Shown: piece by piece, positions 1-64,000 of the stretch
How positions within the stretch are numbered: position 1 is the stretch's first letter
Layout: each line of letters starts with the position of its first letter
DNA from: Rubrivivax sp.
GTDB taxonomy: Bacteria; Pseudomonadota; Gammaproteobacteria; Burkholderiales; Burkholderiaceae_C
Direction: 5' to 3'
NCBI GenBank assembly: GCA_030653505.1
Contig: JAURZK010000185.1
Coordinates: 13,807 to 77,806, forward strand
Length of the DNA stretch: 64,000 bases
Notes under the pieces: generated by a model
Databases searched by the model: none
What the model saw: only the letters and a program-made list of their open reading frames with translations
Told to the model about the DNA's origin: nothing
Made by a program: the position numbers and the translations under genes

Positions 1-224
1 GAGACGCATGGGGCAGTCCGCTCCCAGCTTGGTCGACCACGTCCATCCGCATGTCCCGGCACGCCCGTGGGTGCTGGCACAGCCGATCCGGATTCGGCAG
101 TCGCTGGCGTCGCAACCCCGTTGCCCACGCCGGTTCTCTGTAAGTCGTGCACCGGGTGCTGACCCAACTTCTGTTCGAGCGAGCCGGGCTCGGGTCCAGC
201 GAGGCCGACAGCGTTGCGGTCACG
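1..224 (+). pseudogene. Degenerate IS91-family (rolling-circle, Y2) transposase fragment, cut by window edge
   Basis: Frame 2 reads RRMGQSAPSLVDHVHPHVPARPWVLAQPIRIR, then a frameshift to VHRVLTQLLFERAGLGSSEADSVAVT. This resembles the IS91-like segment RRM..AAHLVDHV.PHVPVRQWVLSLP...VQRV...AGL...ADSGAVT as I recall it. Similarity stops before the HUH motif. Confidence 0.7.
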
Positions 225-665
225 AATGGCCGTTGTCGGCGTCGGCTGCGAACAGGTAGTCGCGGCCACTTCCAGTCATCCGATCGGTCAGAAAATCGCC
301 TCGCCGACGACTGGTTCAGAGTACAGCCGCCATGGGTCGACAGCCCGTCGAAGGTGCGCACTTTCCCAAGCAGTCGCTGACGAACTTGCGGCGCTTGTCG
401 ACATCCGATGCAGCCCGTACGTCTGCAGCGCGATCAGGCGAACTCGAGCTGCCGACTCATGAACGGCATTCACTTTCTTGTGCTGATCGCGGCGAAGCAG
501 CCGTTCGACCAGAGTGCAGCATCAGTGCCGCCGGCTGCGTGTTGCAGTCCCACAGGGAGTCTTGACCTCCGGCAACATCTATCCGGCGACGCTGGGTCGC
601 CGTCCCTCATCAGGAGCACAGCGCACGGTTGGGCACAGGCAGAAGCCGTGCGTCACCCTTCGGCT

Positions 666-1652
666 TCACACCTCAGGGAGTCCGACCTGCCTCAGAGCGG
701 CTACCAAGCCGGCCGCATTGCTGACTTCCAACTTTGAATAGATGGCCTGCACATGGTTGCGCACGGTCGCCGGGGATCTCGCCAGCAGTTGTGCCAGTTG
801 CTTGTGGGTCTGCCCATTCGCGATGCCACAGGCAATTTCCAGTTCTCGTGCCGAGAGTTCGTCTGCCCTGCAGCGTGTGCGCGCCTGCAAGAAGAGCAAC
901 TGATGCTCTACCCGACCGTGCACCACCGCGCGCCGGCCCTTAAACAGCGGCTCGCTGCGAAACCTGGCGACGAGGGCGTCTGGCAGCGTGCACCCGACGC
1001 GCCAGCCCTCCCACTCGGTGCGCAGTAACTCCTCGAACAGAGGATCTGTATGCAGCACCACGCCGCGCAAGCCGGCCACGGCGCGCCCGCAGGCCGGGCC
1101 GTTGGCGAGCAGCGGCCGTCGATGCAGATGCGACATGCGGTTCATGGACAGCGCCTGCATCAGATGAGGCCGCAACGCGTGCAGAAGCAAACGCTCGTCT
1201 TCACCACAAAGTGCATCGACGTCGGCGCGATACAGCGACAGCCACTGCGTCCGCCGCGTTACGCCATGGGTGTCGCCGCTGATGAACATGTTCTGGTGGC
1301 CGAAGCGCCGCGTGAAGTCCAGCAGCCCGGGGCTGCCGGCATAGAACGCCGGTGAATGGAAGATCGCAGTGGCGCTGCGGTGCTGGCCCACCGAGAAGGC
1401 CGCCAGATCGAGCGATTTGTGCTCCTCGTAGGCCTGCAACATTCCCTGCGAGGTGCGGTGCAGGTGCAGCGCATCGATGTCAAGACCCGCGGGAGCGAGG
1501 GTGCCGCTGCCCCACATGGCGGCGTCGAAGGGAAGAACGGTCCTGACCAGGGCCAGCGCCGATTCCTGGAACTGGTCGACGGGCTGTTCCTGCGCCAGCC
1601 CATACAGGCGAAGCAAGAACTCACTGAAGTCGGTCAGCGTCGAATGGGTCAT
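666..1652 (-). CDS. LuxR/CsgD-type HTH transcriptional regulator with N-terminal sensor domain
   Basis: C-terminal LSARELEIACGIANGQTHKQLAQLLARSPATVRNHVQAIYSKLEV is a LuxR HTH. Start placed at ATG 1652 (MTHSTL) rather than the ORF-track start 1754. Confidence 0.85.
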   Translation of the reverse strand: MTHSTLTDFSEFLLRLYGLAQEQPVDQFQESALALVRTVLPFDAAMWGSGTLAPAGLDIDALHLHRTSQGMLQAYEEHKSLDLAAFSVGQHRSATAIFHSPAFYAGSPGLLDFTRRFGHQNMFISGDTHGVTRRTQWLSLYRADVDALCGEDERLLLHALRPHLMQALSMNRMSHLHRRPLLANGPACGRAVAGLRGVVLHTDPLFEELLRTEWEGWRVGCTLPDALVARFRSEPLFKGRRAVVHGRVEHQLLFLQARTRCRADELSARELEIACGIANGQTHKQLAQLLARSPATVRNHVQAIYSKLEVSNAAGLVAALRQVGLPEV

Positions 1653-1792
1653 GCGCGTTCGCCCCAGACCCTGGTGACGCTCTGAATGATGCATTTGAAC
1701 CATACCAAAGATCCGACGCTGCCCTGAGCATCCGGCGCACAAGCGTGGTGCCACGGTGGCCAGGACGTGCAGTTCGTCAATCAGGATCGAGG

Positions 1793-4402
1793 ATGAGCAT
1801 GAAATGCGGGACCGGGAGCAGGATCTGGGCTGTGGCGCTGGCCACGCTGTTGGGGGCGTGCGGCGGCGGTGGCGGTGATGGCGCGGCTACGGGCTCAGGC
1901 ACGAGCGTCAGCAAGGTTCCCAGCATCTCGGGCTTCGAGCCGAGTTCGGCGCCCCCGGGCGCGACCATCACGATTGCCGGCAGCAACTTCAGCACCACGG
2001 CATCGGCCAATGCCGTCAAGTTCAACGGCGTCGCGGCGCCGGTGGCCGCTGCCACGGCAACGTCGCTAAAGGTCACGCTGCCCAGCGGTGCCACCACCGG
2101 CAACGTCACGGTGCAGGCGACGGATGGCAGCACGACCAGCCTCGAGCAGTTCATTGTTCTTGCGCCGCTGCCGAGCATCACCAAGTTCTACCCCCCATAC
2201 GCCGCACCTGGGAGCATCGTGACCATCACCGGCAGCGGCTTTGGCGGTGCTCCCGCTGAAAACACGGTTTGGTTCAACGGCGCGCCGGCAGAGGTGGCGA
2301 CGGCGAGCGCCACCTCGCTCACGGTCACGGTGCCGCTTGGCGCCAGCACCGGGAGCTTGGCTCTGCGCACCCCTGGCGGCGAGGCAACGGCAACGGGCAG
2401 CTTCACGGTCAACCCCACCGTGACAGGCTTCAGCCCGACCTCCGGAGCGCCGGGCGATGTTGTCACGATCACAGGCATCAACTTCGGGGCAACGGACGGC
2501 GTGGCCTTCTGGAATGGCATCGGAGCGCAGGTGACCAGCCGCTCCAGCACCGCGCTCACGGCCGTCGTGCCTGAGACGGGCTCCACCGGACGCATCAGCG
2601 TGACGTCTCAGAACTCGGTTTCCGAGATCTCCGTGCAGTCGGCCAGCACTTTCGTGGTCAACAAAGGGCCCAAGATCGACAGGTTCGTTCCAGCCTTCGG
2701 GCTGCCGGGTTCAGCCGTCACCATCTACGGCAAACGCTTCGCCAGCACGGCTGCAGGCAACACGGTGCAGATCGGTGGCGCGACAGCAGTCGTCGCGCTG
2801 GTGAGCGTCTTTGGCCTCGGCGAGGGTTACATCAGGGTCATCGTTCCTGCCACCGCCAACACCGGCTACATCACCGTGACCACCACCAACGGCTCTGGCA
2901 TCTCGGCAGAGCAGTTCGGGACCACCGCTACGGCTCCACCTGCGGCCAACAGGCTGCTGGCGCTGAGCCCCGACCCGCTCTTGGACTTTGGCACGCAGAC
3001 CATCGGCAGCTACCGCTTCGAAAGAGTCACGGTGCGCAACGTCGGCAGTGCCAGCTTGCAGATCAGGGGCGCGGCGGTGGCGGGCACGAACTTCGACTTC
3101 CGCGGCACCAATTGCTACGGTTACAACTACCAGTTGGAGTTCTTCGACACCCTGGCCTCCGGCGCGTCGTGCTACGTGGAAGTGGGCTTCAACTCGACCG
3201 TAGCCGGTACCAGCACGGGTGCCGTTTCCGTCACCAGCACGGCCATCGGCGGCACCTACAGCGTGGGGCTCAGCGGTAACGGCACGGCGCCGCTGACGCC
3301 CGCGATCACGCTGGCGCCGAAGTCGCTGAGCTTCGCGTCCCAGGAAATGGGCACCGTCAGCGCAGCCCAGGCGATCAGACTGACAAATTCGGGAACGGCC
3401 CCGCTCACGGTGCAGGGTATCGGCGTAACTGGTGACTTCGCGCGGACTCACAACTGCCCTTCAAGTCTGCCTGCCGGGGGGGCTTGCACGATCAACGTCA
3501 CCTTCGCGCCCGCCGGTCCGGCAGGCCCCAGGAGAGGCGATCTAGCGTTCGTCACCAACGCGCCGAGCGGCTTGATGGGCATCTCGGCCTCAGCACCTCT
3601 GCTCGGTACGGGAACGCTGAGCAAATCCGGGCAGTTGGCGATCTACACGCGCGAATCCTGGGGCATCGACGGCGTGTACCTCGATGGCTTCTGGGTCAGC
3701 GGGGGTCTCTCGCCCACTGGCCAGAACCTGTGCGGTGGCCAGGGTGCGATCACGCTCACGGTCGCCCCAGGCCAGCACACCATCAGCGCCTATGACGCCG
3801 TGCTGTCGATCGCAGACGCCGCAGTGACAGTCACCGAGGGCGCTTGTACCGTGCACAGGGTCGTCGGCACATCGACCTGCCTGTCGCCGCAGATCATCTC
3901 CAACGGCGTTTGCACCGACCGGACACCGTTGACCTGCGTGCAACCGGCGGTGCTGCAAAACGGTGTCTGTGTCGTCCCAGGCACGACGCCTGGCGGCAGT
4001 GTTGGCACGGGCGGTAGCCTGAGCGCCGGCGCCGGCGCGTATGCGGGAAAGTTCATCAATTCTGACGGGGGCACAAGTTCACCGCAGTGTTTGTCGTTCG
4101 GGCTGCTGAAGGGCTCATCGGAACCATATGACTCGCAGACCATCACCAACAAGTGCAGCTTCAAGGTCTACGTGATGCGCTGCCATACGCCGTCGACCCG
4201 GGCTGGAACGGCCGACACGCAGTGCAACGCGACCGGCAGTGGTCGGTTCTACCAGCAATTCGGCTGGCTCGAGCCCGGCGAGGTGAAATCGAACTTCTAT
4301 TCTCTGCCGCCTGGCACCACGATCTGGTACGGCGCATGTTCCGGTGGCAACTTGCCCTCGGGTAAAGAAGTATCACTGACGGGCGATTACACCTGCCGCT
4401 AG
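1793..4402 (+). CDS. Surface lipoprotein with 4 IPT/TIG repeats, 2 ASH/choice-of-anchor-D-like Ig domains and a Cys-rich C-terminus
   Basis: Lipobox LLGAC followed by a Gly run; four P.(I/V)..F.P....PG..(V/I)TI.G..F repeats; two L.F..Q..G......(V/I)..N.G...L Ig modules; repeated C..P....NGVC units. Confidence 0.8.
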   Translation: MSMKCGTGSRIWAVALATLLGACGGGGGDGAATGSGTSVSKVPSISGFEPSSAPPGATITIAGSNFSTTASANAVKFNGVAAPVAAATATSLKVTLPSGATTGNVTVQATDGSTTSLEQFIVLAPLPSITKFYPPYAAPGSIVTITGSGFGGAPAENTVWFNGAPAEVATASATSLTVTVPLGASTGSLALRTPGGEATATGSFTVNPTVTGFSPTSGAPGDVVTITGINFGATDGVAFWNGIGAQVTSRSSTALTAVVPETGSTGRISVTSQNSVSEISVQSASTFVVNKGPKIDRFVPAFGLPGSAVTIYGKRFASTAAGNTVQIGGATAVVALVSVFGLGEGYIRVIVPATANTGYITVTTTNGSGISAEQFGTTATAPPAANRLLALSPDPLLDFGTQTIGSYRFERVTVRNVGSASLQIRGAAVAGTNFDFRGTNCYGYNYQLEFFDTLASGASCYVEVGFNSTVAGTSTGAVSVTSTAIGGTYSVGLSGNGTAPLTPAITLAPKSLSFASQEMGTVSAAQAIRLTNSGTAPLTVQGIGVTGDFARTHNCPSSLPAGGACTINVTFAPAGPAGPRRGDLAFVTNAPSGLMGISASAPLLGTGTLSKSGQLAIYTRESWGIDGVYLDGFWVSGGLSPTGQNLCGGQGAITLTVAPGQHTISAYDAVLSIADAAVTVTEGACTVHRVVGTSTCLSPQIISNGVCTDRTPLTCVQPAVLQNGVCVVPGTTPGGSVGTGGSLSAGAGAYAGKFINSDGGTSSPQCLSFGLLKGSSEPYDSQTITNKCSFKVYVMRCHTPSTRAGTADTQCNATGSGRFYQQFGWLEPGEVKSNFYSLPPGTTIWYGACSGGNLPSGKEVSLTGDYTCR

Positions 4403-4495
4403 TGAAAGCGTCTGTGAATCGCATGGCCGGGTCCACCGCTGTCTCACCCCAGCGGCCGACCTGGCGGCGGCTCACAACGAAGGAGGGATCGCACG

Positions 4496-5031
4496 TTGCG
4501 CCTCTGCACGCGTGACGGGGTCTGCAACGCCGAGAGGAAGTTCTTTCGCCAGCAGTCGCCGCTCATGAAGGGCGAGATCAAGCGCAAACGCCATTCGCTG
4601 CCGCCCAACGCCGAGCTGAGCTATGGCGCCTGCTGCGGCATTTGGGGCTCGTTCGCGCTGCGGGACGGCAAAGGCCGCTACCGCTGCAACGCGCAACGCT
4701 TGCCTGACAACGGCAGCAAAAGAGTGCTGCTGCACGCCTGGGGGGCGACAACCTCGACGAGGCTTGCGCCGCAGCCACGGAGGTTGCGCGCGACTACAGC
4801 AACACGAGCGAGTGCGTTTGCGAAACGCGCAGTCGGCTGTCGGTCAACCGGGTCGAATCGACGGGCAAGGGCCTGGGCGACCCGACCGCCCTGGACAAGC
4901 TCAACACGCGGGCCAGGGAGGCCCTGAAGGAAGCCATGAAGTGCGCTCCGGCTGGCGGCGTTGATTGTCGTCCACACCACCCGAAGTGGCGGCATGGGCG
5001 TTCGCGGTTGAAGCGACCGGTACCTCAGTAA
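4496..5031 (+). pseudogene. Possible frameshifted small Cys-rich protein gene
   Basis: Coding-like codon use in frame 2 up to a G6 run (4740-4745), continuing in frame 1 (GDNLDEACAAATEVARDYSNTSECVCE...ALKEAMKC) to TAA at 5029-5031. The start is uncertain. Confidence 0.35.
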
Positions 5032-5491
5032 CGGCTCGACCTGGCGTAGGGGGGGCGGCACCACGCACCTGTTGACCTCGCCTTTGTCGTTCATGCATCC
5101 GCGGACAGTGATGCCAAGACGAGCTCCTTTGCGCCGGTGGCCGCCAGTGTGAGTTCGAGGCGGGGCCAGAAAGCTGACTTTCGGCGCGATGGCGCTCCGG
5201 GCCAAAGTCAGCTTGCGGCAGCTCCCGGGGAAATCCGGTGCCGGCCACGACCTGCCGGTGGCCAACGGCGGCTTTACGGTGCCCTGGTTCTATTCAACTT
5301 GAGTGCATGCGGGAAGTCCGTGTTTGCGAGGATCGAGCACCTGATGCGTCGACCTTCGGACGATCCTTGGCCAATCGGCCCTCGCCACCTGCCTGGCTCT
5401 GCTTTGCCCGCATCACGCAACCCATGCGACTGGACTTCGGCGCTGATCCAAACGACTCCGCGCTGGCGCTTCGAGCGGCAGCACGATGACA

Positions 5492-6658
5492 CTAGCGCTT
5501 CTCAATGGCGTGCTTCAAGAAGGCACGGCCTTCCGCCAGCCTTCGGGCCGTACGCTGGATGGCCAGGCGCCGCACGACGGGTGCCGCACCTGCGCTGGCG
5601 TCGACGTCCGCCTCCACATAGATGACCCCCGATGGGTGGCCGAAGGCCAGCGTCCTCGTGACCTGGCCACGCGCCGCAGTGAGGATGCGGTGCGGCAAGC
5701 TGCCCGGGATCCGGCAGGCCAGGCCGGTGGTGGCGGTGAGCGTGCCCGCCAATGTCTTGCTGGCAGATCCCGAAGCGAACTGCCTCACCACCAGGTCGAT
5801 GCCCGCCGCCTCGATCAGCTCACCCTGGGTGCAACTGCGGTAGGCGGCGGGTGCGCTCAGCACGATCAACATGGGTGTCGACGGCGCCATGCGTGAATCC
5901 CAGTACGCGCGCAGGCCGCAGCGGTAGGCCACGGCCTGTCGGATGGCGTCCATGCGGCGCTTCAGGTCTTCACTGGCGTCGATCTCTTCCGGCGACTCGA
6001 TGCCGCTCATCCCCAGCGCGGTGTGGTGCACGTAGATCGCCATGTTGGCGCCATCGACAATCGACATCTCCACCGCGCCAACGCCGGGTACGTCCAGTAC
6101 CTCAGCCGCTTGGCCCGTGGGCAGCAAGGTGCCGGTGATCGCACCCACCGCCTGCGAGAAATCGAGCGAGATGGCCGCGCCGGTGCCGGGTACGCCGCCA
6201 ATGGCGAGGCTGCCGCGCCATTGCGGCTGGCCGTCCCGCACCGGCACCTCGACGCGGATCACGCGGTCGGTGTTGACGTTGTGCACCCGCACGACCGTGG
6301 TGCCGTCCACCGGTGCCACCAGGCCTTCCTGGATGGCATAGACACCCACGGCCGCCGTCAGGTTGCCGCAGTTCAGCTTGTAGTCCACCTCGCCGCGCAC
6401 CGTGCCGACCTGGCCGAACAGGTAGGTCACGTCGGTGCCCTCGCGCACCGGCGGGCCGATGATGGCGGCCTTGCTGGTGAGCTTGTCGGCGCCGCCCAGG
6501 CCATCGATCTGCCTCCGGTCGGGGCTGCCGAAGAGGTCGAGCAGGACGAGGCTGAGTTGCTCGCGGTCCGTGGGCACGTCCTGGGCGCGCAGGAAGATGC
6601 CCTTGCTGGTGCCCCCCCGCATCAGCACGAACGGCAGGTCGTCGCGCAGGATGCTCAT
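5492..6658 (-). CDS. PrpF/FldA-family isomerase (aconitate/methylaconitate/oxalomesaconate isomerase-like)
   Basis: N-terminal MRGGTSKG motif, RQIDGLGGA..LTSK and NCGNL motifs. Confidence 0.9.
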   Translation of the reverse strand: MSILRDDLPFVLMRGGTSKGIFLRAQDVPTDREQLSLVLLDLFGSPDRRQIDGLGGADKLTSKAAIIGPPVREGTDVTYLFGQVGTVRGEVDYKLNCGNLTAAVGVYAIQEGLVAPVDGTTVVRVHNVNTDRVIRVEVPVRDGQPQWRGSLAIGGVPGTGAAISLDFSQAVGAITGTLLPTGQAAEVLDVPGVGAVEMSIVDGANMAIYVHHTALGMSGIESPEEIDASEDLKRRMDAIRQAVAYRCGLRAYWDSRMAPSTPMLIVLSAPAAYRSCTQGELIEAAGIDLVVRQFASGSASKTLAGTLTATTGLACRIPGSLPHRILTAARGQVTRTLAFGHPSGVIYVEADVDASAGAAPVVRRLAIQRTARRLAEGRAFLKHAIEKR

Positions 6659-7078
6659 TCAGCCTGCGCGCTGGAAACGCGGGATGCTGATCTCGGGCGT
6701 GACGGGGTCGAACACCACCTGCACCACGTCGCCCACTTTCACGTCGGAAGGCGCGATGCCCACCACGTTGCTGATCATGCGCGGCCCCTCGTCCAACTGG
6801 ATCAGCGACACGTTGTAGGGCACGTCGCCGGTGAAGGTTGCGTTGTAGATCTGGTGGAACACGATGCTGGAATGCACGGTGCCGCGTCCCGAGATGGTCT
6901 TCCACTCGAAGCGGTCCGACAAGCAGTGCGGGCACACGTGGTTGATGGGGTAGCGCGGTTCGCCGCAGTCACCGCAGTGCTGCAGCGCCAGCTGCTGCTG
7001 TCGCGCGGCCGTCCAGAAGGGTCTGTTGGCGTCGTCCAGCGTGGGTAGGGGCTTGTCGTAGGGCTTGCTGTCGCTCAT
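6659..7078 (-). CDS. DUF35 Zn-ribbon/OB-fold protein
   Basis: FW.A.....L..QHCGDCG...YP...CPHC, then OB-fold V.L.EGPRM.SN(V). Start is ATG 7078 (MSDSKP). Confidence 0.9.
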   Translation of the reverse strand: MSDSKPYDKPLPTLDDANRPFWTAARQQQLALQHCGDCGEPRYPINHVCPHCLSDRFEWKTISGRGTVHSSIVFHQIYNATFTGDVPYNVSLIQLDEGPRMISNVVGIAPSDVKVGDVVQVVFDPVTPEISIPRFQRAG

Positions 7079-7092
7079 CTCGGTCTTCCCTT

Positions 7093-8241
7093 TCAGGCTG
7101 CGCGCAGGATCATCGCGTTGGCACAGTTCAGCGTCATGCCGCGGCCGGACACCAGGCAAGTCCGGGCGTCCGGCACCTGGCGCTCGCCGCAGGTGCCGCG
7201 CATCTGCCGCACACCTTCCACGGCATGCAGCCAGCCTTCCATGTACGACTCGGAGAGGTTGCCGCCGGCGGTGTTCACCGGCAGCTGCCCGCCCAGCTCG
7301 ATGCGGCCGTCTTCGGTGAAAGGCCCGCCTTCGCCCAGGCCGCAAAAGCCCGCGTGCTCCAGCCACAGGATCACGCTCATCGTGAAGTTGTCGTAGAGCT
7401 GCGCCACGTCGATGTCCTTGGGGCCCAGGCCGGCCATGCGGTAGGCGCGGTCCAGCGCGTCCTTCTGGTGGGGCACGTACCACCAGTTCTCGCGCTCCAT
7501 GTTCTGCGTGGTGTAGGCCTGGCCCATGCCGGAGATCAGCACCGGCGTCTGCTTCAGGTCCCGGGCGCGTTCGGCCGACGTCACGATCAGGCACACACCG
7601 CCGTCGCTGATCAGGCAGCAGTCGAGGAGGTGGAACGGTTCGACCACCATGCGCGAAGCCTGGTGCTCTTCGATGGTGAAGCGCTCGCGCATCACGGCGC
7701 TGGGATTCATCGAGGCGTGCTTTCGGCAGGCCACCGCCACGTTGCCGAGGTGCCGGCTGGTGGTGCCGTACAGGGCCATGTGGCGGCTGGCGGCCATGGC
7801 GCTGTTGGCCGCTGCACCGAACATGCCCCAGATGCCCCAGGAATCGCCCCAGCCCGAGGCACGGCCGAAGCGGTAGTTGCCGGTTCGCGCCGTGTCCGCG
7901 AAGACGCAAGCCACGTAGTCAGCCATGCCGCACTCGATGGCCATGGCGGCGTTCTGGATGAGCGCCCCGCAGGTGCCCCCGCCCATGGTCATGCTGCCGG
8001 TGTACTTCGGATCGATGCCCAGGGTCTCGCCCATGCGCAGGTAGTTCAGCGAGCCCTCGGGCGAGGTAGTGCCCGGCATGGTCAGCAAGCCATCGATCTG
8101 GTCCTTGCGCAGCCCTGCATCGTCCAGGGCGCGCTTGAACGCCTCGGTGGCCAAGGTCACCGGCGTCGAGCCCGGCAGCTTGCCTTGCGCCGTGGCGCCC
8201 ACGCCCACGATCGCGATCTTGTCCTTCAGGGATGTGCTCAT
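7093..8241 (-). CDS. SCP2-type thiolase-superfamily protein (Ltp2-like aldolase candidate)
   Basis: IAIVGVG start, AQLYDNFT, VNTAGGNLSESY..G..HAVEGVRQMRG. The canonical nucleophile Cys region reads MGGGT. Start is ATG 8241. Confidence 0.88.
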   Translation of the reverse strand: MSTSLKDKIAIVGVGATAQGKLPGSTPVTLATEAFKRALDDAGLRKDQIDGLLTMPGTTSPEGSLNYLRMGETLGIDPKYTGSMTMGGGTCGALIQNAAMAIECGMADYVACVFADTARTGNYRFGRASGWGDSWGIWGMFGAAANSAMAASRHMALYGTTSRHLGNVAVACRKHASMNPSAVMRERFTIEEHQASRMVVEPFHLLDCCLISDGGVCLIVTSAERARDLKQTPVLISGMGQAYTTQNMERENWWYVPHQKDALDRAYRMAGLGPKDIDVAQLYDNFTMSVILWLEHAGFCGLGEGGPFTEDGRIELGGQLPVNTAGGNLSESYMEGWLHAVEGVRQMRGTCGERQVPDARTCLVSGRGMTLNCANAMILRAA

Positions 8242-8261
8242 CTTTTGTCCTCGGGTCCTCG

Positions 8262-9038
8262 TCAGCGGCCGCGGTAGACCGGCGGCCGCTTTTCCTGGAA
8301 GGCGCGGCGGCCCTCGATGCGGTCTTCGGTGTCGCGCAACATGCCGAAGACATAACTCTCCATCGCCAGCGCCTGTGGCAGCGGCAGCGATGCGCCGTCG
8401 CGCACCAGTCGCTTGACCGCGCGCACCGACAGCGGCGCGTTCTGGGCAATGCGTCGCGCGATGGCGAGTACCGTCTCCAGCAGCTGCGCCTGCGGCACCA
8501 CCTGGCTGACCAGTCCGGTGCGCAGGGCTTCCTGCGCATCCACCCGGTCGCCCGTCAGCAGCATCAGCATCGCGTCGGAGCGCCCGATCACACGCGGCAG
8601 GGTCTGCGTGCCGCCGGCTCCCGGGATGCTGCCGATGCGCACCTCCGACAGCGCAAACTGCGCGTTCTCGGAAGCGATGCGCACGTCGCAGGCCAGCGCC
8701 AGCTCCATGCCGCCACCCATGGCGAAGCCATTGATGGCGCAGAGGATGGGCTTGTCCATCTCCATGCCGGCCAGCAGGTGGATGGACTGCGCCTGGCCAA
8801 AGCTGAGCTGGGCCGGGCTCTCCTTGGGCGGCATGGTCTTCTTGAGGTCCGACCCCGTGCAGAAGGCCTTGTCGCCCGCGCCGGTGAGCACGGTGCAGCG
8901 CACGGCATCGTCGCGCGCCACGCGCTGCCAGGCTTCGTGCAGTTCGAGGCGCGTCTCCGGGTCGATCGCGTTCATCGCCTCGGGCCGGTTCAAGGTGATG
9001 ATCGCGACGTGTTCGCGGACTTCGTACAGCAGCGGCAT
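8262..9038 (-). CDS. Enoyl-CoA hydratase/isomerase (crotonase)
   Basis: ITLNRPEAMNA, AFCTGSDL, AINGFAMGGGMELALACD, SEVRIGSIPGAGG. Confidence 0.93.
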   Translation of the reverse strand: MPLLYEVREHVAIITLNRPEAMNAIDPETRLELHEAWQRVARDDAVRCTVLTGAGDKAFCTGSDLKKTMPPKESPAQLSFGQAQSIHLLAGMEMDKPILCAINGFAMGGGMELALACDVRIASENAQFALSEVRIGSIPGAGGTQTLPRVIGRSDAMLMLLTGDRVDAQEALRTGLVSQVVPQAQLLETVLAIARRIAQNAPLSVRAVKRLVRDGASLPLPQALAMESYVFGMLRDTEDRIEGRRAFQEKRPPVYRGR

Positions 9039-9047
9039 GTGTGTCTC

Positions 9048-10412
9048 CTAGGTCTGGGATGTCGCCGCGGCGGCCAGCCACTGGCGCGCCGATGTCCGGT
9101 CCAGGGCCAACGCGCCAGAGACGAGCCGGTCCACATCGGCCCGCGCCTGGCCCCAGGCCAGGCAGTCCTGCAACTTGCTGCGCAGTTCGGCAAGGGTCAG
9201 CGGCGCCTCTGCCGAGCCGCGCAGCTGATCGACGCGGCGCTGCAAGGTCTGGCCGTCGCGCAAGGTCAGCGTGATGTCGGCCCAGCGAGGGAACGCCGGA
9301 CCATCGCCGCTGTCGTCGGTGCTGACCTGCACGAAGAAGGTCTGCGCTTCGGGGCGCTGCACGGCGGCATCGGTGAAGCTGGACAGCCGCACGTCGCCAT
9401 CCAACAGCGCCGCGGCCACGGCGTACTGCATCGAGAACTTCGCTTCGAGGCCGGTCTGGGGCCGTGTGTGGATCAGCGGCGTCAGTGCGCCTGCGCTGGT
9501 ACGCACGTGCACCGTCTGCACGTCAGCCAGCGCGAGGCCCTGTTCGGCACGCAGGTCGAGCACCCCATCCAGCGTGCGGTGTGTGGCGTAACACAACGGG
9601 TACTTCTTGACCTCGATGCCGCTGCTGATCAGCTCCAACGGGCCCTGCCCCAGCGTGGCCAATTGCGCCTGCAGCGACTCGCCATGGCCATACAGGTCCA
9701 CATAACCGAAGGCGTCGTCCAGCACACCCGGCGCGGCATCGAAGCCTTCGGCCGCGAGCAGTGCTGCACGCAGACCGGCGGCATTGCTGTGGCCGGCCTG
9801 GAAGGACTTGGCGTGGGTGCCGAAGTTGGCCCGCGTACCTGCGGCCTGCGCCACCGCCAGCCCGATGGCGTGGGTGGTGCGCGCAACGTCCAGGCGCAGC
9901 AAGCGGGCGCAGGCCACCGCCGCCGCGAGGGTGCCGATGCTGGCCGTGGAGTGCCAGCCGCGTGCATAGTGCTTCAGCGCCATGGCCTTGGACAGCTTGC
10001 AGATCACCTCGAAGCCCACGACATAGGCGCATACCAGCTCGGCGCCATCGGTATCGCTCGCTTCCGCCAGCCCCAGCAGCGCCGGCAGCAGCGCAATGCT
10101 CGGATGGCCGCGCAGCGGCGAGGTCACGTCGTCGAAGTCCAGCACATGCCCGGCCACGCCGTTGCACAGCGCGGCCAGCTCCAGCGGCAGTCGCTCGCCG
10201 CTGCCCCAATGGCTGGCGGCCCGCCCTGGCGCGGGCAATGCGCTGGCGCGGGCGTATTGCAGTGCCAGTTGCGAGGCCGGCTCGTGACACCCGGCGATGG
10301 CGCAGGCATAGGTGTCTACGAGCGCGCGCCCGGTGGCGTGAAGCAGATCGGCCGTCAGCTGCCGGGTCTGGAAGCCGCAGGCGAAGTGGGCGATACGTTC
10401 GGCTGCCTTCAT
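9048..10412 (-). CDS. MmgE/PrpD family protein
   Basis: NGVAGHVLDFDD, GHPS, RGWHST, K.FQAG, K.YPLCYATH motifs. Confidence 0.92.
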   Translation of the reverse strand: MKAAERIAHFACGFQTRQLTADLLHATGRALVDTYACAIAGCHEPASQLALQYARASALPAPGRAASHWGSGERLPLELAALCNGVAGHVLDFDDVTSPLRGHPSIALLPALLGLAEASDTDGAELVCAYVVGFEVICKLSKAMALKHYARGWHSTASIGTLAAAVACARLLRLDVARTTHAIGLAVAQAAGTRANFGTHAKSFQAGHSNAAGLRAALLAAEGFDAAPGVLDDAFGYVDLYGHGESLQAQLATLGQGPLELISSGIEVKKYPLCYATHRTLDGVLDLRAEQGLALADVQTVHVRTSAGALTPLIHTRPQTGLEAKFSMQYAVAAALLDGDVRLSSFTDAAVQRPEAQTFFVQVSTDDSGDGPAFPRWADITLTLRDGQTLQRRVDQLRGSAEAPLTLAELRSKLQDCLAWGQARADVDRLVSGALALDRTSARQWLAAAATSQT

Positions 10413-11629
10413 TGCAGCACCCCCTGCGCCCGGAGCGCGTCGATCTCGCCCGGTGTCAGCGCCAGAAGCTCGCGCAGCACCTCATCGGTGTGCTGGCCCA
10501 GCAGCGGCGCGGGCCTGTTCGGCAACCCCGGCGTGCGCGACAGGCGGGCGGGCAGGGCGTTGTAGACCGTGCGGCCCATCTCCGGATGGTCCAGATACAC
10601 CCAATGGCCGCGTGCCTGCAACTGAGAATCGCGGAGCAGTACGTCCGCCGCGTCCTGCACCGGGCCCGCGGACACGCCCAGCGCCTGCAGTCGTTGCGCC
10701 AGCTGCCCTGCGTCATGCAGGGCCGTGCAGCGGGCCAGGGCGGCGTCCAGAGCCTCGCAGTGCTGCCAGCGCGCCGTGGCGCTGGCGAAGCGTGTGTCCT
10801 GCGCCAACTCGGGCGCTTCCAGCACCTGCAGCAGCGCTTGCCAGGCGGCGTCGCCGGGCGCCGAGAGGGCGATCCAGCGGTCGTGTCCTTGTGTCGGGTA
10901 CACGCCGTGCGGCGCGCCTGCGAGATGCCGGTTGCCCACCCGCTCGGCCACTCGGCCGTTGGCGGTGTAGTCCAGCACGGCCGGGCCCAGCAGCGAGATG
11001 GTGGGCTCGATCTGCGCCACGTCTATGAACTGCCCCTCCCCGGTACGGCGACGGTGCCGCAGGGCGGCCAGCACGGCAAAGGCCGCGTGGGTGGGGTTGG
11101 GCACGTGGTCGGGGAAGTTCGTGCCCGTGCCTGCGGGCTGCTGGTCGGGCAGGCCACACAGGTGGTGCAGGCCGGTGACCGCACCCATGGTCAGTCCGTA
11201 GCCCAGGTAGTTGGCCTCCGGGCCGGTCTGGCCGTGCATCGACATCGAGACATAGACGATGTCCGGCTTCATTTCGCGCACGGCCTCGTAGCCCAGGCCG
11301 AACTTCTCCATCGTGCCCGGGGTGAAGTTGTTCGCCACCACGTCGCTCCGAGCAACGAGCTGGCGCGCCAGCCTCTGGCCGGCTGCGGTCTTGAGGTTCA
11401 GCGTGACACTGCGCTTGCTGGAGTTGCGATCGGCGAAGTAGCCGCTGCGGTTGACGCCGCGCACACCGTCCTTGAACGGCTTGGCGTCGCGCAAGGTGTC
11501 CAGACGTTCCGCACTTTCAACCTTGATCACGTCGGCCCCGAAGTCGCCCAGGATCTTGGTCGTGTAGGAGCCGGCGCCTATCCAGGTGAAGTCGGCCACG
11601 CGGATGCCGGCCAGCGGAAAGGGCTTCAT
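10409..11629 (-). CDS. CaiB/BaiF family III CoA-transferase subunit (lacks the usual active-site Asp)
   Basis: PLAGIRVADFTW..AG....ILGDFGADVIKVE, NSSKRSVTLNLK, NFTPGTMEKFGLGY; start is ATG 11629 with ATGA overlaps on both sides. Confidence 0.9.
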   Translation of the reverse strand: MKPFPLAGIRVADFTWIGAGSYTTKILGDFGADVIKVESAERLDTLRDAKPFKDGVRGVNRSGYFADRNSSKRSVTLNLKTAAGQRLARQLVARSDVVANNFTPGTMEKFGLGYEAVREMKPDIVYVSMSMHGQTGPEANYLGYGLTMGAVTGLHHLCGLPDQQPAGTGTNFPDHVPNPTHAAFAVLAALRHRRRTGEGQFIDVAQIEPTISLLGPAVLDYTANGRVAERVGNRHLAGAPHGVYPTQGHDRWIALSAPGDAAWQALLQVLEAPELAQDTRFASATARWQHCEALDAALARCTALHDAGQLAQRLQALGVSAGPVQDAADVLLRDSQLQARGHWVYLDHPEMGRTVYNALPARLSRTPGLPNRPAPLLGQHTDEVLRELLALTPGEIDALRAQGVLQ

Positions 11630-12876
11630 GCGATCACGCCCTGGCGCAGGAGCACGGCCTGGACATCGGCGTCGTAACCCAGGGCGGCCAGCACTTCGGC
11701 GCTGTGCTCCCCCAGCCGCGGCGCGGGGCGACCCAGGCGCCACGGCGAGGCGGACAGGCGGTAAGGCGCGCCTGGCACGGTGAGCGTACGCCCGCTGTAG
11801 GGGTGAGGCGTCTGCTCGAAGTAGCCACGGTGGGCCAGTTGGCGGTTGTGCATCAGGTCGGCGGTGGTGCTCACTGGACAGATCGGGATGCGGCGCCGCT
11901 GGCCTTCGGCATACAGCTCGGCCTTGGGGTGTGCGGCCGCATAGGGCTCGAACACCTGCGCGAAGAGATCCTTGGCTTCGGCCGTTGCCAGGAAGCCGGC
12001 GTCGTGCCACCGCGGCTCGCGCAACTGGGCGGCCCCGGGGGCTTGCACGTCCGCCATCCATTGGGCCGTCACGTCCCAGAACTTGTTCGAAGCGATGCCG
12101 CCAGCCATGAGGTACACCATGCCGTCGCTGCACGGAAACACGCCGGTGCCGGCCTGGCGTTGCTGACCCGCATTGCGCTGGCGCACGGTGTTCTCCAGTT
12201 CGACGAACTGCACGGCGTTCTCCAGCGCCATGGCCACACTTTCCTGCACAGACACGTCCACGTGCTGGCCTTGGTGCTCGCCGGCTTGTCCTTCGACGTC
12301 CCATAGCGCCACCATCGCGGCCACGGCCGCGAACTGCGCGGCGGCCAGCAGCGCCTGGTTGCCATAAGGGGCGGTCGGCGCCAGGCCGGGGTAGCCGCCC
12401 AGCGACAGCAGGCCGCCGTAGGCCAGCGCCACCAGGTCGCCGCCTTCGTACTGCGCATACGGGCCGTCTTGCCCGAAGGTCGTGATGCTGGTGGTCACGA
12501 TGCCGGGCTGCAGGTGGGCCAAGGCGGCGTGATCCAGGCCGCGCGCTTGCATCCGGCCGGGCCGTTCGCACTCGATCACCAGGTCCGCGTGTTGAACCAG
12601 CGCGCGAAAGATCTCTTGCCCCTGCGCTTCGTCCAGATCCAATGCCACGCCGCGCTTGCCCTGGTTGAAATAGGCAAAGCCAAGGCTGTGTTCGGGGTGG
12701 ACGTGGTCGTCGAGAAAGGGACCCTCGCGCCGGCCCGCACAGCCCGTGGGTGGCTCGACCAGCAGCACATCGGCACCGAGTTGCGCGAACAGCTTGCCGC
12801 AGTACTGCTCGCTGCCCTGAGCGAGATCGAGTACCCGGATACCCGAGAGCGGGCCTGAAGCGGATGGCGATGTCAT
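11626..12876 (-). CDS. CaiB/BaiF family III CoA-transferase subunit
   Basis: PLSGIRVLDL...CGKLFAQLGADV..VEPP, NQGKRGVALDL, FGQDGPYAQYEGGDL; start is ATG 12876. Confidence 0.9.
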   Translation of the reverse strand: MTSPSASGPLSGIRVLDLAQGSEQYCGKLFAQLGADVLLVEPPTGCAGRREGPFLDDHVHPEHSLGFAYFNQGKRGVALDLDEAQGQEIFRALVQHADLVIECERPGRMQARGLDHAALAHLQPGIVTTSITTFGQDGPYAQYEGGDLVALAYGGLLSLGGYPGLAPTAPYGNQALLAAAQFAAVAAMVALWDVEGQAGEHQGQHVDVSVQESVAMALENAVQFVELENTVRQRNAGQQRQAGTGVFPCSDGMVYLMAGGIASNKFWDVTAQWMADVQAPGAAQLREPRWHDAGFLATAEAKDLFAQVFEPYAAAHPKAELYAEGQRRRIPICPVSTTADLMHNRQLAHRGYFEQTPHPYSGRTLTVPGAPYRLSASPWRLGRPAPRLGEHSAEVLAALGYDADVQAVLLRQGVIA

Positions 12877-12952
12877 GTTGGCGCTGGCATGGGGTTGCGG
12901 CGCATCGTAGGCGCGCGCCTCGTCGAGAACAACCGGGCAAGGGCGCTCGAGT

Positions 12953-13036
12953 GTCCACATAGTGATATTTGCTGTTCCGGCAGCGCAGCGCCGGGTCGCA
13001 GATTTGCGTGTGCAGTTGTTATTCCAGTATGTGGAC
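12953..13036. promoter_or_regulatory. Two copies of a 15-bp operator-like motif in the divergent promoter region
   Basis: GTCCACATAGTGATA at 12953-12967 and TTCCAGTATGTGGAC at 13022-13036; the same motif recurs at 17760, 17849, 19673 and 35150. Confidence 0.55.
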
Positions 13037-13109
13037 TTGTTTATGACCCCAATCCACTCGCGCTGCGCCTGGCCTGTCCCACACTCGATGCACAACAACG
13101 GAGACAAAC

Positions 13110-14093
13110 GTGAAGCACACCCTGAACACCGGTCGGCGCATCGTGCTGGGCGCGGCTCTCGCGGCGACGCTGGCTGCATCGGCCCCCGCGCAAGCGCAGG
13201 ACTTCCCGAACAAGCCCATACGCCTCATCGCCCCCTTTGCCGCCGGCGCCAGCACCGACTTCCTGGCCCGTACCGTGGCGCAGTCCATGAGCAAGGAACT
13301 CGGGCAGCAGGTGGTGGTCGAGAACAAGCCGGGTGCCGGTGGCATGCTGGCCGCCGAACTGGTGGCGCGCTCGGCGCCGGACGGCTACACCTTCCTGCTG
13401 ACCTCGGCCGGCATCGTGACGATGAACCAGCACATCTATGCGAAGCTGCCCTACGACCCGATCAAGGACTTCACGCCGCTGACCATCGCCGTGCGCATGC
13501 CCATCGTCACGGTGGTGAACCCCTCGGTGCCGGTGAAGAACCTGCATGAACTGCTGGCCTATGCGAAGGCCCATCCAGGCAAGTTGACCTATGGCTCGGC
13601 GGGCACCGGCACGTCGCAGCACCTGGCCGGTGAACTCTTCAAATCCATGGCCGATGTGGACCTGCTGCACGTGCCCTACCGCGGCGGCGGCCCGGCGATG
13701 ACCGACCTGCTGGCCGGGCAGATCGACATGATGTTCGTTCAGGTGCCTTCGGCATTGCCGCAGGTCAAGGCGGGCAAGGTGCGCGCCATTGCGGTAGGCA
13801 GCGACAAGCGCGACGCCAAGCTGCCCGACGTGCCTACCGTGGCCGAGGGCGGCGTGAAGGGCTACAACTCGGACACGTGGTACGGCTTCGTTCTGCCCGC
13901 CGGAGTACCCGCGCCAGTGGTTCAGAAGATGCACGCGGCCGTCGTGAAGGCCCTGAAGGAAAGCGAGCAGAAGCTGTCCGACCAAGGCTTCAACGTCGAT
14001 GGCGGCAGTGCCCGCGAGATGAGCGACACCATAGTCGCCGAATCGAAGAAGTGGGCGGTGGTCATCAAGGCCGCCAACATCAAGCCCGAGTGA
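13110..14093 (+). CDS. Bug/TctC tripartite tricarboxylate transporter substrate-binding protein
   Basis: Signal peptide; FPNKPIRLIAPFAAG..TD.LAR, VENKPGAGG, PDGYT, HVPYRGGGPA..DLLAGQ. Confidence 0.95.
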   Translation: MKHTLNTGRRIVLGAALAATLAASAPAQAQDFPNKPIRLIAPFAAGASTDFLARTVAQSMSKELGQQVVVENKPGAGGMLAAELVARSAPDGYTFLLTSAGIVTMNQHIYAKLPYDPIKDFTPLTIAVRMPIVTVVNPSVPVKNLHELLAYAKAHPGKLTYGSAGTGTSQHLAGELFKSMADVDLLHVPYRGGGPAMTDLLAGQIDMMFVQVPSALPQVKAGKVRAIAVGSDKRDAKLPDVPTVAEGGVKGYNSDTWYGFVLPAGVPAPVVQKMHAAVVKALKESEQKLSDQGFNVDGGSAREMSDTIVAESKKWAVVIKAANIKPE

Positions 14094-14107
14094 CCCACGC
14101 CGGCCCC

Positions 14108-15331
14108 ATGCATCACACGCACGACTTCCGTGCGGTGTGTTACCCGTTGCGGGTGTACAGCGGCGAGCATGCCTTGACAAGCTTGCACGGCGAGCTGGCA
14201 CGCGCAGGCGCGAAGCGCGCCCTGTTGCTGTGCGGCCGCAGCATCCGTGAGCGCAGCGACCTCGTCGAGCATGTGATGGGGCTGGCCGGAGGACGCATCG
14301 CCGCCGTCTGTGCCGACATCGGCGCCGGTGCGCCGCGCCACCAGGTGGAAGCCGCAGCCGTGCTGGCCGATGAGATGCAGGCCGACGCGCTCATCGCCGT
14401 GGGCGCGGGCAGCGTCACCAAGGCCGCACGGGTGGTCGCGGTGCGCCTGGCTGAAGACGGCCCGCTGGAAGCGCTTGCCACGCAGTACGACGCGCTGGGT
14501 CGCGGCCGCAGCACCCGCCTGCCGAACCCCAAGCTGCCGATCTTCAATGTGCTGACCGCCGCCACCAGCAGCCAGAACCGTGCGGGTGCTTCGATCCGCG
14601 ACGACGCGAACGGCCGTCAGCTCGAGTTCTTCGACCCCAAGACCCGACCGCGCGCCGTCTTCTGGGACGCCAAGGCGCTCTCGACCGCACCGCTGTCGCT
14701 GACGCGCGCTGCGGCGGGCATGGAGTACTGGTGGGCGTTGATGAACCTGGCCGGCGCAGGCGACGAGAACCCTCTGGTGCTGGCGAGCCGCCAACAGTGC
14801 TGGGCCATCGCCCGGGCCGCGATGCCCCGCATCGACGACCCGGCAGACTGGCGGGTGCGGGTCGACCTCTGCGCGGCGTCGCTGCTGCGCACGCGTGACG
14901 AGGACGACGGCGGCCTGCCTCTGGGCGTGGCCTCGGGCAGCCACGAGATGCGCATGCACCCCATCACCCGGGCCGTGTACATGCTGGCGCACAGCCTCTT
15001 CAACACCGGCACCGGCATCAGCCAGCCCGAAGCGACCCTGGCCCTGGCCGCGCCGGCCGTGCGCGTGTTCGGCGACCTCTGTCCCGATGTGGTTGCCGAC
15101 ATCGGCAGGATGCTGGAAGCCGGCGACGCGTCGGCCACCGGGGTGGCCCGTGCCCTCGAGGTCGAGTTCCACCGCTTCGGCTACACGCTGAACCTGCGCG
15201 CGGCCCGCGTGCCGCGCGACCGCGCGCAAGCCGTGATCGAGCACGCCTTGCGCACCTTCAACTGCAATGCCGATGGCTGGATGAACGACAAGGCCAAGCG
15301 CCTGCATCAGATGCTGGCCGAGGTCTTGTAA
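14108..15331 (+). CDS. Divergent iron-containing alcohol dehydrogenase / maleylacetate-reductase-fold protein
   Basis: P.RVYSG...L..L..EL, ADALIAVGAGS, RP.AVFWD...L...P; the metal-ligand motifs are degenerate. Start is ATG 14108. Confidence 0.7.
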   Translation: MHHTHDFRAVCYPLRVYSGEHALTSLHGELARAGAKRALLLCGRSIRERSDLVEHVMGLAGGRIAAVCADIGAGAPRHQVEAAAVLADEMQADALIAVGAGSVTKAARVVAVRLAEDGPLEALATQYDALGRGRSTRLPNPKLPIFNVLTAATSSQNRAGASIRDDANGRQLEFFDPKTRPRAVFWDAKALSTAPLSLTRAAAGMEYWWALMNLAGAGDENPLVLASRQQCWAIARAAMPRIDDPADWRVRVDLCAASLLRTRDEDDGGLPLGVASGSHEMRMHPITRAVYMLAHSLFNTGTGISQPEATLALAAPAVRVFGDLCPDVVADIGRMLEAGDASATGVARALEVEFHRFGYTLNLRAARVPRDRAQAVIEHALRTFNCNADGWMNDKAKRLHQMLAEVL

Positions 15332-15362
15332 GCCTGTCCTTCACGACCCCCAAGGAGAACCG

Positions 15363-16343
15363 ATGAACCGTCATACCTTCTTGCGCTCGCTTACCGCCTG
15401 CGCTGCCTGGACGCTGGTTGCTGGCACGGCCGCTGCGCAGACCTTCCCGAGCCGACCGATCAAGATGATCGTGCCCTTCAACGCTGGTGCTTCGGTGGAC
15501 ACGATCGCGCGCCACATGGCACAGCTGATGGCCAAGAAGCTGAACCAGACGGTGGTGGTCGAGAACCGTCCCGGCGCCAACGCCGCCATCGCCGCGCAGG
15601 CCGTAGCCAATGCGCCGGCCGACGGCTACACGATCTTCTTCGCCTCGGACTCTGCGCTGGTGTTGAACGGCCTGCTGTACAAGAAGCTGGCCTATGACGC
15701 CGAGCGCGACTTCACGGCGGTGGCACTGGGCGCCAATGTGCCGCTGGTGATGCTCGTGAACGCCTCATTGCCGGTCACCAACCTGAAGGAGTTCGTCGCC
15801 TACGGCAAGCAGAACCCGGGCATATTGAATTACAGCTCCACAGGCACCGGCGGTGCCTTCCACTTGGCGGGCGAGATGTTCTCGCAGGCCGCGGGCATCG
15901 ACATGACTCACATCCCCTTCACTGGCGGCGCGCCGGCCTTGCAGGCGCTGCTCGGCGGTCAGGTGCAGGTCATGTTCGGCATCGTCGGTTCATCGCTGCC
16001 GCACGTGCGTGCAGGCAAACTGCGGGCCCTGGCGCTGGTCACCAAGGAGCCGGTCAATGTGCTGCCCGGTGTGCCCACGCTTCACGGCAGTGGCTACCCA
16101 GGCCTGGAGGCCATGGTGCGTTATGGCCTCGTCGTCCACAAGAAGACAACCCCCGAGGTGCTTGCGGTGCTGAGTGAGGCCGCCAATCACGCGCTGGCCG
16201 ATGCCGGCTACCGCGAGAAGTTAACCGGTGAAGGGTACCTGGTGCCTGAACCGCACAAACCTGCGGTCTTTGACCAGAATCTGGCCGCCGACCGCACACG
16301 CTGGCAGGCACTGATCAAGTCGCGCAACATCAGCCTCGAGTGA
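15363..16343 (+). CDS. Bug/TctC substrate-binding protein
   Basis: FPSRPIKMIVPFNAG, VENRPGANA, ADGYT, HIPFTGGAPA.QALLGGQ. Confidence 0.95.
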   Translation: MNRHTFLRSLTACAAWTLVAGTAAAQTFPSRPIKMIVPFNAGASVDTIARHMAQLMAKKLNQTVVVENRPGANAAIAAQAVANAPADGYTIFFASDSALVLNGLLYKKLAYDAERDFTAVALGANVPLVMLVNASLPVTNLKEFVAYGKQNPGILNYSSTGTGGAFHLAGEMFSQAAGIDMTHIPFTGGAPALQALLGGQVQVMFGIVGSSLPHVRAGKLRALALVTKEPVNVLPGVPTLHGSGYPGLEAMVRYGLVVHKKTTPEVLAVLSEAANHALADAGYREKLTGEGYLVPEPHKPAVFDQNLAADRTRWQALIKSRNISLE

Positions 16344-16356
16344 GGGTGGCCAAGGC

Positions 16357-16947
16357 ATGATTGGCGAGGACCCCACACGCACCCCGATCCACGCGCGTGA
16401 CGTGCAGTTCCGCAGTTACTTGCGCCAGGACGGCCTGTGGGACATCGAGGCAACGCTGCTGGACACCAAAGCCTACGACCAGGTGGCCATCGAGCGCGGC
16501 GCGCTGCTGGCGGGCACGCCCATCCACCACATGCACATCCGGCTGAGTATCGATGACAGCTTCACGGTGCGCGAAGTGCAGGTGGCGATGCCGGCCACCC
16601 CCTTCGGCGAATGTCAGCACACGCGCGCGCCACTGGATCTGCTGGTGGGCAGCTGCGTCGGCAGTGGATGGCGCAAGATCATCCAGGAGAAGATGGGCGG
16701 CGAGCGGGGCTGCACGCACCTGCGCGAACTGCTGGCCGGGATGGGCACGGTCGCCTTCCAGACTGTGGGCCGCCACCGCGCGCACCTGCGCAGGCAGGCC
16801 GGGTTGCCTGAACCCATTCAACTGACCCCGCGCCCGCCGCTGGGCGAATGCCTGGGATGGGCCTTTGACGGCGCCCCTATGCAGCGTTACCGGCCCGAGT
16901 TCTTCGGCTGGCGGCCGCCGGCGGCCCCTGTACCCTCGAGGGACTGA
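16357..16947 (+). CDS. DUF2889-family protein
   Basis: H.R......Y.R.DGLWDIEA.L.D.K, IHHMHIRL.ID, PFGEC, GCTHL.ELL motifs. Confidence 0.75.
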   Translation: MIGEDPTRTPIHARDVQFRSYLRQDGLWDIEATLLDTKAYDQVAIERGALLAGTPIHHMHIRLSIDDSFTVREVQVAMPATPFGECQHTRAPLDLLVGSCVGSGWRKIIQEKMGGERGCTHLRELLAGMGTVAFQTVGRHRAHLRRQAGLPEPIQLTPRPPLGECLGWAFDGAPMQRYRPEFFGWRPPAAPVPSRD

Positions 16948-17765
16948 GGGGTGGCGGGGGCCGCCTGCGCCTGGCGATCCACCAGTGCAGCCTCGATCGC
17001 ATCCACGGCTGTGCGCAGCAAGGCGGCAATGACCGCCGCGCGCTCCTCGTCGATGCGCGTGGCGACGCTGGACACACTGATGGCCGCCACGGGCTGGCCG
17101 CCGGGCGCACGAATGGCCATGGCCACGGTGCGCACATCGGGCAACTCGAGCACCTTGCTGAGCACATAGCCGCGGGTGCGGGCACGGGCCAAGCTGCGCC
17201 GCAGCACGGCCTCGGAATAGCGGGGGAATCGCTTGGTCGCGCGCTCGAGGTTGGCCCTGCAGACGCGGTCGAGTTCGATGTCGTCCATCGCGCTCAGGAT
17301 GGCTGTCGCGCCCCCACCCACCACCAGGGGTCGGCGCTTGCCCACGTCCAGCACATAAGCCTTGATCGGGGCATTGCCTTCGGTGCGGTCTGTGCACACC
17401 CCATCCAGCCCGGAGCGCTCGGTCAGGAATACGGTGTCGCCGCTGATCTCGGCAATGCGTTCCAGGTGCGGATGCACGATGTCTCGCAGCGCCAGTTGGG
17501 GCGAGGCCGCCAGCCCCATCTCGTACATCGCCGGGCCCAGGAAATAACGCCGGCTTCCGCCTTCTTGCCGCAGCAGACGTTCGGCCACCAAGGCCTGCAG
17601 CAGGCGGTGCGCCGTGGGGCGCTCCAGGCCGGCTGCGCGGTGAAGATCGGCCAGCCGCAGCCCCGAACGCCGTCCCGCGGCCACCAGGCGCATCAGCAGC
17701 GCCACACGCTCCACCACCTGGCTGCCGCTGCTGCGCGCAACCCGGGTGTCTTCCAACGCTTTCAT
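16887..17765 (-). CDS. IclR family transcriptional regulator
   Basis: GSQVVERVALLMR HTH, TAHRLLQALV, RY.LGP, TGDT-like SGDTVFL, effector domain with AAISVS; start is ATG 17765. Confidence 0.92.
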   Translation of the reverse strand: MKALEDTRVARSSGSQVVERVALLMRLVAAGRRSGLRLADLHRAAGLERPTAHRLLQALVAERLLRQEGGSRRYFLGPAMYEMGLAASPQLALRDIVHPHLERIAEISGDTVFLTERSGLDGVCTDRTEGNAPIKAYVLDVGKRRPLVVGGGATAILSAMDDIELDRVCRANLERATKRFPRYSEAVLRRSLARARTRGYVLSKVLELPDVRTVAMAIRAPGGQPVAAISVSSVATRIDEERAAVIAALLRTAVDAIEAALVDRQAQAAPATPQSLEGTGAAGGRQPKNSGR

Positions 17766-17863
17766 TATGTGGACCTCTTTCACAAGCCAGTCACGGCGCA
17801 AGGCATCACGCACTACCTATGATTCTGCCCTCACTCTCGGATCCGGCTGTCCATATGTCGGAA
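17760..17863. promoter_or_regulatory. Two operator-like motif copies, one overlapping the IclR start codon
   Basis: TTTCATTATGTGGAC at 17760-17774 covers the IclR ATG (17763-17765); GTCCATATGTCGGAA is at 17849-17863. Confidence 0.55.
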
Positions 17864-17882
17864 CACATTGCAGGGACACACC

Positions 17883-19070
17883 ATGAACTTCGAGTTGCCC
17901 GAGACCACGCGGATGATTCGCGACACCGTCCGCGAGTTCACCGAGCGCGAGCTCAAGCCGCTGGAGCCGCTGGTCATCCGGCGCGAGGCCGAGCGCGGCT
18001 TGAAGGACGACCCGCTGCTGCCGCCCGAGGTGGAGCACACGCTGCAAGAGAAGGCGCGTGCCATTGGGCTGTGGGGCATCGACGTGCCCGAGGAGTTCGG
18101 TGGGCAGGCCTTCGGCGCGTTGACCAAGTGCGTCGTGACCGAGCAGTTGAAGCATTCCATCGTGCACTTCGTTCCACCGCCGGACAGCCCCAATCTGTAT
18201 CTGCTGAAGGAACTGTGCAAGGGCGCGCAGATCGACAAGTACTTGATGCCCTATGTGCGCGGCGAGAAGAAGAGCTGCATCGCACTGTCGGAGGAGGGCG
18301 CGGGCTCGGACGCGGCGGCCATCCGGACCCGTGCCGAGCGCGTGAACGGCAAGTGGGTGCTGAACGGCGCGAAGATGTGGATCAGCAATGCCCGCCGTTC
18401 GCACTTCATGATCGTCGTGGCCGTGACCGACGCCAGCAAGGGTTCCCGCGGCGGCATCTCGGCGTTCCTGGTGGACCGCGACCACCCGGGCGTGAGCATC
18501 CCCACCTCGTATCCGATGATCGGTGAGTACCACCCCTACCAGGTCTTCTTCGACAACGTGACCCTGGACGACGGCCAGGTGCTGGGCGAGGTGGGCAACG
18601 CGTTCGTGCCCATCACCAACCGACTGGGCGTGCGCCGCCTCGACATCGCCTCGCGCTGCCTGGGATTGGCCGAACGCTGCCTGCAGATGATGATCGAGCA
18701 GGCCAACACGCGGAAGACCTTCGGCCAGCTGCTGGCCGACCGACAGGCCATCCAGTGGATGATCGCCGACAGCTGGCAGGAGCTGGAGATGGTGCGCCTG
18801 CAGGTCTATCAGCTGGCCTGGAAGGTCGACCAAGGCGTGAAGGACTTTCGCCGTGACGGGTCGATGGTGAAGGTGCAGGCGACGGAACTCATCCAGCGTG
18901 TGGCCGACAGGGCCATCCAGCTGTTCGGTGGCATGGGTCTGTCGAAGGAACTGCCGCTGGAATTCATAGCACGTTCGGCACGCGTGCTGCGCATCGTCGA
19001 GGGCCCCAGCGAAGTGCATCGCTGGGTGATAGCTCGCGACCTTTTGAGAAACGGTCTGCCGGCAACCTGA
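17883..19070 (+). CDS. Acyl-CoA dehydrogenase
   Basis: ALSEEGAGSD, WVLNGAKMWISNA, RKTFGQ.LADRQAIQW, IQLFGGMG, RIVEGPSEV (catalytic Glu). Confidence 0.95.
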   Translation: MNFELPETTRMIRDTVREFTERELKPLEPLVIRREAERGLKDDPLLPPEVEHTLQEKARAIGLWGIDVPEEFGGQAFGALTKCVVTEQLKHSIVHFVPPPDSPNLYLLKELCKGAQIDKYLMPYVRGEKKSCIALSEEGAGSDAAAIRTRAERVNGKWVLNGAKMWISNARRSHFMIVVAVTDASKGSRGGISAFLVDRDHPGVSIPTSYPMIGEYHPYQVFFDNVTLDDGQVLGEVGNAFVPITNRLGVRRLDIASRCLGLAERCLQMMIEQANTRKTFGQLLADRQAIQWMIADSWQELEMVRLQVYQLAWKVDQGVKDFRRDGSMVKVQATELIQRVADRAIQLFGGMGLSKELPLEFIARSARVLRIVEGPSEVHRWVIARDLLRNGLPAT

Positions 19071-19672
19071 CGCACTCCGGCTGAGGGTCGGCGGTGCAAA
19101 GGGTGCTGCTGCCGAGGTTCGCGGGGGCGAATGGCCGGGTCGTGGTGCCATGCGCGTCGCAACCCGAGGGGCTGCATTGGCAATGACGGCCCCATGCGCT
19201 TGGTCATGTCGCCGCTGCAAACTGTTCCGAGGCGGGAATCGGTCCTGCGATCCGCGCAGGAGCGGTGCCCAGGGTGCAGGAGTGCCGCCTTCAGGATGTC
19301 GGCATGCGCGCGTCCGTGGCGTGCGACAGCATGGGTCGGACAACCGCAAAACACCAGGCGTCACTCCCCAGCGGCAGCTTCACTGCGGCCACCTTCCGGT
19401 CGAAGGGTTCGGCCCGCGCAACGGATTGTGGCCCTGGAGGAACCCGGGTTCGAAGCTGACGCCGTGCTCGCGCCTCATGCGCGATTCGTCCGACCGTGGA
19501 CAGGGGTTGAACTGTCGAACCACTCCACTTTGTCGATCGCTTGGTCGCAAGTCGTTGTGCAGCTCGAACGCAGCTTCAAGACACTGCGTCGGCGCGCGGG
19601 CGCGACGCGGCCGCGCGTGAGCGCCTACGGGTCTTCCTCATTTGACAGGTCGATCATCCACAGGGACTATTC

Positions 19673-19687
19673 GTCCATGTGTGTGAA
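19673..19687. promoter_or_regulatory. Operator-like motif copy upstream of the NUDIX operon
   Basis: GTCCATGTGTGTGAA, ending 15 nt before ATG 19703. Confidence 0.45.
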
Positions 19688-19702
19688 CAAACCGGTGGCA
19701 GC

Positions 19703-21010
19703 ATGAGCGGCGACAAGCGCCAGCCGCGGCTTGCGGCCACTGTGGTGCTGACCCGCGACGCCCCCGGCGGTCTGGAACTGCTGCTACTGCGCCGTGCAGA
19801 AAAGGGCGACCACAACAGCGGCGCCTGGGTCTTCCCGGGCGGCCTCGTCGACAGCGCCGACCGCCAGTGCCACGCCCTGTGCAGCGGCCTTGACGACGCC
19901 GCAGCCAGCCAGCGGTTGGGCGTCGAGAGCGGGGGGCTGGACATGTTGATCGCCGCGGTGCGGGAGTGTTTCGAGGAAGCCGGAGTGCTTTGCGCCACCG
20001 GGCCCGACGGCCGCATCGTCGACCTGCAGGGCGCGCGCGGCGCCGAACTGTCGGCACAGCGCGGCGCACTCGCCACCGGTGACTGCAGCCTGGCCGATCT
20101 TTGCCGGGCCCACGCCCTGCGCCTTTGCGTCGACCGCCTGCACTACATCGCGCACTGGCTCACGCCCTTCGGCCGCGCCAAGCGATTCGACACCCGGTTT
20201 TTCGTCGCCGTGCTGCCAGAAGGTCAGGTATCCGCGCACGACGCCGTAGAGACCGTCGAGCAGGTGTGGCTGACACCTGCACAGGCCTTGGCGCCACAGA
20301 ACGCACGCCGCCTGATGACACCCACGCGCGCGGTGATCGAGCAGCTCGCGGCCTTTGCCGATACCGCCTCGTTGCTGACATGGGCGCACGCGCCACGCCA
20401 AGTGCAGCGTGTGCTGCCGCGCCTGGCAACGCGCACAGACGGTCCCTGCCCCATCCTGCCCAGCGACCCGGCCTGGCACGAGGTGGGCCGCCTCGATCCC
20501 GACGGCAGCGGCCAGGCCTGGTGCGAGGTCCGCACCGGCGAGCCCGTGGCACTCGCCCCCGGCGTTCTGCGGCTGACGGCGGCCACCACGGGCGCCCACA
20601 GCTACCTCGTCGAGTGCGACCCGGGCGCCTGGGCAGTGATCGACCCCGGGCCACCGGATGCCGTGCACCACGATGCGCTCGTCGCCACCGCGCCGGGCCC
20701 GCTGCGGTGGATCTGCCTGACCGATGGCAATGCCGTCCATGCCCAGGGCGCCGCCGTTCTGGCAGCCCGCACAGGCGCGCAGCTGCTGGACGCCCACCGC
20801 CTGTCCGCCACGGCGCTGGGTACGCTGCTGAGAGCCTGGCCCGGTCCGGCGCCCGGCAGCACCTGCTACCTGCGGGCCGAGGACGGCATGTTGTTCAACG
20901 GTGCGCAAGACCTGCCTGGCGAATGGCTGGCCGCGCACGGCGTCGAGTGGCGGGCTGCGCACAGCGGTTTCCTCACCCCCGCCTTTCCAGCCGCAGAGCC
21001 CCCATCATGA
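19703..21010 (+). CDS. NUDIX hydrolase fused to a degenerate metallo-beta-lactamase-fold domain
   Basis: AATVVL.RD....LE.LLLRR, VFPGG.VD, AAVRECFEEAGV, HWLTP....KRFDTRFF; C-terminal SYLV....WAVIDPGP domain without HxHxDH. Confidence 0.85.
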   Translation: MSGDKRQPRLAATVVLTRDAPGGLELLLLRRAEKGDHNSGAWVFPGGLVDSADRQCHALCSGLDDAAASQRLGVESGGLDMLIAAVRECFEEAGVLCATGPDGRIVDLQGARGAELSAQRGALATGDCSLADLCRAHALRLCVDRLHYIAHWLTPFGRAKRFDTRFFVAVLPEGQVSAHDAVETVEQVWLTPAQALAPQNARRLMTPTRAVIEQLAAFADTASLLTWAHAPRQVQRVLPRLATRTDGPCPILPSDPAWHEVGRLDPDGSGQAWCEVRTGEPVALAPGVLRLTAATTGAHSYLVECDPGAWAVIDPGPPDAVHHDALVATAPGPLRWICLTDGNAVHAQGAAVLAARTGAQLLDAHRLSATALGTLLRAWPGPAPGSTCYLRAEDGMLFNGAQDLPGEWLAAHGVEWRAAHSGFLTPAFPAAEPPS

Positions 21011-22119
21011 CGAACCGCCTGTGCGAGATGTTCGGCATCTCAGCGCCGATCCTTGCGTTCTCCCACTGCCGCGACGTCGTCGTCGAGGTCTCGAAGGCCG
21101 GCGGCCTGGGTGTGCTGGGCATGGCGCGCATGAGCCCCGAGCAGGTGCACGAAGAACTGAACTGGATCGACGCACACATCGGCGGCAAACCCTACGGCAT
21201 CGACATCCTCAACCCGACCCGCTACGAAGACCTGGGCGACCGCAAGTTCGACCCCGTGCGCCTGTTCCCGCCCGCGCAACTCGACTTCGTGAAGTCGTTG
21301 TTGGACAACGCCGGCATCCCGCCGCTGCCGGTGGCCGATGCCGACGCGATCATGAAAGCGATGGTCAACCAGTTCACCTTCACGCCCGAAGAGAGCGCGA
21401 AGATGGTCGACATCGCGCTGCAGCACCCCATCAAGCTCATCGTCAACGCGCTGGGTTCCCCGTCGCCGGAACTGGTGGCTCGTGCGCACGCGCAGGGCGT
21501 CAAGGTGGCGGCGATGGCCGGCGCACCCAAACATGCGCTGAAGCACAAGCAGGTCGGCTGCGACTTCGTCATCGCCGTGGGCACCGAGGCCGGCGGCCAC
21601 ACCGGCAGCACCACCTCGATGGTGCTCTGGCCGCGGGTCGTCGACGCCGTGGCGCCGCTGCCGGTGCTGGGCGCTGGTGGCGTCGGCCGCGGCCGCCAGA
21701 TCGCTGCCGCGCTGGCCTTGGGCTGCGAAGGCGTGTGGTGCGGCTCGGTGTGGCTGAAGACGGTGGAGAGCGAAGTCACGCCCGAGATCAAGCAGAAGCT
21801 GTTCGAGGCCGGCAGCGAAGACGCTGTGCTCACGCGCACCGTCACCGGCAAACCCTGCCGCACGCTGCGCAGCGCCTTCACCGACGCCTGGGACTTGCCC
21901 GGCGCGCCGCCCACCCTGCCCGCGCCGCTGCAGGCGCTGCTGTGGTGGGGCCAGGGCCGCACGCGCGTCGAACGGGTGCGCGCAAAGGACTTCCTCACCT
22001 ATCCCGTCGGCCAGATCGTCGGCGACATGCATGCCGAGACTTCGGTGCGCGAGGTCGTGCACGAGATGCTGCTCGAACTGCTCGAATCGAAGGAGCGGCT
22101 CGACAGCCTGCTCGACTGA
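21007..22119 (+). CDS. Nitronate monooxygenase-like FMN-dependent oxidoreductase
   Basis: AFSHCRDVV..VSKAGGLGVLG, GTEAGGHTG, PVLGAGGVGRG, GVWCGSVWL. Confidence 0.88.
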   Translation: MTNRLCEMFGISAPILAFSHCRDVVVEVSKAGGLGVLGMARMSPEQVHEELNWIDAHIGGKPYGIDILNPTRYEDLGDRKFDPVRLFPPAQLDFVKSLLDNAGIPPLPVADADAIMKAMVNQFTFTPEESAKMVDIALQHPIKLIVNALGSPSPELVARAHAQGVKVAAMAGAPKHALKHKQVGCDFVIAVGTEAGGHTGSTTSMVLWPRVVDAVAPLPVLGAGGVGRGRQIAAALALGCEGVWCGSVWLKTVESEVTPEIKQKLFEAGSEDAVLTRTVTGKPCRTLRSAFTDAWDLPGAPPTLPAPLQALLWWGQGRTRVERVRAKDFLTYPVGQIVGDMHAETSVREVVHEMLLELLESKERLDSLLD

Positions 22120-22137
22120 ACCCTGGTAAAGCGCCTC

Positions 22138-23025
22138 ATGCACACCATCCGCAGCCTCTTCTTCGCGCCCGCCAACCGGCCCGACCTTGTTGTCAAGTTC
22201 CCGCGGTTCGTCGCCGACTGCTACGTCATCGACCTCGAAGACGGCACACCGCCGGCCGACAAGGCCAGCGCCCGCGCAGGCCTCGCCACGCTGGTGGCGC
22301 AGGTGCGCCAAAGGTCGCTGCCCGGCGTGCTGACGGTCCGCGTCAACGAGCCCGAGTCCGGCCATTACCTCGACGACCTGGCCGCCGCCTGGGCTACCGA
22401 CGCCGACGGCATCGTGATCCCCAAGCTGGAGACGCTGGAACAGCTCTACCCCGCGCTGCACTGGCTGCGTCGCCTGGAACGCGAGGCACCGCGAGCCGAG
22501 CCGCGTTTCATCGTCGGCGGGCTGGAATCGATCGCCGGCGTGGCCAACGCCGCGGCGCTGTGCCGCGCCCACCCGGGGCTGACCGCCGTGTACTTCGGCG
22601 CCGAAGACCTGGCCAGCGAACTGGGTGCACGCCGCACGCCCGAAGCGCTGGAGGTGCTGTACGCACGTTCGCAGGTGCTGCTGCACGCCAAGGCGGCACG
22701 CATCGTCGCCATCGACCAGGCGGTGCTGGAGATCCGCGACGACAGCCACTTCGAGACCGACGCATTGGTCGGCCGCAGCCTGGGCTACGACGGCAAGATC
22801 TGCCTGCTGCCGCGCCAGCTGGACGTGGCCAACCGCGTCTTCCGCCCCAGCGATGCCGAACTCGACTTCGCGCGCAGGCTGATCCAGCGCTACACCGAAG
22901 CCATGGCGCAGGGCCTGGGCACGATCGACTTCGAAGGCAAGATGGTCGACGGGCCGCTGCTCAAGCGTTCGCAGCGCCTGGTGGCCCTGGGTGAACACCT
23001 GGCGCGGCTCGAGGCACGGCGATGA
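22138..23025 (+). CDS. CitE-like CoA-ester lyase (HpcH/HpaI aldolase/citrate lyase family)
   Basis: RSLFFAPANR, IDLEDG, VRVN, DGIVIPK, FGAEDL, GYDGK.CL.P.Q, GKMVDGP. Confidence 0.92.
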   Translation: MHTIRSLFFAPANRPDLVVKFPRFVADCYVIDLEDGTPPADKASARAGLATLVAQVRQRSLPGVLTVRVNEPESGHYLDDLAAAWATDADGIVIPKLETLEQLYPALHWLRRLEREAPRAEPRFIVGGLESIAGVANAAALCRAHPGLTAVYFGAEDLASELGARRTPEALEVLYARSQVLLHAKAARIVAIDQAVLEIRDDSHFETDALVGRSLGYDGKICLLPRQLDVANRVFRPSDAELDFARRLIQRYTEAMAQGLGTIDFEGKMVDGPLLKRSQRLVALGEHLARLEARR

Positions 23026-24290
23026 AAGTTGTCGACGCCGCGCAGCTGGACCTGCGCGACTGGATACGACCCGGCGACGGCATCGTGCTGGGCCAGGGCA
23101 CGGCCGAGCCGCTGACGCTGACCGAGGCGCTGGTGCGCCAGCGCCGTGAACTCGGCGGCGTGCGCGTCTACCTCGCTGCGATGTTCTCCGACACCTTCCT
23201 GCCCGAGCGCTGCGACGGCCTGCAGATCACCGGCATGGGCGGCGTGGGCAGCAACCGCCGCCTCGTCAAGGCCGGCGTGATGGACGTGTTGCCCTGCCAC
23301 GTCTCGCAGGTCAGCGAATTCATCAGCGGCGGCGAAATCCCCTGCGACGTGGCGCTGGTGCAGGTGAGCCCGCCCGATCAAAATGGCCGCTACAGCCTGG
23401 GCCTGGGCGCAGACCACAGCCGTGCTGCCGTGGACAAGGCGCGCGTCGTCATCGCCGAGGTGAACGCCCGTGTGCCGCAGGTGTGCTGCGACGTGGCGCT
23501 GACGGCCGACGACATCGACGTGCGGGTCGACACCGACCGCCAGCCCATCCAGCTGCCGGCCGCGCCCATCGGCGAACTCGAGCGCCGCATCGCCGCGCAC
23601 GTCGACCGCTACATCCCCGACCGCGCCACGCTGCAGGTCGGCTTCGGCGCCATCCCCGAGGCCATCATCGCGATGCTGTCGAACCGGCGCGACCTGGGCA
23701 TGCACTCGGGCATGGTCGGCGATTCGCTGGTCGACCTGGTCGAATGCGGCGCGCTGACCAACGCCTGCAAGGGCATCGACGCCGGCGTCAGCATCACCGG
23801 CGTGCTCTTCGGCACCGACGAGCGCCTCTACCGCTGGGCGCACCGCAACCCGCTGCTGCGCCTGTGCCCGATTCCCTACACCCATGCCGGCGCCGTGCTC
23901 GCACAGTTGCAGCGTTATGTCTCGGTGAACTCGGCACTCGAAGTCGACCTGACGGGCCAGGTCAACGCCGAGAGCATCGCCGGCGACTACATCGGTGCCG
24001 TCGGCGGCCAGGTCGACTTCGTGCGCGCGGCCGGCCGTTCACCGGGCGGCGCGTCGATCATCGCGCTGCCCAGCGCGGCCAAGGGCGGCACGGTGCCTCG
24101 CATCGTCGCGAAACTCGACGGGCCGGTGACCACGCCGCGCAGCGACGTGGATGTGGTCGCCACCGAAAACGGCGCCGTGCGCCTGCGCGGGCTGACGTTC
24201 AAACAGCGCGTGCGCTCGATGATCGAACTCGCCGCGCCCCAGCACCGCGAAGACCTGGCGCGCCAGGCGCACACGCTCTACGGCGTGTGA
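23022..24290 (+). CDS. Acetyl-CoA hydrolase / 4-hydroxybutyrate CoA-transferase family (family I)
   Basis: TLQVGFGAIPEA, LGMHSGM, NSALEVDLTGQVNAES, GGQVDF.R.A, VTTPRSDVD.V.TE.G. Confidence 0.92.
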   Translation: MKVVDAAQLDLRDWIRPGDGIVLGQGTAEPLTLTEALVRQRRELGGVRVYLAAMFSDTFLPERCDGLQITGMGGVGSNRRLVKAGVMDVLPCHVSQVSEFISGGEIPCDVALVQVSPPDQNGRYSLGLGADHSRAAVDKARVVIAEVNARVPQVCCDVALTADDIDVRVDTDRQPIQLPAAPIGELERRIAAHVDRYIPDRATLQVGFGAIPEAIIAMLSNRRDLGMHSGMVGDSLVDLVECGALTNACKGIDAGVSITGVLFGTDERLYRWAHRNPLLRLCPIPYTHAGAVLAQLQRYVSVNSALEVDLTGQVNAESIAGDYIGAVGGQVDFVRAAGRSPGGASIIALPSAAKGGTVPRIVAKLDGPVTTPRSDVDVVATENGAVRLRGLTFKQRVRSMIELAAPQHREDLARQAHTLYGV

Positions 24291-24327
24291 GGCGGGCCAG
24301 CGGCGGACCGCCGCCGGCACCGCGTAA

Positions 24328-25119
24328 TCAGTCGCCCCTGAAGTTGGGCTTGCGCTTTTCGACGAAGGCTTTGATGGCCTCGACGTGCTGCGGCGTCTTG
24401 TGCGCCACGGCCTGGAAACCTGCCGACATCTCGAGCAGGCCCTCGAAGCGCATGGTCTGGCCCTCGCGCAGCAGGCGCTTGGTCATGCGCAGGCCGGCGC
24501 CCGGGTTGGCAGCGATGCGCTCGGCCAGCGCGCGCGCCTCGGCCATCAGCTGCTCGGCCGGCACGACGCGCGACACCAGGCCGCAGGCCAGGGCCTCGGC
24601 GGCGGTGAGCGTGTCGCCGGTGAAACTCATCTCGGCGGCCTTGGACATGCCCACCGCGCGCGGCAGCAGCCAGGCACCGCCGTCGCCGGCAATCAGCCCC
24701 ACACGCACGAAGCTTTCGGCGAAGCTGGCGCTGTCTGCGGCGATGCGGATGTCGCACATGCAGGTCAGGTCGCAACCGGCGCCGATGGCCGGGCCGTTGA
24801 CGGCGGCGATCAGCGGCACTTCCAGGTTGAAGGCCGCCAGCGCCAGGCGCTGCACGCCCTGCCGGTACCACTGGCGCAACTGCGCCGGGGTGTGGTCGAA
24901 CAGCTCCTGCATGTGCTTGAGGTTGCCGCCCGACGAAAACACCGGGCCGGCGCCGGTGAGGATCACACAACGCACCGTAGCGTCGTCGGTGATGCGCTGG
25001 CAGGCGTCGACGAACTCCTGCGGCGCCGTGCCGCCAGTGAGCGCGTTGCGGGTCTCGGGCGAGTTCATCGTCAGCGTGACGACGGCGCCCGTCTGTTCGT
25101 AGTGCAGGAAAGCGGTCAT
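24328..25119 (-). CDS. Crotonase/enoyl-CoA hydratase family protein
   Basis: TLTMNSPETRNAL, FSSGGNL, AVNGPAIGAGCDL.CMCDIRIA, ESFVRVGLIAGDGG; start is ATG 25119. Confidence 0.93.
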   Translation of the reverse strand: MTAFLHYEQTGAVVTLTMNSPETRNALTGGTAPQEFVDACQRITDDATVRCVILTGAGPVFSSGGNLKHMQELFDHTPAQLRQWYRQGVQRLALAAFNLEVPLIAAVNGPAIGAGCDLTCMCDIRIAADSASFAESFVRVGLIAGDGGAWLLPRAVGMSKAAEMSFTGDTLTAAEALACGLVSRVVPAEQLMAEARALAERIAANPGAGLRMTKRLLREGQTMRFEGLLEMSAGFQAVAHKTPQHVEAIKAFVEKRKPNFRGD

Positions 25120-26174
25120 CGGAAGAGGTCCTGGTTGGGCGGAATCAGCGCCTGGCGCATGAAGTCGAGCGTGGTGCCGGTGTCGGCCAGCAGCGCGCGG
25201 CCGAGCACGCGATTCCAGTGCGTTTCGGCACCGAAGTCGGTGCGCCATTCGTGCAGGCGTCGGGTGTAGAGCTGCAGATCGAACTCGGTCGTCACGCCGA
25301 TGGCGCCGTGGACGGCATGCGCCATCGGCGCGGCCAAAGCCGCGGCTTCGCTGGTGCGCGACTTGGCCAGTGCCGCGCGCAGCGGCACGGGCCAGAGGCC
25401 GGCGCCGCTGCAGCCGATCTGTGCTGCGATGCGGCTGGCCGCCACGTGTTCGGCCAGCTGCGCCAACTGGTGCTGGATGGCCTGGAACTTGCCGATCGAA
25501 CGGCCGAACTGTTCACGCTGGTTGGCGAAGTCGACGGTCATCGTGAGCACCCGCTCCAGCGCGCCGGCAAGCTGCGCGGCGGCCAGCGCCGCGCCGGCGT
25601 CTCGCCATGCCGATGACGCCGAAGAGACCACCGCCGACGCGGGCAGCGCGGGCCAGTGCAGGTCGGCACGCAGGCTGCCGTGGATGCCGCTGCCGTCGCG
25701 CCGGGCGTCCGCTGCCGGCAACAGCCACCATCCGCCGTCATCGTTGCTGTCCTTGCCGCTGTCATCGGTGCCAACGGGGCGGTCCACGGCGATCCAGTCG
25801 GCCAGCAGGCCGGTCGGCGTGCCGGCACAGGTGATGCTGCCGTCGGCGCCCAGGCGGGCCTGCGCGGCGATGGCGAGGATGCCGTCCGGAGGTGTCTGAC
25901 CTGCGTGCGCCAGCACCGCACGCACGAGCATCGTGTGTGCCACCGGCAGTGGCAGCGCGTGGCGGCCTTCGGCGACGAAGAGCGGGAAGGCCTCGGCCAG
26001 CGCGAGCCCGGCGCCGCCTTGCGCCTCGGGCACCAGCGCGTCGAGGAAGCCCGATTCGGTGAGCGTGGACCATAGCGCCCTGGGCGAGCCGCCGGCCTCT
26101 ATCTGCCGCACCACAGCGGGCGGGCAGCGGTCGGACAGCAGGCGCTCGAAAGGCGCGGTGAAGAGCTCGCTCAT
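25116..26174 (-). CDS. Acyl-CoA dehydrogenase, short (small) subunit type
   Basis: REQFGRSIGKFQAIQHQLA, HAVHGAIGVT.E; reduced N-terminal motifs; coupled to the next gene by an ATGA overlap. Confidence 0.85.
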   Translation of the reverse strand: MSELFTAPFERLLSDRCPPAVVRQIEAGGSPRALWSTLTESGFLDALVPEAQGGAGLALAEAFPLFVAEGRHALPLPVAHTMLVRAVLAHAGQTPPDGILAIAAQARLGADGSITCAGTPTGLLADWIAVDRPVGTDDSGKDSNDDGGWWLLPAADARRDGSGIHGSLRADLHWPALPASAVVSSASSAWRDAGAALAAAQLAGALERVLTMTVDFANQREQFGRSIGKFQAIQHQLAQLAEHVAASRIAAQIGCSGAGLWPVPLRAALAKSRTSEAAALAAPMAHAVHGAIGVTTEFDLQLYTRRLHEWRTDFGAETHWNRVLGRALLADTGTTLDFMRQALIPPNQDLFR

Positions 26175-27322
26175 CGCAGCCCCAGCCCGCGCGCGATGAT
26201 GCCGCGCAGCACTTCGCGTGTGCCACCGCGCAGCGAGAAGGTCGGCGCAAACTGCGTCACGTAGGCCAGCGTGCGCAGCAGTTCCGGCGGTGTCTCGCGC
26301 TGCGGTGCGCTGGCAATGGCGTCGGCGATGGCCAGCGGCATGAATTGCTCCAGCTCGGTGCCCAGGTCCTTGACGAGCGAGGCCTCGACCACCGGGCTGG
26401 CGCCCGCGTCGACCTGCGCCGTCACCGCCAGCGACATCGAACGCAGCGTGGCCGTGTGGCCGACGATGCGGCCGGCCAGCGCCACGGTGGCGTCGTCGTC
26501 GGCCCCCGTGGCGCGCAGGTGGGCCAGCCAGGTGTCGAAGAGCACGATGCTCGAATACAGGCGTTCGGGCCCGCTGCGTTCGTAGGCCAGCTCGGCCGTC
26601 ACCTGCGCCCAGCCCGAGCCCTCTTCACCCACCAGCGCGTCGTGCGGCAGTTCGACATCGTCGAAGAAGACCTCGCTGAAGTGGCGGTCACCCGTAAGGT
26701 CCTCGATGGGGCGCACCGTGATGCCCGGCAGCGACATGTCGATGATCAGCTGCGACAGGCCACGCTGGCGGTCTTCGGTGCTGCCCGAGGTGCGCACCAG
26801 CGCGATCATGTACTGCGAGTGCTGGGCGTTGGTGGTCCAGATCTTCTGGCCCTTCAGCCGCCATCCGTTCGCCGTCGGCGTGGCGCGGGTGCGGATGCTG
26901 GCCAGGTCCGAGCCCGACTGCGGCTCGCTCATGCCGATGCAGAAATACAGCTCACCGCGGCACACACCCGGCACGTAGAAGCGCTTCTGCGCCTCGGTGC
27001 CGTAGCGCACGATCATGGGCGCGCTCTGGCGTTCGGCGATCCAGTGCGCCGACACCGGCGCGCCGCGGTTCAGCAGTTCCTCCACCAGCACGAAGCGGGC
27101 GTAGGCGTCGCGCCCGCCGCCGCCGTATTCGCGTGGCAGCTGCAGACCGATCCAGCCGCGCGCACCGAGCGCGCGGCTGAAACCGGCATCGAAGCCCAGC
27201 CAGGAACGTGCACGCAGTTCGGGCGCCATGCCCGTCAGCGCGCCGTCCAGAAAAGTCCGCACCTCGCCGCGCAAGGCGTCGGCCTCGGCGGGCAGCGGGT
27301 GCAGCGACAGGGCTTCGATCAC
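26171..27322 (-). CDS. Acyl-CoA dehydrogenase (large subunit type)
   Basis: IGMSEPQSGSDLAS, GQKIWTT.A, FSEVFFDDV, YERSGPE, GGTREVLR.IIAR.LGL; GTG start. Confidence 0.92.
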   Translation of the reverse strand: MIEALSLHPLPAEADALRGEVRTFLDGALTGMAPELRARSWLGFDAGFSRALGARGWIGLQLPREYGGGGRDAYARFVLVEELLNRGAPVSAHWIAERQSAPMIVRYGTEAQKRFYVPGVCRGELYFCIGMSEPQSGSDLASIRTRATPTANGWRLKGQKIWTTNAQHSQYMIALVRTSGSTEDRQRGLSQLIIDMSLPGITVRPIEDLTGDRHFSEVFFDDVELPHDALVGEEGSGWAQVTAELAYERSGPERLYSSIVLFDTWLAHLRATGADDDATVALAGRIVGHTATLRSMSLAVTAQVDAGASPVVEASLVKDLGTELEQFMPLAIADAIASAPQRETPPELLRTLAYVTQFAPTFSLRGGTREVLRGIIARGLGLR

Positions 27323-27338
27323 GGTGTACTGCCCCTGC

Positions 27339-28367
27339 CTACTTCAAGCCTGCGGAGAAGGCGTTCAGCACCTCGGTGCCGGCACGGCCGCGGCGGTCGA
27401 GGTTGGCTGCCCAGTCGGTCGACACGTCCTGCAACACGGTGGCCAGGCTGGCCTTGTCGGCGGCCGACAGCGGGATGAACTTCACGCCCGCGGCCTTGAC
27501 CTTCTCGACGTCGCCGGCCTCGTCTTTCTCGACCTGCGCGCAGGCGCTGCGCGTGAGCTGCTCGCCCATCGCCGTCAAGTCCTGCTGCACGCCGGCGGGC
27601 AGGGTCTGCCAGCGCTTTTCGCTGATCACCCAGTTGGCGACGAAGGTGCCGAAGTTCTCGCCGAAGGTCGAGGTCTTGGACAGCTTGTGGATCTCGTAGG
27701 GCGGCAGGCTGTTGAAGGGGAAGAGCACGCCGTCGATGGTGCCGCGCGACAGCGACTCGTACACGTCGGGCGTGGGCATCAGCACGGGCGTGGCCTTGAG
27801 CTTCTTCAGGACCAGTTCCTTGGCCGAACCCGAGGCGCGGATCTTCATGCCCTCGAGGTCCTTCAGGTTGGCGAAGGGCTTGCGCGTGACCACCTGGTAA
27901 GGCGGCAGCACGATGGTGAAGAGCAGGCGCACGCCGTTGGGCGCAAATTCCTTCTTGTCGAGCAGGCCGCCGGGCTTGGCCAGGTTCCAGTAGGCCAGCG
28001 TGCCCTTGCACGAGCCGGTGAAGTCCAGCGGCAGTTCGGCGACCACCGACAGCGGCATCTTGTCGGACACGAAACCCGGCGCGACGTAGGCGATATCGAC
28101 CACCCCCGACTGCACCAGCGACAGGAAGTCCTTGGCCTTGCCCATCTGCTCGGCCGGGTAGTACTCGAACTCGATGCCCTTGGCGGCGGGGTTGGCCTTC
28201 AGGCGTTCCACCATCGGCGTGGTGATGTAGCGCGGCAGGTAGTGGCCGACCGGGAAGGAATCGGCGATCTTGATCTTGACCGGTGTCTGCGCCACGGCGT
28301 TGCCCGCCACGGTGAGGCACAGCGAGGCGGCCATGGCGGTGGCGGCATGTTGGAAGACCTTGTTCAT
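27339..28367 (-). CDS. dctP: TRAP transporter substrate-binding protein
   Basis: Signal peptide; YPAEQMG, DLEGMKIRA, PVLMPTPDVYESLSRGTIDG; start is ATG 28367. Confidence 0.9.
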   Translation of the reverse strand: MNKVFQHAATAMAASLCLTVAGNAVAQTPVKIKIADSFPVGHYLPRYITTPMVERLKANPAAKGIEFEYYPAEQMGKAKDFLSLVQSGVVDIAYVAPGFVSDKMPLSVVAELPLDFTGSCKGTLAYWNLAKPGGLLDKKEFAPNGVRLLFTIVLPPYQVVTRKPFANLKDLEGMKIRASGSAKELVLKKLKATPVLMPTPDVYESLSRGTIDGVLFPFNSLPPYEIHKLSKTSTFGENFGTFVANWVISEKRWQTLPAGVQQDLTAMGEQLTRSACAQVEKDEAGDVEKVKAAGVKFIPLSAADKASLATVLQDVSTDWAANLDRRGRAGTEVLNAFSAGLK

Positions 28368-28429
28368 GTCTGAAGGACCTTTCGTTGGCAGGGCGGGGGA
28401 AACGGGCGTGGAGGATCGGCCGGGGCCGA

Positions 28430-29719
28430 CTACGGCGACATCTGGGCAGGCAGCCAGAGAATGATCTGGGGAAAGGCGACCAGCACCACCAGCAGCATCA
28501 GGTGGGTGATGACGTGCGGCATGACACCGGCGAAGATCTCCTTCAGCGGCCGCTTGGCGTAGCGCGACACGACGAAGACGTTCAGGCCGATGGGCGGTGT
28601 GACGAGCCCGACCTCGGCGACGACGATGATGATCACGCCGAACCACACCGGGTCGAAACCCAGCGCCTTGATGAGCGGCAGCACGATGGGCACGGTGAGG
28701 ATGAGGATGGCCACCTGGTCCATCAGGCAACCCAGCACCAGATAGCCGAAGAGGATGAAGGCCAGCACCAGCCATGGCGAGACATCCAGTGCACCCACCC
28801 AGCTGACGATGGCTTGGGTGGACTGCGTCAGCGTGACGAAGTAGCCGAAGACCTTCGCGCAGACGACGATCATGATGATCATGCAGCTGGCGTGTGCCGC
28901 ATGCGTCAGCGCCCGCATCAGCGCCACGCCGGTGACGCGGCGCTCGCGGATGGCCAGCACGAAGGCGCCGAAGGCCCCCAGGCCCGAGGCTTCGGTGGGC
29001 GTGGCGATGCCGGTGTAGATGACACCGGTGACGCACATGAACAGCACCACCATGGGGCCCACGACGCGCAGCGACGCGAACTTTTCGCGCATGGTGTAGG
29101 CGTTGCCGCGCGGTGCCGATTCGGGCTTGAGCGTCACCAGAAGCCACACCGTGCCGACGATGGTCAGCATGACCAGGATGCCGGGGATGACACCGCCGAT
29201 GAGCAGCTGGCCGATGCTGACGTCGGCAATGATCCCGTAGAGCACCAGCGCGATGCTGGGCGGGATCAACATCGCCAGCGTGCCCGAGATGGCCACCACG
29301 CCGGCCGCCAGCTTGGGCTCGTAACCCTGCTTCAGCATCGCCGGCATGGTGGTCGACGACAGCGTGGCTGCCGATGCCGTGCTCGACCCCGAGATGGCGC
29401 CGAAACCCGCGCCCGCCACCGCGGTGGCCATGGCCAGGCCACCGGGCACGCGCCCCACCCAGGTGGCCGCGGCCTTGAAGAGGTTGTCGGCCACGCCGCT
29501 CAGGATCACGAACTCGGCCATCAGGATGAACATCGGCACCGAGATCAGCTCGTAGCTGCCGGCGGTGGACAGCGGCGCGGTGGTTATCACGCCCTTCAGC
29601 GTTTCCAGCCCGCCCACGAGATAGAGGCCGATGCTGCCGGCGGTCATCAGCGAGAAGGCCACCGGCATGCCGATGGTCAGCAGCACCAGCAGCAGCAGCG
29701 AGATGCCGGCGGCGATCAT
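28430..29719 (-). CDS. dctM: TRAP transporter large permease
   Basis: GMPVAFSL, VPMFILM, GAISGSSTA, GTLAMLIPPS, GL.TPPIGLNVF; start is ATG 29719. Confidence 0.95.
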   Translation of the reverse strand: MIAAGISLLLLVLLTIGMPVAFSLMTAGSIGLYLVGGLETLKGVITTAPLSTAGSYELISVPMFILMAEFVILSGVADNLFKAAATWVGRVPGGLAMATAVAGAGFGAISGSSTASAATLSSTTMPAMLKQGYEPKLAAGVVAISGTLAMLIPPSIALVLYGIIADVSIGQLLIGGVIPGILVMLTIVGTVWLLVTLKPESAPRGNAYTMREKFASLRVVGPMVVLFMCVTGVIYTGIATPTEASGLGAFGAFVLAIRERRVTGVALMRALTHAAHASCMIIMIVVCAKVFGYFVTLTQSTQAIVSWVGALDVSPWLVLAFILFGYLVLGCLMDQVAILILTVPIVLPLIKALGFDPVWFGVIIIVVAEVGLVTPPIGLNVFVVSRYAKRPLKEIFAGVMPHVITHLMLLVVLVAFPQIILWLPAQMSP

Positions 29720-30288
29720 GAGGTGAGTTCCTCGGTGCCCGAGATGGCGGGCAGCGGCCGCAGGTCGCGCCCGGTCACCAGGCTGCCGATGTGGCCCCAG
29801 GCGTGCAGCGCCAGGCGCAGCGAGAGCAGGCCGAAGCCGATGGGCAGCATGAGGCTGATGGTCCAGGTGGGCAGTTCCATGCCGCTGCTGGAAACCGAAC
29901 CGGCCTGCAGGTCGTTCAAGGTGTTCTGCGCCGACACCCAGGCGGCCAGGCCGAACACCGGTGTGGCCAGCGTGCTGCTGAAGGCCTCGAACATGCGGCG
30001 TGTGCGGCGGCTGACGTAGTTGTGCAGGATGTCGACGCAAACGTGGGCGTTGGAGCGCAGCGTGTGCGAGGCGACCATGAAGAACAGGCCCGGCATCAGG
30101 TAGCTGGAGATGATCTCGTAGGACCAGGCCAGCGGCGCGTTGAACAGGTAGCGCAGAGAGACGTCGGCCACCACCACCATCATCAGCGAGAAGAGCATCA
30201 GGCAGCCGACGGCGAGCAGCGCCGTGTCGATGGCGTTGACGACACGGCTCAGGCGGTTGTAGACGGTCACGGTGGCGGCGTCGGACAT
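29716..30288 (-). CDS. dctQ: TRAP transporter small permease
   Basis: DV.LRY.FNAPL.W..E, HV.VDIL, four predicted TM segments; start is ATG 30288. Confidence 0.9.
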   Translation of the reverse strand: MSDAATVTVYNRLSRVVNAIDTALLAVGCLMLFSLMMVVVADVSLRYLFNAPLAWSYEIISSYLMPGLFFMVASHTLRSNAHVCVDILHNYVSRRTRRMFEAFSSTLATPVFGLAAWVSAQNTLNDLQAGSVSSSGMELPTWTISLMLPIGFGLLSLRLALHAWGHIGSLVTGRDLRPLPAISGTEELTS

Positions 30289-30293
30289 GGTGC

Positions 30294-31055
30294 TCAGCGG
30301 CCCTTCCATTGCGGTTTGCGCTTCTCGCGGAAGGCTAGCGGGCCTTCCTGCGCATCGGCACTGCGGTAGACCCTGTCGAAGAGGTGCGTGGCGGCCTGCA
30401 GCGCGGCCGAGGTGCCCATCTCGTTGGACAGGTAGACGAGCTCGCGTGCAGCGCGCACCGTCAGCGGCGCATTGGCAGCGATCTTTCCGGCCAGCTCGAA
30501 ACACTTCGGCAGCAGGTCGGCCGCGGGCACGACGTGGTTGACGAAGCCGATCTCGTGCGCGCGCTGCGCGCCGATGGGCTCGCCCGTCAGCAGCAGTTCC
30601 ATCATCGCCCGCTGCTTCACCATGTGCGCCAGCGGCACGGCCCAGGGCATCCCTCGGCCGACACGCGCCTCGGTGATGCCGAAGCTGGCGTGATCGGCGG
30701 CCACGCACAGGTCGCACATCTGCGCAAACATCCAGCCGCCGGCGTAGGCCACGCCGTTGACGGCGGCGATGGTCGGCTTGCTCAAGTGCAGGCTCTGGCC
30801 GATGACGGGCAGAAAACCCGGCGGCAGCACACCCAGGCCGGTGGCCGCGGCTTCCTTCAGGTCCATGCCGGCGCAGAAGGCCTTTTCGCCCGCGCCGGTG
30901 AGGATGGCCACCAGCGCCGTGTCGTCGGCCTCGTAGCGCGCGAAGGCCTCGTAGAGACCCGCGCGCACGTCGGCGTTGATGGCGTTGTGGGCCGACGGGC
31001 GGTCGATGGTGATCAGCACCACCGCGCCGCGCTGTTCGTAGAGCACGTCCTTCAT
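30294..31055 (-). CDS. Enoyl-CoA hydratase/isomerase
   Basis: ITIDRP.AHNAI, AFCAGMDL, AAVNGVAYAGG, FGITEARVG; start is ATG 31055. Confidence 0.92.
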   Translation of the reverse strand: MKDVLYEQRGAVVLITIDRPSAHNAINADVRAGLYEAFARYEADDTALVAILTGAGEKAFCAGMDLKEAAATGLGVLPPGFLPVIGQSLHLSKPTIAAVNGVAYAGGWMFAQMCDLCVAADHASFGITEARVGRGMPWAVPLAHMVKQRAMMELLLTGEPIGAQRAHEIGFVNHVVPAADLLPKCFELAGKIAANAPLTVRAARELVYLSNEMGTSAALQAATHLFDRVYRSADAQEGPLAFREKRKPQWKGR

Positions 31056-31507
31056 GCCACCACCTTCTTCTTCATCATCGCCGTGCGACGGCAGACCGCC
31101 ACCACCTCGTCGCGCTGGTTCAGGCCGGTGTGCTCGAACTCCACCAGCCCGACATCGGGGCGCGAGTTGCTGGGCCGCATGGAGACCACGGTGGTGTGCA
31201 CGTGCAGCGTGTCGCCGTGGAACACCGGCTTCGGAAAGCGCACGTCGCTCATGCCCAGGTTGGCCACCGTGGTGCCCAGCGTGGTGTCGTTGACCGACAT
31301 GCCGACCACCAGCCCCAGCGTGTACAGGCTGTTGAAGAGGCGCTGGCCCCATTCGGTGCCGGCGGCGAAGTGGGCGTCGATGTGCAGCGGCTGCGGGTTC
31401 ATGGTCAGCAGGCTGAACATGGTGTTGTCCATCTCGGTCACGGTGCGCGACCAGGGGTGGATGAAGGCCTGTCCGACCGAGAACTCTTCGTAGTGCAGAC
31501 CTGCCAT
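31052..31507 (-). CDS. MaoC family (R)-specific enoyl-CoA hydratase/dehydratase
   Basis: YEEF.VGQ.F.H...RTVTE.DN..F..LTMNPQPLH.D, F.KPVFHGDT. Confidence 0.92.
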   Translation of the reverse strand: MAGLHYEEFSVGQAFIHPWSRTVTEMDNTMFSLLTMNPQPLHIDAHFAAGTEWGQRLFNSLYTLGLVVGMSVNDTTLGTTVANLGMSDVRFPKPVFHGDTLHVHTTVVSMRPSNSRPDVGLVEFEHTGLNQRDEVVAVCRRTAMMKKKVVA

Positions 31508-31516
31508 CGTGGTGTC

Positions 31517-32680
31517 CTAGGGTTGACGCACGGCAGCGGCGTGCAGCGGTCCGGCCGGCACGCCCCAGGCCTGGGCCCAGGCCAACGCCGAGGCACCTGC
31601 GGGCTGGGGCGGCTGCGGGATGTCTGGCGGCGTGGCGCTGAAGCGCGGCGCGGGTGCGGGCTGGGTGATGCCGTCGATGTCGACGAAGGCGCCGCGTGAG
31701 GCGTGATGGGCGTGCCGTGACGCCTCCAGCGGCGCCAGCACCGGCGCGAAGCAGGCGTCGCTGCCTTCGAGCAGTGCGCACCACTGCGCCCGGGTGCGGG
31801 TGGCGAAGATCGCGGCCAGCTGCTGGCGGGCCCGGGGCCACTGCGTCGGGTCGTCCATCTCGGGCAGGTCCTGCGCCTCGGCGCCCAGGCGTTCGAGCAG
31901 CACACGCCGGAACTTGGTCTCGATCGGCGCCACCGAGACGTACTCGCCGTCGGCGCAGCGGTAGACGTCGTAGAAGGGCGCGCCCGAGTCCAGCGTGTTG
32001 GTGCCCCGCGGGCCGTTCTGCAGGCCGGCGGCGAGCAGGCCGTAGAAGGGGGTCATCAAGGCGGCGACGCCCTCGGTCATCGCCGCATCCACAACCTGCC
32101 CGCACCCCGTCTGGCGTGCGCTGAGCAATGCGCTGACGACGCCGAAAGCCAGCATCAGCGAGCCGCCCGCGTAGTCGCCCAGCAGGTTCAGCGGCGGCGT
32201 GGGTGCGGCACCTTCGCGACCGATGGCGTGCAGTGCGCCCGACAGCGCGATGTAGTTCAGGTCGTGCCCGGCGGTCTGCGCCAGCGGGCCGGTCTGCCCG
32301 TAGCCGGTGACACGGCCGTAGACCAGCCGCGGGTTGCGCGCCAGGCAGGCTTCGGGGCCCAGGCCCAGGCGCTCCAGCGTGCCGGGGCGGAAACCTTCGA
32401 GCAGCACGTCGGCGTGTTCGGCCAGGGCCAGGGCCAGCGTCAGGCCCGCGGCCGTCTTCAGGTCGACCTTGAGCTGGCGCTTGCCACGCTGCAGCAGGTC
32501 GAAACGTGCCGGCCGCGGGATGCCCAGACCGCTGGGCTCGACGCGGTCCAGCCGCAGCACCTGCGCACCCAGGTCGGCCAGCAGCATGCCGCACATCGGC
32601 CCCGGGCCGATGCCGGCGATCTCGAGCACCTTCACACCGGCCAGGGGGCCGGCGGTGGGCAGTGTGGACGAGGTGCTCAT
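31517..32680 (-). CDS. CaiB/BaiF family, alpha-methylacyl-CoA racemase-like
   Basis: GIGPGP...MLLADLGA, EGFRPG..ERLGLGP, AGHDLNYIALSG and LGDYAGG (AMACR-type His/Asp motifs). Confidence 0.88.
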   Translation of the reverse strand: MSTSSTLPTAGPLAGVKVLEIAGIGPGPMCGMLLADLGAQVLRLDRVEPSGLGIPRPARFDLLQRGKRQLKVDLKTAAGLTLALALAEHADVLLEGFRPGTLERLGLGPEACLARNPRLVYGRVTGYGQTGPLAQTAGHDLNYIALSGALHAIGREGAAPTPPLNLLGDYAGGSLMLAFGVVSALLSARQTGCGQVVDAAMTEGVAALMTPFYGLLAAGLQNGPRGTNTLDSGAPFYDVYRCADGEYVSVAPIETKFRRVLLERLGAEAQDLPEMDDPTQWPRARQQLAAIFATRTRAQWCALLEGSDACFAPVLAPLEASRHAHHASRGAFVDIDGITQPAPAPRFSATPPDIPQPPQPAGASALAWAQAWGVPAGPLHAAAVRQP

Positions 32681-32701
32681 GGGCGCGGCTGTGCAGCAGG
32701 C

Positions 32702-33868
32702 TCAATACGACTTGGGCAGGCCCAGCACCTTCTCGGCGATGTAGCACAGCACCAGTTGCGGGCTGATGGGCGCGATGCGCGGGATCAGCACCTCGCGCAG
32801 GTAACGCTCGACGTGGTATTCCTTGGCGTAGCCGAAGCCGCCGTGCGTCATCACCGCCTGTTGGCAGGCGTTGTAGCCGGCCTCGCCGGCCAGGTACTTC
32901 GCAGCGTTGGCCGCGGCGCCGCAGGGCAGGCCGCTGTCGTACTGCCAGGCGGCCTGCATCACCATCAGGTTGGCGGCTTCCAGCTCCATCCAGTTGGTGG
33001 CAAGCGGATGCTGGATGGCCTGGTTCTGGCCGATGGGACGGTTGAAGACCACACGCTCCTTCGCGTAGGCCACGGCACGGTTCAGCGCCAGGTGGCCCAG
33101 GCCCACCGCCTCGGCGGCGATGAGCACGCGCTCGGGGTTCATGCCGTGCAGGATGTATTCGAAGCCGCGACCCTCTTCGCCGATGAGGTCGTCGACCGGG
33201 ATATCGAAGTCCTCGAAGAAGAGCTCGTTCGAGTCGATGCACTTGCGCCCCATCTTCTCGATCTCGTGCACCGTCACGCGCTTGCGGTCGAAGTCGGTGT
33301 AGAAGAGGCTCAGGCCGTGTGTGGGCTTGCTCACCTCTTCCAGCGGCGTGGTGCGCGCCAGCAGCAGGATCTTGCTGGCCACCTGTGCGGTGCTGATCCA
33401 CACCTTCTGCCCGTTGACGACGTAGCGGTCGCCCCGGCGCTCTGCGCGCAGCTTGAGCTGCGTGGTGTTCAGCCCCGTGTTGGGCTCGGTGACGCCGAAG
33501 CAGCTCTTGACCTCACCACGCGCCACCGGCGGCAGCATGCGCTGGCGCTGCGCCTCGTTGCCGAACACCGCCACCGGGTTCAGCCCGAAGAGGTTGATGT
33601 GCACCGCCGATGCCGCCGACATGCCGCCACCCGACTCGGCGATGGTGCGCATCATGATCGCCGCCTCGGTGATGCCCAGGCCGGCGCCGCCATGGGCCTC
33701 GTCCATGCACATGCCCAGCCAGCCGTCGTCGGCCAGCGCGCGGTAGAAGGCCTCGGGGAAGACACCGTCGTGGTCGCGGTCGAACCAGTAGGCGTCGTCG
33801 AAACGCTGGCAGATCTTCGCGATCGTGTCGCGGATGCGTTCCTGGTCTTCGGTGAGGGCGAAGTTCAC
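32702..33868 (-). CDS. Acyl-CoA dehydrogenase
   Basis: FGVTEPNTG, NGQKVWIST, R.VF.RPIGQNQAIQH, HGGFGYAKEY; GTG start at 33868. Confidence 0.93.
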   Translation of the reverse strand: MNFALTEDQERIRDTIAKICQRFDDAYWFDRDHDGVFPEAFYRALADDGWLGMCMDEAHGGAGLGITEAAIMMRTIAESGGGMSAASAVHINLFGLNPVAVFGNEAQRQRMLPPVARGEVKSCFGVTEPNTGLNTTQLKLRAERRGDRYVVNGQKVWISTAQVASKILLLARTTPLEEVSKPTHGLSLFYTDFDRKRVTVHEIEKMGRKCIDSNELFFEDFDIPVDDLIGEEGRGFEYILHGMNPERVLIAAEAVGLGHLALNRAVAYAKERVVFNRPIGQNQAIQHPLATNWMELEAANLMVMQAAWQYDSGLPCGAAANAAKYLAGEAGYNACQQAVMTHGGFGYAKEYHVERYLREVLIPRIAPISPQLVLCYIAEKVLGLPKSY

Positions 33869-35079
33869 TTCGATTCCTGTTCTGGCGGTGTCAGCACGAC
33901 GCCCTGCGCGATCAGTTGTTCGATCTCGTCTGTGCCGTAACCCGCCTGCCGCAGCACCTCGACACCGTGTTCGCCGTGGCGCGGCGCCGGGCGCACCGGG
34001 TCGGGTGTGCTCTCCGACCAACTCATCGGCATGCGCATGGTGCGGATGGCGCCTTCGCTGGGGTGCTGCTCGATGGCGAAGAAGCCGGTGGCGACGAGGT
34101 GCGGGTCCTGCAGCACGCTCTTCAGATCGTGCATCGGCAGCATGGGAATGTCGGCCTGCTCCAGCAGCGCCATCCATTCGGCGGTGCGGCGCTGCTCGAA
34201 GATGCGCGCGAGTTCACCGTAGACGTGATCGATGGCCTGGGAACGCGCGGCGAAGTTCGCGAAGCGCGGGTCGTCGCGCAGCAGCGCTTCGCGGCCGACG
34301 GCGCGCAGGAAGCTTTCCCACTGCTTGTCGTTGTAGACCAGCGCGCAGATGTAGCCGTCACTGGTGCGGTAGGGTCGCCGCTCGGGCGAGAGCTGGCGCG
34401 CGTAACCCCCCTCGTCCAGCGGCGGCTCGAAGCTCAGGCCGCCCAGGTGGTCGCCCAGCACGAAGGCGACCATGGTCTCGAACATCGGCACGTCCACACG
34501 CTGGCCGCGGCCGGTGCGGTGGCGCGCCAGCAGCGCGGCCAGGATGCCGCCCACGGCCGTCACGCCGACGATGCGGTCGGCGATCGCCGCCGGCACGTAA
34601 CGCGGTGGCCCGCCGCTGGCGCGCGCGATCAGGTAGGACAGCGTCGCACCGCCCTGGATCAGGTCGTCGTAGGCCGGGCGCGCGGCGTAGGGGCCGTCCT
34701 GGCTGAAGCCGAAGAGCCCGGCGTAGACCAGGCGCGGGTTGAGCGCGGCCACGGTGTCGTAGTCCAGCCCCAGCCGTGCCATCGCGTTCGGACGCACGTT
34801 GTAGACCAGCACGTCGGCATCGGCCAGCAGGCGCTGCAGCACCTTCAGGCCGACGGGCTTCTTCAGGTCCAGCGCCACGCTGCGCTTGTTGCGGTTGGTG
34901 TTGAGGAAGATCGGGCCCATGTCGGCATGGCGGGCCGGGCCGATCTGGCGCACCAGGTCACCGTCGGGCGACTCGACCTTGACGACGTCGGCGCCCATGT
35001 CGCCCAGCGCCTGCGAGGCAAACGGGCCCATCAGCACCGACGTCATGTCGATGACCTTGATGCCGTGCAATGGACCCAT
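33865..35079 (-). CDS. CaiB/BaiF family III CoA-transferase
   Basis: PL.GIKVIDM....MGP.A.Q.LGDMGADV.KVESP.GD, NRNKRS..LDLK, RPAYDDLIQ (active-site Asp). Confidence 0.93.
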   Translation of the reverse strand: MGPLHGIKVIDMTSVLMGPFASQALGDMGADVVKVESPDGDLVRQIGPARHADMGPIFLNTNRNKRSVALDLKKPVGLKVLQRLLADADVLVYNVRPNAMARLGLDYDTVAALNPRLVYAGLFGFSQDGPYAARPAYDDLIQGGATLSYLIARASGGPPRYVPAAIADRIVGVTAVGGILAALLARHRTGRGQRVDVPMFETMVAFVLGDHLGGLSFEPPLDEGGYARQLSPERRPYRTSDGYICALVYNDKQWESFLRAVGREALLRDDPRFANFAARSQAIDHVYGELARIFEQRRTAEWMALLEQADIPMLPMHDLKSVLQDPHLVATGFFAIEQHPSEGAIRTMRMPMSWSESTPDPVRPAPRHGEHGVEVLRQAGYGTDEIEQLIAQGVVLTPPEQESK

Positions 35080-35149
35080 GGGCTGGTGTGTGGCGCTGGT
35101 GGATGCAGGGGAAGGCGCGGCGGCAGCCTTGCCCGTCGCAGACCTTAAT

Positions 35150-35185
35150 GTTCACTTTGGTGAACACATTGTCCACCCATGGAAA
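35150..35185. promoter_or_regulatory. Palindromic operator-like site(s) in the divergent CoA-transferase/MFS promoter
   Basis: TGTTCAC-TTTG-GTGAACA palindrome (35149-35166), followed by GTCCACCCATGGAA (35171-35184). Confidence 0.55.
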
Positions 35186-35306
35186 CCCGTTGCCACCATC
35201 GAGCGGGGTCTCCGCACGCACTGGGAAAGTGTGCGCAGCAGAAACGGCTGGCGGGCATTGGGGCTGACCCGATAGCAATGCATTCACCACCAAGTACATT
35301 CGGTGC

Positions 35307-36563
35307 ATGCACAAGAACGAAGCCGAGGCGGCGCGCTGGCGGTCGGCGGCCGCACTGCCCGTGCTGGTGCTCGCGCTGTGCTTCGCCTTCAACTTCATCG
35401 GCCGCGGCGTCGGCGACACCTACATGGTGTTCCTGCTGCCGCTGGGCGCGGAATTCGGCTGGCACCGCTCGCAGATGACGAGCGTGTATTCGGCGCTGAT
35501 GGTGGTCAGCGGGCTGGCCTCGCCGCTGTCAGGCATCGTCTTCGAACGCTGGGGCCCGCGTGTGCTCTACGCCGGCGGCCTGGCACTGCTGGGCGCGGGT
35601 TATTACCTCGTCGGGCAGGCGCGTGCGCTGTGGCAGTTCTACCTGTGCATCGGCCTGCTCGGCGGGCTGGGCGCCTCGGCCATCGGCATGGTGCCGGCGG
35701 CCGCGCTCATCAGTCGCTGGTTCGACCGCCGCATGAGCACCGCCATCGGCCTGGCCTACGCCGGCTTCGGCTGCGGTGCGCTGCTGATGGTGCCGCTGGC
35801 GCAGACGCTGATCGACAGCCGCGGCTGGCGCGCCGCCTACCACCTCATCGGCGGCACGCTGCTGGTGCTGTTGCCGCTGTCGCTGGTGCTGCCCTGGCGT
35901 CGCATCCGTGCCGGCAGCGCGGCCTTGCCGCCGCCTATGGCCCGCAGTGGCGCCGGCATGCCTTTGCCCTTGCGCGCAGCGCTGGGTCAGCGCCGCTTCT
36001 GGCTGCTGGTGCAGGTGATGTTCTTCACCGCCGTCGGCATGTACCTCATCATCGTGCAGTCGGTGGCCTACCTGGTGGACATCGGCTTCACGCCGCTGCA
36101 GGCGGCCGGTGCCTTCGGCAGCGCGGGCATGCTCTCGGTGATCGGCGTGTCGGCCGCGGGCTGGCTGGCCGACCGTTACGGCCACAAGCGCGCGGCGACG
36201 GTCAGCTTCACCGGCACTTTCCTGGGCACGGTCGTGCTCTTCGGCATGTCCTTCCAGTCCACGCACTGGCTGCTGGGCGCCTACGTGCTGCTGTTCGGCC
36301 TGTGCCAGGGTGCACGCGGTCCTGTCATCGCCAGCCTCAGTGCGCGCCTCTTTCCCGGGCCCGGGCAGGCTGCCATCTACGGCGCCATCTACGCCTGCAT
36401 GTCGGTAGGCTCGGGGCTGGGCGCGCTGCTGTCGGGCGTGCTGCACGATATGAGTGGCGGCTACCGGGCCTCTTTTGTGCTTTCGATGGTCTGCGTGCTC
36501 GCCGCGGCAGCGCCGTTCTGGACGTCCCGCATCCTCATCCCTGCAGAGAGGCCCAAGCCGTGA
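35307..36563 (+). CDS. MFS transporter
   Basis: About 12 hydrophobic segments; G..FERWGPR and GWLADRYGHKR MFS loop motifs. Confidence 0.92.
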   Translation: MHKNEAEAARWRSAAALPVLVLALCFAFNFIGRGVGDTYMVFLLPLGAEFGWHRSQMTSVYSALMVVSGLASPLSGIVFERWGPRVLYAGGLALLGAGYYLVGQARALWQFYLCIGLLGGLGASAIGMVPAAALISRWFDRRMSTAIGLAYAGFGCGALLMVPLAQTLIDSRGWRAAYHLIGGTLLVLLPLSLVLPWRRIRAGSAALPPPMARSGAGMPLPLRAALGQRRFWLLVQVMFFTAVGMYLIIVQSVAYLVDIGFTPLQAAGAFGSAGMLSVIGVSAAGWLADRYGHKRAATVSFTGTFLGTVVLFGMSFQSTHWLLGAYVLLFGLCQGARGPVIASLSARLFPGPGQAAIYGAIYACMSVGSGLGALLSGVLHDMSGGYRASFVLSMVCVLAAAAPFWTSRILIPAERPKP

Positions 36564-36603
36564 ACCTGCCTGCCCCTTCCACCCTCAGTCTTTGTCTGCA
36601 CCC

Positions 36604-37365
36604 GTGAACGTCAAGCAAGTCGCCAACGTGCTCGAGCTCATCGAGTTTTTCGCCCAGCACCGCCGCCCGGCCACGCTGGCCGAGGTGGCCAAGCACTTCG
36701 ACTGGCCGCGCTCGAGCACCTTCAACCTGCTGGGCACGCTGGCCAGCCGCGGCTACCTCTACGAGCCGCGCGCGCGCGGCGGCTACTACCCGTCGCCGAA
36801 GTGGCTGTCGCTGCTGCAGCAGATCGAACGCGCCGAACCCATCCCCGAACAGTTCCGCGCCCTCCTGACTGCGCTTGCTGAGCGCACCGGCGAGACCGCC
36901 GTGCTCGCGGCCACCAGCGGCGCCTGCGCGGTCTTCGTCGACGCCGTCGAGTCGTCCCACGCCATCCGCTACACCGCCAGCCCGGGCAAACTGGTGCCGC
37001 TGCACGTCACGGCCACCGGGCGCGCGCTGCTGTCGCTGCTGAGCCCGGCCGACCGCGCCAGCGTGCTGCGGCGTGCCACCTTCGAGCGCTACACGCCCAC
37101 CACGTTGATGAGCGTGGCGGCGGTGGAAAAGGAGATCCAGCGCTCGTTGCAGCGCGGCTGGTTCGAGGGCGCCGCTGAGTTCACGACCGACCTCGGCGGC
37201 GTGGCGCTGCCTTTGCACGTGCCGCACCGCCACTTTGCGCTGCTGGTGGCGGGGCCAATGTTCCGCATCCAGACCCGCAGCAGCGAACTGGCTCGCCTGA
37301 TGACCGAGGAGATCGAGACCCACCTCGGCAAGGAAACGACGCCGCCCGGAAAGCCGCAGACCTGA
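36604..37365 (+). CDS. IclR family transcriptional regulator
   Basis: VKQVANVLELIE HTH, PRSSTFNLL.TL..RGYL, TGETAVL, TATGRALL; GTG start at 36604. Confidence 0.92.
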   Translation: MNVKQVANVLELIEFFAQHRRPATLAEVAKHFDWPRSSTFNLLGTLASRGYLYEPRARGGYYPSPKWLSLLQQIERAEPIPEQFRALLTALAERTGETAVLAATSGACAVFVDAVESSHAIRYTASPGKLVPLHVTATGRALLSLLSPADRASVLRRATFERYTPTTLMSVAAVEKEIQRSLQRGWFEGAAEFTTDLGGVALPLHVPHRHFALLVAGPMFRIQTRSSELARLMTEEIETHLGKETTPPGKPQT

Positions 37366-37437
37366 ACTCCGTCGCGTCCTCGGCGACCGGGCCGGACACG
37401 GCCTTCAGCCCGAGCTCGCCGGCTGTGATTTCTAGCG

Positions 37438-37728
37438 GTGTCACAGCATGCGGCCAGTTCCATTGCGCACACCGACGTCCGCGCCGGAGTGGAGTTACCC
37501 CCATTCTTCAACGACGAGCTCGATGAATGTCTGGAGAGCGGCATCCTGGCGCAGGGGCTCTTGGGGTTGCTGCGGCGAGTGCGGTCAGTACAAGCTGCTG
37601 GCTTGAGCTGCAGAAGCCCTGGGGTCTGCCCGTCAGGTAGCGCCCGGCGCATGTCGCACGCCGCAGCCCTCCGGCTCGACCACGCCTGCCCGCACCCGCC
37701 AGCCCCTTGGGTGTCCCGCACTGGGTGA
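37438..37728 (+). pseudogene. Degenerate IS91-family transposase N-terminal zinc-binding domain
   Basis: QHAASSIAHT...ELPPFFNDELDECLESGILAQG, an off-frame CGECGQYKLLA at 37571-37603, then SC...GVCPSGSARRMS...LDH..PH.P..WV. There is a compensating frameshift pair, and the fragment is truncated. Confidence 0.75.
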
Positions 37729-37958
37729 GTTGCGAATGCGTTCCCTGCGAAGGCATGGCGTTGGGTGTTGCATCCTCTACGACTGCTTCACGGCGCCCAG
37801 ACTAGACGGCTGGCCGACAGCAACGGGTCGGCAGCGTAAGTACGAGGCCTTCGTATGCAGTCGTTCAGCCGGGATTCCCTCCCGGACGATGCTGGCGGGG
37901 TCACGCCGCCGCGCGGTGCTCGGCCGGCTGGCCGTCGGCCTGACCCGCCGCTGCTGGC

Positions 37959-38315
37959 TCAAGCCTGCCAGACGCCATAGCCCGCCTCTCGCAGGGAGAT
38001 GGCCAGCTCCACCTCCATCTCGCGAGCGGCCTGGTAGGGCATCGGGTTGTAGACCTCGTAGAGCGCCGGCAGCAGGCACAGGCCGTATTCGAAGACGAAC
38101 CGGTTCGCCTGGATGCCTGCCTTGTGCTTGTCGAACCGCAGGTCGGGGTCGAGCCCTGTCATGCCCACGTAGACGAAGGGCCTGCCCAGTTGGTGGTCGG
38201 GGTTGGCCTTTCGGAAGCGGGGCTCGTTCCACACGCGGTCGTCCAGCTTGACGACGTAGACATGATGACGGTGCCGGGGCCGCGGAGCGGCTTTCCGAAC
38301 TGGCCCGGCCGCCAT
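37959..38315 (-). CDS. Small GIY-YIG-like protein
   Basis: HVYVV-L ... VYVGMTG...RF.KH ... E.ELA..LR pattern of the GIY-YIG fold. Confidence 0.65.
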   Translation of the reverse strand: MAAGPVRKAAPRPRHRHHVYVVKLDDRVWNEPRFRKANPDHQLGRPFVYVGMTGLDPDLRFDKHKAGIQANRFVFEYGLCLLPALYEVYNPMPYQAAREMEVELAISLREAGYGVWQA

Positions 38316-38507
38316 GCCTTCACCCGCGCCGCGGCGGCACCGCGGAGCCGCGCGCCACTGCAGGCCGCCCCATCATGGCCTGGTACCAGCGCTGCACCTG
38401 CGGAAAGTCGGCCCAGTCGTCAGCTGGATTGACATGGATCGCGCTCCTTTCAAGCAGTGGCAGGGCTGGCCCGAGCCGCGCCCGGTACCGTGGTGACAAT
38501 CAGAAGG

Positions 38508-39791
38508 ATGCACCAAACCTCGACTTCGTCGGCGCGTGGCCATTCCTTCGCCTGTGCTGCGATGGCGCTTGCCGTGATGGCGGGCTGCGCTTCCGTACCG
38601 CCCGCGGCACCGGCAGCGCCCGCCGCCACGACCGCCACCGTTGAAGAGGGCCCTTCGCTGGAAGGGACTGAACAGGCCTTCGGGCGCTGGGTCAAGGCCT
38701 TCGCCGCCACGGCCCGCGAGGCGGGCATTACCGAAGAGACGCTGCGCAGCGCGTTCGACGACGTGCGCTTCGTGCCGCGTGTCGTCGACCTGGACCGTCG
38801 CCAACCCGAGTTCACGCAAACGGTGTGGGACTACCTCGACCGTGCTGTGTCGGAGCAGCGCGTGGCGCGCGGCCGCGATAGGCTGGCGGAGTTCAACGCC
38901 GAGGCCGAGGCCGCCGCCGCGCGCCACGGCGTGCCCGCACCGGTGCTGGTGGCAATCTGGGGCATGGAGAGCAGCTACGGCGCCAACTACGGCGACATCC
39001 CCGTTATCGACGCGCTTGCCACGTTGGGCTTCGAGGGTCGGCGCGAAGCGTGGGCGCGCGGGCAGTTGCTGGCCGCGCTGAAGATCCTGCAAAGCGGCGA
39101 CATCGACCGCGCGCGCATGGTCGGCTCCTGGGCCGGCGCCATGGGCCAGACGCAGTTCCTGCCGTCAAACTTCCTAGCCTACGCGGTGGACGCCGACGGC
39201 GACGGCCGGCGCGACATCTGGGGCAGCATGCCCGACGTGATGGCGTCAACTGCCAACTTCCTGGCGCGCGCCGGCTGGCTACCGGGCCAACCCTGGGGCG
39301 CCGAGATCCGGCTGCCGCCGGACTTCGACCACGGTCGCGCCGACGCCGGCATGCGCCAGCCCAGCGCCGCCTGGGCGGCCGAGGGCGTGAAGCCGGTGGC
39401 GGACGCGGCGCTGCCCGACTTGACCGACGCCGCGGTGCTGCTCCCGACCGGGGCGCGCGGCCCGGCCTTCCTGGTCGGGCCCAACTTCCGCGCCATCCTT
39501 CGCTACAACAACTCCACGAGCTACGCGCTGGCTGTCGGCCTGCTGGCGCAGGGCGTGGCCGGCGGCTCCGGCGTGCAGGCGTCCTGGCCGCGCGAGCTGC
39601 TGGCGCTCTCGCGCACCCAGCTGCTGGCGCTGCAGACGGCGCTGAACGAATGCGGTTTCCCCAGCGGCACGCCTGACGGCGTGATGGGCCCCGCAACACG
39701 TGAAGGCATTCGCCGCTACCAGCGCAGCCTGGGCCTGCCGGCGGACGGCTATCCCACCACCGACTTGCTGGAGCGCCTGCTGCAGCCGTAG
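38508..39791 (+). CDS. Lytic murein transglycosylase (MltB/SLT-2 family) lipoprotein with C-terminal PG-binding domain
   Basis: Lipobox MAGC; AIWGMES.YG, GSWAGAMGQTQF.PS, VDADGDGRRDIW EF-hand, YNNS..YA, DGVMGP.TR. Confidence 0.95.
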   Translation: MHQTSTSSARGHSFACAAMALAVMAGCASVPPAAPAAPAATTATVEEGPSLEGTEQAFGRWVKAFAATAREAGITEETLRSAFDDVRFVPRVVDLDRRQPEFTQTVWDYLDRAVSEQRVARGRDRLAEFNAEAEAAAARHGVPAPVLVAIWGMESSYGANYGDIPVIDALATLGFEGRREAWARGQLLAALKILQSGDIDRARMVGSWAGAMGQTQFLPSNFLAYAVDADGDGRRDIWGSMPDVMASTANFLARAGWLPGQPWGAEIRLPPDFDHGRADAGMRQPSAAWAAEGVKPVADAALPDLTDAAVLLPTGARGPAFLVGPNFRAILRYNNSTSYALAVGLLAQGVAGGSGVQASWPRELLALSRTQLLALQTALNECGFPSGTPDGVMGPATREGIRRYQRSLGLPADGYPTTDLLERLLQP

Positions 39792-40289
39792 TGCGCCGCT
39801 GCCGAGCACCTACAGCACCGCATAGCGCCCCGGCCGGCGGTTGATGGCGATGAACACAGAAGACATTCGATCGACCTATGGGCACCGGTCGGTAGCGGAT
39901 GCGGCTGCTTGCCCTTCAAGAGGTCGCACCGCCGCGCTGATCCCCCGCTACGCCAGCGGTACCCTGATACCGAACACTGGTGACGCGGCCATCCGTGCGC
40001 CTGAACGACCCCATCCTGAAGTACCAAGTCCCGCTCGCGCCGGGCGACAGTACGACGCGTTCAGCCGCGGTGCCGACTGCGGCGGGGGCGTTTCGGGTCG
40101 CCTGCCAGAGCTGCGGTGAGTAGCCTCGTCAGCCGCTGCGCGGATCAGGCGAGTCGACTCTAGGGAGTTGCTTGCAACGCTGCCAGAGGACGTGCGAAGC
40201 AGGGCGGTGACGGAGGGGTTTGGATGCACGGGTCGATGCACAAGTTGGATGCTGACCATGGACAACATCGAACTTGGATCGACAGGCGC

Positions 40290-40316
40290 AAAAAAGGCCT
40301 TGAAAATCAAGGCCTT
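40290..40316 (-). terminator. Intrinsic terminator downstream of tRNA-Ala
   Basis: Minus strand: GGCCTTGA-TTT-TCAAGGCC hairpin followed by T6. Confidence 0.75.
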
Positions 40317-40326
40317 AGATGCAAGT

Positions 40327-40402
<76 letters not shown>

Positions 40403-40486
40403 AATACAGCGCGCGAGTCTAGCACCGCGGGAATCGCGACGGTGAGCCCGGCTAACATCCGCCGCCTCGCATACCGAGACCGTCAA

Positions 40487-41344
40487 ATGCGTCAACGTTC
40501 AGACCCCGCCTGGCTCGAATCCCAGTACAACAACCGCGCACGTGTGCCCGACCATGCCCAGCACTTCGAGCGCTGGGCCGCCGCTTCGCAACTGGCGCGG
40601 GCGAAGGGCCCGGCCCACATCGACATCGTTTACGGCGAAGACGTGGGCGAGACGCTGGACGTCTTCCCTGCTGCCACGCCCGGCGCGCCGGTGCTGATGT
40701 TCATCCACGGCGGTTACTGGCGTTCGCTGGACAAGGCCGACTTCTCCTTCATCGCGCCCGCCCTCAACGCCGCCGGCGCCACAGTCGTGCTGCCCAACTA
40801 CGCGCTGTGCCCCGCAGTCGGCATCGAGCACATCGCACTGCAGATGACACGGGCCGTGGCCTGGGTCTGCCACCACGCCGCGGCCTACGGCGCCGACGCC
40901 TCGCGTCTGGGCGTGGTGGGGCACTCGGCGGGCGGCCACCTGGCGACGATGCTGCTGTCCTGCCGCTGGAAGGACGTGGACGACGACCTGCCGACGCAGC
41001 CGCTGGCCGGGGCGCTGTCGATCTCGGGCCTGTACGACCTGGAACCCTTGCGCCACGTGCCCTCGCTGAAGGCGGACCTGCAGCTGACGCCGGCGGCAGT
41101 GAAGCGCCTCAGCCCGGCCTTCTTCCCCCGGCCCAAGGGCGGCAAGCTCTTCGCCACCGTGGGGCTGGCGGAGAGTGATGAGTTCCTGCGCCAGAACGCG
41201 CTGATCCGCGACGTCTGGGGTCCCACCGCCGTACCGGTGTGCGAGACGTTGCCCGGTGCCGACCACTTCTCGGTCGTCGAGGGCCTGGCCGACCCGCGTG
41301 GCCGCCTGCACGCGTTGGCGCTACGGCTGGTGGGCTTGCGTTGA
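40487..41344 (+). CDS. Alpha/beta hydrolase, arylformamidase/esterase-like
   Basis: YNNRARVP, FIHGGYW, GHSAGGHL nucleophile elbow, SGLYDL, DHF; start is ATG 40487. Confidence 0.88.
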   Translation: MRQRSDPAWLESQYNNRARVPDHAQHFERWAAASQLARAKGPAHIDIVYGEDVGETLDVFPAATPGAPVLMFIHGGYWRSLDKADFSFIAPALNAAGATVVLPNYALCPAVGIEHIALQMTRAVAWVCHHAAAYGADASRLGVVGHSAGGHLATMLLSCRWKDVDDDLPTQPLAGALSISGLYDLEPLRHVPSLKADLQLTPAAVKRLSPAFFPRPKGGKLFATVGLAESDEFLRQNALIRDVWGPTAVPVCETLPGADHFSVVEGLADPRGRLHALALRLVGLR

Positions 41345-41493
41345 AAGGCCGCCCGGGAAAACCCGTGACTATGGAGTTTATTGATCCGATGTATTGGCCC
41401 TGCGCTGTGCTTGGCGCTAAGGTTCCGGCTCGGTCGCGCCCGAGGATGCTTCCTTAGGCGCCCGACAGACCATCGGTACACAAGGAGCACTCT

Positions 41494-41916
41494 ATGGGCT
41501 TGAAAGGTTCGAAGACCGAGCAAAACCTGAAGGACGCCTTCGCGGGCGAATCGCAGGCCAACCGCCGCTACCTCTACTTCGCGAACAAGGCCGACGTGGA
41601 AGGCCAGAACGACGTTGCGATGCTCTTCCGCAGCACCGCCGAAGGCGAGACTGGCCATGCGCACGGCCATCTCGAGTTCCTCGAGAACGGCTCGGGTGAC
41701 CCCGCCACCGGCCTGCCCATCGGCAACAGCCGCCAGAACCTGCTGGCCGCCGTCGCCGGCGAGACGCACGAGTACACCGACATGTACCCGGGCATGGCCA
41801 AGACGGCGCGCGACGAAGGTTTCGACGAAATCGCCGACTGGTTCGAGACCCTGGCCAAGGCCGAGCGCTCGCACGCCAACCGCTACCAGAAGGCGCTCGA
41901 CGCGCTCGTCGACTGA
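41494..41916 (+). CDS. rbr: Rubrerythrin (no rubredoxin domain)
   Basis: [50 protein letters not shown] di-iron motifs. Confidence 0.95.
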
Positions 41917-41994
41917 GTCCCGTACGACGCTGTTGAACAAGGGGCCTCGTGCCCCTTGTTCGTTGCTGCCCAAACCGAACCCACGGCGAACACC

Positions 41995-43341
41995 ATGCGC
42001 GAAGGCAACCTGGAAGCCCCGACCCGGCACCCTGTCGACTGGAAGAACCCCGACTTCTACGACGAGCAGAAGGCCCATGCCGAGATGGAGCGGGTGTTCG
42101 ACATCTGCCTCGGCTGCCGCCGCTGCGTCAGCCTGTGCCAGAGCTTCCCCAACCTCTTCGACCTCGTGGACGCCACCGCGGACGGCGAGGTGCACGGCGT
42201 CGCGAAGGAAGCCTACTGGCAGGTCGTCGACCAGTGTTACCTGTGCGACCTGTGCTACATGACGAAGTGCCCCTACACGCCACCCCACGCGTGGAACCTG
42301 GACTTCCCGCACCTGATGCTGCGCGCCAAGGCCATCAAGTTCGCGAAGGGCGAGGTCGGCGCGAAAGAGAAGCTGCTGGCCAGCACCGACACGCACGGCA
42401 GCTTCGCCGGCATCCCCATCGTGGTGGACGTGGTCAACGCCATCAACGCCACGAAGTTCGCGCGCCAGCAGATGGACAGCCAACTCGGTGTGCACCCCGA
42501 CGCCTGGATGCCGGCCTTCGCGCCGCAGCGCTTCCGCTGGGGCCGCGCGATGAACAACACCGCCTTCGTCGCGGTGAACGGCCAGCGCACGCCGGGCAAG
42601 GTGGCCATCTTCTCCACCTGCTTCGTCAACTACAACGAGCCCGGCATCGGCGCCGATCTCATCAAGCTGCTCGACCACAACGAGATCCCCTACGAGATCG
42701 TCGATAAGGAGCAGTGCTGCGGCATGCCCAAGCTGGAACTCGGCGACCTGGCTTCGGTGGAGAAGGCGTGGCAGGCCAACATACCGGTGCTGGCCAGGTA
42801 CGCGAAAGCGGGCTGGGCCATCGTCACCGCCGTGCCCAGCTGCACGCTGATGTTCAAGCAGGAACTGCCGCTGCTGTTCCCCGACGATGCCGACACGCAG
42901 GCCGTCAAGGCCGCGATGTTCGACCCCTTCGAGTACCTCATCGCGCGCCACAAGGACGGCCTGCTGAAGACCGACTTCAAGGCGGCACTCGGCAAGGTCA
43001 GTTACCACATCCCCTGCCACGGCCGCGTGCAGAACATCGGCAAGAAGACCGAAGAGATGTTCAAGCTCATCGGCCAGACGGTGGAGGTCAAGCTCAACAC
43101 CGTGGAACGCTGCAGTGGCCACGCCGGCACCTACGGCGTGAAGACACCGACGCACAGGATCGCGATGAAGATCGGCAAGACCGTCTTCAAGAACATGGCC
43201 AAGGACGAGCCCGACACCATCAGCAGCGACTGCCCCATGGCCGGCCACCACATCGCGCAGGGCATGGCCGAGGCGGGCACGCCGGCCAAGGCGCTGCAGC
43301 ACCCCCTGTCGCTGGTCCGTATCGCCTACGGGCTTGCCTGA
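41995..43341 (+). CDS. Fe-S oxidoreductase (GlpC/HdrD-like, two CCG domains)
   Basis: CLGCRRCVSLC and CYLCDLC...KCP clusters, EQCCGMP, CSGHAGTYG, SDCP; start is ATG 41995. Confidence 0.93.
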   Translation: MREGNLEAPTRHPVDWKNPDFYDEQKAHAEMERVFDICLGCRRCVSLCQSFPNLFDLVDATADGEVHGVAKEAYWQVVDQCYLCDLCYMTKCPYTPPHAWNLDFPHLMLRAKAIKFAKGEVGAKEKLLASTDTHGSFAGIPIVVDVVNAINATKFARQQMDSQLGVHPDAWMPAFAPQRFRWGRAMNNTAFVAVNGQRTPGKVAIFSTCFVNYNEPGIGADLIKLLDHNEIPYEIVDKEQCCGMPKLELGDLASVEKAWQANIPVLARYAKAGWAIVTAVPSCTLMFKQELPLLFPDDADTQAVKAAMFDPFEYLIARHKDGLLKTDFKAALGKVSYHIPCHGRVQNIGKKTEEMFKLIGQTVEVKLNTVERCSGHAGTYGVKTPTHRIAMKIGKTVFKNMAKDEPDTISSDCPMAGHHIAQGMAEAGTPAKALQHPLSLVRIAYGLA

Positions 43342-43358
43342 ACCACCGGAGCCGTGCC

Positions 43359-43955
43359 ATGACGACCCTGAACGACCGCATCACGCCCGCGAGCCTGCTG
43401 ACCCTGGAGGCCTACGCGAAGATCCGCAAGAGCAGCAAGATGGAAGCCATCGCGCACCGCCGCCTGCGCAGCGTGCGCCTGGGCGAGCACATGACGCTGC
43501 AGTTCGAGGACGAAACCTCCGTGCGGCGCCAGATCCAGGAGATGCTGCACATCGAGAAGATCTTCGACGAGGAAGGCATACAGGGCGAGATCGACGCCTA
43601 CGCGCCGCTGGTGCCCGACGGCAGCAACTGGAAGGCGACCATGCTCATCGAGTACCCCGACCCCCACGAGCGCAAGCGCGAACTGGGGCGGCTGATCGGC
43701 GTGGAAGACCGCATGTTCGTCGAGGTCGAGGGACACAAGCGCATCTACGCCATCGCCGACGAGGACCTGGAACGCGAGAACGACGAGAAGACCTCGGCCG
43801 TGCACTTCGTGCGATTCGAGTTCAGCCCGGCGCAGCGTGAGGCGGTGCGTGCGGGTGCGGCGGTGAAGATCGGCTGCGACCACACCAACTACCCCGTGCA
43901 CGCGGCCGTGCCCGCCGAGACCTTGGCCAGCCTGGCGGGCGACCTGCAGACCTGA
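43359..43955 (+). CDS. DUF3501 family protein
   Basis: FEDE.SVRRQIQEML.IEK, AY.PLVPDG, TMLIE, KTS.VHF.RF; position after rubrerythrin and Fe-S oxidoreductase. Confidence 0.88.
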   Translation: MTTLNDRITPASLLTLEAYAKIRKSSKMEAIAHRRLRSVRLGEHMTLQFEDETSVRRQIQEMLHIEKIFDEEGIQGEIDAYAPLVPDGSNWKATMLIEYPDPHERKRELGRLIGVEDRMFVEVEGHKRIYAIADEDLERENDEKTSAVHFVRFEFSPAQREAVRAGAAVKIGCDHTNYPVHAAVPAETLASLAGDLQT

Positions 43956-43973
43956 CCTTCGAGTGAGCAGCAC

Positions 43974-44840
43974 TTGAATTTCTCGCCCATCGCCGCAGGC
44001 GTCTGGCGAGCCCCCGAGTGGGGCCTGGACGCTGCCGGTCTGGCAGGCTGGATGTCGCAGGCGCTGGACCTCGGCATCACCACCTTCGACCACGCCGACA
44101 TCTACGGCGGCTACACCGTCGAGGCGATGTTCGGCAAGGCCTTCGCGCTGGCGCCCGGGCTGCGCGAGCGGCTGCAGATCGTCAGCAAGTGCGGCATCAA
44201 GCTGGTGAGCGCGCAGCGCCCAGGGCATGCGATCAAGAGCTACGACAGCGCTCGCGCGCATGTGCTGGCCAGCGTCGATGCGTCGCTGAAGGCGCTGCGC
44301 ACCGACCGCATCGACCTGCTGCTGCTGCACCGGCCCGACCTGCTGATGGACCCCGAGGAACTCGGCGAGACCTTTCGCCACCTGCTGGCGGCTGGCAAGG
44401 TGCTGCACTTCGGCGTCAGCAACCACACGCCGGGGCAGCTGGCGATGCTGCGCCGGCGCCACCCGCTGGTGACGAACCAGATCGAGTTCAGCCCGCTGCA
44501 GATGCGTGCGCTGGCCGACGGCACGCTGGAGCAGTGCCTGGACCTCGGGCTGCGGCCGATGCTGTGGTCGCCGCTGGCCGGCGGGCGCGTGCTGACCGGC
44601 AGCGACGAACAGGCGCAGCGTGTGCGCGCGGTGCTGCAGGCGCTGGGCGACACGCAAGGCGCAACGGTCGCGACGATGGCCTATGCGTGGTTGCTGCGCC
44701 ACCCGTCGCGGCCGGTGCCCGTCACCGGGTCGGGGCGCATCGCCGCGCTGCGCGACGCCGTCGCGGCCACGGCGGTGCGCCTGTCGGCCGAGGACTGGTA
44801 CCGCGTCTGGCAGGCCAGCATCGGCCATGAAGTCGCCTGA
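43974..44840 (+). CDS. Aldo/keto reductase (YdhF-like)
   Basis: GITTFDHADIYGGY, IVSKCGI, TDRIDLLLLHRPD, FGVSN, WSPLAGG; the TTG start is uncertain. Confidence 0.92.
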   Translation: MNFSPIAAGVWRAPEWGLDAAGLAGWMSQALDLGITTFDHADIYGGYTVEAMFGKAFALAPGLRERLQIVSKCGIKLVSAQRPGHAIKSYDSARAHVLASVDASLKALRTDRIDLLLLHRPDLLMDPEELGETFRHLLAAGKVLHFGVSNHTPGQLAMLRRRHPLVTNQIEFSPLQMRALADGTLEQCLDLGLRPMLWSPLAGGRVLTGSDEQAQRVRAVLQALGDTQGATVATMAYAWLLRHPSRPVPVTGSGRIAALRDAVAATAVRLSAEDWYRVWQASIGHEVA

Positions 44841-44865
44841 AACCGAACCCCGCCACAATCCGCCC

Positions 44866-45300
44866 ATGAGATACCTGCACACCATGGTCCGCGTGACCGA
44901 CATCGAGGCCTCGCTGCGTTTCTACCGCGATGCGCTGGGGCTGGACCTGCTCTCGCGCCGCGACAACGAGGCCGGCCGCTACACGCTGGTCTTCCTGGCC
45001 GCGCCGGGCGACCACGGCGCGCAGGTCGAACTCACCTACAACTGGCCGGCAGCCGACGGCACGGCAGAGACCTACAGCGGCGGCCGCAACTTCGGCCACC
45101 TGGCCTACGCGGTCGACGACATCCACGCCACCTGCCGGCGCCTGACCGAGCACGGCGTGCTCATCAACCGCCCGCCGCGCGACGGCCGCATGGCCTTCGT
45201 GCGTTCGCCCGACGGCATCTCCATCGAACTGCTGCAGGCCGGCGCCGCGCTGCCGCCGGCCGAGCCCTGGGCCTCGATGCCCAACACCGGCGCCTGGTAG
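44866..45300 (+). CDS. gloA: Glyoxalase I (lactoylglutathione lyase) / VOC family
   Basis: YLHTMVRV.D...SL.FY, ELTYNW, FGHLAY.VDD, AFVRSPDG..IELL. Confidence 0.85.
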   Translation: MRYLHTMVRVTDIEASLRFYRDALGLDLLSRRDNEAGRYTLVFLAAPGDHGAQVELTYNWPAADGTAETYSGGRNFGHLAYAVDDIHATCRRLTEHGVLINRPPRDGRMAFVRSPDGISIELLQAGAALPPAEPWASMPNTGAW

Positions 45301-45322
45301 GCCCCGTCCGGCGGCGGTCGCA

Positions 45323-45943
45323 ATGTACCTGCCCCAGCACTTCGCGCAGACAGACGCGCAGGCCCTGCACGCGCTGATGCGTGAATACCCGCTGGCCACG
45401 CTGGTCAGCGTGCAGGACGGCGCGCCGACGGCCGACCACTTACCGCTGGAGTTCGACGCGCAGACGAACACGCTGCGCGGCCACGTCGCGCGCGCCAACC
45501 CGCTGTGGCGTGTGGCCGCCGGCCAGCCGGTGCTGGCCGTTTTCACGGGGCCGCAGGCCTATGTCACGCCATCGTGGTACCCGAGCAAGGCGGCCACGCA
45601 CAAGGTGGTGCCGACCTGGAACTACACCGTCGTGCACGCCCACGGCGTGCTGCGCGTGGTGGAAGACGCGCCCTGGCTGCATGCACTGGTCAGCGGCCTC
45701 ACCGAGCACCACGAGGCGCAGCGTGACTCGCCCTGGGCCGTGAGCGATGCGCCTGACGACTTCGTGCAGCAACTGCTGCGCGCCATCGTCGGCATTCAGA
45801 TCCCGGTGCAGCGGCTGCTGGGCAAGTGGAAGATTAGCCAGAACCGCAGCGAGGCCGACCGCCTGGGCGTGGCCGCGGGCCTGTCCCAGGGCCCCGAAGA
45901 AGCCCGGACGATGGCCGCGCTGATGCGCAAGCCGCCGGCCTGA
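45323..45943 (+). CDS. PaiB-like FMN-binding protein
   Basis: MYLP.HF, GHVARANP.W, GP.AYV.PSWY, VPTWNY..VH, GKWK.SQNR. Confidence 0.92.
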   Translation: MYLPQHFAQTDAQALHALMREYPLATLVSVQDGAPTADHLPLEFDAQTNTLRGHVARANPLWRVAAGQPVLAVFTGPQAYVTPSWYPSKAATHKVVPTWNYTVVHAHGVLRVVEDAPWLHALVSGLTEHHEAQRDSPWAVSDAPDDFVQQLLRAIVGIQIPVQRLLGKWKISQNRSEADRLGVAAGLSQGPEEARTMAALMRKPPA

Positions 45944-45959
45944 AGGCGCGCGCCTCGGC

Positions 45960-46751
45960 CTACACCGGCACGGTGTAGTTCAGCGTCATGCGCCCGCCGT
46001 CGACGACGACGACTTCGCCCGTCATGTAGCTCGCCGCGTCGCTGAGCAGGAAGGCCACCACGTCGGCGATCTCGCCCGGCTCGCCCAGGCGCTTCATCGG
46101 CGTGCGGCTCATGATGCGGGCCTTGGCCTCGTCGCTGGTGAGCACGGCGTTTTTTGCCAGTTCGGTGGCGATGGTGCCGGGCGCCACGGCGTTGACACGC
46201 ACGCCCTGGTCGGCGAACGACAGCGCCATCACACGCGTCAGCTGGTTGATGGCGCCCTTGCTGGCGTTGTAGCTGGCGATGCTGGGGATGGTGAGCGTGC
46301 CGTTGACCGAGCTCATGTTGACGATGGCACCGCGTTGCTGCTTCACCATCTCGCGCGCCACGGCCTGGCCGACCAGGAAGCTGCCCTTCAGGTTGACGGC
46401 GATGACGGCGTCCCAGTCGGCTTCGGTGATGTCGAGGAAGGCCGCGGCCTTGAAGATGCCGGCGTTGTTGACGAGGCCGTCGACGTGGCCGAAACGGGCC
46501 AGCGTCGCGGCCAGCGCGCCGTCCACCTCGTCCTTGAGGGCGACGTTGCAGTGCAGGTAGAGCGCCTGGCCGCCGGCCGTGTTCAGCGCCTCGGCGAGTT
46601 GCTGGCCGGCCTCGTCGGCCAGGTCCCACAGCACCACCGAGGCGCCGTCCTGCACCAGGCGGCGTGCGCAGGCTTCGCCTATGCCCTGGGCGCCGCCGGT
46701 GATGACGATGACGCGGCCCTGCAGCCCGAAGTGGACGCCGGTGTTGTGCAT
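45960..46751 (-). CDS. SDR family oxidoreductase
   Basis: TGGAQGIG, NNAG, YNASK, RVNAVAPG. Confidence 0.95.
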   Translation of the reverse strand: MHNTGVHFGLQGRVIVITGGAQGIGEACARRLVQDGASVVLWDLADEAGQQLAEALNTAGGQALYLHCNVALKDEVDGALAATLARFGHVDGLVNNAGIFKAAAFLDITEADWDAVIAVNLKGSFLVGQAVAREMVKQQRGAIVNMSSVNGTLTIPSIASYNASKGAINQLTRVMALSFADQGVRVNAVAPGTIATELAKNAVLTSDEAKARIMSRTPMKRLGEPGEIADVVAFLLSDAASYMTGEVVVVDGGRMTLNYTVPV

Positions 46752-46819
46752 GTCTGCTTCCTGTGCCGTTCTGGCGCGCTGTCGGCGCGGGGGCGCAGTC
46801 TAGCGCGGGGGATGAACGC

Positions 46820-47767
46820 TCAGGCGGCGGCCCGGTCGAGCCAGATCGCCATGCCCTGGGCGTTGAGTTCGAGGTCCAGTGCCAGCAAGGCCTCGATCTC
46901 GTCGCGGGTCTTCGTGCAGCCGTTGGCCGCCAGGCTGGCGCAGAAGATCTCCAGCTGTCCGGCCTTCAGCGCGGCATGGCGGTCCGGTGCCAGGCGCAGC
47001 GTTTCGCCCAGCTCGACCATCTGCTGCAGCAGGCCCAGCAGCAAGGCACCCAGGCGCGGCACGTCGCCGACACAGCCGAAATGCGTGAGGTAGATGCAGG
47101 CCGGGTCTTCGGCCAGCAGGCGCCTGACGGTGGCCTGCAGCAGGTCGGGCTCGAACTGCACCGGGGTGGCCGTGGGGAAGATCCAGGCACCCTGCGGGCC
47201 GTCGAACTCGCGGTAGCTGATGCCGAAGGTGTCGCCCGTGAACCAGCCGCGCGTGGCGGCGTCCCACACGCAGTGGTGGTGGCGGGCGTGGCCCGGTGTG
47301 TCGGCAAAGCGCAGCGGGCGGCCGGCCAGTTCGATGGTCAGTCCGTCGTGCGTGATGCCCAGGCGTTCGGCCGGCACCGGCACGATGTGGCCGTAGGAAC
47401 GCGCCATCTCGGCCTCGCCGTAGACCGCGGTGGCACCGGCCCACAGCTTGGCGGGGTCCATGAGGTGGCGTGCGCCGCGCTCGTGCACCCAAACCCGCGC
47501 GTGCGGCAGCGCGCTCAGCAGCCCGCCCACGCCGCCGGCGTGGTCGAGGTGCACGTGGGTGGGGATGACCCAGTCGACCGCGTCGACGCCCAGGTCCAGC
47601 GCCCGCAGCGCTGCCAGCAGGCGCGGTACCGCGAGCTGCGTGCCGGTGTCGATGAAGGCGGCGCGTCCATCCTGCACCAGCAGGTAGGCGGCGTCGAAGT
47701 GGTCGCGATGGAAGGCCGTGTCGATGGCGTGGACGCCACCGGGCAGGGCCTGCAGGAAGGGCGGCAA
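46820..47767 (-). CDS. MBL-fold metallo-hydrolase
   Basis: THVHLDHAGG, TPGHARHH, FTGD, LTHFG; the TTG start is uncertain. Confidence 0.92.
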   Translation of the reverse strand: MPPFLQALPGGVHAIDTAFHRDHFDAAYLLVQDGRAAFIDTGTQLAVPRLLAALRALDLGVDAVDWVIPTHVHLDHAGGVGGLLSALPHARVWVHERGARHLMDPAKLWAGATAVYGEAEMARSYGHIVPVPAERLGITHDGLTIELAGRPLRFADTPGHARHHHCVWDAATRGWFTGDTFGISYREFDGPQGAWIFPTATPVQFEPDLLQATVRRLLAEDPACIYLTHFGCVGDVPRLGALLLGLLQQMVELGETLRLAPDRHAALKAGQLEIFCASLAANGCTKTRDEIEALLALDLELNAQGMAIWLDRAAA

Positions 47768-47783
47768 TGTCGGCAGGGTGATC

Positions 47784-48989
47784 TCAGCTGCCGTTGCCGA
47801 CGATCAGCCAGAGGCGGGCGATCTCGGCCGCCCCGTCGTTGCCCTTCACGCTGCGCAGCGTCTGCACGCCGGCCGACTTGGTCTTGGGCGATTGCAGCTG
47901 GGCCAGACCCAGGCGCAACTTGGCGTCCTCGGGGCGCTTCAGGTTGCCTTTGGCGATGCCGCGCTGGATGAATGCCACGCCTTTGTCGAGTTCGCCGAGC
48001 GAGACGTAGGAGACGCCGACCTTGACCAGGCCGTCGCCTTCCTTGAAACCCGCCGCTTCGGTGGCCTGGCCTTCGAGCTTGGCACGTGTCTCGGCCTCTT
48101 CCTTGACCGCCAGGTCGCGCAGGCGCTGGTGGCGGGCGGCTTCCGCACCGGTGCCCAGCACGCCTGACTTGAAGCCCTGTTCGGTCACGCGCAGCGCTTC
48201 GCCTGGCAGACCCTGCTGCATCAGCAACTGGGCCAGTTCCATGTAGTCCTCGGTCTTGGTCAGCGTGCCGCTGGCCAGGCGCAGTTGCAGCACGTCGAGC
48301 AGGAAACGGTCGGCAAAGTTGGCCTTGCGCGGCAGGCGGCCGAGGTAGGCGTTCCAGTAGTCCTTCTTCGGGTAGTAGGCCAGCAGCTTTTCGAGCGTGT
48401 TGCCGTATCCGGCCATGTTGCTGGTGCGCTGCTGGGCGTCGGCCAGGCGCAGCAGGTCACCTTCGTCGGGGCGGCGACCGGCCTGTTCCGCGGCCGACAC
48501 GGCGGCAGCGGCGTCGCGTGCAATGGCGGTGTAGTTGCCGCTGGCCGACTGCAGGTAGCTCTGCAATTGCCTGACGGTGCCACTGTTGTTACCCGCAGCG
48601 ATGGCTTTGTTCAACCACTCGGTGGCCTTGCCGTTGTTGCGCTGCTGCGCATAGGCATTGGCCAGCTGCTCGGCGTACTGGCCCAGCTGCGCGCCGCCGG
48701 CACGCCCTGCCAGGGCCTCCAGCGCCTGGATCGCAGTGGCCGTGTCGCCAGCCCGCTGGGCGGCCGCGGCCTTCATCGCGTCGATGGTCTGGCGCTCGGC
48801 CGCGGTGATGCCCGAGGCGCGTTCCGCTTCGCGCACCTTGGCCAGTGCTTCCTTCGCCTTGCCCGCCTTCAGGTAGTCGCCCGCCTGCTGCAGCGGCTTG
48901 CCGACCTCGGCCCGCAGGCCCTGCGCCGTAGCGACATGCAGGCCGCCCGCAAGGGCCAGGGCGAGGGTGAGGGCGCGCAAGTGCTTCAT
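47784..48989 (-). CDS. Exported TPR-like alpha-helical protein
   Basis: Signal peptide ending ATAQ; repeated helical A/L/Y-patterned units; last gene of the ton operon. Confidence 0.75.
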   Translation of the reverse strand: MKHLRALTLALALAGGLHVATAQGLRAEVGKPLQQAGDYLKAGKAKEALAKVREAERASGITAAERQTIDAMKAAAAQRAGDTATAIQALEALAGRAGGAQLGQYAEQLANAYAQQRNNGKATEWLNKAIAAGNNSGTVRQLQSYLQSASGNYTAIARDAAAAVSAAEQAGRRPDEGDLLRLADAQQRTSNMAGYGNTLEKLLAYYPKKDYWNAYLGRLPRKANFADRFLLDVLQLRLASGTLTKTEDYMELAQLLMQQGLPGEALRVTEQGFKSGVLGTGAEAARHQRLRDLAVKEEAETRAKLEGQATEAAGFKEGDGLVKVGVSYVSLGELDKGVAFIQRGIAKGNLKRPEDAKLRLGLAQLQSPKTKSAGVQTLRSVKGNDGAAEIARLWLIVGNGS

Positions 48990-49004
48990 GGGTCTGAAGG
49001 TGGG

Positions 49005-49442
49005 TCAGAGGAACTGTTCGTTGCCGACGATGCCGATCTTCGTCACGCCCAGGCGTTGGGCCGTGGCCATGATCATGGCAACATGCTTGTAGACCACTAG
49101 CTTGTTAGGGCGAAGGTGGACCTCGGGTTGGTCGGCCTGTGCCGCGACGGCCATCAGCCGCTGTTCTATCAACGCACGGTTGCCGGATTCGATGACCTCG
49201 CCGTTCCAGCCGATGGTGCCGTCGAAGTCGACGTCGATGCGGATGATCTCCGGCGGCGTCGGTGGCGGCGCGGCGTTGCTCGGCACCGGCATGTTCATCT
49301 TGACGGCGTGCGTCTGGATGGGGATGGTGATGATGAACATGATCAACAGCACCAGCATCACGTCGATCAGCGGCGTGGTGTTGATGTCCATCATGACGTC
49401 GCCGTCCGCGTCGCCTTCCGGTGCACCCACGTTCATGGACAT
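49005..49442 (-). CDS. exbD: ExbD/TolR family protein
   Basis: INTTPLIDVMLVLLIMF with the essential Asp. Confidence 0.93.
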   Translation of the reverse strand: MSMNVGAPEGDADGDVMMDINTTPLIDVMLVLLIMFIITIPIQTHAVKMNMPVPSNAAPPPTPPEIIRIDVDFDGTIGWNGEVIESGNRALIEQRLMAVAAQADQPEVHLRPNKLVVYKHVAMIMATAQRLGVTKIGIVGNEQFL

Positions 49443-49454
49443 GTCTTGTTCTCC

Positions 49455-49901
49455 TCAGTTCGCACGCGTGCCGGCACCGGCAGGCGGTTCGGTGATGAAA
49501 CCCACCTTGAAGATGCCGGCCCGCTGGCACGCCACGACGACGCGGCCGACGGATTCGTAGCGAACCTCGGAGTCACCACGGATGTGCACCTCGGGCTGCG
49601 GTTCCTTCACGGCCTCGATCTTCAGCCGGTTCACCAGCGCCTCGTTGTCGGCCATGCGCTCCAGGCCCCAATAGACCTCGCCGTCGCGGTTGACGGCGAT
49701 GACGATGTTCTCGGGCTTGGTCTGCGTCGGCAGGTTGCGCTCCTTGGGCAGCTCGAGCTTGATCGTCTGCGTGACCACCGGGATGGTGATCAGGAAGATG
49801 ATCAGCAGCACCAGCATCACGTCCACCAGCGGCGTGGTGTTGATGGTGTTGTTGAGCTGGTCTTCACCGCTGTCGTCAGCGGGTCCTACGTTCATCGACA
49901 T
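49455..49901 (-). CDS. exbD: ExbD/TolR family protein
   Basis: INTTPLVDVMLVLLIIF; IRGD...Y..V..V. Confidence 0.93.
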   Translation of the reverse strand: MSMNVGPADDSGEDQLNNTINTTPLVDVMLVLLIIFLITIPVVTQTIKLELPKERNLPTQTKPENIVIAVNRDGEVYWGLERMADNEALVNRLKIEAVKEPQPEVHIRGDSEVRYESVGRVVVACQRAGIFKVGFITEPPAGAGTRAN

Positions 49902-50007
49902 TCAGGCACTCCGGTAGCCAGGGCCGCACCGGATTCGGACCGGGTCTCCGGCTTCGAATCCGCGCCCCCGGGGGCGACGCCGCGCAGCGGCGTCTTGGGA
50001 CCGACAG

Positions 50008-50868
50008 TCAGCGCTTGCCTGCAAGCAGCACGTTCTGCAGGTCGCCGGCGAAGGCACGTGTGCGGTCCAGCACCGCCTTGTTGCGGCGCAGCAGCCAGTT
50101 GTAGCCCATCACCGCCGGCACGGCCACGGCCAGGCCGATGGCGGTCATGATGAGCGCTTCGCCCACGGGGCCGGCCACCTTGTCGATGGAAGCCTGGCCG
50201 CTGATGCCGATCTTGACCAGGGCGTTGTAGATGCCCCAGACGGTGCCGAACAGGCCCACGAACGGGGCGGTGGAGCCCACGGTGGCCAGCACGGCCATGC
50301 CGTCGCCCAGGCGGCTGTGCACGCTGCCGACGGCGCGGTCGACCGACATGCTGATCCAGGTGTGCTTGTCGATGGTCTCGACCATCGTGCCTTCGTGGTG
50401 GTCGGCGGCCTTGATGCCCTGCTGCGCGATGTAGTGGAAGGCGCTGCCCTCCTTCAGCGCCGCGGCTCCGGACTGCACCGAGCTGGCCTTCCAGAAGGAG
50501 TCGGCCGACTCCTCGGCGCTCTTGAGCATGCTGCGCTGCTCGAAGAGCTTGGTGAAGATCACGTACCAGCTGCCCATGGACATGATGATCAGGATGACCA
50601 GCGTGCCCTTGGCGACGTAATCGCCCTGGCCCCACAGCGCCTTCAGACCATAGGGGTTCTCGACCGCTTCCTCGGAAACAACGGGCGCCATCGGCGCCGG
50701 TGCGGCGGCCGGGGCGGGTTCGGCCGCCGGGGCGGCAGCCGCCGGCTCGGAAGCCGCCTGGGCGAGCACCAGTGTGGGCATGCTGCAGGCCAGGACGAGG
50801 CCGGCGAGCAGTGTGGCCCCGGTCTTGGCCGCCCACGTACGGGCGGAGGTGATGTGTTGCATGGTCAT
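50008..50868 (-). CDS. exbB: ExbB (MotA/TolQ/ExbB) with signal-like, Ala/Pro-rich N-terminal extension
   Basis: LATVGSTAPFVGLFGTVWGI, VGEALIMTAIGL.VAVPA; start is ATG 50868. Confidence 0.93.
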   Translation of the reverse strand: MTMQHITSARTWAAKTGATLLAGLVLACSMPTLVLAQAASEPAAAAPAAEPAPAAAPAPMAPVVSEEAVENPYGLKALWGQGDYVAKGTLVILIIMSMGSWYVIFTKLFEQRSMLKSAEESADSFWKASSVQSGAAALKEGSAFHYIAQQGIKAADHHEGTMVETIDKHTWISMSVDRAVGSVHSRLGDGMAVLATVGSTAPFVGLFGTVWGIYNALVKIGISGQASIDKVAGPVGEALIMTAIGLAVAVPAVMGYNWLLRRNKAVLDRTRAFAGDLQNVLLAGKR

Positions 50869-50930
50869 GTGGACTCCAAAGGAACGGTCTCGCGCGGCGC
50901 TGCAGCCGCGTTCTTGGGTGGGAAAGGGAA

Positions 50931-51620
50931 TCAGTCGAGCTTCCAGACGTATTCGACATCGAACGACGCGCCAACCGCCCTGCCGTTCTCGTCGATGCCC
51001 GCCTTGAAGGTGCACTCGCTGAGCTTGGTCATCGCCAGCCGGTCGAGCATCTTGTGTTCACGCGTCGAGCCGGCCGACCTCACGACCTGCGCGCTGTCCA
51101 GCTTGCCGTCGGCACCGATGCTGAAGCGCACACGGGTGGTGCCGGTGGCCTCTGAGCGGCGGGCAGCGGCAGGGTAGTCGTCGGCCGTCGGTGCACAAGA
51201 GGCGGCATTGGCGATGGCGGGTGATGCCGCGCGGCGCGGCGGCGGTGCCGGCGGTGCCGGCGGCGCGATGACGGGCGGTGCGGGCGTCACCGTCACCGCC
51301 TGCACCGGTGGCGCCACCTGTGTCGTGGTGATGGTCGGCGCGGGCGTCGGCGGCGGGTTCACGTTGACCTCGGGCGGCGGCACGAAGGACGGCGGCGGCG
51401 GCGCGAATTTCGGCGGCGGCGGCAGGTTCTCGGGCGGCGGCGGCTCGGGCGGCTTGACCTCTTCGATGATCTTCGTCTCGATCGGCGCCTTGATCACTTC
51501 CACCAGCCGCTGGGCCAGGCCGTTCATCAGCGCCCAGCCGAGGATGATGTGCAACACCACCACGATGGCGAAGCCGATGGCGTGTCTGCCCGGGTTGCGT
51601 TGTTGTTCGGCGAAATCCAC
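50931..51620 (-). CDS. tonB: TonB energy transducer
   Basis: N-terminal TM with His (VVLHIILG), Pro-rich linker, YP..ARR....G...VRF C-terminal domain. Confidence 0.92.
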   Translation of the reverse strand: MDFAEQQRNPGRHAIGFAIVVVLHIILGWALMNGLAQRLVEVIKAPIETKIIEEVKPPEPPPPENLPPPPKFAPPPPSFVPPPEVNVNPPPTPAPTITTTQVAPPVQAVTVTPAPPVIAPPAPPAPPPRRAASPAIANAASCAPTADDYPAAARRSEATGTTRVRFSIGADGKLDSAQVVRSAGSTREHKMLDRLAMTKLSECTFKAGIDENGRAVGASFDVEYVWKLD

Positions 51621-51905
51621 TCAGTCCTCCAGACGACCGCGCACGGCTGTGATGCACGAGCCCTGTGTAATCAAACTACATCCGTTTTGGCTCACCCCAA
51701 GGTGATGCGGGTAAGGCGCGGCACTATATCGCGAAGCGCCTGCCCTCCGCCCCGGGCCTCACCCTAGACCGGGGGTGAAGCGCCCCCCCGGAGCTTGCAT
51801 CGACGAAGGTGTGCAAGAACGGGGCCACCCGGCCGCAGGGCCTGCACCTGGTCACGAATGTAGTGGCGCTTCGTCTGGGGCGACGTGCGGCGGCGCACAG
51901 TGCAC

Positions 51906-52844
51906 TCAATCGGAGCCCAGGCGCTGCAGCACCCGCAGGGCCGCGGGCGCGGCATCGGCGGCGTCGCAGGCCACGGTCTGCCGCGGTGTCGTCGAACGCA
52001 ACCAGGTCAGCTGCCGTTTCGCGAGCTGCCGCGTGGCGGCGATGCCGGCTTCGCGCAGCCCGTCGAGCCGACCGCTGTCCAGTGCCGCCCAGGCCTGGCG
52101 GTAGCCCACGCAGCGCATCGCCGGCAGCGCGGCGTGCAGGTCGCCACGGCGGCGCAGTGCATGCACCTCATCGAGCAGCCCGGCCGCGAGCATGGCGTCG
52201 AAGCGCTGCGCGATGCGCGCGTGCAGCCAGGCGCGCGAGAGCGGCTCCAGCGCCACCAGCGGCAGCGCGGCGGCGTCGGCGGGCTGGGCGCCGGCACTGT
52301 CGCGGCGCTGCCAATCCGAAAGCGGCCGGCCGCTCGCCCGGAACACTTCCAGCGCCCGCTGCACACGCTGCGCGTCGGCGGGCGCCAGGCGGGCGGCAGT
52401 GATGGGGTCGACGCGCGCCAGTTCGGCATGCAGCGCCGGCCAGCCCCGTTCTGCGGCTTCCTCGTCCAGGGCGCGGCGCAGCGCGGGGTCGGCCGCAGGC
52501 ATGTCGTCCAGGCCCTCGCGCAGGGCCTTGTAGTAGAGCATCGTGCCGCCCACCAGCAGCGGCAGCCGGCCGCGCGCGGTGATCTCGTCGATCAGCCGCC
52601 GCGCGTCGGCGACGAAGCGCGCCGCGCTGTAGGCCTCGGTGGGCTCGAGGATGTCGATGAGGTGGTGCGGCACCGCCGCACGCTCGGCGGCGCTGGGCTT
52701 GGCGGTGCCGATGTCCATGCCGCGGTAGACCAGCGCCGAGTCGACGCTGACGATCTCCAGCGGCAGGCGTTCGGCCAGCGCCAATGCCACCGCGGTCTTG
52801 CCCGAGGCCGTGGGCCCGGCCAGGCACAGCGCACGCGGCCTCAT
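51906..52844 (-). CDS. miaA: tRNA dimethylallyltransferase
   Basis: [49 protein letters not shown]. Confidence 0.97.
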
Positions 52845-52892
52845 GCGGCCCGCGGCGGGCCGCCGCAGCAGCGGGCCCGCCTGGCGGCCGGA

Positions 52893-53987
52893 CTAGAAAC
52901 GTTCGTCGTCACGCAGGTAACGCCACTGCCCAGGCGGTAGTGCGCCCAGGGCAACGCTGCCGATGCGCACCCGTTTCAGCCCCAGCACCTGCAGCCCGAC
53001 GAGTTCACACATGCGGCGGATCTGCCGCTTGCGGCCTTCACGCAGCACGAAGCGCAGCTGGTCCTCGTTCTGCCAGCTCACGCGCGCCGGGCGCAGCTGC
53101 AAGTCGTCGAGCACCAGGCCGTGGCGCAGGCGCTGCAGCGCCGACTCGGGCAGTGCGGCAGTGCCACCGGGATAGGCCACGCGCACCAGGTACTCCTTCT
53201 CGACGCGGGTCTCGTCGCCGATCAGGCGCTTGGCGATGCGGCCATCCTGTGTCAGCACCAGCAGGCCGGTGCTGTCGATGTCAAGCCGCCCGGCAGGCGC
53301 CAGGTGGCGCAGATGGCCGCCCTGGAACTCGATGCCCGAGCTGTCACCTTCCCAGCGGTTGGCGCGCGTCACCAGCACCACCGCGGGTTCGTAGCCGTCC
53401 TCGGCCTGGCCGCTGACGTAGCCGACGGGTTTGTTCAGCAGCACGGTGACACGGCGCGCCTGCTCGGCGCTGGCGCGCGGGTCGATCTCGATCACCGCGT
53501 CGGTGTGGGCGCGCTGGCCCAGCACGGCCAGGCGGCCGTTGACGCGCACCCAGCCGGCCTCGATCCATTCGTCGGCCTCGCGACGCGAGGCCAGGCCACG
53601 GTCGGTCATCAGCTTGGCTACGCGCAGGCCGTCGGCGTGCGGGGTGGCGGCTGCGGCAGGGCCGCGTGGCGCGGAGGCCGGCGGCGCGAGTGGGCGCATG
53701 GGCGCAGGGCGGGGTGGGGCTGGCCGGGGTGGGGCGGGGCGTCCGGCGTCGGACGGCGGCCGTTCGCGTGGCGCTCGCTCGCGTGATGGGCGCGCTGAGG
53801 CGGCCGGCGCGGCGCGGGGGCCGGCGACGTCGGGGGCGGGCGGGTCGACAGGCGCTCCGCTGGGCGATGCCGTCGGCTCACCACGTCGCGCGGGCGGTCG
53901 CGGCGCGGCAAAACCTCGCACCGGCGGGCGGCGCGGGTCGCGCGCCTGGGCGCGTGGCTTCACGGTGAGCTTGGGGCGGTCGGTCAT
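52893..53987 (-). CDS. rRNA pseudouridine synthase (RsuA/RluB/RluF family) with S4 domain and long disordered N-terminus
   Basis: RVAKLM...G.ASRREAD, NKPVGY, GRLD..STGLL..T.DG, EG+KRQIRRM. Confidence 0.93.
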   Translation of the reverse strand: MTDRPKLTVKPRAQARDPRRPPVRGFAAPRPPARRGEPTASPSGAPVDPPAPDVAGPRAAPAASARPSRERAPRERPPSDAGRPAPPRPAPPRPAPMRPLAPPASAPRGPAAAATPHADGLRVAKLMTDRGLASRREADEWIEAGWVRVNGRLAVLGQRAHTDAVIEIDPRASAEQARRVTVLLNKPVGYVSGQAEDGYEPAVVLVTRANRWEGDSSGIEFQGGHLRHLAPAGRLDIDSTGLLVLTQDGRIAKRLIGDETRVEKEYLVRVAYPGGTAALPESALQRLRHGLVLDDLQLRPARVSWQNEDQLRFVLREGRKRQIRRMCELVGLQVLGLKRVRIGSVALGALPPGQWRYLRDDERF

Positions 53988-54071
53988 GCAGCGATTGGAT
54001 CACGCGCGGCGGCGGCGCACGCCCCCTGTCAGGTTTCGCTATCGTCGCCGACTGCACCCCCGGAGCCCCAG

Positions 54072-54749
54072 ATGCCGACCACAAGCCGCCTGCGAACGTG
54101 GCTGCTGCCGTGCGCGCTGTGCAGCGCGCTGGCCGATGCGGCGCCGGCCCTGTCGCCGCCACTGCAGGCCGAACTCGACCACGCTGTCTTGGCCTACGAA
54201 GCCGGCCGGCACGGCCCGGCGCGCGCGGCCTTCGAGTCGCTGGCGCGGCGCGGCGTGCCGGCGGCGGCCCACAACCTGGCGGTGATGCACCTGCGCGGTG
54301 AACTGCAGCAGCCCGACCTGGCCCTGGCGCGGCGCCTGCTCGAAGGCGCCGCTGCCGCCGGCTTCGTCACGGCGCAGCTGACACTCGGGCAGGCGTTGGA
54401 ACACGGCGACCTCGGGCCGCGCGACCTGGCCGCCGCGCACCGCTGGTACACACTGGCCGCCGAGGGCGGCAGCGTCGACGCGCAGGTGGCGATGGGCACC
54501 GCGCACTACCTCGGCCGCGGCGCCGCGAAGGACGCCGCCCGCGCGGTGTACTGGTTCCGCGAGGCCGCCAAGGGCGGCGACGTCGGGGCCATGTACCTGC
54601 TGGCGTCGATGTACGAGCAGGGCGACGGCGTCGAGCGTGACCTGCGTCTGGCGCGCTACTGGTACGGCGTGGCGGCGAAAAACGGCGACGAGGCGGCACC
54701 GGCCAAGCTCAGGCAGATCGACGCGCAACTCGCCGCGGTGCCCGGCTGA
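54072..54749 (+). CDS. Exported Sel1-like repeat protein
   Basis: Repeats A..NLA.M..RG, AQ..LG..LE.G, A..WY..AA..G, AMY.LA.MY..GDGV. Confidence 0.9.
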   Translation: MPTTSRLRTWLLPCALCSALADAAPALSPPLQAELDHAVLAYEAGRHGPARAAFESLARRGVPAAAHNLAVMHLRGELQQPDLALARRLLEGAAAAGFVTAQLTLGQALEHGDLGPRDLAAAHRWYTLAAEGGSVDAQVAMGTAHYLGRGAAKDAARAVYWFREAAKGGDVGAMYLLASMYEQGDGVERDLRLARYWYGVAAKNGDEAAPAKLRQIDAQLAAVPG

Positions 54750-54786
54750 ACCGGCGACAGCGAGCGGCCCCTGCGCGGTCTGCGGC

Positions 54787-55062
54787 CTACAGCACCACCT
54801 TCACCATCGGGTGCGTGCTCAGCGTGCGGTAGAGCTCGTCGAGCTGCTCTCGGCTGGTGGCCGTGACGGTGAGCGTCAGCCCCAGGTAGTTGCCGGCCTT
54901 GCTGGGGCGGCGCTCGATGGTGGCGGCGTCGAAACCGGCGTCGAACTGCAGCGCGATGGACACCATCGCGGCTTCGAAACCTTCGACCTGCGCGCCCATG
55001 ACCTTGATCGGGAAGGCGCAGGGGTATGCGATCAGGCTCTCTTCGGGCGGGATCTCGCGCAT
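54787..55062 (-). CDS. ybeD: YbeD/DUF493 family protein
   Basis: YP..FPIKVMG, RPS..GNY..LT, QLD.LYR.L..HPMVK.VL; start is ATG 55062. Confidence 0.92.
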   Translation of the reverse strand: MREIPPEESLIAYPCAFPIKVMGAQVEGFEAAMVSIALQFDAGFDAATIERRPSKAGNYLGLTLTVTATSREQLDELYRTLSTHPMVKVVL

Positions 55063-55076
55063 GGCGGGCGCCTTGC

Positions 55077-55958
55077 TCAGATCGACATCGTGCGCTTGGC
55101 CTGCTGGTAGGCTTCGAAGAGCCGGCCGTAGACCGGCCCCGGCTTGCCGCGCAGCGCGCCGTGGCCCACGGCCTCGCCATCGATCTTGGTCACCGCCAGC
55201 ACCTCCTTGGTGGCCGAGCTCAGCAGCACCTCGTCTGCGGCGTGCACGTCGGCCTCGGGGATGGGGCGCAGGTTGTAGGCGATGCCACATTCCTCGCACA
55301 GCTCGCGCAGCAGTTCCACGCGTATGCCTTCCAGCACGTGTTCGCTCTTGGGCGGGCCCAGCAGCGCGCCTTCGTGCACCACCCAGACGTTGCTGGCCGC
55401 GGCCTCGGTGAGGTAGCCGTCGCGGAACATGATGGTTTCCATTGCGCCTTGGTCGGCCGACATCTGCCGTGCCAGCACGTTGCCCAGCAGGCTGGTGCTC
55501 TTGATGTCGCCACGCTCCCAGCGGAAGTCGCGCGCCGTGGTGCAGGCCACGCCGGCGTGGCGCTGCTCGGGTGTCGCCGGTTTCATGGGGTTGCACATCA
55601 TGAACACGGTGGGTGTGATGCCCGGCGGCATGACGTGGTCGCGCGGCGCCACGCCACGCGTGACCTGGATGTAGACCACCTGGTCATCGCTGCCCATGGC
55701 CTCGGCGCCTGCGGACACCAGGCGGCGGCAGCGTTGCAGCCATTCTTCGCGGCTGGCGGGGCTGGGAATGCGCACCTTGGTCAGCGACCGGTTCAGCCGC
55801 GCCAGGTGTTCGTCGAAGCGGAACAGGCGGCCGCCGTAGGCTGGCACGACCTCGTAGATGCCGTCGCCGAAGATGAAGCCGCGGTCAAGCACCGGCACGC
55901 GGGCTTCGCCCAGGGGCAGGTAGTCGCCGTTGAGGAAGCACAGGGAAGAGGCGTTCAT
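55077..55958 (-). CDS. dat: D-amino acid aminotransferase (class IV)
   Basis: LDRGFIFGDGIYEV, YIQVTRG, DIKSTSLL.NVL, LTEAAASN; an upstream GTG at 56003 is an alternative start. Confidence 0.9.
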   Translation of the reverse strand: MNASSLCFLNGDYLPLGEARVPVLDRGFIFGDGIYEVVPAYGGRLFRFDEHLARLNRSLTKVRIPSPASREEWLQRCRRLVSAGAEAMGSDDQVVYIQVTRGVAPRDHVMPPGITPTVFMMCNPMKPATPEQRHAGVACTTARDFRWERGDIKSTSLLGNVLARQMSADQGAMETIMFRDGYLTEAAASNVWVVHEGALLGPPKSEHVLEGIRVELLRELCEECGIAYNLRPIPEADVHAADEVLLSSATKEVLAVTKIDGEAVGHGALRGKPGPVYGRLFEAYQQAKRTMSI

Positions 55959-56045
55959 GGGCAGCACCAGGCAGGGTTGGCAGAGCGGGTGATTTGGGGC
56001 CACTTTAGGCGCAAACGGCGGCAGTGCGCCAGCGTCAGAACGGCC

Positions 56046-57218
56046 TTACTTGATCCAGAGCCGGATGGCGTCCCAGGCGCGGCCGAAGATGCCCGCCAGC
56101 GGCACAGGGTCGATGACGACCAGCGGCACCGCCGCCACCGGTGTGCCGGCGGCGGTGGCGATGTTGATCGTGCCCACGACCTGGCCGGCAGTGAGAGGCG
56201 CCACCAGCGGGTCGATGCGCTGCAGCGTCGTCTTCAGCTTGTCGCCTTCGCCCTTGGGCACGGTGACGAAGAGCGCGCCCGGCGCGCCGAGCCGGGCTTG
56301 GGCCTTTTCGCCCTTCCACACCGGCACCGTGGCGACGGCCTGACCGGCCTCGAACAGGCGCACCGTGTCCCAGGCCAGCCAGCCCCAGTTCAGCAGCTTC
56401 TGGCTCTCCGCGGCGCGCGCCTGCATAGACGCCGTGCCCAGCACCACACTCAGCAACCGGCGCTTGCCCGCCGCCGTGTCGCGCGTGGCACTTGCGACCA
56501 GGCAATACCCGGCGGCCTCGGTGTAGCCGGTTTTCATGCCGTCGACGCTGGGGTCGCGCGCCAGCAGCAGGTTGCGGTTGTCCTGTCGGATGCGGTTGTA
56601 GGTGTACTCGCGTTCGCTGTACATCGCGTAATGCAGCGGGTGCTCGCTGATGATGCGCGCGGCCACCACGGCCACGTCACGCGCGCTGGTGTAGTGCCCG
56701 GGTTCGGTCAGCCCTTCCGGGTTCTTGAACTGGGTGTTCTTCAGGCCCCAGGCCTGGGCCTGACGGTTCATCGCGGCGACGAAGTTCTCCACCGTGCCCG
56801 ACACACCCTCGGCCAGCGCGATGGCGGCGTCGTTGCCGCTCTGCACGATCAGCCCGCGCAGCAGCTCGCTGACCTTGGGCGTCATCGTGGTGTCGATGAA
56901 CATCAGCGAACCGCCGCCCTTGCGCTGCGCCCAGGCGCGTTGCGACACGGGCAGCGTCTGCTCGAGCGTGAGCTTGCCGTCCTTCAGCGCATTGAAGACG
57001 AGGTAGGCCGTCATCAGCTTGGTCAGCGAGGCCGGTTCGGCCTGCGCGTCGGCGTCGCGTTCGGCCAGCACCTGGTTGCTGTTGAGGTCGATCAGCAGGT
57101 ACTGGCGCGCTGCCAGTTCGGGCGGCTGCGGCAGCTGCGCCAGCGCCGGGCCGGCGGTCAGGAAGAGGGCGAGTGAACAGGCAAGGGCGGGAAGGAGTTT
57201 GAGCAAGGTGGATTTCAT
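56046..57218 (-). CDS. D-alanyl-D-alanine carboxypeptidase (PBP5/6 family)
   Basis: PASLTK (SxxK), SGN and KTG motifs; signal peptide. Confidence 0.96.
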   Translation of the reverse strand: MKSTLLKLLPALACSLALFLTAGPALAQLPQPPELAARQYLLIDLNSNQVLAERDADAQAEPASLTKLMTAYLVFNALKDGKLTLEQTLPVSQRAWAQRKGGGSLMFIDTTMTPKVSELLRGLIVQSGNDAAIALAEGVSGTVENFVAAMNRQAQAWGLKNTQFKNPEGLTEPGHYTSARDVAVVAARIISEHPLHYAMYSEREYTYNRIRQDNRNLLLARDPSVDGMKTGYTEAAGYCLVASATRDTAAGKRRLLSVVLGTASMQARAAESQKLLNWGWLAWDTVRLFEAGQAVATVPVWKGEKAQARLGAPGALFVTVPKGEGDKLKTTLQRIDPLVAPLTAGQVVGTINIATAAGTPVAAVPLVVIDPVPLAGIFGRAWDAIRLWIK

Positions 57219-57222
57219 CGGG

Positions 57223-57864
57223 TTATGGTTTGTGCGCGTGCGGCGGGTGCACGCAGGCGGCCAGGACGATCTGTTTGAGCACGGACAGCTGTCCGTGGAA
57301 GAAGTGACCGGCGCCGGGCAGCACCGTCACGGGAAGGGCTTGCGGCCGCGCCCAGTCGAACACGGAAGCCAGCGGCACGACGTCGTCGAGTTCACCGTGC
57401 ACGACCAGCGTGTCGGCCGGCACCGCTGCGAGCGGGAAACGCGACGTCGCCGGGCCCACCAGCACCAGGCGTTCGGCCGCGGCCTCGGGGGCCAGGCGCG
57501 CGGCGGCCTGGCTGGCGACGAAGCCGCCGAAGGAAAAGCTGGCCAGCAGCAGCGGCCGGCCCGCCACGCGCTGCGCCTGCACGACGGCCAGTGCGTCGTC
57601 GACCTCGCCGCGGCCTTCGTCCCAGCGGCCCTGCGACGTGCCGACACCGCGGAAGTTGAAGCGCACGCTGGCATAGCCCAGCGCGACGAAGGCGCGCGCC
57701 AGCGTCATCACGACCTTGTTGTCCATCGTGCCGCCGTGCTGCGGGTGCGGGTGGCAGACGACGGCCACGCCGCGTGGCGCGACACCCGCAGCAGGTGCGT
57801 CGACGGCGCAGGCGATGTCGCCGGCCGGGCCGGCCACCATCAGACGCTGCGTGGCTGCATTCAT
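57223..57864 (-). CDS. Alpha/beta hydrolase
   Basis: HPHP.HGGTMDNKVV, RFNFRGVG.S, SFSFG, HGE.DDVV, GAGHFFHG; start is ATG 57864. Confidence 0.92.
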   Translation of the reverse strand: MNAATQRLMVAGPAGDIACAVDAPAAGVAPRGVAVVCHPHPQHGGTMDNKVVMTLARAFVALGYASVRFNFRGVGTSQGRWDEGRGEVDDALAVVQAQRVAGRPLLLASFSFGGFVASQAAARLAPEAAAERLVLVGPATSRFPLAAVPADTLVVHGELDDVVPLASVFDWARPQALPVTVLPGAGHFFHGQLSVLKQIVLAACVHPPHAHKP

Positions 57865-58187
57865 CGGCCCACGTCGGGCGCCAGCAGCAGGCGCTCGACC
57901 ACGCGGCCTTGTTTGAGGTGCTGCTCGACGATCTCTTCGATGTCGGTCTTGTCGACGTAGGTGTACCAGGTGGCCTCGGGGTAGACCACGGCCACCGGGC
58001 CCCCGGCGCAGCGGTCCAGGCAGCCGGCCTTGTTGACGCGCACGCCACCGGGGCCGGCCAGGCCCTCGGCCTTGACGCGCGCCTTGCAGTGGTCGAAGGC
58101 GGCCTGCGCGTCGTGGTTGGCGCAGCAGGCCTCGCCACCGCTGCGCTGGTTCAGGCAGAAGAAGATGTGGTGCTTGTAGTAACTCAT
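57861..58187 (-). CDS. Thioredoxin-like [2Fe-2S] ferredoxin
   Basis: H.FFC.NQR....CC, RVNKAGCLDRC..GP..VVYPE..WY. Confidence 0.93.
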   Translation of the reverse strand: MSYYKHHIFFCLNQRSGGEACCANHDAQAAFDHCKARVKAEGLAGPGGVRVNKAGCLDRCAGGPVAVVYPEATWYTYVDKTDIEEIVEQHLKQGRVVERLLLAPDVGR

Positions 58188-58244
58188 CCCGGGGATTGTA
58201 GGCAGCGCCCCCTGCGGCGCCTGTGCTGGTCCCTGTGCTGCCGC

Positions 58245-59375
58245 CTAGGTCCAGCCGGAACCGCCGCGTGCACCCAGGCGCGACAGCAGCCAGCCCATCG
58301 CGGCATAGGGCCACAGCCAGCCGACCCACTGCGCCAGGCCGTGGAAGCGCACGAAGCGGCCTTGCTCCCAGGCCTGCAGGCTCTGCGCGAAGTAGGGGTC
58401 GGCGGGCGCCTGTGCCACGCCCACCACCAGCCCTGTCAGCGCCACCAGGCCCAGGCCGCTGGCCACCCGCGGCGACACCGGCACCAGCAGCAGCGCGGCC
58501 AGCAGGCCCAGGACGAGGCCGGGCAGGACGGCCGGCCCCAGCCAGGCCATGGCGTTGGCCGGGCCGAAGTTCAGCAGGGTCGCCAGCGTCATGCCGGAAA
58601 CGGCCAACGCCAGTGCGCCTGCGGCCACGGCTGCACGGCGCCAGCCCGCGCGAGTCACGCTGTAGGCCACGAGGCAGGGCGAGAGCAGGCCCAGCGCGAT
58701 GATCAGGCTTTCCGTCAGCGGCCGCAGCGGCGTCGCGGCCGGGGGCGGCGCGGCCAGCAGCGTGTGCGCGGCCTCGGCCCAGGGCACGTCCTGCAGCAGC
58801 ATGGCCAGGGTCTCGCGCAGGCGCTCGCCGACCTGGCCCAGGCCCAGCGGCAGCGGCGCAGGGAAGAGCAGCGCCACCGGCCACAGCGCCAGCAGCGCCA
58901 GCGCGCCGGCGCTTTCGCGCGCGAACCAGCGCTCGCGCAGTGCCTGCCAGCGCCCCACCATGCCTAAGGCGTGTGCCAGCAGCGCCAGCAGGGCGCCGGC
59001 CAGCGTGCCGGCGGTGTTGAGCAGGAAGTCCTCGCGCGCCGGCACGCGGCGCGGCAGGAACTGCTGCAGCACCTCGGTGCCATAGGACAGCCCGGCACCG
59101 AAGCCCAGGGCCAGCAACAGCGCCGGCAGCCAGCGCAGGCCGCTGCGCCGCGCCGCGATGCAGGCCAGCGCGCCCAGCGGCAGGTAGCCGAGCAGGTTGC
59201 TGGTGAGGTCGAAGCCCTGGTACCAGCGCGTGGTGGGCAGCACCACGAGCGTGGCGAAGTCCTGCCCCGGTGGCCAGCGCCAGCCGGTGAAGGGGTAGAG
59301 GCTGGCATAGAGCACCAACGCGGCATAGGCCAGCGCCAGCGGCGTGGCCAAGCTGCGGTGGCGTTGCAGCGGCAT
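58245..59375 (-). CDS. VanZ family membrane protein
   Basis: SLYPF.GW, D...NLLGY.PLG, E.LQ.FLP.R.P...D..LN..G. Confidence 0.88.
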   Translation of the reverse strand: MPLQRHRSLATPLALAYAALVLYASLYPFTGWRWPPGQDFATLVVLPTTRWYQGFDLTSNLLGYLPLGALACIAARRSGLRWLPALLLALGFGAGLSYGTEVLQQFLPRRVPAREDFLLNTAGTLAGALLALLAHALGMVGRWQALRERWFARESAGALALLALWPVALLFPAPLPLGLGQVGERLRETLAMLLQDVPWAEAAHTLLAAPPPAATPLRPLTESLIIALGLLSPCLVAYSVTRAGWRRAAVAAGALALAVSGMTLATLLNFGPANAMAWLGPAVLPGLVLGLLAALLLVPVSPRVASGLGLVALTGLVVGVAQAPADPYFAQSLQAWEQGRFVRFHGLAQWVGWLWPYAAMGWLLSRLGARGGSGWT

Positions 59376-59384
59376 CAGGGCGGC

Positions 59385-61042
<1,658 letters not shown>

Positions 61043-61064
61043 CAACAGGCGCCGCGGCGGCCGG

Positions 61065-62171
61065 ATGCGCATCTTCCACGTCAGCGCCGACCACTTCGCC
61101 GAACTCGACGCGCTGCCCGAAGCGCTGCCGCCCAGAGGTTTCCTCTGGCTGGGCAGCGCGCGGGGCGTGTTCGAGGTGCGCGCACCCGAGGTGCAGGCGG
61201 CGCTGCAGCGCTGGACGGGCGGCCAGATCGTCGACCTGCATGTGTCCGACCTGCTGAACAACCAGCTGCCCAGCCACTACGACTACACCTCGTGGTACGA
61301 CCTGATGGTCTTCAGGCGCCTGGCCGCCGGCGCAGGCAGTGCGGCCATGTTCATCGACGAGGAACGCGGCACGGCCAGCACGGCGCGCCAGGCGCTGGCC
61401 GCCATCGACACCAGCCCGGTGGGCTTTGCGCTTTTCGACCGCGTGCTCGTCACCGTGCATGCCACCGACTGCGCCGTGCGCGACTTCTTCGCCCAGCGCC
61501 TGGCCAGTACCGCAGGTGCCGCCACGGGCGAGTCGCGCGGTGCGGGTCGGCTGCCGGGCCAGCCTGCCGACCTGATGCTGCGCATGGTCAACCACATGGT
61601 CGACAGCTACCTCGACTTGCGGCGGCTGCTGACGCGCCAGCTCGGCACGCTGCAGGCCCAGCTGCTCGACCCGCACAGCCGCTTCGCGGACTGGAAGATC
61701 CTGCTCGAATCGCGCAACACGCTGCACATGCTGGAAGACACCTGCGAAGACCAGCGCAGCGCGATGCAGGAGTGGATAGACGCGCTGGAAGAGTGGCCCG
61801 ACGAGCCCGATGCGCAGGCCCGCCGTGAACGTGAGCTGTTGCGTGTGCGCTCGCGCGACGTGCTCGAGCACATCGAGCGTGTGCTGGGCCACGTGCGGCG
61901 CCTGGAGCAGAGCGCCGAGACCGCGGTCCAGATGCACTTCAGCGCCCTGGGCCACCGCACCAACGACATCATGCGCACGCTGACGGTGTTGACGGCCATC
62001 TTCATGCCGCTGAACCTCATCACCGGCTTCTTCGGCATGAACTTCGACGCGCTGCCGCTCATCCACTCGGTGACCGGCTTCTGGGTCGCCTTCGCGCTGA
62101 TGACGGCGATCGGCATCACGCTGGTGTACTTCTTCCGGCGCAAGCGCTACCTGGGCGGGGCGGGCGACTAG
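61065..62171 (+). CDS. corA: CorA family Mg/Co transporter
   Basis: C-terminal LT..T.IFMPL..I.G.FGMNF (GMN) followed by two TM helices. Confidence 0.9.
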   Translation: MRIFHVSADHFAELDALPEALPPRGFLWLGSARGVFEVRAPEVQAALQRWTGGQIVDLHVSDLLNNQLPSHYDYTSWYDLMVFRRLAAGAGSAAMFIDEERGTASTARQALAAIDTSPVGFALFDRVLVTVHATDCAVRDFFAQRLASTAGAATGESRGAGRLPGQPADLMLRMVNHMVDSYLDLRRLLTRQLGTLQAQLLDPHSRFADWKILLESRNTLHMLEDTCEDQRSAMQEWIDALEEWPDEPDAQARRERELLRVRSRDVLEHIERVLGHVRRLEQSAETAVQMHFSALGHRTNDIMRTLTVLTAIFMPLNLITGFFGMNFDALPLIHSVTGFWVAFALMTAIGITLVYFFRRKRYLGGAGD

Positions 62172-62330
62172 CGCCGCCGCGCAGCCTACAGAGGGGGCCG
62201 TCCCGTGGCGCGACAACGGGCGCTGCCGCTGGGCGCTACAACCGGTGCTCCCGCGTGACGTTACAACGGGCGCCGCCGCGTGGCGCTACAACTGGCGCCG
62301 CCGCGTGGCGTTACAACTGGCGCTGCCGCG
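62168..62330. repeat. 25-bp imperfect tandem repeat, about 6 copies
   Basis: ACAAC core at 62213, 62238, 62263, 62288 and 62313 (partial at 62188); consensus near ACAACTGGCGCCGCCGCGTGGCGYT. Confidence 0.9.
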
Positions 62331-63729
62331 CCAGGGGCGGGTTGCGCGCGAAGTAGCGCTGGATGCCCACCGCCAGCGCCTCGACGAGTTGCGCGCGGTA
62401 GACCGCGCTGCGCAGTTGCGCCTCTTCCTCGGGATTCGAGATGAAGGCCGTCTCGACCAGGATGCTGGGGATGTCAGGGGCCTTGAGCACCGCGAAGCCC
62501 GCCTGCTCGACCTGCGGCTTGTGCAGGCGGCCTACCTTGCCGATGTGCGTCAGCACCTCGCGGCCGAGCCGCAGGCTGTCCTTGATCTGCGCCGTGGTGC
62601 TCATGTCGAGCATGGCGCTGAGCACCTGCGCGTCGCGCACCTGCGCGACGTTGACGCCGCCCACCTGGTCGGACGCGTTCTCGCGCTGCGCCATCCAGCG
62701 CGCCGCGCTGCTGGTGGCGCCGCGCGTGGACAGCGCAAAGACGCTGGCGCCCCGCGCCTCGGGGCGCATGAAGGCGTCGGCATGGATGCTGACGAAGAGG
62801 TCGGCCTGCACACGTCGCGCCTTGCGCACACGTTCGTGCAGCGGCACGAAGAAGTCGCCGTCGCGCGTCAGCATCACGCGCATGCCGGGCACGGCGTTGA
62901 GCTTCTCGCGCAGTGCCAGCGCCACCGCCAGCACGACGTCCTTCTCGCGCAGGCCGGTGGGGCCGATGGCACCCGGGTCTTCGCCGCCATGGCCAGGGTC
63001 GAGTGCGACGATGACCAGCCGGTCGACGCGCCGGCGTTCGTTGGCGGTGGGCGGCGCAGCCATGCGCGCCGCCGCCGTCGCGGCTGCGTCGGGGGCCGCC
63101 GCTAGCCGGCCTTCTGCGGCGCTGGCCGCGGTGGTGCCGCCCAGCGCCTCGATGGAGGTCGAGCCCGCCGGGCCCGGGCGCTCGATGCGCGCGATGAGCT
63201 CGCCCAGGGCGTCCTGTACCGCCTGCGCCGCACGCTGGCCGGCGCCTTCGCGTTCCCGCACCAGCGCCAGCAGCGGGTCGGCCTCCTGCACGGGGAAGAG
63301 GTCCAAGACGAGGCGCTGCTGGTAGGCGGCCACGGGCGCCAGCGCAAACTGCTGCGGCCGCACCGGCTGCTTGAGGTCGAACACCAGGCGCACCACGCGC
63401 GGCTGGAACTGGCCGACACGCACGACCGCGATGTAGGGGTCCTCTGGCCGCACCTGGCCCACGAGTTCGCGCAGCGCGGGGTTGAGCTCCAGGCCGTCGA
63501 TGTCGACGACCAGGCGGTCGGGTGTGGGCACGAGCTGGTGTGTGGCCACCAGAGGCTGGTCGGATTCGATGGTCACGCGTGTGTAGTCGCGCGCCGGCCA
63601 GACGCGCACCGCGACGATGCCCGCACCCCAGGCCAGTTGTGGCGCGCCGAGCAGCAGCACCACCTGGCCCAGGCGCTGCAGCGCCTGGCGTCGCGCCGGC
63701 AGCAGGGGCTGGGGTTGCCGCGACGTCAC
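62311..63729 (-). CDS. amiC: N-acetylmuramoyl-L-alanine amidase with AMIN domain
   Basis: RR-type leader, VRVWPA.DYTRVT.E, LDPGHGGEDPGA, EKDVVL, F.SIHAD, SILVETAFISN; GTG start at 63729 overlapping the tsaE stop. Confidence 0.95.
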   Translation of the reverse strand: MTSRQPQPLLPARRQALQRLGQVVLLLGAPQLAWGAGIVAVRVWPARDYTRVTIESDQPLVATHQLVPTPDRLVVDIDGLELNPALRELVGQVRPEDPYIAVVRVGQFQPRVVRLVFDLKQPVRPQQFALAPVAAYQQRLVLDLFPVQEADPLLALVREREGAGQRAAQAVQDALGELIARIERPGPAGSTSIEALGGTTAASAAEGRLAAAPDAAATAAARMAAPPTANERRRVDRLVIVALDPGHGGEDPGAIGPTGLREKDVVLAVALALREKLNAVPGMRVMLTRDGDFFVPLHERVRKARRVQADLFVSIHADAFMRPEARGASVFALSTRGATSSAARWMAQRENASDQVGGVNVAQVRDAQVLSAMLDMSTTAQIKDSLRLGREVLTHIGKVGRLHKPQVEQAGFAVLKAPDIPSILVETAFISNPEEEAQLRSAVYRAQLVEALAVGIQRYFARNPPLARQRQL

Positions 63730-64000
63730 AGCAGTTCCAGACCGCGCGGCGTGCCGGCCTGCGCGAGCACCGCGCGGCTGTCGTCGGGCTGCGGTTCGAT
63801 GAAGAGGCGCAGGTCGGCCACCGGCAGCACTCCGGTGGCGTTTTCCGGCCATTCGGCGAGCTTCAGGCCGGGGTTCGCGAACAGCTCGCGAAAGCCGGCG
63901 TCGAGCCATTCACGCGGGTCATTGAAGCGGTAGAAGTCGAAGTGCGAGACCACTAGGCCAGGCAGTTCGTAGGGCTCGAGCACGGCGTAGGTGGGGCTCT
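63726..64000 (-). CDS. tsaE: tRNA t6A biosynthesis ATPase (5'-truncated by window edge)
   Basis: SPTY.VLEPY, HFDFYR, EW.E motifs directly upstream of amiC. Confidence 0.9.
   Translation of the reverse strand, partial: SPTYAVLEPYELPGLVVSHFDFYRFNDPREWLDAGFRELFANPGLKLAEWPENATGVLPVADLRLFIEPQPDDSRAVLAQAGTPRGLELL

Follow-up and report, generated by a model that had tools for sequence, protein, structure and literature searches.

Two adjacent and probably separable CoA-transferase-dependent modules in the acyl-CoA catabolic region of a Ramlibacter-like groundwater genome

RESULTS

Gene content of the region

The window, a 64-kb stretch of DNA analyzed here as a whole, belongs to an uncultured, Ramlibacter-like groundwater MAG. 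Pfam scans, refined gene starts, and an independent gene call, made on a Logan contig from the same sample, revealed 30 acyl-CoA catabolic genes at positions 5492–37365, and the gene map of this region leaves no space for additional genes. All gene families listed in an earlier sequence-only reading of this DNA were recovered in the listed numbers; however, that list had omitted the divergent Fe-ADH, DUF2889, NUDIX-like, and NMO/FabK-like genes. Its labels PrpD and PrpF are right as families, but the closest relatives of the two proteins are IDS epimerase and 3-methylitaconate isomerase, respectively. Likewise, the five CoA-transferase-family genes are present, but only three likely encode transferase enzymes because one product (A1) lacks the catalytic Asp and another (D2) is racemase-like. 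The absence of an AMP-ligase, a 3-hydroxyacyl-CoA dehydrogenase, and a ring dioxygenase, which had also been proposed, holds inside the region. A six-frame PF00501 search of the host genome identified 29 AMP-binding ligases, none of them within 5492–37365 and the nearest approximately 10.6 kb outside; the Pfam scans and gene map placed neither of the other two enzymes inside these limits, and the 64-kb window contains no ring-degradation genes. No protein of either module described below reached an NCBIfam equivalog cut-off, and thus all functions are given at the level of protein families.

Genes of Module 1

Module 1 (5492–19070) begins with seven genes on the minus strand. The first encodes a PrpF-family isomerase (5492–6658; PF04303, 1.4e-98) that scores under the NCBIfam GalD and PrpF cut-offs and is nearest to 3-methylitaconate delta-isomerase (best PDB match 3g7k, 2e-84). 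It is followed by a free-standing DUF35 protein (6659–7078; Zn-ribbon and OB; PF12172 and PF01796), the predicted aldolase partner, which was called as an identical 139-aa protein on the Logan contig; in 48 related loci, its gene lies beside that of the thiolase-like protein. This neighbor (7093–8241) is of the SCP-x type and combines a thiolase fold with the active site of an Ltp2-type retro-aldolase. A crotonase-type enoyl-CoA hydratase, ECH_A (8262–9038; PF00378, 4.8e-73), occupies the BbsH position; ECH_A clusters together with two crotonases of Module 2, ECH_D1 and ECH_D2, a gene of this cluster is found in 58 related loci, and an ECH_A-like gene lies directly upstream of the aldolase gene in most of the loci listed. 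The MmgE/PrpD-family protein (9048–10412) is of the two-base epimerase type, with IDS epimerase as its best PDB match (1e-67). Its residues H89, D92, H103, Y149, H154, K202, and K270 are spaced as in IDS epimerase, where they are H85, D88, H99, Y145, H150, K198, and K266 (PMC12290011). The last two genes encode a BbsEF-like heteromeric family III CoA-transferase. In the catalytic subunit A2 (10409–11629), the Asp is present in 53 of 55 orthologues, and the best match is benzylsuccinate CoA-transferase subunit 9fn0_B (356 bits, 2e-105; runner-up, 199 bits). For the non-catalytic partner A1 (11626–12876; PF02515), all 45 orthologues have a gap at the position of the catalytic Asp; an alternative start at 12960 gives a 444-aa protein, and the gene has an ATGA overlap with the next one.

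The genes that follow are on the plus strand, except for the regulator. Two TctC/Bug periplasmic binding proteins (Bug 1, 13110–14093, PF03401, 1.1e-85; Bug 2, 15363–16343, PF03401, 7.2e-66) flank a divergent Fe-ADH-family oxidoreductase (14108–15331; PF00465, 1.6e-24) for which there is no PDB match at 1e-10 and which accompanies the module in L007 and L009–L014. Solved relatives of Bug 1 bind assorted carboxylates and therefore do not discriminate its ligand. A DUF2889 protein (16357–16947; PF11136, 2e-39) has invariant C86, C119, H121, and C165, and its AF2 model (pLDDT 73) has no fold match at E ≤ 0.001. The IclR-family regulator IclR1 (16887–17765, minus strand; PF09339 and PF01614) is conserved with Module 1, and the module ends with an acyl-CoA dehydrogenase (ACAD) with four ACAD domains in the BbsG position (17883–19070). 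Its homologues (75–81% identity) lie directly after DUF35 in Bordetella petrii and Bradyrhizobiaceae loci, the ACAD gene is inside the Module 1 operon in several related loci, and a 92% identical copy sits beside IclR1 in genome G183.

Conservation and putative operator of Module 1

The core of Module 1 (the transferase pair, hydratase, aldolase, and DUF35) was found in 80 retrieved loci from Beta- and Alphaproteobacteria, Actinobacteria, and Chloroflexi; although rare, it spans four or more phyla. Neighbors in the related loci include genes for aldehyde dehydrogenase (19), 2-hydroxyacid dehydrogenase (13), and a TcuA equivalog (7; 446 bits vs. a cut-off of 369). Tricarballylate, the known substrate of TcuA, is achiral and therefore fits poorly with an epimerase in this module.

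The divergent promoter region (12953–13036) contains an inverted pair of TATGTGGAC sites, and a third copy is located at 17766–17774, upstream of IclR1 and the ACAD gene. Four exact TATGTGGAC matches occur in the window (approximately 0.2 expected from base composition, an estimate), three of them inside the two Module 1 intergenic regions. The sites, a putative IclR1 operator confined to the Module 1 half, are kept at equivalent positions in five orthologous loci (L007 and L009–L012); Module 1 would accordingly be the IclR1 regulon.

Genes of Module 2

Module 2 (19596–37365) includes a regulator of its own, IclR2. Four genes on the plus strand come first: a 435-aa NUDIX-like protein (19703–21010; PF00293, N-terminal part only), whose family is found in 100 of 151 family genomes; an NMO/FabK-like FMN oxidoreductase (21007–22119; PF03060, 2e-42; FabK model, 143 bits, below the cut-off of 453); an HpcH/CitE-family acyl-CoA lyase (22138–23025; PF03328, 4.4e-42); and an acetyl-CoA hydrolase/transferase-family (family I type) CoA-transferase (23022–24290; PF13336 and PF02550). 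The CitE-type lyase scores below the cut-offs of both the citE (174 bits) and RipC/Ccl (138 bits) models and matches human CLYBL at 1.2e-32.

The minus strand then carries the crotonase ECH_D2 (24328–25119; PF00378, 1.6e-62), which passes only the cut-off of the generic subfamily NF006699, and the small (25116–26174; partial ACAD domains) and large (26171–27322; ACAD N and M domains) subunits of a heteromeric ACAD, whose top NCBIfam models, IpdE2 and the PimC large subunit, respectively, were both below cut-off. Next are a TRAP transporter (27339–30288; DctP, 27339–28367, PF03480; DctM, 28430–29719, PF06808; DctQ, 29716–30288, PF04290) and the crotonase of the compact core, ECH_D1 (30294–31055; PF00378, 8.3e-55). 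An accessory single-hotdog MaoC hydratase (31052–31507; PF01575; RipB/Ich, 136 bits, below the cut-off of 340) is missing from G017 and G015 and found in G183. The accessory protein D2 (31517–32680; PF02515) has an alpha-methylacyl-CoA-racemase-like family III fold and is missing from G015; among the family III paralogues, only D2 contains AGHDLNYIALSG, which we take to be a match to the AMACR motif. The last minus-strand genes of the module encode ACAD_D, the acyl-CoA dehydrogenase of the compact core (32702–33868; four ACAD domains; generic PDB and NCBIfam matches only), and CoAT3_D1, a dicarboxylate-type family III CoA-transferase (33865–35079; PF02515, 7.9e-110), in which the Asp is present and whose best PDB match is SUGCT (5e-59). 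An MFS transporter (35307–36563; PF07690) and IclR2 (36592–37365; PF09339 and PF01614), both on the plus strand, complete the module. IclR2 accompanies Module 2 in G017, G015, G183, and G184. In G051, ECH_D1 and ACAD_D form an uninterrupted run with the genes for CitE and the family I transferase; these four genes also lie together in G184, where they and CoAT3_D1 adjoin IclR2.

The two modules occur independently

The modules meet at a non-coding junction (19071–19702) that has no coding signal and matches no Rfam family; an independently assembled 22.5-kb contig, which covers window positions 16000–21609 with zero differences, confirms it. Homology to the congener G017 begins at approximately 19596 (alignment query position 14105), and in both G017 (88–90% DNA identity) and G015 (~80%) the block 19596–37365 is contiguous and stands without Module 1. 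It lies at another chromosomal site in these congeners, and its flank in G017 matches host contig C20, not C44. Module 2 is likewise found without Module 1 in G051. In turn, at least seven of the nine other carriers of Module 1 lack the second half, and only two of the nine have a best family I transferase match of at least 58% identity. None of the 150 other genomes sampled across the family (~150 genera) carries an orthologue of the Module 1 aldolase; nine of them have a family I transferase match at 48% identity or higher (E ≤ 1e-90; best, 58%). The sequence-only reading had taken the 32 kb as one system and had itself named independently occurring sub-operons as evidence to the contrary; a single system is not supported because the sub-operons are indeed found independently.

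DISCUSSION

The region probably consists of two adjacent, separable modules in a paralogue-rich genome, each with activation by CoA transfer and a C–C lyase at its end. The Pfam scans and the PF00501 search support the proposal of the sequence-only reading that substrates are activated by CoA-transferases and not by ligases. The classical end of beta-oxidation indeed appears to be avoided, as no 3-hydroxyacyl-CoA dehydrogenase or thiolase step of the classical kind is present, and lyase/retro-aldol cleavage is supported by the Ltp2-type active site and the CitE-type lyase. The substrates, reaction order, and regiochemistry proposed here are read from the observed gene content, homologies, active-site residues, synteny, and operator conservation; from these we infer branched di- or tricarboxylic acids as the substrates of both modules.

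By homology, the substrate of Module 1 is most likely a 2-substituted succinate, which would be imported via the TctC-type proteins. The IDS-epimerase-like MmgE/PrpD protein and the methylitaconate-isomerase-like PrpF protein may adjust the stereochemistry and double-bond position of the free acid before the BbsEF-like transferase, with A2 catalytic and A1 inert, forms the CoA ester. The ACAD and then the crotonase would yield a 3-hydroxyacyl-CoA, which the Ltp2-type aldolase and DUF35 would split into a carbonyl compound and succinyl-CoA or acetyl-CoA. This acyl-CoA product is proposed to re-prime the transferase, so that ATP would not be required, and the Fe-ADH may take the carbonyl product. 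In Module 2, the predicted core comprises the family III and family I CoA-transferases, ACAD_D, the crotonase ECH_D1, and the CitE-type lyase; the heteromeric ACAD with its own crotonase, MaoC, the racemase-like, NMO-like, and NUDIX-like proteins, and the TRAP and MFS transporters would be add-ons.

A single pathway across the whole 32 kb, in which Module 1 products feed Module 2 or both serve one complex branched substrate, is unlikely. The modules are directly adjacent here, G183 has both complete on one contig, G184 has Module 1 and the Module 2 core, and co-occurrence is enriched (2/9 vs. 3/168; Fisher p ~0.02, uncorrected for phylogeny); in addition, genes like those for ECH_D2, ACADl, ACADs, and CoAT3_D1 immediately follow Module 1 in L009, a Polaromonas locus. 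However, each module is found alone elsewhere, the two are separated by 39 kb in G183 with their relative orientation changed, and each has its own IclR, with TATGTGGAC absent from the Module 2 promoters. Uptake, activation, and cleavage steps are also separate for each module. Given their adjacency here, their co-occurrence in G183 and G184, and the enrichment, a functional link between the modules is nevertheless possible.

For Module 1 within this two-module arrangement, the gene-for-gene likeness to bbsEF, G, H, and AB could also indicate conventional thiolytic beta-oxidation of the bbs type, with the Fe-ADH as 3-hydroxyacyl-CoA dehydrogenase and the thiolase-like protein and DUF35 as a BbsAB-type thiolase. 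BbsB homology is detectable (2.5e-32; NCBIfam BbsB model, 111 bits), and Burkholderiales forms of the module retain an oxidoreductase. This reading is very improbable, as all 61 homologues have Gly at the position of the nucleophilic Cys and keep the Tyr pair of Ltp2 almost without exception (YDNF in 60–61 and the acid Tyr in 60 of 61); residue roles are those described for the Ltp2-type site (PMC12329534). Moreover, no SDR or 3HCDH-family gene is present, and most non-Burkholderiales loci have an aldehyde dehydrogenase in place of the Fe-ADH. A point against the aldolase assignment is that the Tyr-pair site reads YDNF and not YDHF, with Asn in place of His.

Less credible still is the view that the region has no pathway-level meaning and that redundant, promiscuous paralogues have piled up in a family-rich genome. 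The host does have dozens of comparable paralogous modules: its genome contains at least 26 family III CoA-transferase, 47 ACAD, 36 crotonase, and 45 Bug loci, and contig C21 holds a ~200-kb stretch dense in the same families, including a 74%-identical aldolase paralogue. Gene clustering in 5492–37365 is above random scatter, yet typical for this genome. Against a mere pile-up, the operons are translationally coupled with ATGA overlaps, the order and active sites of Module 1 are strongly conserved across phyla together with its operator, and Module 2 proteins are 70–96% identical in three other genomes. Cleavage of steroid, bile-acid, or isoprenoid side chains, as by the closest characterized aldolase relatives (TcLtp2, 6ok1_A, 3.3e-68; CtSal, 9myr, 8.8e-46, with a DUF35 partner) and as the steroid-type heteromeric ACADs nearby in Module 2 might suggest, is the least probable function of Module 1, given a free-standing DUF35 that is unfused to a MaoC hydratase, a crotonase as the hydratase, a BbsF-like transferase, TctC-type carboxylate binders for uptake, MmgE/PrpD-family enzymes that work on C4-dicarboxylate backbones (PMC12290011), and a window devoid of ring-degradation genes.

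The proposed pathway had been called undescribed, which stands insofar as no characterized equivalog was identified and our literature search found no published description of either module; it was overstated in that each half varies an architecture that is already known. Judged from its genes, Module 1 is a variant of the bbs/Ltp2 type: it resembles the benzylsuccinate (bbs) beta-oxidation operon and differs by having an Ltp2-type retro-aldolase as its thiolase-fold enzyme. Module 2, by the same token, is a variant of the itaconate/methylsuccinate type, with which it shares the order of CoA transfer, dehydrogenation, hydration, and cleavage by a CitE-type lyase, a parallel drawn to PMC12290011.

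Gene content and organization of the 5492–37365 region

The region from 5492 to 37365 contains 30 genes in five tightly packed transcription units with many ATGA or GTGA overlaps, and the G+C content of the window is ~68%. Genes were called from third-position G+C, start-codon context, and Pfam domain limits; the calls in Module 1 (5492–19070) agree with an independent gene call on a Logan contig from the same sample. Unit A (minus strand) encodes the family III CoA-transferases A1 (11626–12876) and A2 (10409–11629), an MmgE/PrpD protein, a crotonase (8262–9038), a thiolase-like protein (7093–8241), DUF35, and PrpF. Unit B (plus strand) encodes Bug, Fe-ADH, a second Bug, and DUF2889 (16357–16947), followed by the regulator IclR1 (16887–17765, minus strand) and an acyl-CoA dehydrogenase (ACAD, 17883–19070, plus strand). 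After a non-coding gap of 632 bp, Module 2 (19596–37365) comprises Unit C (plus strand: NUDIX-like, NMO-like, CitE, and a family I type CoA-transferase), Unit D (minus strand: family III CoA-transferase D1 at 33865–35079, ACAD at 32702–33868, family III CoA-transferase D2, MaoC, a crotonase at 30294–31055, DctQMP, large and small ACAD, and a crotonase at 24328–25119), and Unit E (plus strand: MFS and the regulator IclR2, 36592–37365). To the left lie LuxR and a TIG lipoprotein and to the right a lytic transglycosylase and then housekeeping genes, all of them unrelated to the region.

Domain scans and the gene calls of 5492–37365 confirmed every family and count listed in the sequence-only reading, which had omitted Fe-ADH, DUF2889, the NUDIX-like protein, and the NMO/FabK-like protein, an extra flavin oxidoreductase. 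Its claim that the region has no AMP-forming ligase, 3-hydroxyacyl-CoA dehydrogenase, or dioxygenase also held: a six-frame PF00501 search located 29 AMP-binding ligases in the genome, all of them outside the region, and none of the 30 genes has an SDR, 3HCDH, or dioxygenase domain. The classical fatty-acid beta-oxidation set (AMP-forming ligase, HADH/SDR, and Cys-thiolase) is missing from the region altogether. No catabolic enzyme of the region scored above an NCBIfam equivalog cut-off; the only models passed were a generic subfamily model for one crotonase and the generic TRAP_S1 subfamily model for DctP. No Rfam family was found in positions 1–40000 of the window, and promoter and terminator consensus scans gave fewer matches than shuffled sequences and no operon boundaries.

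The host genome is a 4.56-Mb groundwater MAG in 200 contigs, carrying at least 26 family III, 47 ACAD, 36 crotonase, and 45 Bug loci and 10 SCP-x thiolase-like genes. One of its contigs, C21, has a ~200-kb stretch (~5–197 kb) dense in paralogues of family III CoA-transferases, ACAD, crotonase, Bug, MaoC, PrpD, thiolase-like/DUF35, and NUDIX-like genes. Given these many paralogues, regions of such a kind are ordinary for this organism. C21 also holds a second copy of the Module 1 core, with a paralogue of the thiolase-like protein (74% identical) at 88244–89380. Downstream of the region, an ARAGORN call of tRNA-Ala (CGC) at 40327–40402 (minus strand) overlaps the start of a predicted esterase ORF (40319–41344); either the tRNA or the ORF may be a false call. 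Also downstream, 4.6 kb from the region, 41956–43341 encodes a protein of 461 aa whose two CCG cysteine-rich domains are like those of TcuB, GlcF, or LutA-like Fe-S proteins.

Two separable modules

The sequence-only reading had taken the region as a single 32-kb pathway. DNA searches in 18 same-genus species returned only one long match, window 19596–37365, with 88–90% identity in G017 and ~80% in G015. By tblastn, both congeners keep the gene order from the NUDIX-like gene through IclR2, and no part of 5492–19070 adjoins Module 2 in either. The upstream flank in G017 is homologous to C20, another contig of the host genome that runs 2.5 kb past the homology, indicating that Module 2 lies at different chromosomal sites in the congeners. 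The junction in the window is not an assembly artefact, as 16000–21609 is covered by a 22.5-kb Logan contig with zero differences and equal depth.

Some carriers hold both modules. In G183, which has a complete Module 2 copy including MaoC and D2, they lie on one contig, 39 kb apart, in the other relative orientation and with unrelated genes between them; G184 carries Module 1 and the Module 2 core. Module 2 was found in two of nine other Module 1 carriers versus three of 168 sampled relatives (Fisher p ~0.02 on small numbers, with no correction for kinship). Most carriers, however, hold one module without the other. Because Module 2 is conserved without Module 1 in G017 and G015 and the modules are apart in most carriers, a single pathway is not supported, while the logic of CoA transfer and lyase cleavage proposed with it is retained. 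We read the region as a pair of separable modules, possibly associated by theme or ecology, rather than as one pathway. MaoC is missing in G017, and MaoC and D2 in G015, both genes being present in G183; MaoC (31052–31507) and the racemase-like gene (D2, 31517–32680) thus form a clean presence/absence polymorphism within an operon.

Module 1 proteins

The A1 and A2 genes are adjacent and translationally coupled. A2 is closest to the benzylsuccinate CoA-transferase subunit 9fn0_B (2e-105, 356 bits; next structure, 199 bits). The catalytic residue of family III CoA-transferases is an Asp, whose position was mapped here by alignment: it is conserved in A2, D1, D2, and 9fn0_B and absent from A1 and from all of its orthologues (45/45). 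Since A1 lacks this residue and A2 has it, the enzyme looks like a heteromeric, BbsEF-like family III CoA-transferase with one catalytic subunit type.

The thiolase-like protein is closest to 4u4e, a structural-genomics ‘thiolase’ from Sphaerobacter, and to the steroid aldolase TcLtp2 (6ok1_A, 3.3e-68, residues 7–369). In true thiolases the nucleophile is a Cys; the aligned residue here, Gly88, is Gly in 61/61 homologues. TcLtp2 uses Tyr294 (in a YDHF motif) as its catalytic base and Tyr344 as its catalytic acid (PMC12329534), and these residues align with Tyr283 and Tyr333, which are conserved in 61/61 and 60/61 homologues, respectively. The motif around Tyr283 is YDNF, with Asn in place of His. 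The predicted active site of this thiolase-fold protein is that of an Ltp2-type retro-aldolase, and we refer to it as the aldolase. Its DUF35 partner is a free-standing protein of 139 aa, and the adjoining hydratase is a crotonase.

The best PDB match of the MmgE/PrpD protein is iminodisuccinate (IDS) epimerase (1e-67), not PrpD. Residues H89, D92, H103, Y149, H154, K202, and K270, mapped by constant offset, have the exact IDS-epimerase spacing; this set comprises the carboxylate-binding His/Asp/His/Lys/Lys, the catalytic His, and the second-base Tyr typical of epimerases (PMC12290011). By this mapping, the protein has the residues of a two-base epimerase, as do IDS epimerase and Msi, and all known MmgE/PrpD substrates have a C2/C3-substituted succinate backbone (PMC12290011). 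PrpF is closest to 3-methylitaconate delta-isomerase (2e-84).

The remaining proteins are less informative. The ACAD and crotonase are conserved in the module, and their matches to known proteins are at family level only. The divergent Fe-ADH, which has no PDB relative at 1e-10, is the sole candidate oxidoreductase for a BbsCD-type dehydrogenase step. DUF2889 has invariant Cys86, Cys119, His121, and Cys165 and may be metal-binding; its AF2 model (pLDDT 73) matched no PDB fold significantly and resembled IscU only weakly. Solved relatives of the Bug/TctC proteins bind many different ligands and so give no indication of the substrate.

Distribution and regulation of Module 1

Module 1 was traced by its thiolase-like protein, which gave 80 fetched loci at 61–95% identity, spread over Beta- and Alphaproteobacteria, Actinobacteria, and Chloroflexi (at least four phyla). 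The common core consists of the transferase pair, crotonase, thiolase-like protein, and DUF35. Among the loci that have the Burkholderiales set in full (Bug, Fe-ADH, Bug, DUF2889, IclR, and PrpF) are those of Ramlibacter, Polaromonas, Variovorax, and Diaphorobacter. An ACAD 75–81% identical to that at 17883–19070 comes directly after DUF35 in Bordetella petrii and Bradyrhizobiaceae, and in G183 a copy with 92% identity lies beside IclR1, which assigns the ACAD at 17883–19070 to Module 1. Orthologues are rare, with none among 150 other genomes sampled from the family (~150 genera) and none among the 18 congeners. Going by record titles, most carriers are probably aerobes of soil and water; cultured ones include Variovorax sp. 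J22P240, Bordetella petrii MY10, Paracidovorax cattleyae DSM 17101, Verticiella sediminum DSM 27279, and Arthrobacter ginsengisoli.

Neighbours in the related loci include aldehyde dehydrogenase (19 loci) and D-2-hydroxyacid dehydrogenase (13 loci). A TcuA equivalog (446 bits, cut-off 369) lies in or adjoins the core in 7/80 loci, once inside the operon; these loci (L015, L044, L045, L049, L058, L073, and L084) are from Alphaproteobacteria, Actinobacteria, and one betaproteobacterial MAG. The idea that TcuA and ACAD are mutually exclusive alternatives was dropped, as their overlap (1 versus 1.75 expected) is not significant. Another group (L061, L063–L066, L068–L072, L074, and L077–L079, by their record titles mostly Chloroflexi and Actinobacteria MAGs) combines a minimal module with aldehyde dehydrogenase and an acetolactate-synthase-like ThDP enzyme, some loci also having an RpiR regulator and a NitT/TauT-type ABC transporter; their upstream context differs from the Burkholderiales version. 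Assignment of the ThDP enzyme as glyoxylate carboligase is unsupported (268 bits, cut-off 791).

Four exact copies of the 9-mer TATGTGGAC occur in the window (~0.2 expected by chance, estimated from base composition), three of them in Module 1, within its two divergent intergenic regions. These TATGTGGAC/GTCCACATA sites, at 12953–12961 and 13028–13036 (an inverted pair) and at 17766–17774, place the motif in both divergent promoter regions, and TATGTGGAC recurs at equivalent sites in the orthologous loci L007 and L009–L012. It is a candidate IclR1 operator. The motif was not found in the Module 2 promoters, where other motifs are kept among the host genome, G017, and G015, which suggests that a putative IclR1 regulon is distinct from a putative IclR2 regulon.

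Module 2

A compact core of CitE, the family I transferase, the crotonase at 30294–31055, and the ACAD at 32702–33868 is contiguous in G051; in G184, D1 and a divergent IclR2 come before it. These compact cores tie Units C and D functionally. Module 2 would act by CoA transfer, dehydrogenation, hydration, and finally CitE-type cleavage, the ester being of the malyl-CoA type. D1 is similar to SUGCT, a dicarboxylate transferase. D2 alone among the family III paralogues carries AGHDLNYIALSG, which we take to be the alpha-methylacyl-CoA racemase motif, and is probably a racemase on this basis. The heteromeric ACAD resembles PimC and IpdE2 and, together with its crotonase, forms a sub-module also present in G016, G014, and L009.

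The NUDIX-like protein (19703–21010) belongs to a ~360-aa family present in 100/151 family genomes; the host genome has further loci at C97:59210–60280, C21:14586–15329, and C21:196132–197151. In several genomes, including the host's C97 and G001, the gene has as its neighbour a racemase-like member of family III that resembles D2. Among its neighbours in other genera, NMO, CitE, and the transferase were all missing.

Proposed route and significance

Taken together, the transferase, aldolase, putative epimerase, PrpF, and locus neighbours suggest that 2-substituted succinates are degraded by a route resembling bbs, with retro-aldol cleavage in place of the dehydrogenase and thiolase steps. The released acyl-CoA could re-prime the transferase, in which case no ATP would be needed. 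If CoA were placed on the carboxyl next to the branch, cleavage would give an aldehyde and succinyl-CoA, as in bbs; if on the distal carboxyl, a 2-oxo acid and acetyl-CoA, as in citramalyl-CoA cleavage. The putative epimerase favours a chiral 2-substituted succinate as substrate; TcuA in related loci and the TctC binders favour acids resembling aconitate or tricarballylate.

Our fullest proposal is a tentative one, with distinctly more chance of being wrong than right: Module 1 would encode a pathway, so far undescribed and independent of ATP, by which aerobic bacteria break down 2-substituted succinates in an ‘aldolytic bbs-type’ manner, with Module 2 as a recurrent partner. The substrates would be itaconate-type alkyl- or alkylidene-succinates or aconitate/tricarballylate-type acids. 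The epimerase would feed a stereospecific BbsEF-like transferase, the Ltp2-like aldolase would split the hydrated intermediate into an aldehyde or 2-oxo acid and the acyl-CoA that primes the next round, and Module 2 would handle related branched dicarboxylates.

Module 1 is the more valuable lead of the two because its mechanism is coherent and testable. To our knowledge, BbsEF-type transferases have so far been known only from anaerobic toluene degradation, and Ltp2/Sal aldolases only from steroid side chains; Module 1 would extend both to the aerobic catabolism of organic acids in general. DUF2889 and a conserved aldolase family (61–95% identical in the fetched loci, at least four phyla) would each gain a function, and a CoA cycle that primes itself without ATP would interest those who design pathways. 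Both modules are relevant to the question of which branched di- and tricarboxylates (relatives of itaconate, methylsuccinate, aconitate, and tricarballylate) matter as soil and groundwater substrates. For annotation, adjacent CoA-transferase/ACAD/crotonase operons in Burkholderiales should not be read as single pathways.

Comparison with known systems

No description of either module was found in the searchable literature, where the papers retrieved concern only steroid, bbs, or itaconate systems. TcuABC (tricarballylate utilization in Salmonella) resembles Module 1 in the TcuA equivalog near related loci and in tricarboxylate-type (TctC) binders for uptake. However, TcuA, TcuB, and TcuC are absent from the window, and a TcuA-like gene elsewhere in the host genome is 30% identical. 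The known Tcu route is not CoA-dependent.

Module 1 shares with Ltp2-ChsH2(DUF35) (PDB 6OK1) and Sal-Shy (PDB 9MYR) a likely dependence on a DUF35 partner and an SCP-x thiolase fold that has lost the nucleophilic Cys; with TcLtp2 it also shares the Tyr of YD-x-F and the second Tyr. In those systems, however, DUF35 is the C-terminus of a MaoC hydratase (ChsH2, Shy) and the context is steroid catabolism. In Module 1, the 139-aa DUF35 is separate, the preceding hydratase is a crotonase, activation would be by a transferase rather than a ligase, and the window has no steroid genes.

The bbs operon (BbsEF, BbsG, BbsH, BbsCD, and BbsAB), which serves beta-oxidation of (R)-benzylsuccinate in anaerobic toluene degraders, and Module 1 both encode an ACAD and a crotonase, together with a family III CoA-transferase of two subunits and a thiolase-fold protein whose partner is of the Zn-ribbon/OB (DUF35) type. 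Judged from these genes, the substituted-succinate logic and an acyl-CoA able to re-prime the transferase would be common to both. In contrast to bbs, Module 1 lacks a BbsCD-type (SDR) dehydrogenase; its thiolase-fold protein, with Gly in place of the nucleophilic Cys and with the Ltp2-type Tyr pair, scores 111 bits against the NCBIfam BbsB model (cut-off 750); and it adds MmgE/PrpD, PrpF, Fe-ADH, DUF2889, and TctC genes. No bss genes were seen in the window or the fetched loci.

The itaconate/methylsuccinate cluster Ict-Ich-Ccl-Mcd-Msi (Gonner et al. 2025, PMC12290011; Yersinia RipABC type) has the same step logic as Module 2, which contains homologues of its RipA-type family I transferase, family III transferase, ACAD, MaoC hydratase, and CitE-type lyase. 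These are only distant relatives, and all scores fall far below the equivalog cut-offs: MaoC scores 135.7 bits against RipB/Ich (cut-off 340), the CitE-family protein scores 138.3 bits against RipC/Ccl (cut-off 375) and is closer to the citE model (174 bits, cut-off 443), and the ACAD matches are generic only. Module 2 differs further in that its conserved hydratase is a crotonase, MaoC being missing in two congeners, and in its additional heteromeric ACAD, NMO-like and NUDIX-like proteins, and TRAP transporter. The Msi gene (MmgE/PrpD) always adjoins that of methylsuccinyl-CoA dehydrogenase (PMC12290011), whereas Module 2 has no MmgE/PrpD gene and that of Module 1 lies between transferase and crotonase, not beside ACAD; the Module 1 protein nonetheless has the full two-base epimerase residues, like Msi and IDS epimerase. 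Each module matches none found in the searchable literature and is new as a variant, but of an architecture already known: bbs/Ltp2-like for Module 1 and itaconate/methylsuccinate-like for Module 2.

Follow-up and report, generated by a model that had tools for sequence, protein, structure and literature searches.

Organization and conservation of the seven-gene operon

We examined a 64,000-nucleotide stretch of a Rubrivivax sp. contig (the window), in which open reading frame listing and start mapping placed seven genes on the minus strand between positions 5492 and 12876 (Table 1). The first two junctions are ATGA overlaps, the gene for CoA-transferase 2 overlapping both of its neighbors, and the others are gaps of 9, 20, 14 and 0 nt. 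The tight coupling described in the initial annotation (gaps of 0-20 bp or ATGA overlaps) was borne out, as were its family calls, all seven of which are supported by Pfam (E-values 1e-12 to 1e-119). No CoA ligase was found in the unit. For CoA-transferase 1, starting at 12876 yields a protein of 416 aa, closer in length to its orthologues (412-419 aa) than the 444 aa called on a public contig.

Table 1. Operon and adjoining features, with positions in the window.
Feature	Position	Strand	Assignment
CoA-transferase 1	12876..11626	-	Family III; Pfam CoA_transf_3, 1e-72
CoA-transferase 2	11629..10409	-	Pfam 1.4e-119
MmgE/PrpD	10412..9048	-	IDS-epimerase/methylsuccinate-isomerase type (predicted)
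Crotonase	9038..8262	-	Pfam ECH_1, 4.8e-73
Thiolase-like	8241..7093	-	Ltp2-type retro-aldolase, predicted from PDB relatives and motifs
DUF35	7078..6659	-	Stand-alone; Pfam zf-ChsH2 and OB_ChsH2_C (zinc ribbon and OB fold)
PrpF	6658..5492	-	Pfam PrpF, 1.4e-98
Divergent control region	12877..13109		Inverted pair of TATGTGGAC: 12953-12961 minus, 13028-13036 plus
TctC/Bug periplasmic binding protein 1	13110..14093	+	Pfam TctC (identical public contig)
Fe-ADH-fold protein	14108..15331	+	Pfam Fe-ADH (identical public contig)
TctC/Bug periplasmic binding protein 2	15363..16343	+	Call on identical public contig
DUF2889 protein	16357..16947	+	Pfam DUF2889; cluster membership uncertain
IclR-family regulator	16887..17766	-	Pfam HTH_IclR and IclR_C
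Acyl-CoA dehydrogenase (ACAD)	17883..19070	+	Pfam ACAD domains

All seven genes recur, in unchanged order, in Verminephrobacter eiseniae, in Variovorax sp. J22P240 and in a genome of another genus (G609), with 66-91% protein identity, so the arrangement is not due to chance. Genes for an ACAD, an Fe-ADH-like protein, TctC proteins and an IclR regulator accompany the operon in about 10 Burkholderiales genomes from several families, in varied gene orders, although no ACAD or Fe-ADH-like gene was found within 10 kb of the Verminephrobacter operon. A larger cluster, conserved but rare, has this operon as its core. The self-contained seven-gene route of the initial annotation has to be widened accordingly, given the conservation of the ACAD, the IclR regulator, the Fe-ADH-like protein and two TctC proteins with the operon and an operator-like motif common to the control regions of the operon and neighboring units. 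Besides the inverted pair upstream of the operon, a copy of TATGTGGAC at 17766-17774 abuts the IclR start codon, and (C)AATATATGGAC-like words occur as inverted pairs in the orthologous control regions. Regulators 45-62% identical to the IclR protein adjoin the orthologous clusters, and we infer a link between it and the motif.

The ACAD, 73-89% identical to the intra-operon ACAD of Achromobacter, Bordetella petrii, Cupriavidus, Pollutimonas, G609 and a further genome (G286), appears to be part of the pathway; its closest solved relatives are short-chain ACADs. Copies of TctC proteins 1 and 2 are found in other clusters (53-80% identity) and in related clusters (50-76%), respectively. Relatives of the TctC proteins, the crotonase and the ACAD gave no pointer to specificity, the PDB relatives of TctC protein 1 binding various carboxylates and not being diagnostic. 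The Fe-ADH-like protein, conserved in nine clusters, has the Fe-ADH fold (TM 0.7-0.8) and very weak matches to characterized members. GMEYWWALMN aligns at the expected GxDAxxHxxE, the canonical metal ligands are absent and an RDEDDGG motif is conserved; the protein may be an NAD(P)-dependent oxidoreductase. The DUF2889 protein is an uncertain member because only the closest relatives have it beside the cluster (in G609, a copy of 61% identity) and the other clusters compared lack it.

Catalytic residues of the encoded enzymes

Both CoA-transferase genes noted initially are present, but rather than two activities they appear to encode a single heteromer resembling BbsEF, in which subunit 1 would be catalytic and subunit 2 would not. 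Subunit 1 carries Asp147 at the family III catalytic position, a column occupied by Asp in all orthologues except for Glu in one, whereas subunit 2 has Gly145 in place of the catalytic Asp and Gly in all orthologues. Their best solved relatives in the PDB are different chains of benzylsuccinate CoA-transferase (9fn0), far above any other structure: chain A for subunit 1 (E 3.5e-86; second match 6.5e-32) and chain B, which likewise has GYG there, for subunit 2 (E 2.2e-105). We predict one heteromer because only one subunit has the Asp and the two match separate chains, and the double transferase of a Devosia cluster, encoded as one fused protein, supports this prediction. Similarity to BbsEF, as estimated from alignments, is about 42-47%, so the acceptor and regiochemistry may differ.

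The PrpD-like protein had IDS epimerase (2hp3, 1e-67) as its best PDB match and none to canonical PrpD structures. Its scores against the NCBIfam PrpD models were 21-48 bits (cut-offs 458-950). Residues H89, D92, H103, Y149, H154, K202 and K269 correspond to H85, D88, H99, Y145, H150, K198 and K266 of IDS epimerase, and all proposed catalytic residues of this enzyme and of methylsuccinate isomerase are kept. By its sub-cut-off scores and IDS-epimerase-type residues, the protein is not a methylcitrate dehydratase. Instead of acting on aconitate- or methylcitrate-like acids, as initially assumed from its family, it probably epimerizes a 2-substituted succinate in free form, a role more likely by its residues than that of a dehydratase of an aconitate-like acid. 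The epimerase reading is not unique, since the catalytic Tyr is also present in an uncharacterized family member (B. subtilis IRG1-like). The known substrates of the MmgE/PrpD-like family all share a substituted C4-dicarboxylate backbone, and an IDS-epimerase-like enzyme adjoining a CoA-transferase and an ACAD acts on free methylsuccinate (PMC12290011).

By sequence, the PrpF-like isomerase is nearest to 3-methylitaconate delta-isomerase (Mii; 3g7k, 2e-84 versus 2e-58 for PrpF in the PDB) and reached 233 bits against TIGR02334 (cut-off 441). Its Lys63 and Cys97 are invariant in our alignment (A1); we take Lys62 and Cys96 to be the catalytic residues of Mii. With scores below the cut-offs of the respective models, neither protein is, by sequence, a canonical methylcitrate-cycle PrpD or PrpF; canonical membership would have spoken against the route first proposed, and this outcome favors it.

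The crotonase-type enoyl-CoA hydratase has both catalytic glutamates (Glu112 and Glu132, in motifs GGGME and SEVRIG), reached no equivalog cut-off in NCBIfam and has only generic hydratases as PDB relatives. The thiolase-like protein lacks a nucleophilic Cys, with Gly87-89 at that position, and carries Tyr283 (YDNF) and Tyr333 (SESY). It matched 4u4e (1e-69) and Ltp2 (6ok1, 3e-68), and BbsB at just 2.5e-32. Equivalents of Ltp2 Tyr294 and Tyr344, among the catalytic residues described for that enzyme (PMC12329534), are kept in all cluster orthologues, and the nucleophilic Cys is absent from all of them, consistent with a thiolase-fold retro-aldolase of the Ltp2 type. DUF35, its presumed partner, has an intact Cys4 zinc ribbon (Cys35, Cys38, Cys49 and Cys52) in the canonical C-x2-C-x10-C-x2-C pattern (PMC12329534). 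The combination of crotonase with Ltp2/DUF35, initially taken as established, is not so: the hydratase partners of known Ltp2/Sal aldolases are of the MaoC type (PMC12329534), and a crotonase partner is a Bbs feature (PMC10818641).

A proposed route for 2-substituted C4-dicarboxylates

We give about an even chance to a unit of 11-13 genes, controlled by IclR, for the catabolism of an imported 2-substituted C4-dicarboxylate via CoA-ester hydration and aldol-type cleavage. The protein families, catalytic residues, linkage of the genes, their conservation and the common motif are observed at sequence level; from them we infer the substrate class, the step order, the regiochemistry and what the PrpD-like, PrpF-like and Fe-ADH-like proteins do. 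Alkylmaleates and alkyl- or alkylidene-succinates would fit as substrates; the simplest candidates have five carbons (methylsuccinate, itaconate and citraconate), and carboxyalkyl versions (tricarboxylates) are possible. After delivery by the TctC proteins, three enzymes would funnel the isomers of the free acid: the PrpF-like isomerase moving the double bond (alkylmaleate to alkylidene-succinate and back), the PrpD-like enzyme epimerizing C2 of the saturated acid and the Fe-ADH-like protein providing a candidate redox step. The BbsEF-like heteromer would then transfer CoA from succinyl-CoA, the ACAD would desaturate saturated esters (a step that unsaturated acids would skip) and the crotonase would hydrate the product. 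Finally, the Ltp2-type aldolase and DUF35 would cleave the beta-hydroxyacyl-CoA to a carbonyl compound and an acyl-CoA. Under Bbs-type regiochemistry this acyl-CoA would be succinyl-CoA, re-priming the transferase. The lack of a CoA ligase in the unit speaks for this reading, as do genes for aldehyde or 2-hydroxyacid dehydrogenases beside some versions of the cluster. Every sequence test agreed with the original outline of CoA activation, isomerization, hydration and retro-aldol cleavage outside the methylcitrate cycle; its details changed (heteromer, epimerase, extra genes). The gene set matches no characterized pathway, in keeping with the initial annotation, which named no characterized operon of this composition.

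Alternative substrates and related pathways

It is unlikely, if conceivable, that the same enzymes specifically serve C5 branched acids (methylsuccinate, itaconate, citraconate, mesaconate) with the classical cleavage pattern, in which citramalyl-CoA yields acetyl-CoA and pyruvate or beta-methylmalyl-CoA yields propionyl-CoA and glyoxylate. In Pseudomonas aeruginosa and Cupriavidus necator, the characterized cluster for itaconate and methylsuccinate (Ict, Ich, Ccl, Mcd, Msi; PMC12290011, PMC9875883) likewise brings together a CoA-transferase of family III, an ACAD and an MmgE/PrpD isomerase that resembles IDS epimerase. The catalytic residue set of this isomerase is conserved in our PrpD-like protein (Asp92 replacing Glu91 of the Pseudomonas enzyme). 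Citraconate lies outside the substrate range of that cluster, so an isomerase could have a place, and the Ltp2 substrate is a tertiary alcohol beside an alpha-methyl thioester (PMC12329534). Compared with that cluster, a crotonase and an Ltp2-like aldolase stand in for the MaoC-type Ich and HpcH-type Ccl, and PrpF-like and Fe-ADH-like genes are added. Against C5 use, the transferase studied here is of the heteromeric Bbs type and not the homomeric Ict type, and the Fe-ADH-like protein would have no role. Published isomerases reportedly always adjoin their ACAD, which is not so here, and Ich-like, Ccl-like and PrpD-next-to-ACAD genes already in the window and on contig C21 could serve C5 acids. 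If C5 acids were nonetheless the substrates, the crotonase and the aldolase would have taken the places of Ich and Ccl, respectively, in the itaconate/methylsuccinate pathway as non-orthologous replacements, and the PrpF-like isomerase would add citraconate as a substrate. This isomerase keeps the Lys/Cys pair of its best solved relative, the Mii of Eubacterium barkeri nicotinate fermentation, but the window lacks methyleneglutarate mutase, dimethylmaleate hydratase and dimethylmalate lyase, and the host is an aerobic betaproteobacterium.

Less probable still is a carboxyalkyl-substituted succinate or maleate, such as tricarballylate, cis/trans-aconitate or homoaconitate, cleaved to succinyl-CoA and an aldehyde-acid (glyoxylate, malonate semialdehyde or succinate semialdehyde). 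Aconitate-like acids are classical ligands of PrpF- and PrpD-family enzymes, yet neither tricarballylate nor aconitate needs an epimerase, and the PrpD-like protein has a two-base epimerase residue set. The two TctC-family proteins conserved with the cluster would suit import, but mono- and dicarboxylates of many kinds are bound by Bug/TctC proteins. A succinate-semialdehyde dehydrogenase (SSADH), above its subfamily cut-off, follows the Variovorax operon, and Caballeronia and Pollutimonas versions hold SSADH-like or 2-hydroxyacid dehydrogenase genes. These accessory enzymes are, however, not conserved across clusters.

An aromatic or steroid side chain, through aerobic benzylsuccinate/phenylitaconate use or Ltp2-like steroid side-chain removal, is very improbable. 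BbsEF and Ltp2 are the closest solved relatives, but the window lacks a BbsCD-type dehydrogenase, genes for ring or steroid degradation and, beside the aldolase, a MaoC hydratase of the ChsH type. The cluster proteins fall far short of the cut-offs of the BbsA and BbsB models, and the TctC proteins that serve as importers bind carboxylates. A propionate-consuming variant of the methylcitrate cycle, suggested by the family names PrpD and PrpF only, is scarcely credible given the model scores above, the absence of PrpB, PrpC and AcnD genes from the unit and of any above-cut-off PrpD from the whole genome.

The route for 2-substituted C4-dicarboxylates resembles the Bbs benzylsuccinate beta-oxidation of anaerobic toluene degraders (BbsEF, BbsG, BbsH, BbsCD, BbsAB), in which succinyl-CoA is both donor and product (PMC10818641). 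In both, a family III CoA-transferase made of two subunits, one of them lacking the Asp, is accompanied by an ACAD, a crotonase and an enzyme of the thiolase fold whose partner is a DUF35 zinc-ribbon protein. Unlike Bbs, the cluster adds PrpD-like, PrpF-like and Fe-ADH-like genes, resides in Burkholderiales that would import the acid through TctC proteins, and has a Cys-less thiolase-fold protein with Ltp2-type tyrosines, so cleavage should be retro-aldol and not thiolytic. The nucleophile-less thiolase fold, the YDxF Tyr and second Tyr, and the Cys4 DUF35 are shared with the Ltp2-ChsH2(DUF35) and Sal-Shy steroid aldolases, although His296 of the Ltp2 YDHF is Asn, DUF35 stands alone instead of forming the tail of a MaoC hydratase and the hydratase is a crotonase. 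On our best reading, the cluster parallels benzylsuccinate beta-oxidation but would work aerobically, cleave by an aldol-type reaction and serve 2-substituted succinates or maleates.

Gene content and conservation of the cluster

The initial annotation had described seven tightly coupled genes, an observation that ORF mapping and Pfam searches bore out in every detail. The junctions in the operon are, in order, two ATGA overlaps followed by gaps of 9, 20, 14 and 0 nt, in a window of 64–72% GC from a member of the Burkholderiales. None of the seven proteins (0/7) reaches an NCBIfam equivalog cut-off, and a promoter and terminator scan returned no match.

Genes of the operon, its flanks and the neighboring region (window positions)
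Gene or group	Position	Strand	Family or context
CoAT1	11626–12876	-	Pfam CoA_transf_3
CoAT2	10409–11629	-	Pfam CoA_transf_3
PrpD-like	9048–10412	-	Pfam MmgE_PrpD N and C domains
Crotonase (ECH)	8262–9038	-	Pfam ECH_1
Thiolase-fold protein	7093–8241	-	Pfam Thiolase_C_1
DUF35 protein	6659–7078	-	Pfam zf-ChsH2 and OB_ChsH2_C
PrpF-like	5492–6658	-	Pfam PrpF
TctC 1	13110–14093	+	Divergent from operon
Fe-ADH-like	14108–15331	+	Divergent from operon
TctC 2	15363–16343	+	Divergent from operon
DUF2889	16357–16947	+	Divergent from operon
IclR regulator	16887–17766	-	After DUF2889
ACAD	17883–19070	+	Divergent from IclR
CitE/RipC(Ccl)-like lyase	22138–23025		With acetyl-CoA hydrolase/transferase (23022–24290)
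Crotonase and two pimCD-like ACAD subunits	24328–27322
TRAP DctM	28430–30040
RipB/Ich-like MaoC hydratase, two family III CoA-transferases and ACAD	31052–35079		Then MFS transporter and second IclR

The annotation had further regarded the seven genes as a self-contained route, a view that the synteny drawn from exact-protein look-ups and whole-genome searches revises in favor of a larger unit. The layout of the window recurs in Variovorax sp. J22P240 and in G609, a genome from another genus of the same family. In Achromobacter deleyi and Bordetella petrii, the order is IclR, two CoA-transferases, PrpD, ECH, aldolase, DUF35, ACAD, TctC, PrpF, Fe-ADH and TctC; in Cupriavidus pauculus the genes are split into two operons. 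Pollutimonas subterranea, Bordetella genomosp. 13 and a further genome (G286) have a second layout (two CoA-transferases, ECH, ACAD, Fe-ADH, PrpF and PrpD), with the aldolase and DUF35 genes nearby, and Verminephrobacter eiseniae carries the seven genes and TctC only. Based on these arrangements, the conserved set comprises IclR, CoAT1, CoAT2, ECH, ACAD, aldolase, DUF35, PrpD-like, PrpF-like, Fe-ADH-like and TctC. The ACAD of the window is 73–89% identical to the one found within the operon in several other genomes. PDB comparisons of TctC and ACAD returned generic relatives only, which gave no hint of the substrate.

Of 400 genomes of the family, one other had a close ortholog of the PrpF-like protein, as did one of 400 genomes of the order; three genomes of the same genus lacked it. 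For the aldolase, no close homolog turned up elsewhere in 400 genomes of the order. The closest named homolog of the PrpF-like protein (83% identity) is from a Ramlibacter MAG. Among the matches listed in a genome-collection scan with the PrpF alignment, we found only distant relatives (34–47% identity), none sharing the gene context except, weakly, a locus of Variovorax saccharolyticus that has a true thiolase. In Variovorax sp. J22P240 (locus L097, 14916–21146), integrase (rve) and reverse-transcriptase genes are found a short way outside the cluster, and succinate-semialdehyde dehydrogenase and ETF genes separate them from the PrpF-like gene. Such rarity and mobile-gene neighbors fit an accessory, horizontally moved cluster.

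Enzyme families encoded in the unit

The two CoA-transferases match different chains of the benzylsuccinate CoA-transferase structure 9fn0. CoAT1 aligned best with chain A (E 3.5e-86, versus only 1.4e-22 for chain B) and CoAT2 with chain B (2.2e-105, versus only 2.2e-31 for chain A), these cross-matches and all other family III structures being at least 50 orders of magnitude weaker than the own-chain matches. The catalytic Asp position of family III is occupied by Asp147 in CoAT1 and by Asp in its orthologs; CoAT2 carries Gly145 instead, as do its orthologs (Gly) and chain B of 9fn0 (GYG). Hence, the pair has the features of a BbsEF-type heteromer: adjacent, ATGA-coupled paralogs, each with a different best Bbs subunit, and a catalytic Asp in one subunit only. 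Although their identity to BbsEF is moderate, CoAT1 and CoAT2 are predicted to form one enzyme of BbsEF architecture. BbsEF uses succinyl-CoA to activate (R)-benzylsuccinate, a 2-substituted succinate (PMC10818641). In Devosia sp. Root635 (locus L089, 14327–16957), a single 876-aa protein contains two fused family III CoA-transferase domains and represents both subunits in naturally joined form; its gene adjoins ETF, PrpF-like and PrpD-like genes.

Among solved structures, the operon "thiolase" was closest to 4u4e and to Ltp2, a steroid aldolase (6ok1, E 3e-68), with BbsB far weaker (2.5e-32). At the position of the thiolase nucleophilic Cys the protein reads Gly-Gly-Gly (residues 87–89), and a Gly at this position rules out thiolysis (PMC12329534). 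Further, Tyr283 (YDNF) and Tyr333 (SESY) align with Tyr294 (YDHF) and Tyr344 (EAY) of Ltp2, which are the catalytic base and acid, respectively, in TcLtp2 (PMC12329534). This Cys-less, Tyr-bearing pattern is kept in every cluster-associated homolog, even at 39–41% identity (YDSF...SESY), in contrast to the nearby true thiolase of V. saccharolyticus (HDAF...GHP). The thiolase fold, the missing nucleophilic Cys and the two Tyr are those of an Ltp2-type retro-aldolase. The DUF35 protein has the canonical zinc ribbon (C35-x2-C38-x10-C49-x2-C52) of an Ltp2-type partner, here as a separate protein with no hydratase domain attached. The BbsAB thiolase models scored well below their cut-offs (BbsB, 111 bits versus 750; BbsA, 33 versus 250), and their Cys is absent. 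Judged by these residues, the "thiolase" of the operon is predicted to be an aldolase. A steroid side-chain reading was rejected, since the window contains no steroid genes and the hydratase adjoining the aldolase is a crotonase rather than the MaoC-type partner of Ltp2-type enzymes. The crotonase keeps both catalytic glutamates, and PDB comparison yielded generic relatives only, again without a hint of the substrate.

The reading of the initial annotation implies that the PrpD and PrpF members do not cluster with those of the methylcitrate cycle, and the model scores uphold this. Three PrpD models gave 47.7, 28.4 and 21.1 bits against cut-offs of 950, 575 and 458, respectively, and the 2-methylaconitate isomerase model TIGR02334 gave 232.9 bits for the PrpF-like protein against a cut-off of 440.55. 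We found no prpB or prpC near the operon, no aconitase gene (the AcnD partner) in the unit and no 2-methylcitrate dehydratase (PrpD) above the model cut-off in the window's own assembly (93% complete). With model scores so far below the cut-offs and these partner genes missing, a methylcitrate cycle was rejected, and the two proteins are, as far as sequence can tell, not methylcitrate enzymes. The best solved relative of the PrpD-like protein was iminodisuccinate (IDS) epimerase (1e-67), followed by IRG1/CAD proteins. In the alignment, H89, D92, H103, Y149, H154, K202 and K269 correspond to H85, D88, H99, Y145, H150, K198 and K266 of IDS epimerase (2hp3), the full residue set of the IDS epimerase/methylsuccinate isomerase clade. 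This set is proposed to mediate two-base epimerization and also occurs in the (S)-(R)-methylsuccinate isomerase of the itaconate/methylsuccinate cluster, whose activity has been proven biochemically (PMC12290011). That isomerase uses the free acid rather than the CoA ester, and all known substrates of the MmgE/PrpD family have a C4-1,4-dicarboxylate backbone in common, with a substituent at C2/C3 (PMC12290011). The PrpF-like protein matched 3-methylitaconate delta-isomerase (Mii; 3g7k, 2e-84) better than PrpF (2e-58) in the PDB. Its Lys63 and Cys97 are invariant, as in the Mii-like PrpF subfamily; we take the Lys/Cys pair to be catalytic in Mii.

The Fe-ADH-like protein is, by sequence, very distant from characterized members, the best NCBIfam match being 4-hydroxybutyrate dehydrogenase (65 bits) and the best PDB match scoring 38 bits. 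It reads GMEYWWALMN at the metal-binding GxDAxxHxxE motif and lacks the Asp/His ligands. Its orthologs have likewise lost the ligands, and the RDEDDGG motif is invariant among them. Yet, the predicted structure (pLDDT 81) retained the Fe-ADH fold, matching alcohol dehydrogenases and maleylacetate reductases about equally in a fold search. The protein and its orthologs appear to form an uncharacterized Fe-ADH-fold subfamily without metal ligands. A role as the 3-hydroxyacyl-CoA dehydrogenase that supplies a thiolase with substrate was rejected, because the thiolase-fold protein is Cys-less in all versions of the cluster.

Candidate operator sites and related loci

The window contains four exact copies of the 9-mer TATGTGGAC. 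Three of these are in the two control regions: an inverted pair (12953–12961 and 13028–13036) in the stretch that separates the operon from the TctC operon, plus one copy at 17766–17774, abutting the IclR start. The fourth exact copy (9696–9704) lies within the PrpD-like coding region. Since we estimate from base composition that only ~0.2 exact matches are expected in the whole window, the clustering is not attributable to chance; with one mismatch, the 9 matches in the window were not significantly above the 4.7 expected. In the orthologous control regions, similar words (for example CAATATATGGAC / GTCCATATATTG) are likewise arranged as inverted pairs. We infer that the IclR protein binds these operator-like sites.

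Further genes for CoA-transferase-based acid catabolism lie near the unit (22138–37365), all below equivalog cut-offs. Another contig of the same genome (C21) carries a paralogous module in two gene groups, at ~87.4–89.7 kb and 112.9–116.4 kb. Its crotonase, aldolase and DUF35 protein are 52, 74 and 46% identical to those of the window, and ~23 kb from them are CoAT1-like (38%), CoAT2-like (45%) and ACAD (63%) genes, with further MmgE/PrpD paralogs between the two groups. At 12.8–19 kb of this contig, an MmgE/PrpD paralog (36% identical to that of the window) sits directly beside an ACAD gene; genes for a MaoC hydratase, another ACAD and a crotonase accompany the pair. Because this adjacency is that reported for methylsuccinate isomerase and its dehydrogenase, a methylsuccinate route distinct from the unit may be encoded there. 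In Caballeronia sp. (locus L090, 10001–21152), next after a PrpF-like gene come a LeuCD-like aconitase large subunit, a 170-aa gene with no Pfam match that may encode the small subunit, an isopropylmalate-dehydrogenase-like gene, an HpcH aldolase and then the aldolase, DUF35, crotonase and two CoA-transferase genes. This arrangement suggests that the module is connected with alkylmalate/alkylmaleate chemistry.

A candidate aldol-cleaving route for substituted succinates

All families of the unit indicate a succinate or maleate skeleton that bears a substituent: BbsEF acts on 2-substituted succinates, the MmgE/PrpD family on C4-dicarboxylates substituted at C2/C3, and Mii interconverts a dialkylmaleate and an alkylidene-succinate. 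On this basis, the unit would most likely be a variant of the Bbs pathway that ends in aldol cleavage. TctC would import the acid, whose stereoisomers and double-bond isomers would be funneled as the free acid before CoA is transferred from succinyl-CoA. Saturated substrates would then be desaturated by the ACAD, and hydration and retro-aldol cleavage would follow. With Bbs-type regiochemistry, the products would be an aldehyde and succinyl-CoA, and the latter would re-prime the transferase, in keeping with a unit that encodes no CoA ligase. Some versions of the cluster have aldehyde or 2-hydroxyacid dehydrogenase genes beside them, which likewise agrees with this scheme.

More tentatively, the unit could operate as a CoA-catalytic lyase cycle that primes itself and admits all isomers, and so be the aerobic equivalent of benzylsuccinate beta-oxidation with aldol cleavage as its last step; we consider this possible rather than probable. 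The succinyl-CoA released by the Ltp2-type aldolase would be the donor thioester of the BbsEF-like transferase, so that a 2-substituted succinate would be converted to an aldehyde and succinate without spending ATP and without a net input of CoA. The PrpD-like epimerase, PrpF-like double-bond isomerase and metal-less Fe-ADH-like reductase would admit alkylsuccinates, alkylitaconates and alkylmaleates as every stereoisomer and double-bond isomer.

Classical C5 chemistry, yielding acetyl-CoA and pyruvate or propionyl-CoA and glyoxylate, seems unlikely. In the itaconate/methylsuccinate cluster, the isomerase gene is reported to lie directly beside that of methylsuccinyl-CoA dehydrogenase, with Ict, Ich and Ccl (PMC12290011). 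Here, the ACAD gene is 7.5 kb from the PrpD-like gene in the window and two to three genes off elsewhere, and the unit contains no Ich- or Ccl-type genes. A tricarboxylate substrate seems less likely still, although the sequence is compatible with all three readings.

The unit has parts in common with three characterized systems and is a member of none. Unlike Bbs beta-oxidation, it has neither BbsCD nor a true thiolase; unlike the Ltp2/Sal steroid aldolases, it has neither a MaoC hydratase nor a steroid context; and its transferase, hydratase and lyase all differ from those of the Ict/Ich/Ccl/Mcd/Msi cluster. The initial annotation knew of no characterized operon with this combination of genes, and a full-text literature search retrieved no published description of one.

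The branched C4-dicarboxylates, among them itaconate, methylsuccinate, citraconate, alkylitaconates and alkylsuccinates, occur as immune metabolites and fungal products, serve as building blocks of polymers and arise when hydrocarbons are activated anaerobically. To our knowledge, only one bacterial route for them has been characterized, Ict/Ich/Ccl with Mcd and Msi. If the aldol-cleaving reading is true, the cluster would add a second route that differs in mechanism, and would for the first time place three so far unstudied enzyme subfamilies in a physiological setting: Ltp2-like aldolases outside steroid metabolism, BbsEF-like transferases in aerobes and an Fe-ADH-fold protein without metal ligands. 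The presence of the cluster in named isolates (Variovorax sp. J22P240, A. deleyi, B. petrii, C. pauculus and V. eiseniae) makes these predictions directly testable.

Follow-up and report, generated by a model that had tools for sequence, protein, structure and literature searches.

The locus raises the question of what a thiolase-fold protein does when it lacks the nucleophilic cysteine and is encoded next to a DUF35 protein. We analyzed a 64,000-nucleotide stretch of DNA from Rubrivivax sp. (GCA_030653505.1, contig JAURZK010000185.1), hereafter the window, in which positions 6659 to 8241 consist of exactly two minus-strand genes (Table 1). An earlier note, made from the sequence alone, had read this pair as a probable retro-aldolase acting on a tertiary beta-hydroxyacyl-CoA. 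The computational tests all agree with an Ltp2-type retro-aldolase that is not linked to steroids. Judged from sequence and gene context, we think it somewhat better than an even bet that the pair is such an aldolase, and not a thiolase, in a catabolic operon that follows the logic of the benzylsuccinate (Bbs) pathway. The substrate proposed in the note needs revision.

Table 1. Genes in and around the candidate aldolase operon (positions in the window)
Feature	Position	Strand	Remarks
PrpF-family isomerase	5492..6658	-	388 aa; Pfam PrpF 1.4e-98; directly abuts DUF35 stop codon
Stand-alone DUF35 protein, Cys4 zinc ribbon and OB fold	6659..7078	-	139 aa; begins MSDSKPYD
Cys-less SCP2/Ltp-type thiolase-fold protein, candidate retro-aldolase	7093..8241	-	382 aa; begins MSTSLKDK
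Crotonase-family enoyl-CoA hydratase	8262..9038	-	258 aa; Pfam ECH_1 4.8e-73; 20 nt upstream of thiolase-fold gene
MmgE/PrpD-family protein, epimerase/decarboxylase branch	9048..10412	-	454 aa; Pfam MmgE_PrpD_N and MmgE_PrpD_C
CoA-transferase family III subunit, like benzylsuccinate CoA-transferase chain B	10409..11629	-	Pfam CoA_transf_3
CoA-transferase family III subunit, like benzylsuccinate CoA-transferase chain A	11626..12876	-	PDB 9fn0_A
TctC/Bug periplasmic carboxylate-binding protein	13110..14093	+	Pfam TctC 1.1e-85; divergent from operon
Iron-type alcohol dehydrogenase	14090..15331	+	413 aa; Pfam Fe-ADH 1.1e-24
Second TctC/Bug binding protein	15363..16343	+	Pfam TctC 4.9e-66; ATG 15363 gives 326 aa (gene caller start, 15465)
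IclR-type regulator	16887..17813	-	Pfam HTH_IclR and IclR_C
Acyl-CoA dehydrogenase (ACAD)	17868..19070	+	400 aa; Pfam ACAD domains

A thiolase fold without the nucleophilic cysteine

The 382-residue protein belongs to the thiolase superfamily, with a Pfam match to Thiolase_C_1 (PF22691; 5.5e-45) and PDB sequence matches to 4u4e (1e-69), TcLtp2 (6ok1_A; 3e-68), and CtSal (9myr_A; 9e-46). Its AF2 model (pLDDT, 94.2) was matched by Foldseek to >30 thiolase-fold chains with a probability of 1.0; the top structural neighbors were again 4u4e, Ltp2, and Sal, with TM scores of 0.89 to 0.90 to 6ok1 and 9myr. In the PDB sequence search, the bit score to Ltp2 was 233, versus 115 to BbsB. The protein scored under the cutoffs of both nearest curated NCBIfam families, PRK07855 (lipid-transfer protein; 319 bits, cutoff of 469) and PRK06158 (322 bits, cutoff of 421). 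When the Rubrivivax genome and the control genomes were searched with PRK07855, which we assume to cover Ltp2, no control genome passed the cutoff; thus, the tree of thiolase-fold homologues, whose labels are motifs only, contains neither TcLtp2 nor Mtb Ltp2 by name.

The motifs on which the earlier note relied are present: SMTMGGGTC spans residues 83 to 91, LYDNF spans residues 282 to 286, and ESYMEG spans residues 331 to 336. Gly88 occupies the nucleophile position, aligning with the nucleophilic Cys (in NNCSTGS) of a canonical SCP2 thiolase that the Rubrivivax genome also encodes, and is at least 90% conserved among 101 homologues. The CxS/T-G cysteine that catalytic SCP2-type thiolases carry in the N-beta3/N-alpha3 loop is thus missing. 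Their acid/base residues are also replaced, with HDCF becoming Y283-D-N285-F and the GHP histidine becoming Tyr333. The protein therefore has no canonical Cys/His/Cys triad, as the note had anticipated. Cys91, within GGGTCG, is Ala in most orthologues and hence is not a displaced nucleophile. The note had also drawn attention to the missing C-terminal CxGGG. Indeed, no C-terminal CxG motif is found, but this absence is not diagnostic because SCP2-type thiolases use the HDCF-loop Cys in place of the CxGGG Cys (PMC12329534). More revealing are the changes from HDCF to YDNF and from the GHP histidine to Tyr333.

The likeness to Ltp2 suggested in the note extends to the active site. HMMER alignment to 6ok1_A places Y283, N285, and Y333 on Tyr294, His296, and Tyr344 of TcLtp2, which act as the catalytic base, the oxyanion hole, and the catalytic acid, respectively (PMC12329534). 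Among 119 orthologues (identity of ≥75%), YDNF is retained in 118 and ESYMEGW, including Y333, in 117; Y283 is at least 90% conserved across the 101 homologues. Both catalytic tyrosines of Ltp2 are therefore accounted for. The counterpart of His296 is instead Asn285, which is invariant among orthologues and could fill the same hydrogen-bonding role. An invariant, clade-specific arginine (Arg367) aligns to the loop that bears the CxG cysteine in classical thiolases and is a possible carboxylate ligand. The subfamily can be recognized by the signature GGG...YDNF...ESYMEGW...GRG. Its members are currently annotated as "acetyl-CoA acetyltransferase/thiolase family protein," a label that is probably wrong for the YDNF family.

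Ltp2-type aldolases have an obligate DUF35 partner, with which they form a heterotetramer. The pairing with DUF35 described in the note is borne out by the adjacent gene, whose product contains zf-ChsH2 and OB_ChsH2_C domains (Pfam). This protein is closest in the PDB to the DUF35 domain of ChsH2 (6ok1_B; 1.4e-22) and then to Shy-DUF35 (9myr_B; 8e-20), and it scores 21 bits against BbsA. In 73 of 79 related loci, a DUF35 gene adjoins the thiolase-fold gene at a median of 4 nt downstream, and all four zinc-ribbon cysteines are retained in at least 70 of the 73 DUF35 orthologues. On these grounds, the DUF35 protein is presumed to be the obligate partner of the thiolase-fold protein.

Operon content and conservation

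The benzylsuccinate beta-oxidation pathway of anaerobic toluene degraders is encoded as BbsEF-G-H-CD-AB (PMC10818641). Each of the two upstream CoA-transferases matches one subunit of BbsEF: the chain B-like protein matches 9fn0_B (2.2e-105, 356 bits; runner-up PDB match, 199 bits), and the chain A-like protein matches 9fn0_A (3.5e-86, 293 bits; runner-up, 114 bits). The pair thus resembles a heteromeric BbsEF-type CoA-transferase, and it falls far under the cutoff of the NCBIfam model for succinyl-CoA:mesaconate CoA-transferase. The chain A-like gene likely starts at the ATG at position 12876, giving 416 aa; its orthologues have about 404 to 412 aa. The crotonase retains its catalytic Glu pair (E112 in GGGME and E132 in SEVR), as do 64 of 67 orthologues, and its gene occurs in 68 of 79 loci (median distance, 40 nt). 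Its best NCBIfam match, EchA19, is below cutoff. An ACAD gene is found in 28 of 79 loci, and in Achromobacter and Primorskyibacter, the orthologue (82% and 68% identity, respectively) directly follows the DUF35 gene. The best PDB matches of both the crotonase and the ACAD are generic; thus, they are equated with BbsH and BbsG by position only.

Further neighbors include dicarboxylate-type enzymes. The MmgE/PrpD-family protein (gene in 46 of 79 loci) is most similar to iminodisuccinate (IDS) epimerase in the PDB (1e-67), followed by IRG1/CAD, and from this similarity is possibly an epimerase of a substituted succinate; the chemistry of the family is described in PMC12290011. The PrpF-family protein (gene in 13 of 79 loci) is closer to 3-methylitaconate delta-isomerase (Mii; PDB 3g7k, 2.1e-84) than to PrpF (2pvz, 2e-58). 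These Mii-like and IDS epimerase-like neighbors would also suit a route of the itaconate or methylsuccinate type that has the other regiochemistry. The first TctC/Bug protein has orthologues in close relatives, the IclR-type regulator is conserved with the cluster in 29 of 79 loci, and the iron-type alcohol dehydrogenase, which shows a weak NCBIfam match to 4-hydroxybutyrate dehydrogenase, is conserved in the closest loci. The last enzyme possibly handles an aldehyde product or an alcohol precursor.

The core, comprising the two CoA-transferases, crotonase, thiolase-fold gene, and DUF35, is found in about 60 to 73 of 79 loci, and its synteny spans Proteobacteria, Actinomycetota, and Chloroflexota. 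The contigs of two distant representatives (P0121 and P0122), both shorter than 2 kb, offer no gene context. Accessory neighbors include aldehyde dehydrogenase (20 loci), D-2-hydroxyacid dehydrogenase (15 loci), and TPP enzymes (15 loci), which would be consistent with a product that is a small polar aldehyde or a 2-oxoacid. HpcH lyase is not among the frequent neighbor families of these loci. Neither a BbsCD-type alcohol dehydrogenase nor an SDR was found in the operon with Pfam, and 3-hydroxyacyl-CoA dehydrogenase is absent from the conserved neighborhood. An SDR-like open reading frame of any kind lies within 10 kb in just 4 of 80 loci.

In line with the earlier note, the Pfam scan, which covered the window to about 35 kb, revealed no steroid ring-degradation genes. 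Likewise, the neighborhood contains TctC, PrpD, and PrpF homologues in place of a steroid side-chain context (ChsE1/E2 ACAD, MaoC ChsH1/H2, and ring-degradation genes). KshA_C had no match in the 93%-complete genome; because the control genomes were also without a match, this negative result is weak evidence. Literature searches (DUF35/PrpF; thiolase-like/DUF35/retro-aldol) retrieved no publication on the present cluster, and neither thiolase nor DUF35 genes are mentioned in a transcriptomics study of Cupriavidus necator (PMC13491972).

A candidate aldol route and competing readings

Because the pair sits in a nonsteroid operon built like the benzylsuccinate pathway, it probably catalyzes aldol cleavage of a hydrated substituted-succinyl-CoA. 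The aldolase activity and its regiochemistry, the release of succinyl-CoA, and the nature of the substrate are inferred. The tertiary alcohol of the earlier note is not required: the BbsEF-like CoA-transferases point to 2-(1-hydroxyalkyl)succinyl-CoA, in which the alcohol may be secondary and yield an aldehyde. In the proposed route, a carboxylate would be taken up via the TctC-type binding proteins, and the MmgE/PrpD-like and PrpF/Mii-like enzymes may epimerize or isomerize it. The heteromeric CoA-transferase would then activate it with succinyl-CoA, the ACAD would oxidize the acyl-CoA if it is saturated, and the crotonase would hydrate the product to a beta-hydroxyacyl-CoA. The resulting 2-(1-hydroxyalkyl)succinyl-CoA, or a close analogue, would be cleaved without prior oxidation. 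Tyr283 is predicted to deprotonate the beta-hydroxyl, which would lead to C-C cleavage into an aldehyde or ketone and the succinyl-CoA enolate; the latter would be stabilized with the help of Asn285 and protonated by Tyr333. The succinyl-CoA released could be reused as the CoA donor. Overall, a 2-substituted succinate would undergo beta-oxidation in a Bbs-like manner, with a retro-aldolase in place of the dehydrogenase and thiolase.

The same aldol chemistry could operate with the other regiochemistry. The pair would then act as a citramalyl-CoA- or beta-methylmalyl-CoA-type lyase, replacing the usual HpcH-type lyase in a route for branched C5/C6 dicarboxylates (the family of itaconate, methylsuccinate, mesaconate, and 3-methylitaconate) and forming acetyl- or propionyl-CoA with pyruvate or glyoxylate. 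The similarities of the PrpF-like and MmgE/PrpD proteins favor this reading, as do the common D-2-hydroxyacid dehydrogenase and TPP enzyme neighbors and the absence of HpcH lyase from the frequent neighbor families. There is also precedent in Pseudomonas, where an MmgE/PrpD protein has been shown to be a methylsuccinate isomerase, not an itaconyl-CoA hydratase, and acts alongside a family III CoA-transferase and an ACAD (PMC12290011). However, among solved family III enzymes, heteromeric BbsEF is by far the best match for the CoA-transferases, which score far below the cutoff for succinyl-CoA:mesaconate CoA-transferase. PrpF-like and ACAD genes accompany a minority of loci. We regard this reading as unlikely.

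A protein that is not a C-C lyase could be a thioester decarboxylase, an isomerase, or a noncatalytic scaffold for its neighbors. The near-invariant Tyr pair and the clade-specific active-site residues, however, speak for catalysis, and the operon would be left with no C-C cleaving step after hydration. Such nonlyase roles have precedent, as the Cys-less relative TbSLP slowly decarboxylates malonyl-CoA and, in archaea, DUF35 plays a scaffold role in the complex of thiolase with HMG-CoA synthase (PMC12329534). The substrates here are probably carboxylated as well, which would suit a decarboxylase, but we find these roles improbable.

A working thiolase with an alternative nucleophile, cleaving a 3-oxoacyl-CoA thiolytically as BbsAB does, would account for the fold, for the BbsA/BbsB-like placement of the gene in an operon resembling Bbs, and for several conserved cysteines (C208, C209, C300, C362, and C373). 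The replacements at the nucleophile, HDCF, and GHP positions, the lack of conservation of Cys91, the absence from the conserved neighborhood of a dehydrogenase to supply the 3-oxo substrate, and the weaker match to BbsB than to Ltp2 render it quite improbable. Finally, a steroid side-chain aldolase orthologous to Ltp2 or Sal and using the CoA ester of a steroid or bile acid, as the solved matches and EchA19 might suggest, is hardly credible given the low identity to both, the score under the PRK07855 cutoff, the crotonase and stand-alone DUF35 in place of a MaoC-DUF35 fusion, the dicarboxylate-type neighbors and TctC, the unmatched KshA_C, and the orthologous clusters accompanied by small-acid genes in many taxa.

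We offer a broader proposal as possible but speculative. The YDNF subfamily would be the first family of thiolase-fold aldolases to act on small nonsteroid acids. Combined with a crotonase and a CoA-transferase of the BbsEF type, the subfamily would form an uncharacterized, horizontally spread "aldolytic" route from 2-substituted succinates to succinyl-CoA and an aldehyde, a ketone, or glyoxylate. Substrates could include alkyl-, alkylidene-, benzyl-, or carboxymethyl-succinates (e.g., tricarballylate and aconitate), and the route could parallel isocitrate lyase in a CoA-dependent manner or serve the aerobic consumption of fumarate-addition products. The biochemically characterized thiolase-fold aldolases in the literature searched (Ltp2 and Sal) all act on steroid side chains, yet the present family, with the catalytic tyrosines of Ltp2, occurs in small-dicarboxylate operons of several phyla. 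Should the activity hold, the enzyme class would extend to general acid catabolism, and many metagenomic proteins whose present annotation is probably wrong would gain a function. The activity would also explain how bacteria break down substituted succinates without the oxidation and thiolysis steps of the Bbs pathway, and would offer biocatalysis a new enzyme that makes or breaks C-C bonds and yields succinyl-CoA.

Comparison with known systems

The best sequence and fold match, the putative thiolase 4u4e of Sphaerobacter thermophilus (TM score of 0.87 to 0.92), is also Cys-less but carries YDSF and SYTHPGMYG in place of YDNF and ESYMEGW. TcLtp2-ChsH2(DUF35), the Thermomonospora curvata aldolase for the steroid C3 side chain, shares the Cys-less fold, the GGG-type nucleophile loop, and both catalytic tyrosines with the Rubrivivax protein (39% identity; TM score of 0.89), although its motif reads YDHF. 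In that system, DUF35 is the C terminus of a MaoC hydratase, whereas here DUF35 is separate and the hydratase is a crotonase; activation by a BbsEF-like CoA-transferase and the absence of a steroid context further distinguish the Rubrivivax cluster. CtSal-Shy(DUF35), the Comamonas testosteroni aldolase for the bile-acid C5 side chain (31% identity; TM score of 0.90), is similarly Cys-less with a DUF35 partner and shares the first Tyr of YDxx. Sal uses Tyr302 and Cys304 (YDCY) and has Gln at the Tyr344 position (PMC12329534). This dyad is not found in the Rubrivivax protein, where Asn285 takes the Cys position and the second Tyr is present.

A nonsteroid parallel is offered by IpfD-IpfE, whose ipfE product is a DUF35 protein. 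By description, this system also combines a thiolase-like protein with a partner gene; its gene context differs in containing a ring dioxygenase and a CoA ligase. IpfD, from the ibuprofen pathway of sphingomonads, is encoded with ipfE and is genetically implicated in removal of an acyl-CoA side chain from a nonsteroid substrate (PMC9195938).

In gene content, the closest parallel is the Bbs module (PDB 9fn0 and 7pxp), which likewise unites a two-subunit family III CoA-transferase, an ACAD, a crotonase, and a thiolase-fold protein with DUF35 in one cluster. Judging from taxon names, the hosts of the present clusters are presumably mostly aerobic heterotrophs, in contrast to the anaerobic toluene degraders that carry Bbs. 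The Bbs module includes the BbsCD alcohol dehydrogenase and a Cys-containing BbsB, whereas the Rubrivivax cluster has neither, and its predicted outcome is an aldehyde or ketone, unlike the acyl-CoA of the Bbs pathway.

Organization and conservation of the gene module

The DUF35 gene starts 14 nt past the stop of the thiolase-fold gene. This tightly packed minus-strand pair (6659-8241) lies within a seven-gene minus-strand run (5492-12876) whose intergenic gaps are ≤20 nt or are replaced by 4-nt overlaps. Divergent from the run are two TctC genes flanking one for an iron-type alcohol dehydrogenase; beyond them lie the genes of an IclR regulator and of an acyl-CoA dehydrogenase (ACAD). The closest match of the MmgE/PrpD-like protein is iminodisuccinate epimerase, whose family has C2/C3-substituted succinates as substrates and counts methylsuccinate isomerase among its members (PMC12290011).

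Features of the thiolase-fold operon and of other parts of the window
Feature	Coordinates	Strand	Observation
CoA-transferase	11626-12876	-	Best PDB match 9fn0_A (E 3.5e-86, 293 bits; runner-up 114 bits)
CoA-transferase	10409-11629	-	Best PDB match 9fn0_B (E 2e-105, 356 bits; runner-up 199 bits)
MmgE/PrpD-like	9048-10412	-	Closest to iminodisuccinate epimerase
Crotonase	8262-9038	-	Both catalytic glutamates retained
Thiolase-fold protein, 382 aa	7093-8241	-	Pfam Thiolase_C_1
DUF35 protein, 139 aa	6659-7078	-	Pfam ChsH2 zinc-ribbon and OB (DUF35) domains
PrpF-like	5492-6658	-	Closest to 3-methylitaconate isomerase
ACAD	17868-19070
LuxR-type regulator divergent from large lipoprotein	666-4402		IPT/TIG repeats in lipoprotein (Pfam)
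ORF, 443 aa	19679-21010		Match only to N-terminal NUDIX domain; codon score below neighbors'
Nitronate monooxygenase-like, HpcH/HpaI lyase, acetyl-CoA hydrolase/transferase-family CoA-transferase	21007-24290	+	Consecutive; lyase is citrate-lyase-beta/citramalyl-CoA-lyase-like; lyase and CoA-transferase presumably resemble Yersinia RipC/RipA itaconate genes
Two more gene sets for CoA-dependent acid catabolism	24328-35070	-	First: crotonase, two-gene ACAD (352 and 383 aa, each with partial ACAD domains, like heteromeric ChsE-type enzymes), TRAP transporter (DctP/Q/M). Second: crotonase, MaoC/mesaconyl-CoA-hydratase-like, two family III CoA-transferases, ACAD

Eighty related loci from reference genomes (Beta-/Alphaproteobacteria, Actinomycetota, and Chloroflexota; 61-95% identity) were compared, with neighbor counts based on the 79 in which the thiolase-fold gene was called. 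The most frequent neighbors were DUF35 (73/79; median, 4 nt downstream), crotonase (68/79; median, 40 nt upstream), and the CoA-transferase family (63/79; mostly two copies per locus), followed by MmgE/PrpD-like (46/79), TctC (35/79), IclR (29/79), ACAD (28/79), and PrpF-like (13/79) genes. An SDR-like ORF occurred within 10 kb in just 4 of the 80 loci. Accessory genes included aldehyde dehydrogenase (n = 20), luciferase-like oxidoreductase (n = 18), D-2-hydroxyacid dehydrogenase (n = 15), and TPP enzyme (n = 15) genes; UbiX/UbiD, FAD_binding_2 flavoprotein, and Ldh_2 genes were also frequent. In ∼5 to 10 loci (e.g., Chloroflexota locus L073, 8094-10177), UbiX-type flavoprotein and UbiD-type decarboxylase genes adjoin the core module, which may mean that some versions act on an acid that is unsaturated or aromatic.

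Homologues at least 75% identical to the thiolase-fold protein are abundant in metagenomes and are labeled "thiolase family protein" or "acetyl-CoA acetyltransferase" by their sources. No orthologue (E ≤1e-150) was found in 200 evenly sampled genomes of the same order, yet the related loci include orthologues of 61-80% identity from Actinomycetota, Chloroflexota, and Alphaproteobacteria. This patchy distribution suggests that the five-gene core (two CoA-transferases, crotonase, thiolase-fold protein, and DUF35 protein) spread by horizontal transfer. A literature search returned no paper on such a CoA-transferase/crotonase/thiolase-fold/DUF35 cluster.

The genome itself carries 10 to 11 thiolase-fold paralogues (contigs C21, C197, and C198), most adjoined by a DUF35 gene; just two (L018 and L019) keep the nucleophilic cysteine. 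One paralogue (C21:88244-89383; 74% identical) shares the YDNF/ESYMEGW signature and follows a crotonase gene amid four more crotonase genes. Others have YDSF, YDAF, or YDCF.

Active site and solved relatives

All sequence strings quoted in the earlier note were found in the thiolase-fold protein, and its claim of a missing nucleophilic cysteine holds. In an alignment of own-genome paralogues, with L019 as the canonical SCP2 thiolase reference (motifs NNCSTGS, HDCF, and KGHP), Gly88 occupies the position of the nucleophile, HDCF is replaced by YDNF, and the GHP histidine is replaced by Tyr333. The sole cysteine near the nucleophile site, Cys91, is alanine in most of 119 orthologues, while YDNF is present in 118 and ESYMEGW in 117. 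Gly88, Tyr283, and Asp284 are each ≥90% conserved among 101 homologues (identity down to 35%), and the signature of the protein is NTAGGNLSESYMEGW. The C-terminal CxG is absent, as the earlier note held, but this is uninformative, since in SCP2-type thiolases the cysteine of the HDCF motif takes over its role (PMC12329534).

Sequence matches in the PDB were led by 4u4e (1e-69) and TcLtp2 (6ok1_A; 3e-68), followed by CtSal (9myr_A; 9e-46) and, at just 2.5e-32, BbsB. The best match, 4u4e, is a putative thiolase. A confident AlphaFold2 model (101 sequences; pLDDT, 94.2) had as its top Foldseek neighbors 4u4e, 6ok1 (TM, 0.89-0.90; 39% identity), and 9myr (TM, 0.90; 31% identity). By HMMER alignment, with chain positions counted, Tyr283, Asn285, and Tyr333 correspond to TcLtp2 Tyr294, His296, and Tyr344. 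In TcLtp2, Tyr294 is the catalytic base, Tyr344 is the acid, and His296 contributes to the oxyanion hole, whereas the catalytic residues of CtSal are Tyr302 and Cys304 (PMC12329534). The dyad is therefore of the Ltp2 type rather than the Sal type, with Asn285 where TcLtp2 has the oxyanion-hole histidine. The DUF35 protein best matched ChsH2-DUF35 (1.4e-22) and Shy-DUF35 (8e-20), and at least 70 of 73 orthologues retain the four cysteines of its zinc ribbon.

In a motif-labeled tree, the protein's own clade (support, 0.994) is uniformly G/YDNF, with Tyr333 in 13 of 14 leaves, and is nested within a larger radiation of Cys-less proteins in which the third motif residue varies. Arg367 is 100% conserved inside the clade versus 1% outside. 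Judged by PDB alignment offset, it would lie in the loop bearing the CxG cysteine of classical thiolases and is a candidate ligand of the substrate's free carboxylate.

Proposed route and alternatives

A substituted succinate would be imported, epimerized or isomerized where needed, and activated by the heteromeric CoA-transferase at the expense of succinyl-CoA, as homology to BbsEF suggests. The ACAD would desaturate the CoA ester, if saturated, and the crotonase would then hydrate it. With no dehydrogenase present, and with a thiolase-fold enzyme that would be unable to form an acyl-enzyme, the resulting beta-hydroxy thioester would be split by retro-aldol chemistry. Tyr283 would be the base that deprotonates the hydroxyl, the enolate would be stabilized by Asn285 together with backbone amides, and Tyr333 would serve as the acid, yielding an aldehyde or ketone plus succinyl-CoA, which would close the CoA cycle. 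The tertiary alcohol previously proposed is not required for this cleavage. Candidate substrates include short alkyl- or alkylidene-succinates, benzylsuccinate-type fumarate adducts, tricarballylate, and aconitate; the last two would give glyoxylate.

A less probable alternative keeps this chemistry but follows the regiochemistry of a citramalyl- or beta-methylmalyl-CoA-type substrate, in C5/C6-dicarboxylate catabolism. It is unlikely that the protein is a true thiolase, or that it is a decarboxylase or scaffold. A steroid aldolase is likewise unlikely. By curated-family scores (PRK07855, 319 bits versus a cutoff of 469; PRK06158, 322 versus 421), the protein does not qualify as an Ltp2 orthologue. 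All characterized thiolase-fold aldolases returned by the literature search were steroid enzymes; IpfDE of ibuprofen degradation is a non-steroid case with genetic support.

Comparison with benzylsuccinate beta-oxidation

The PDB matches pair the two CoA-transferases one-to-one with the subunits of benzylsuccinate CoA-transferase BbsEF, which activates (R)-benzylsuccinate with CoA from succinyl-CoA; dehydrogenation of the product by the ACAD BbsG is followed by hydration by the crotonase BbsH and oxidation of the alcohol by BbsCD (PMC10818641). The operon's gene content points to a Bbs-like route. The window has a counterpart for each step but that of BbsCD, and its "thiolase," in contrast to that of the Bbs pathway, is without the cysteine.
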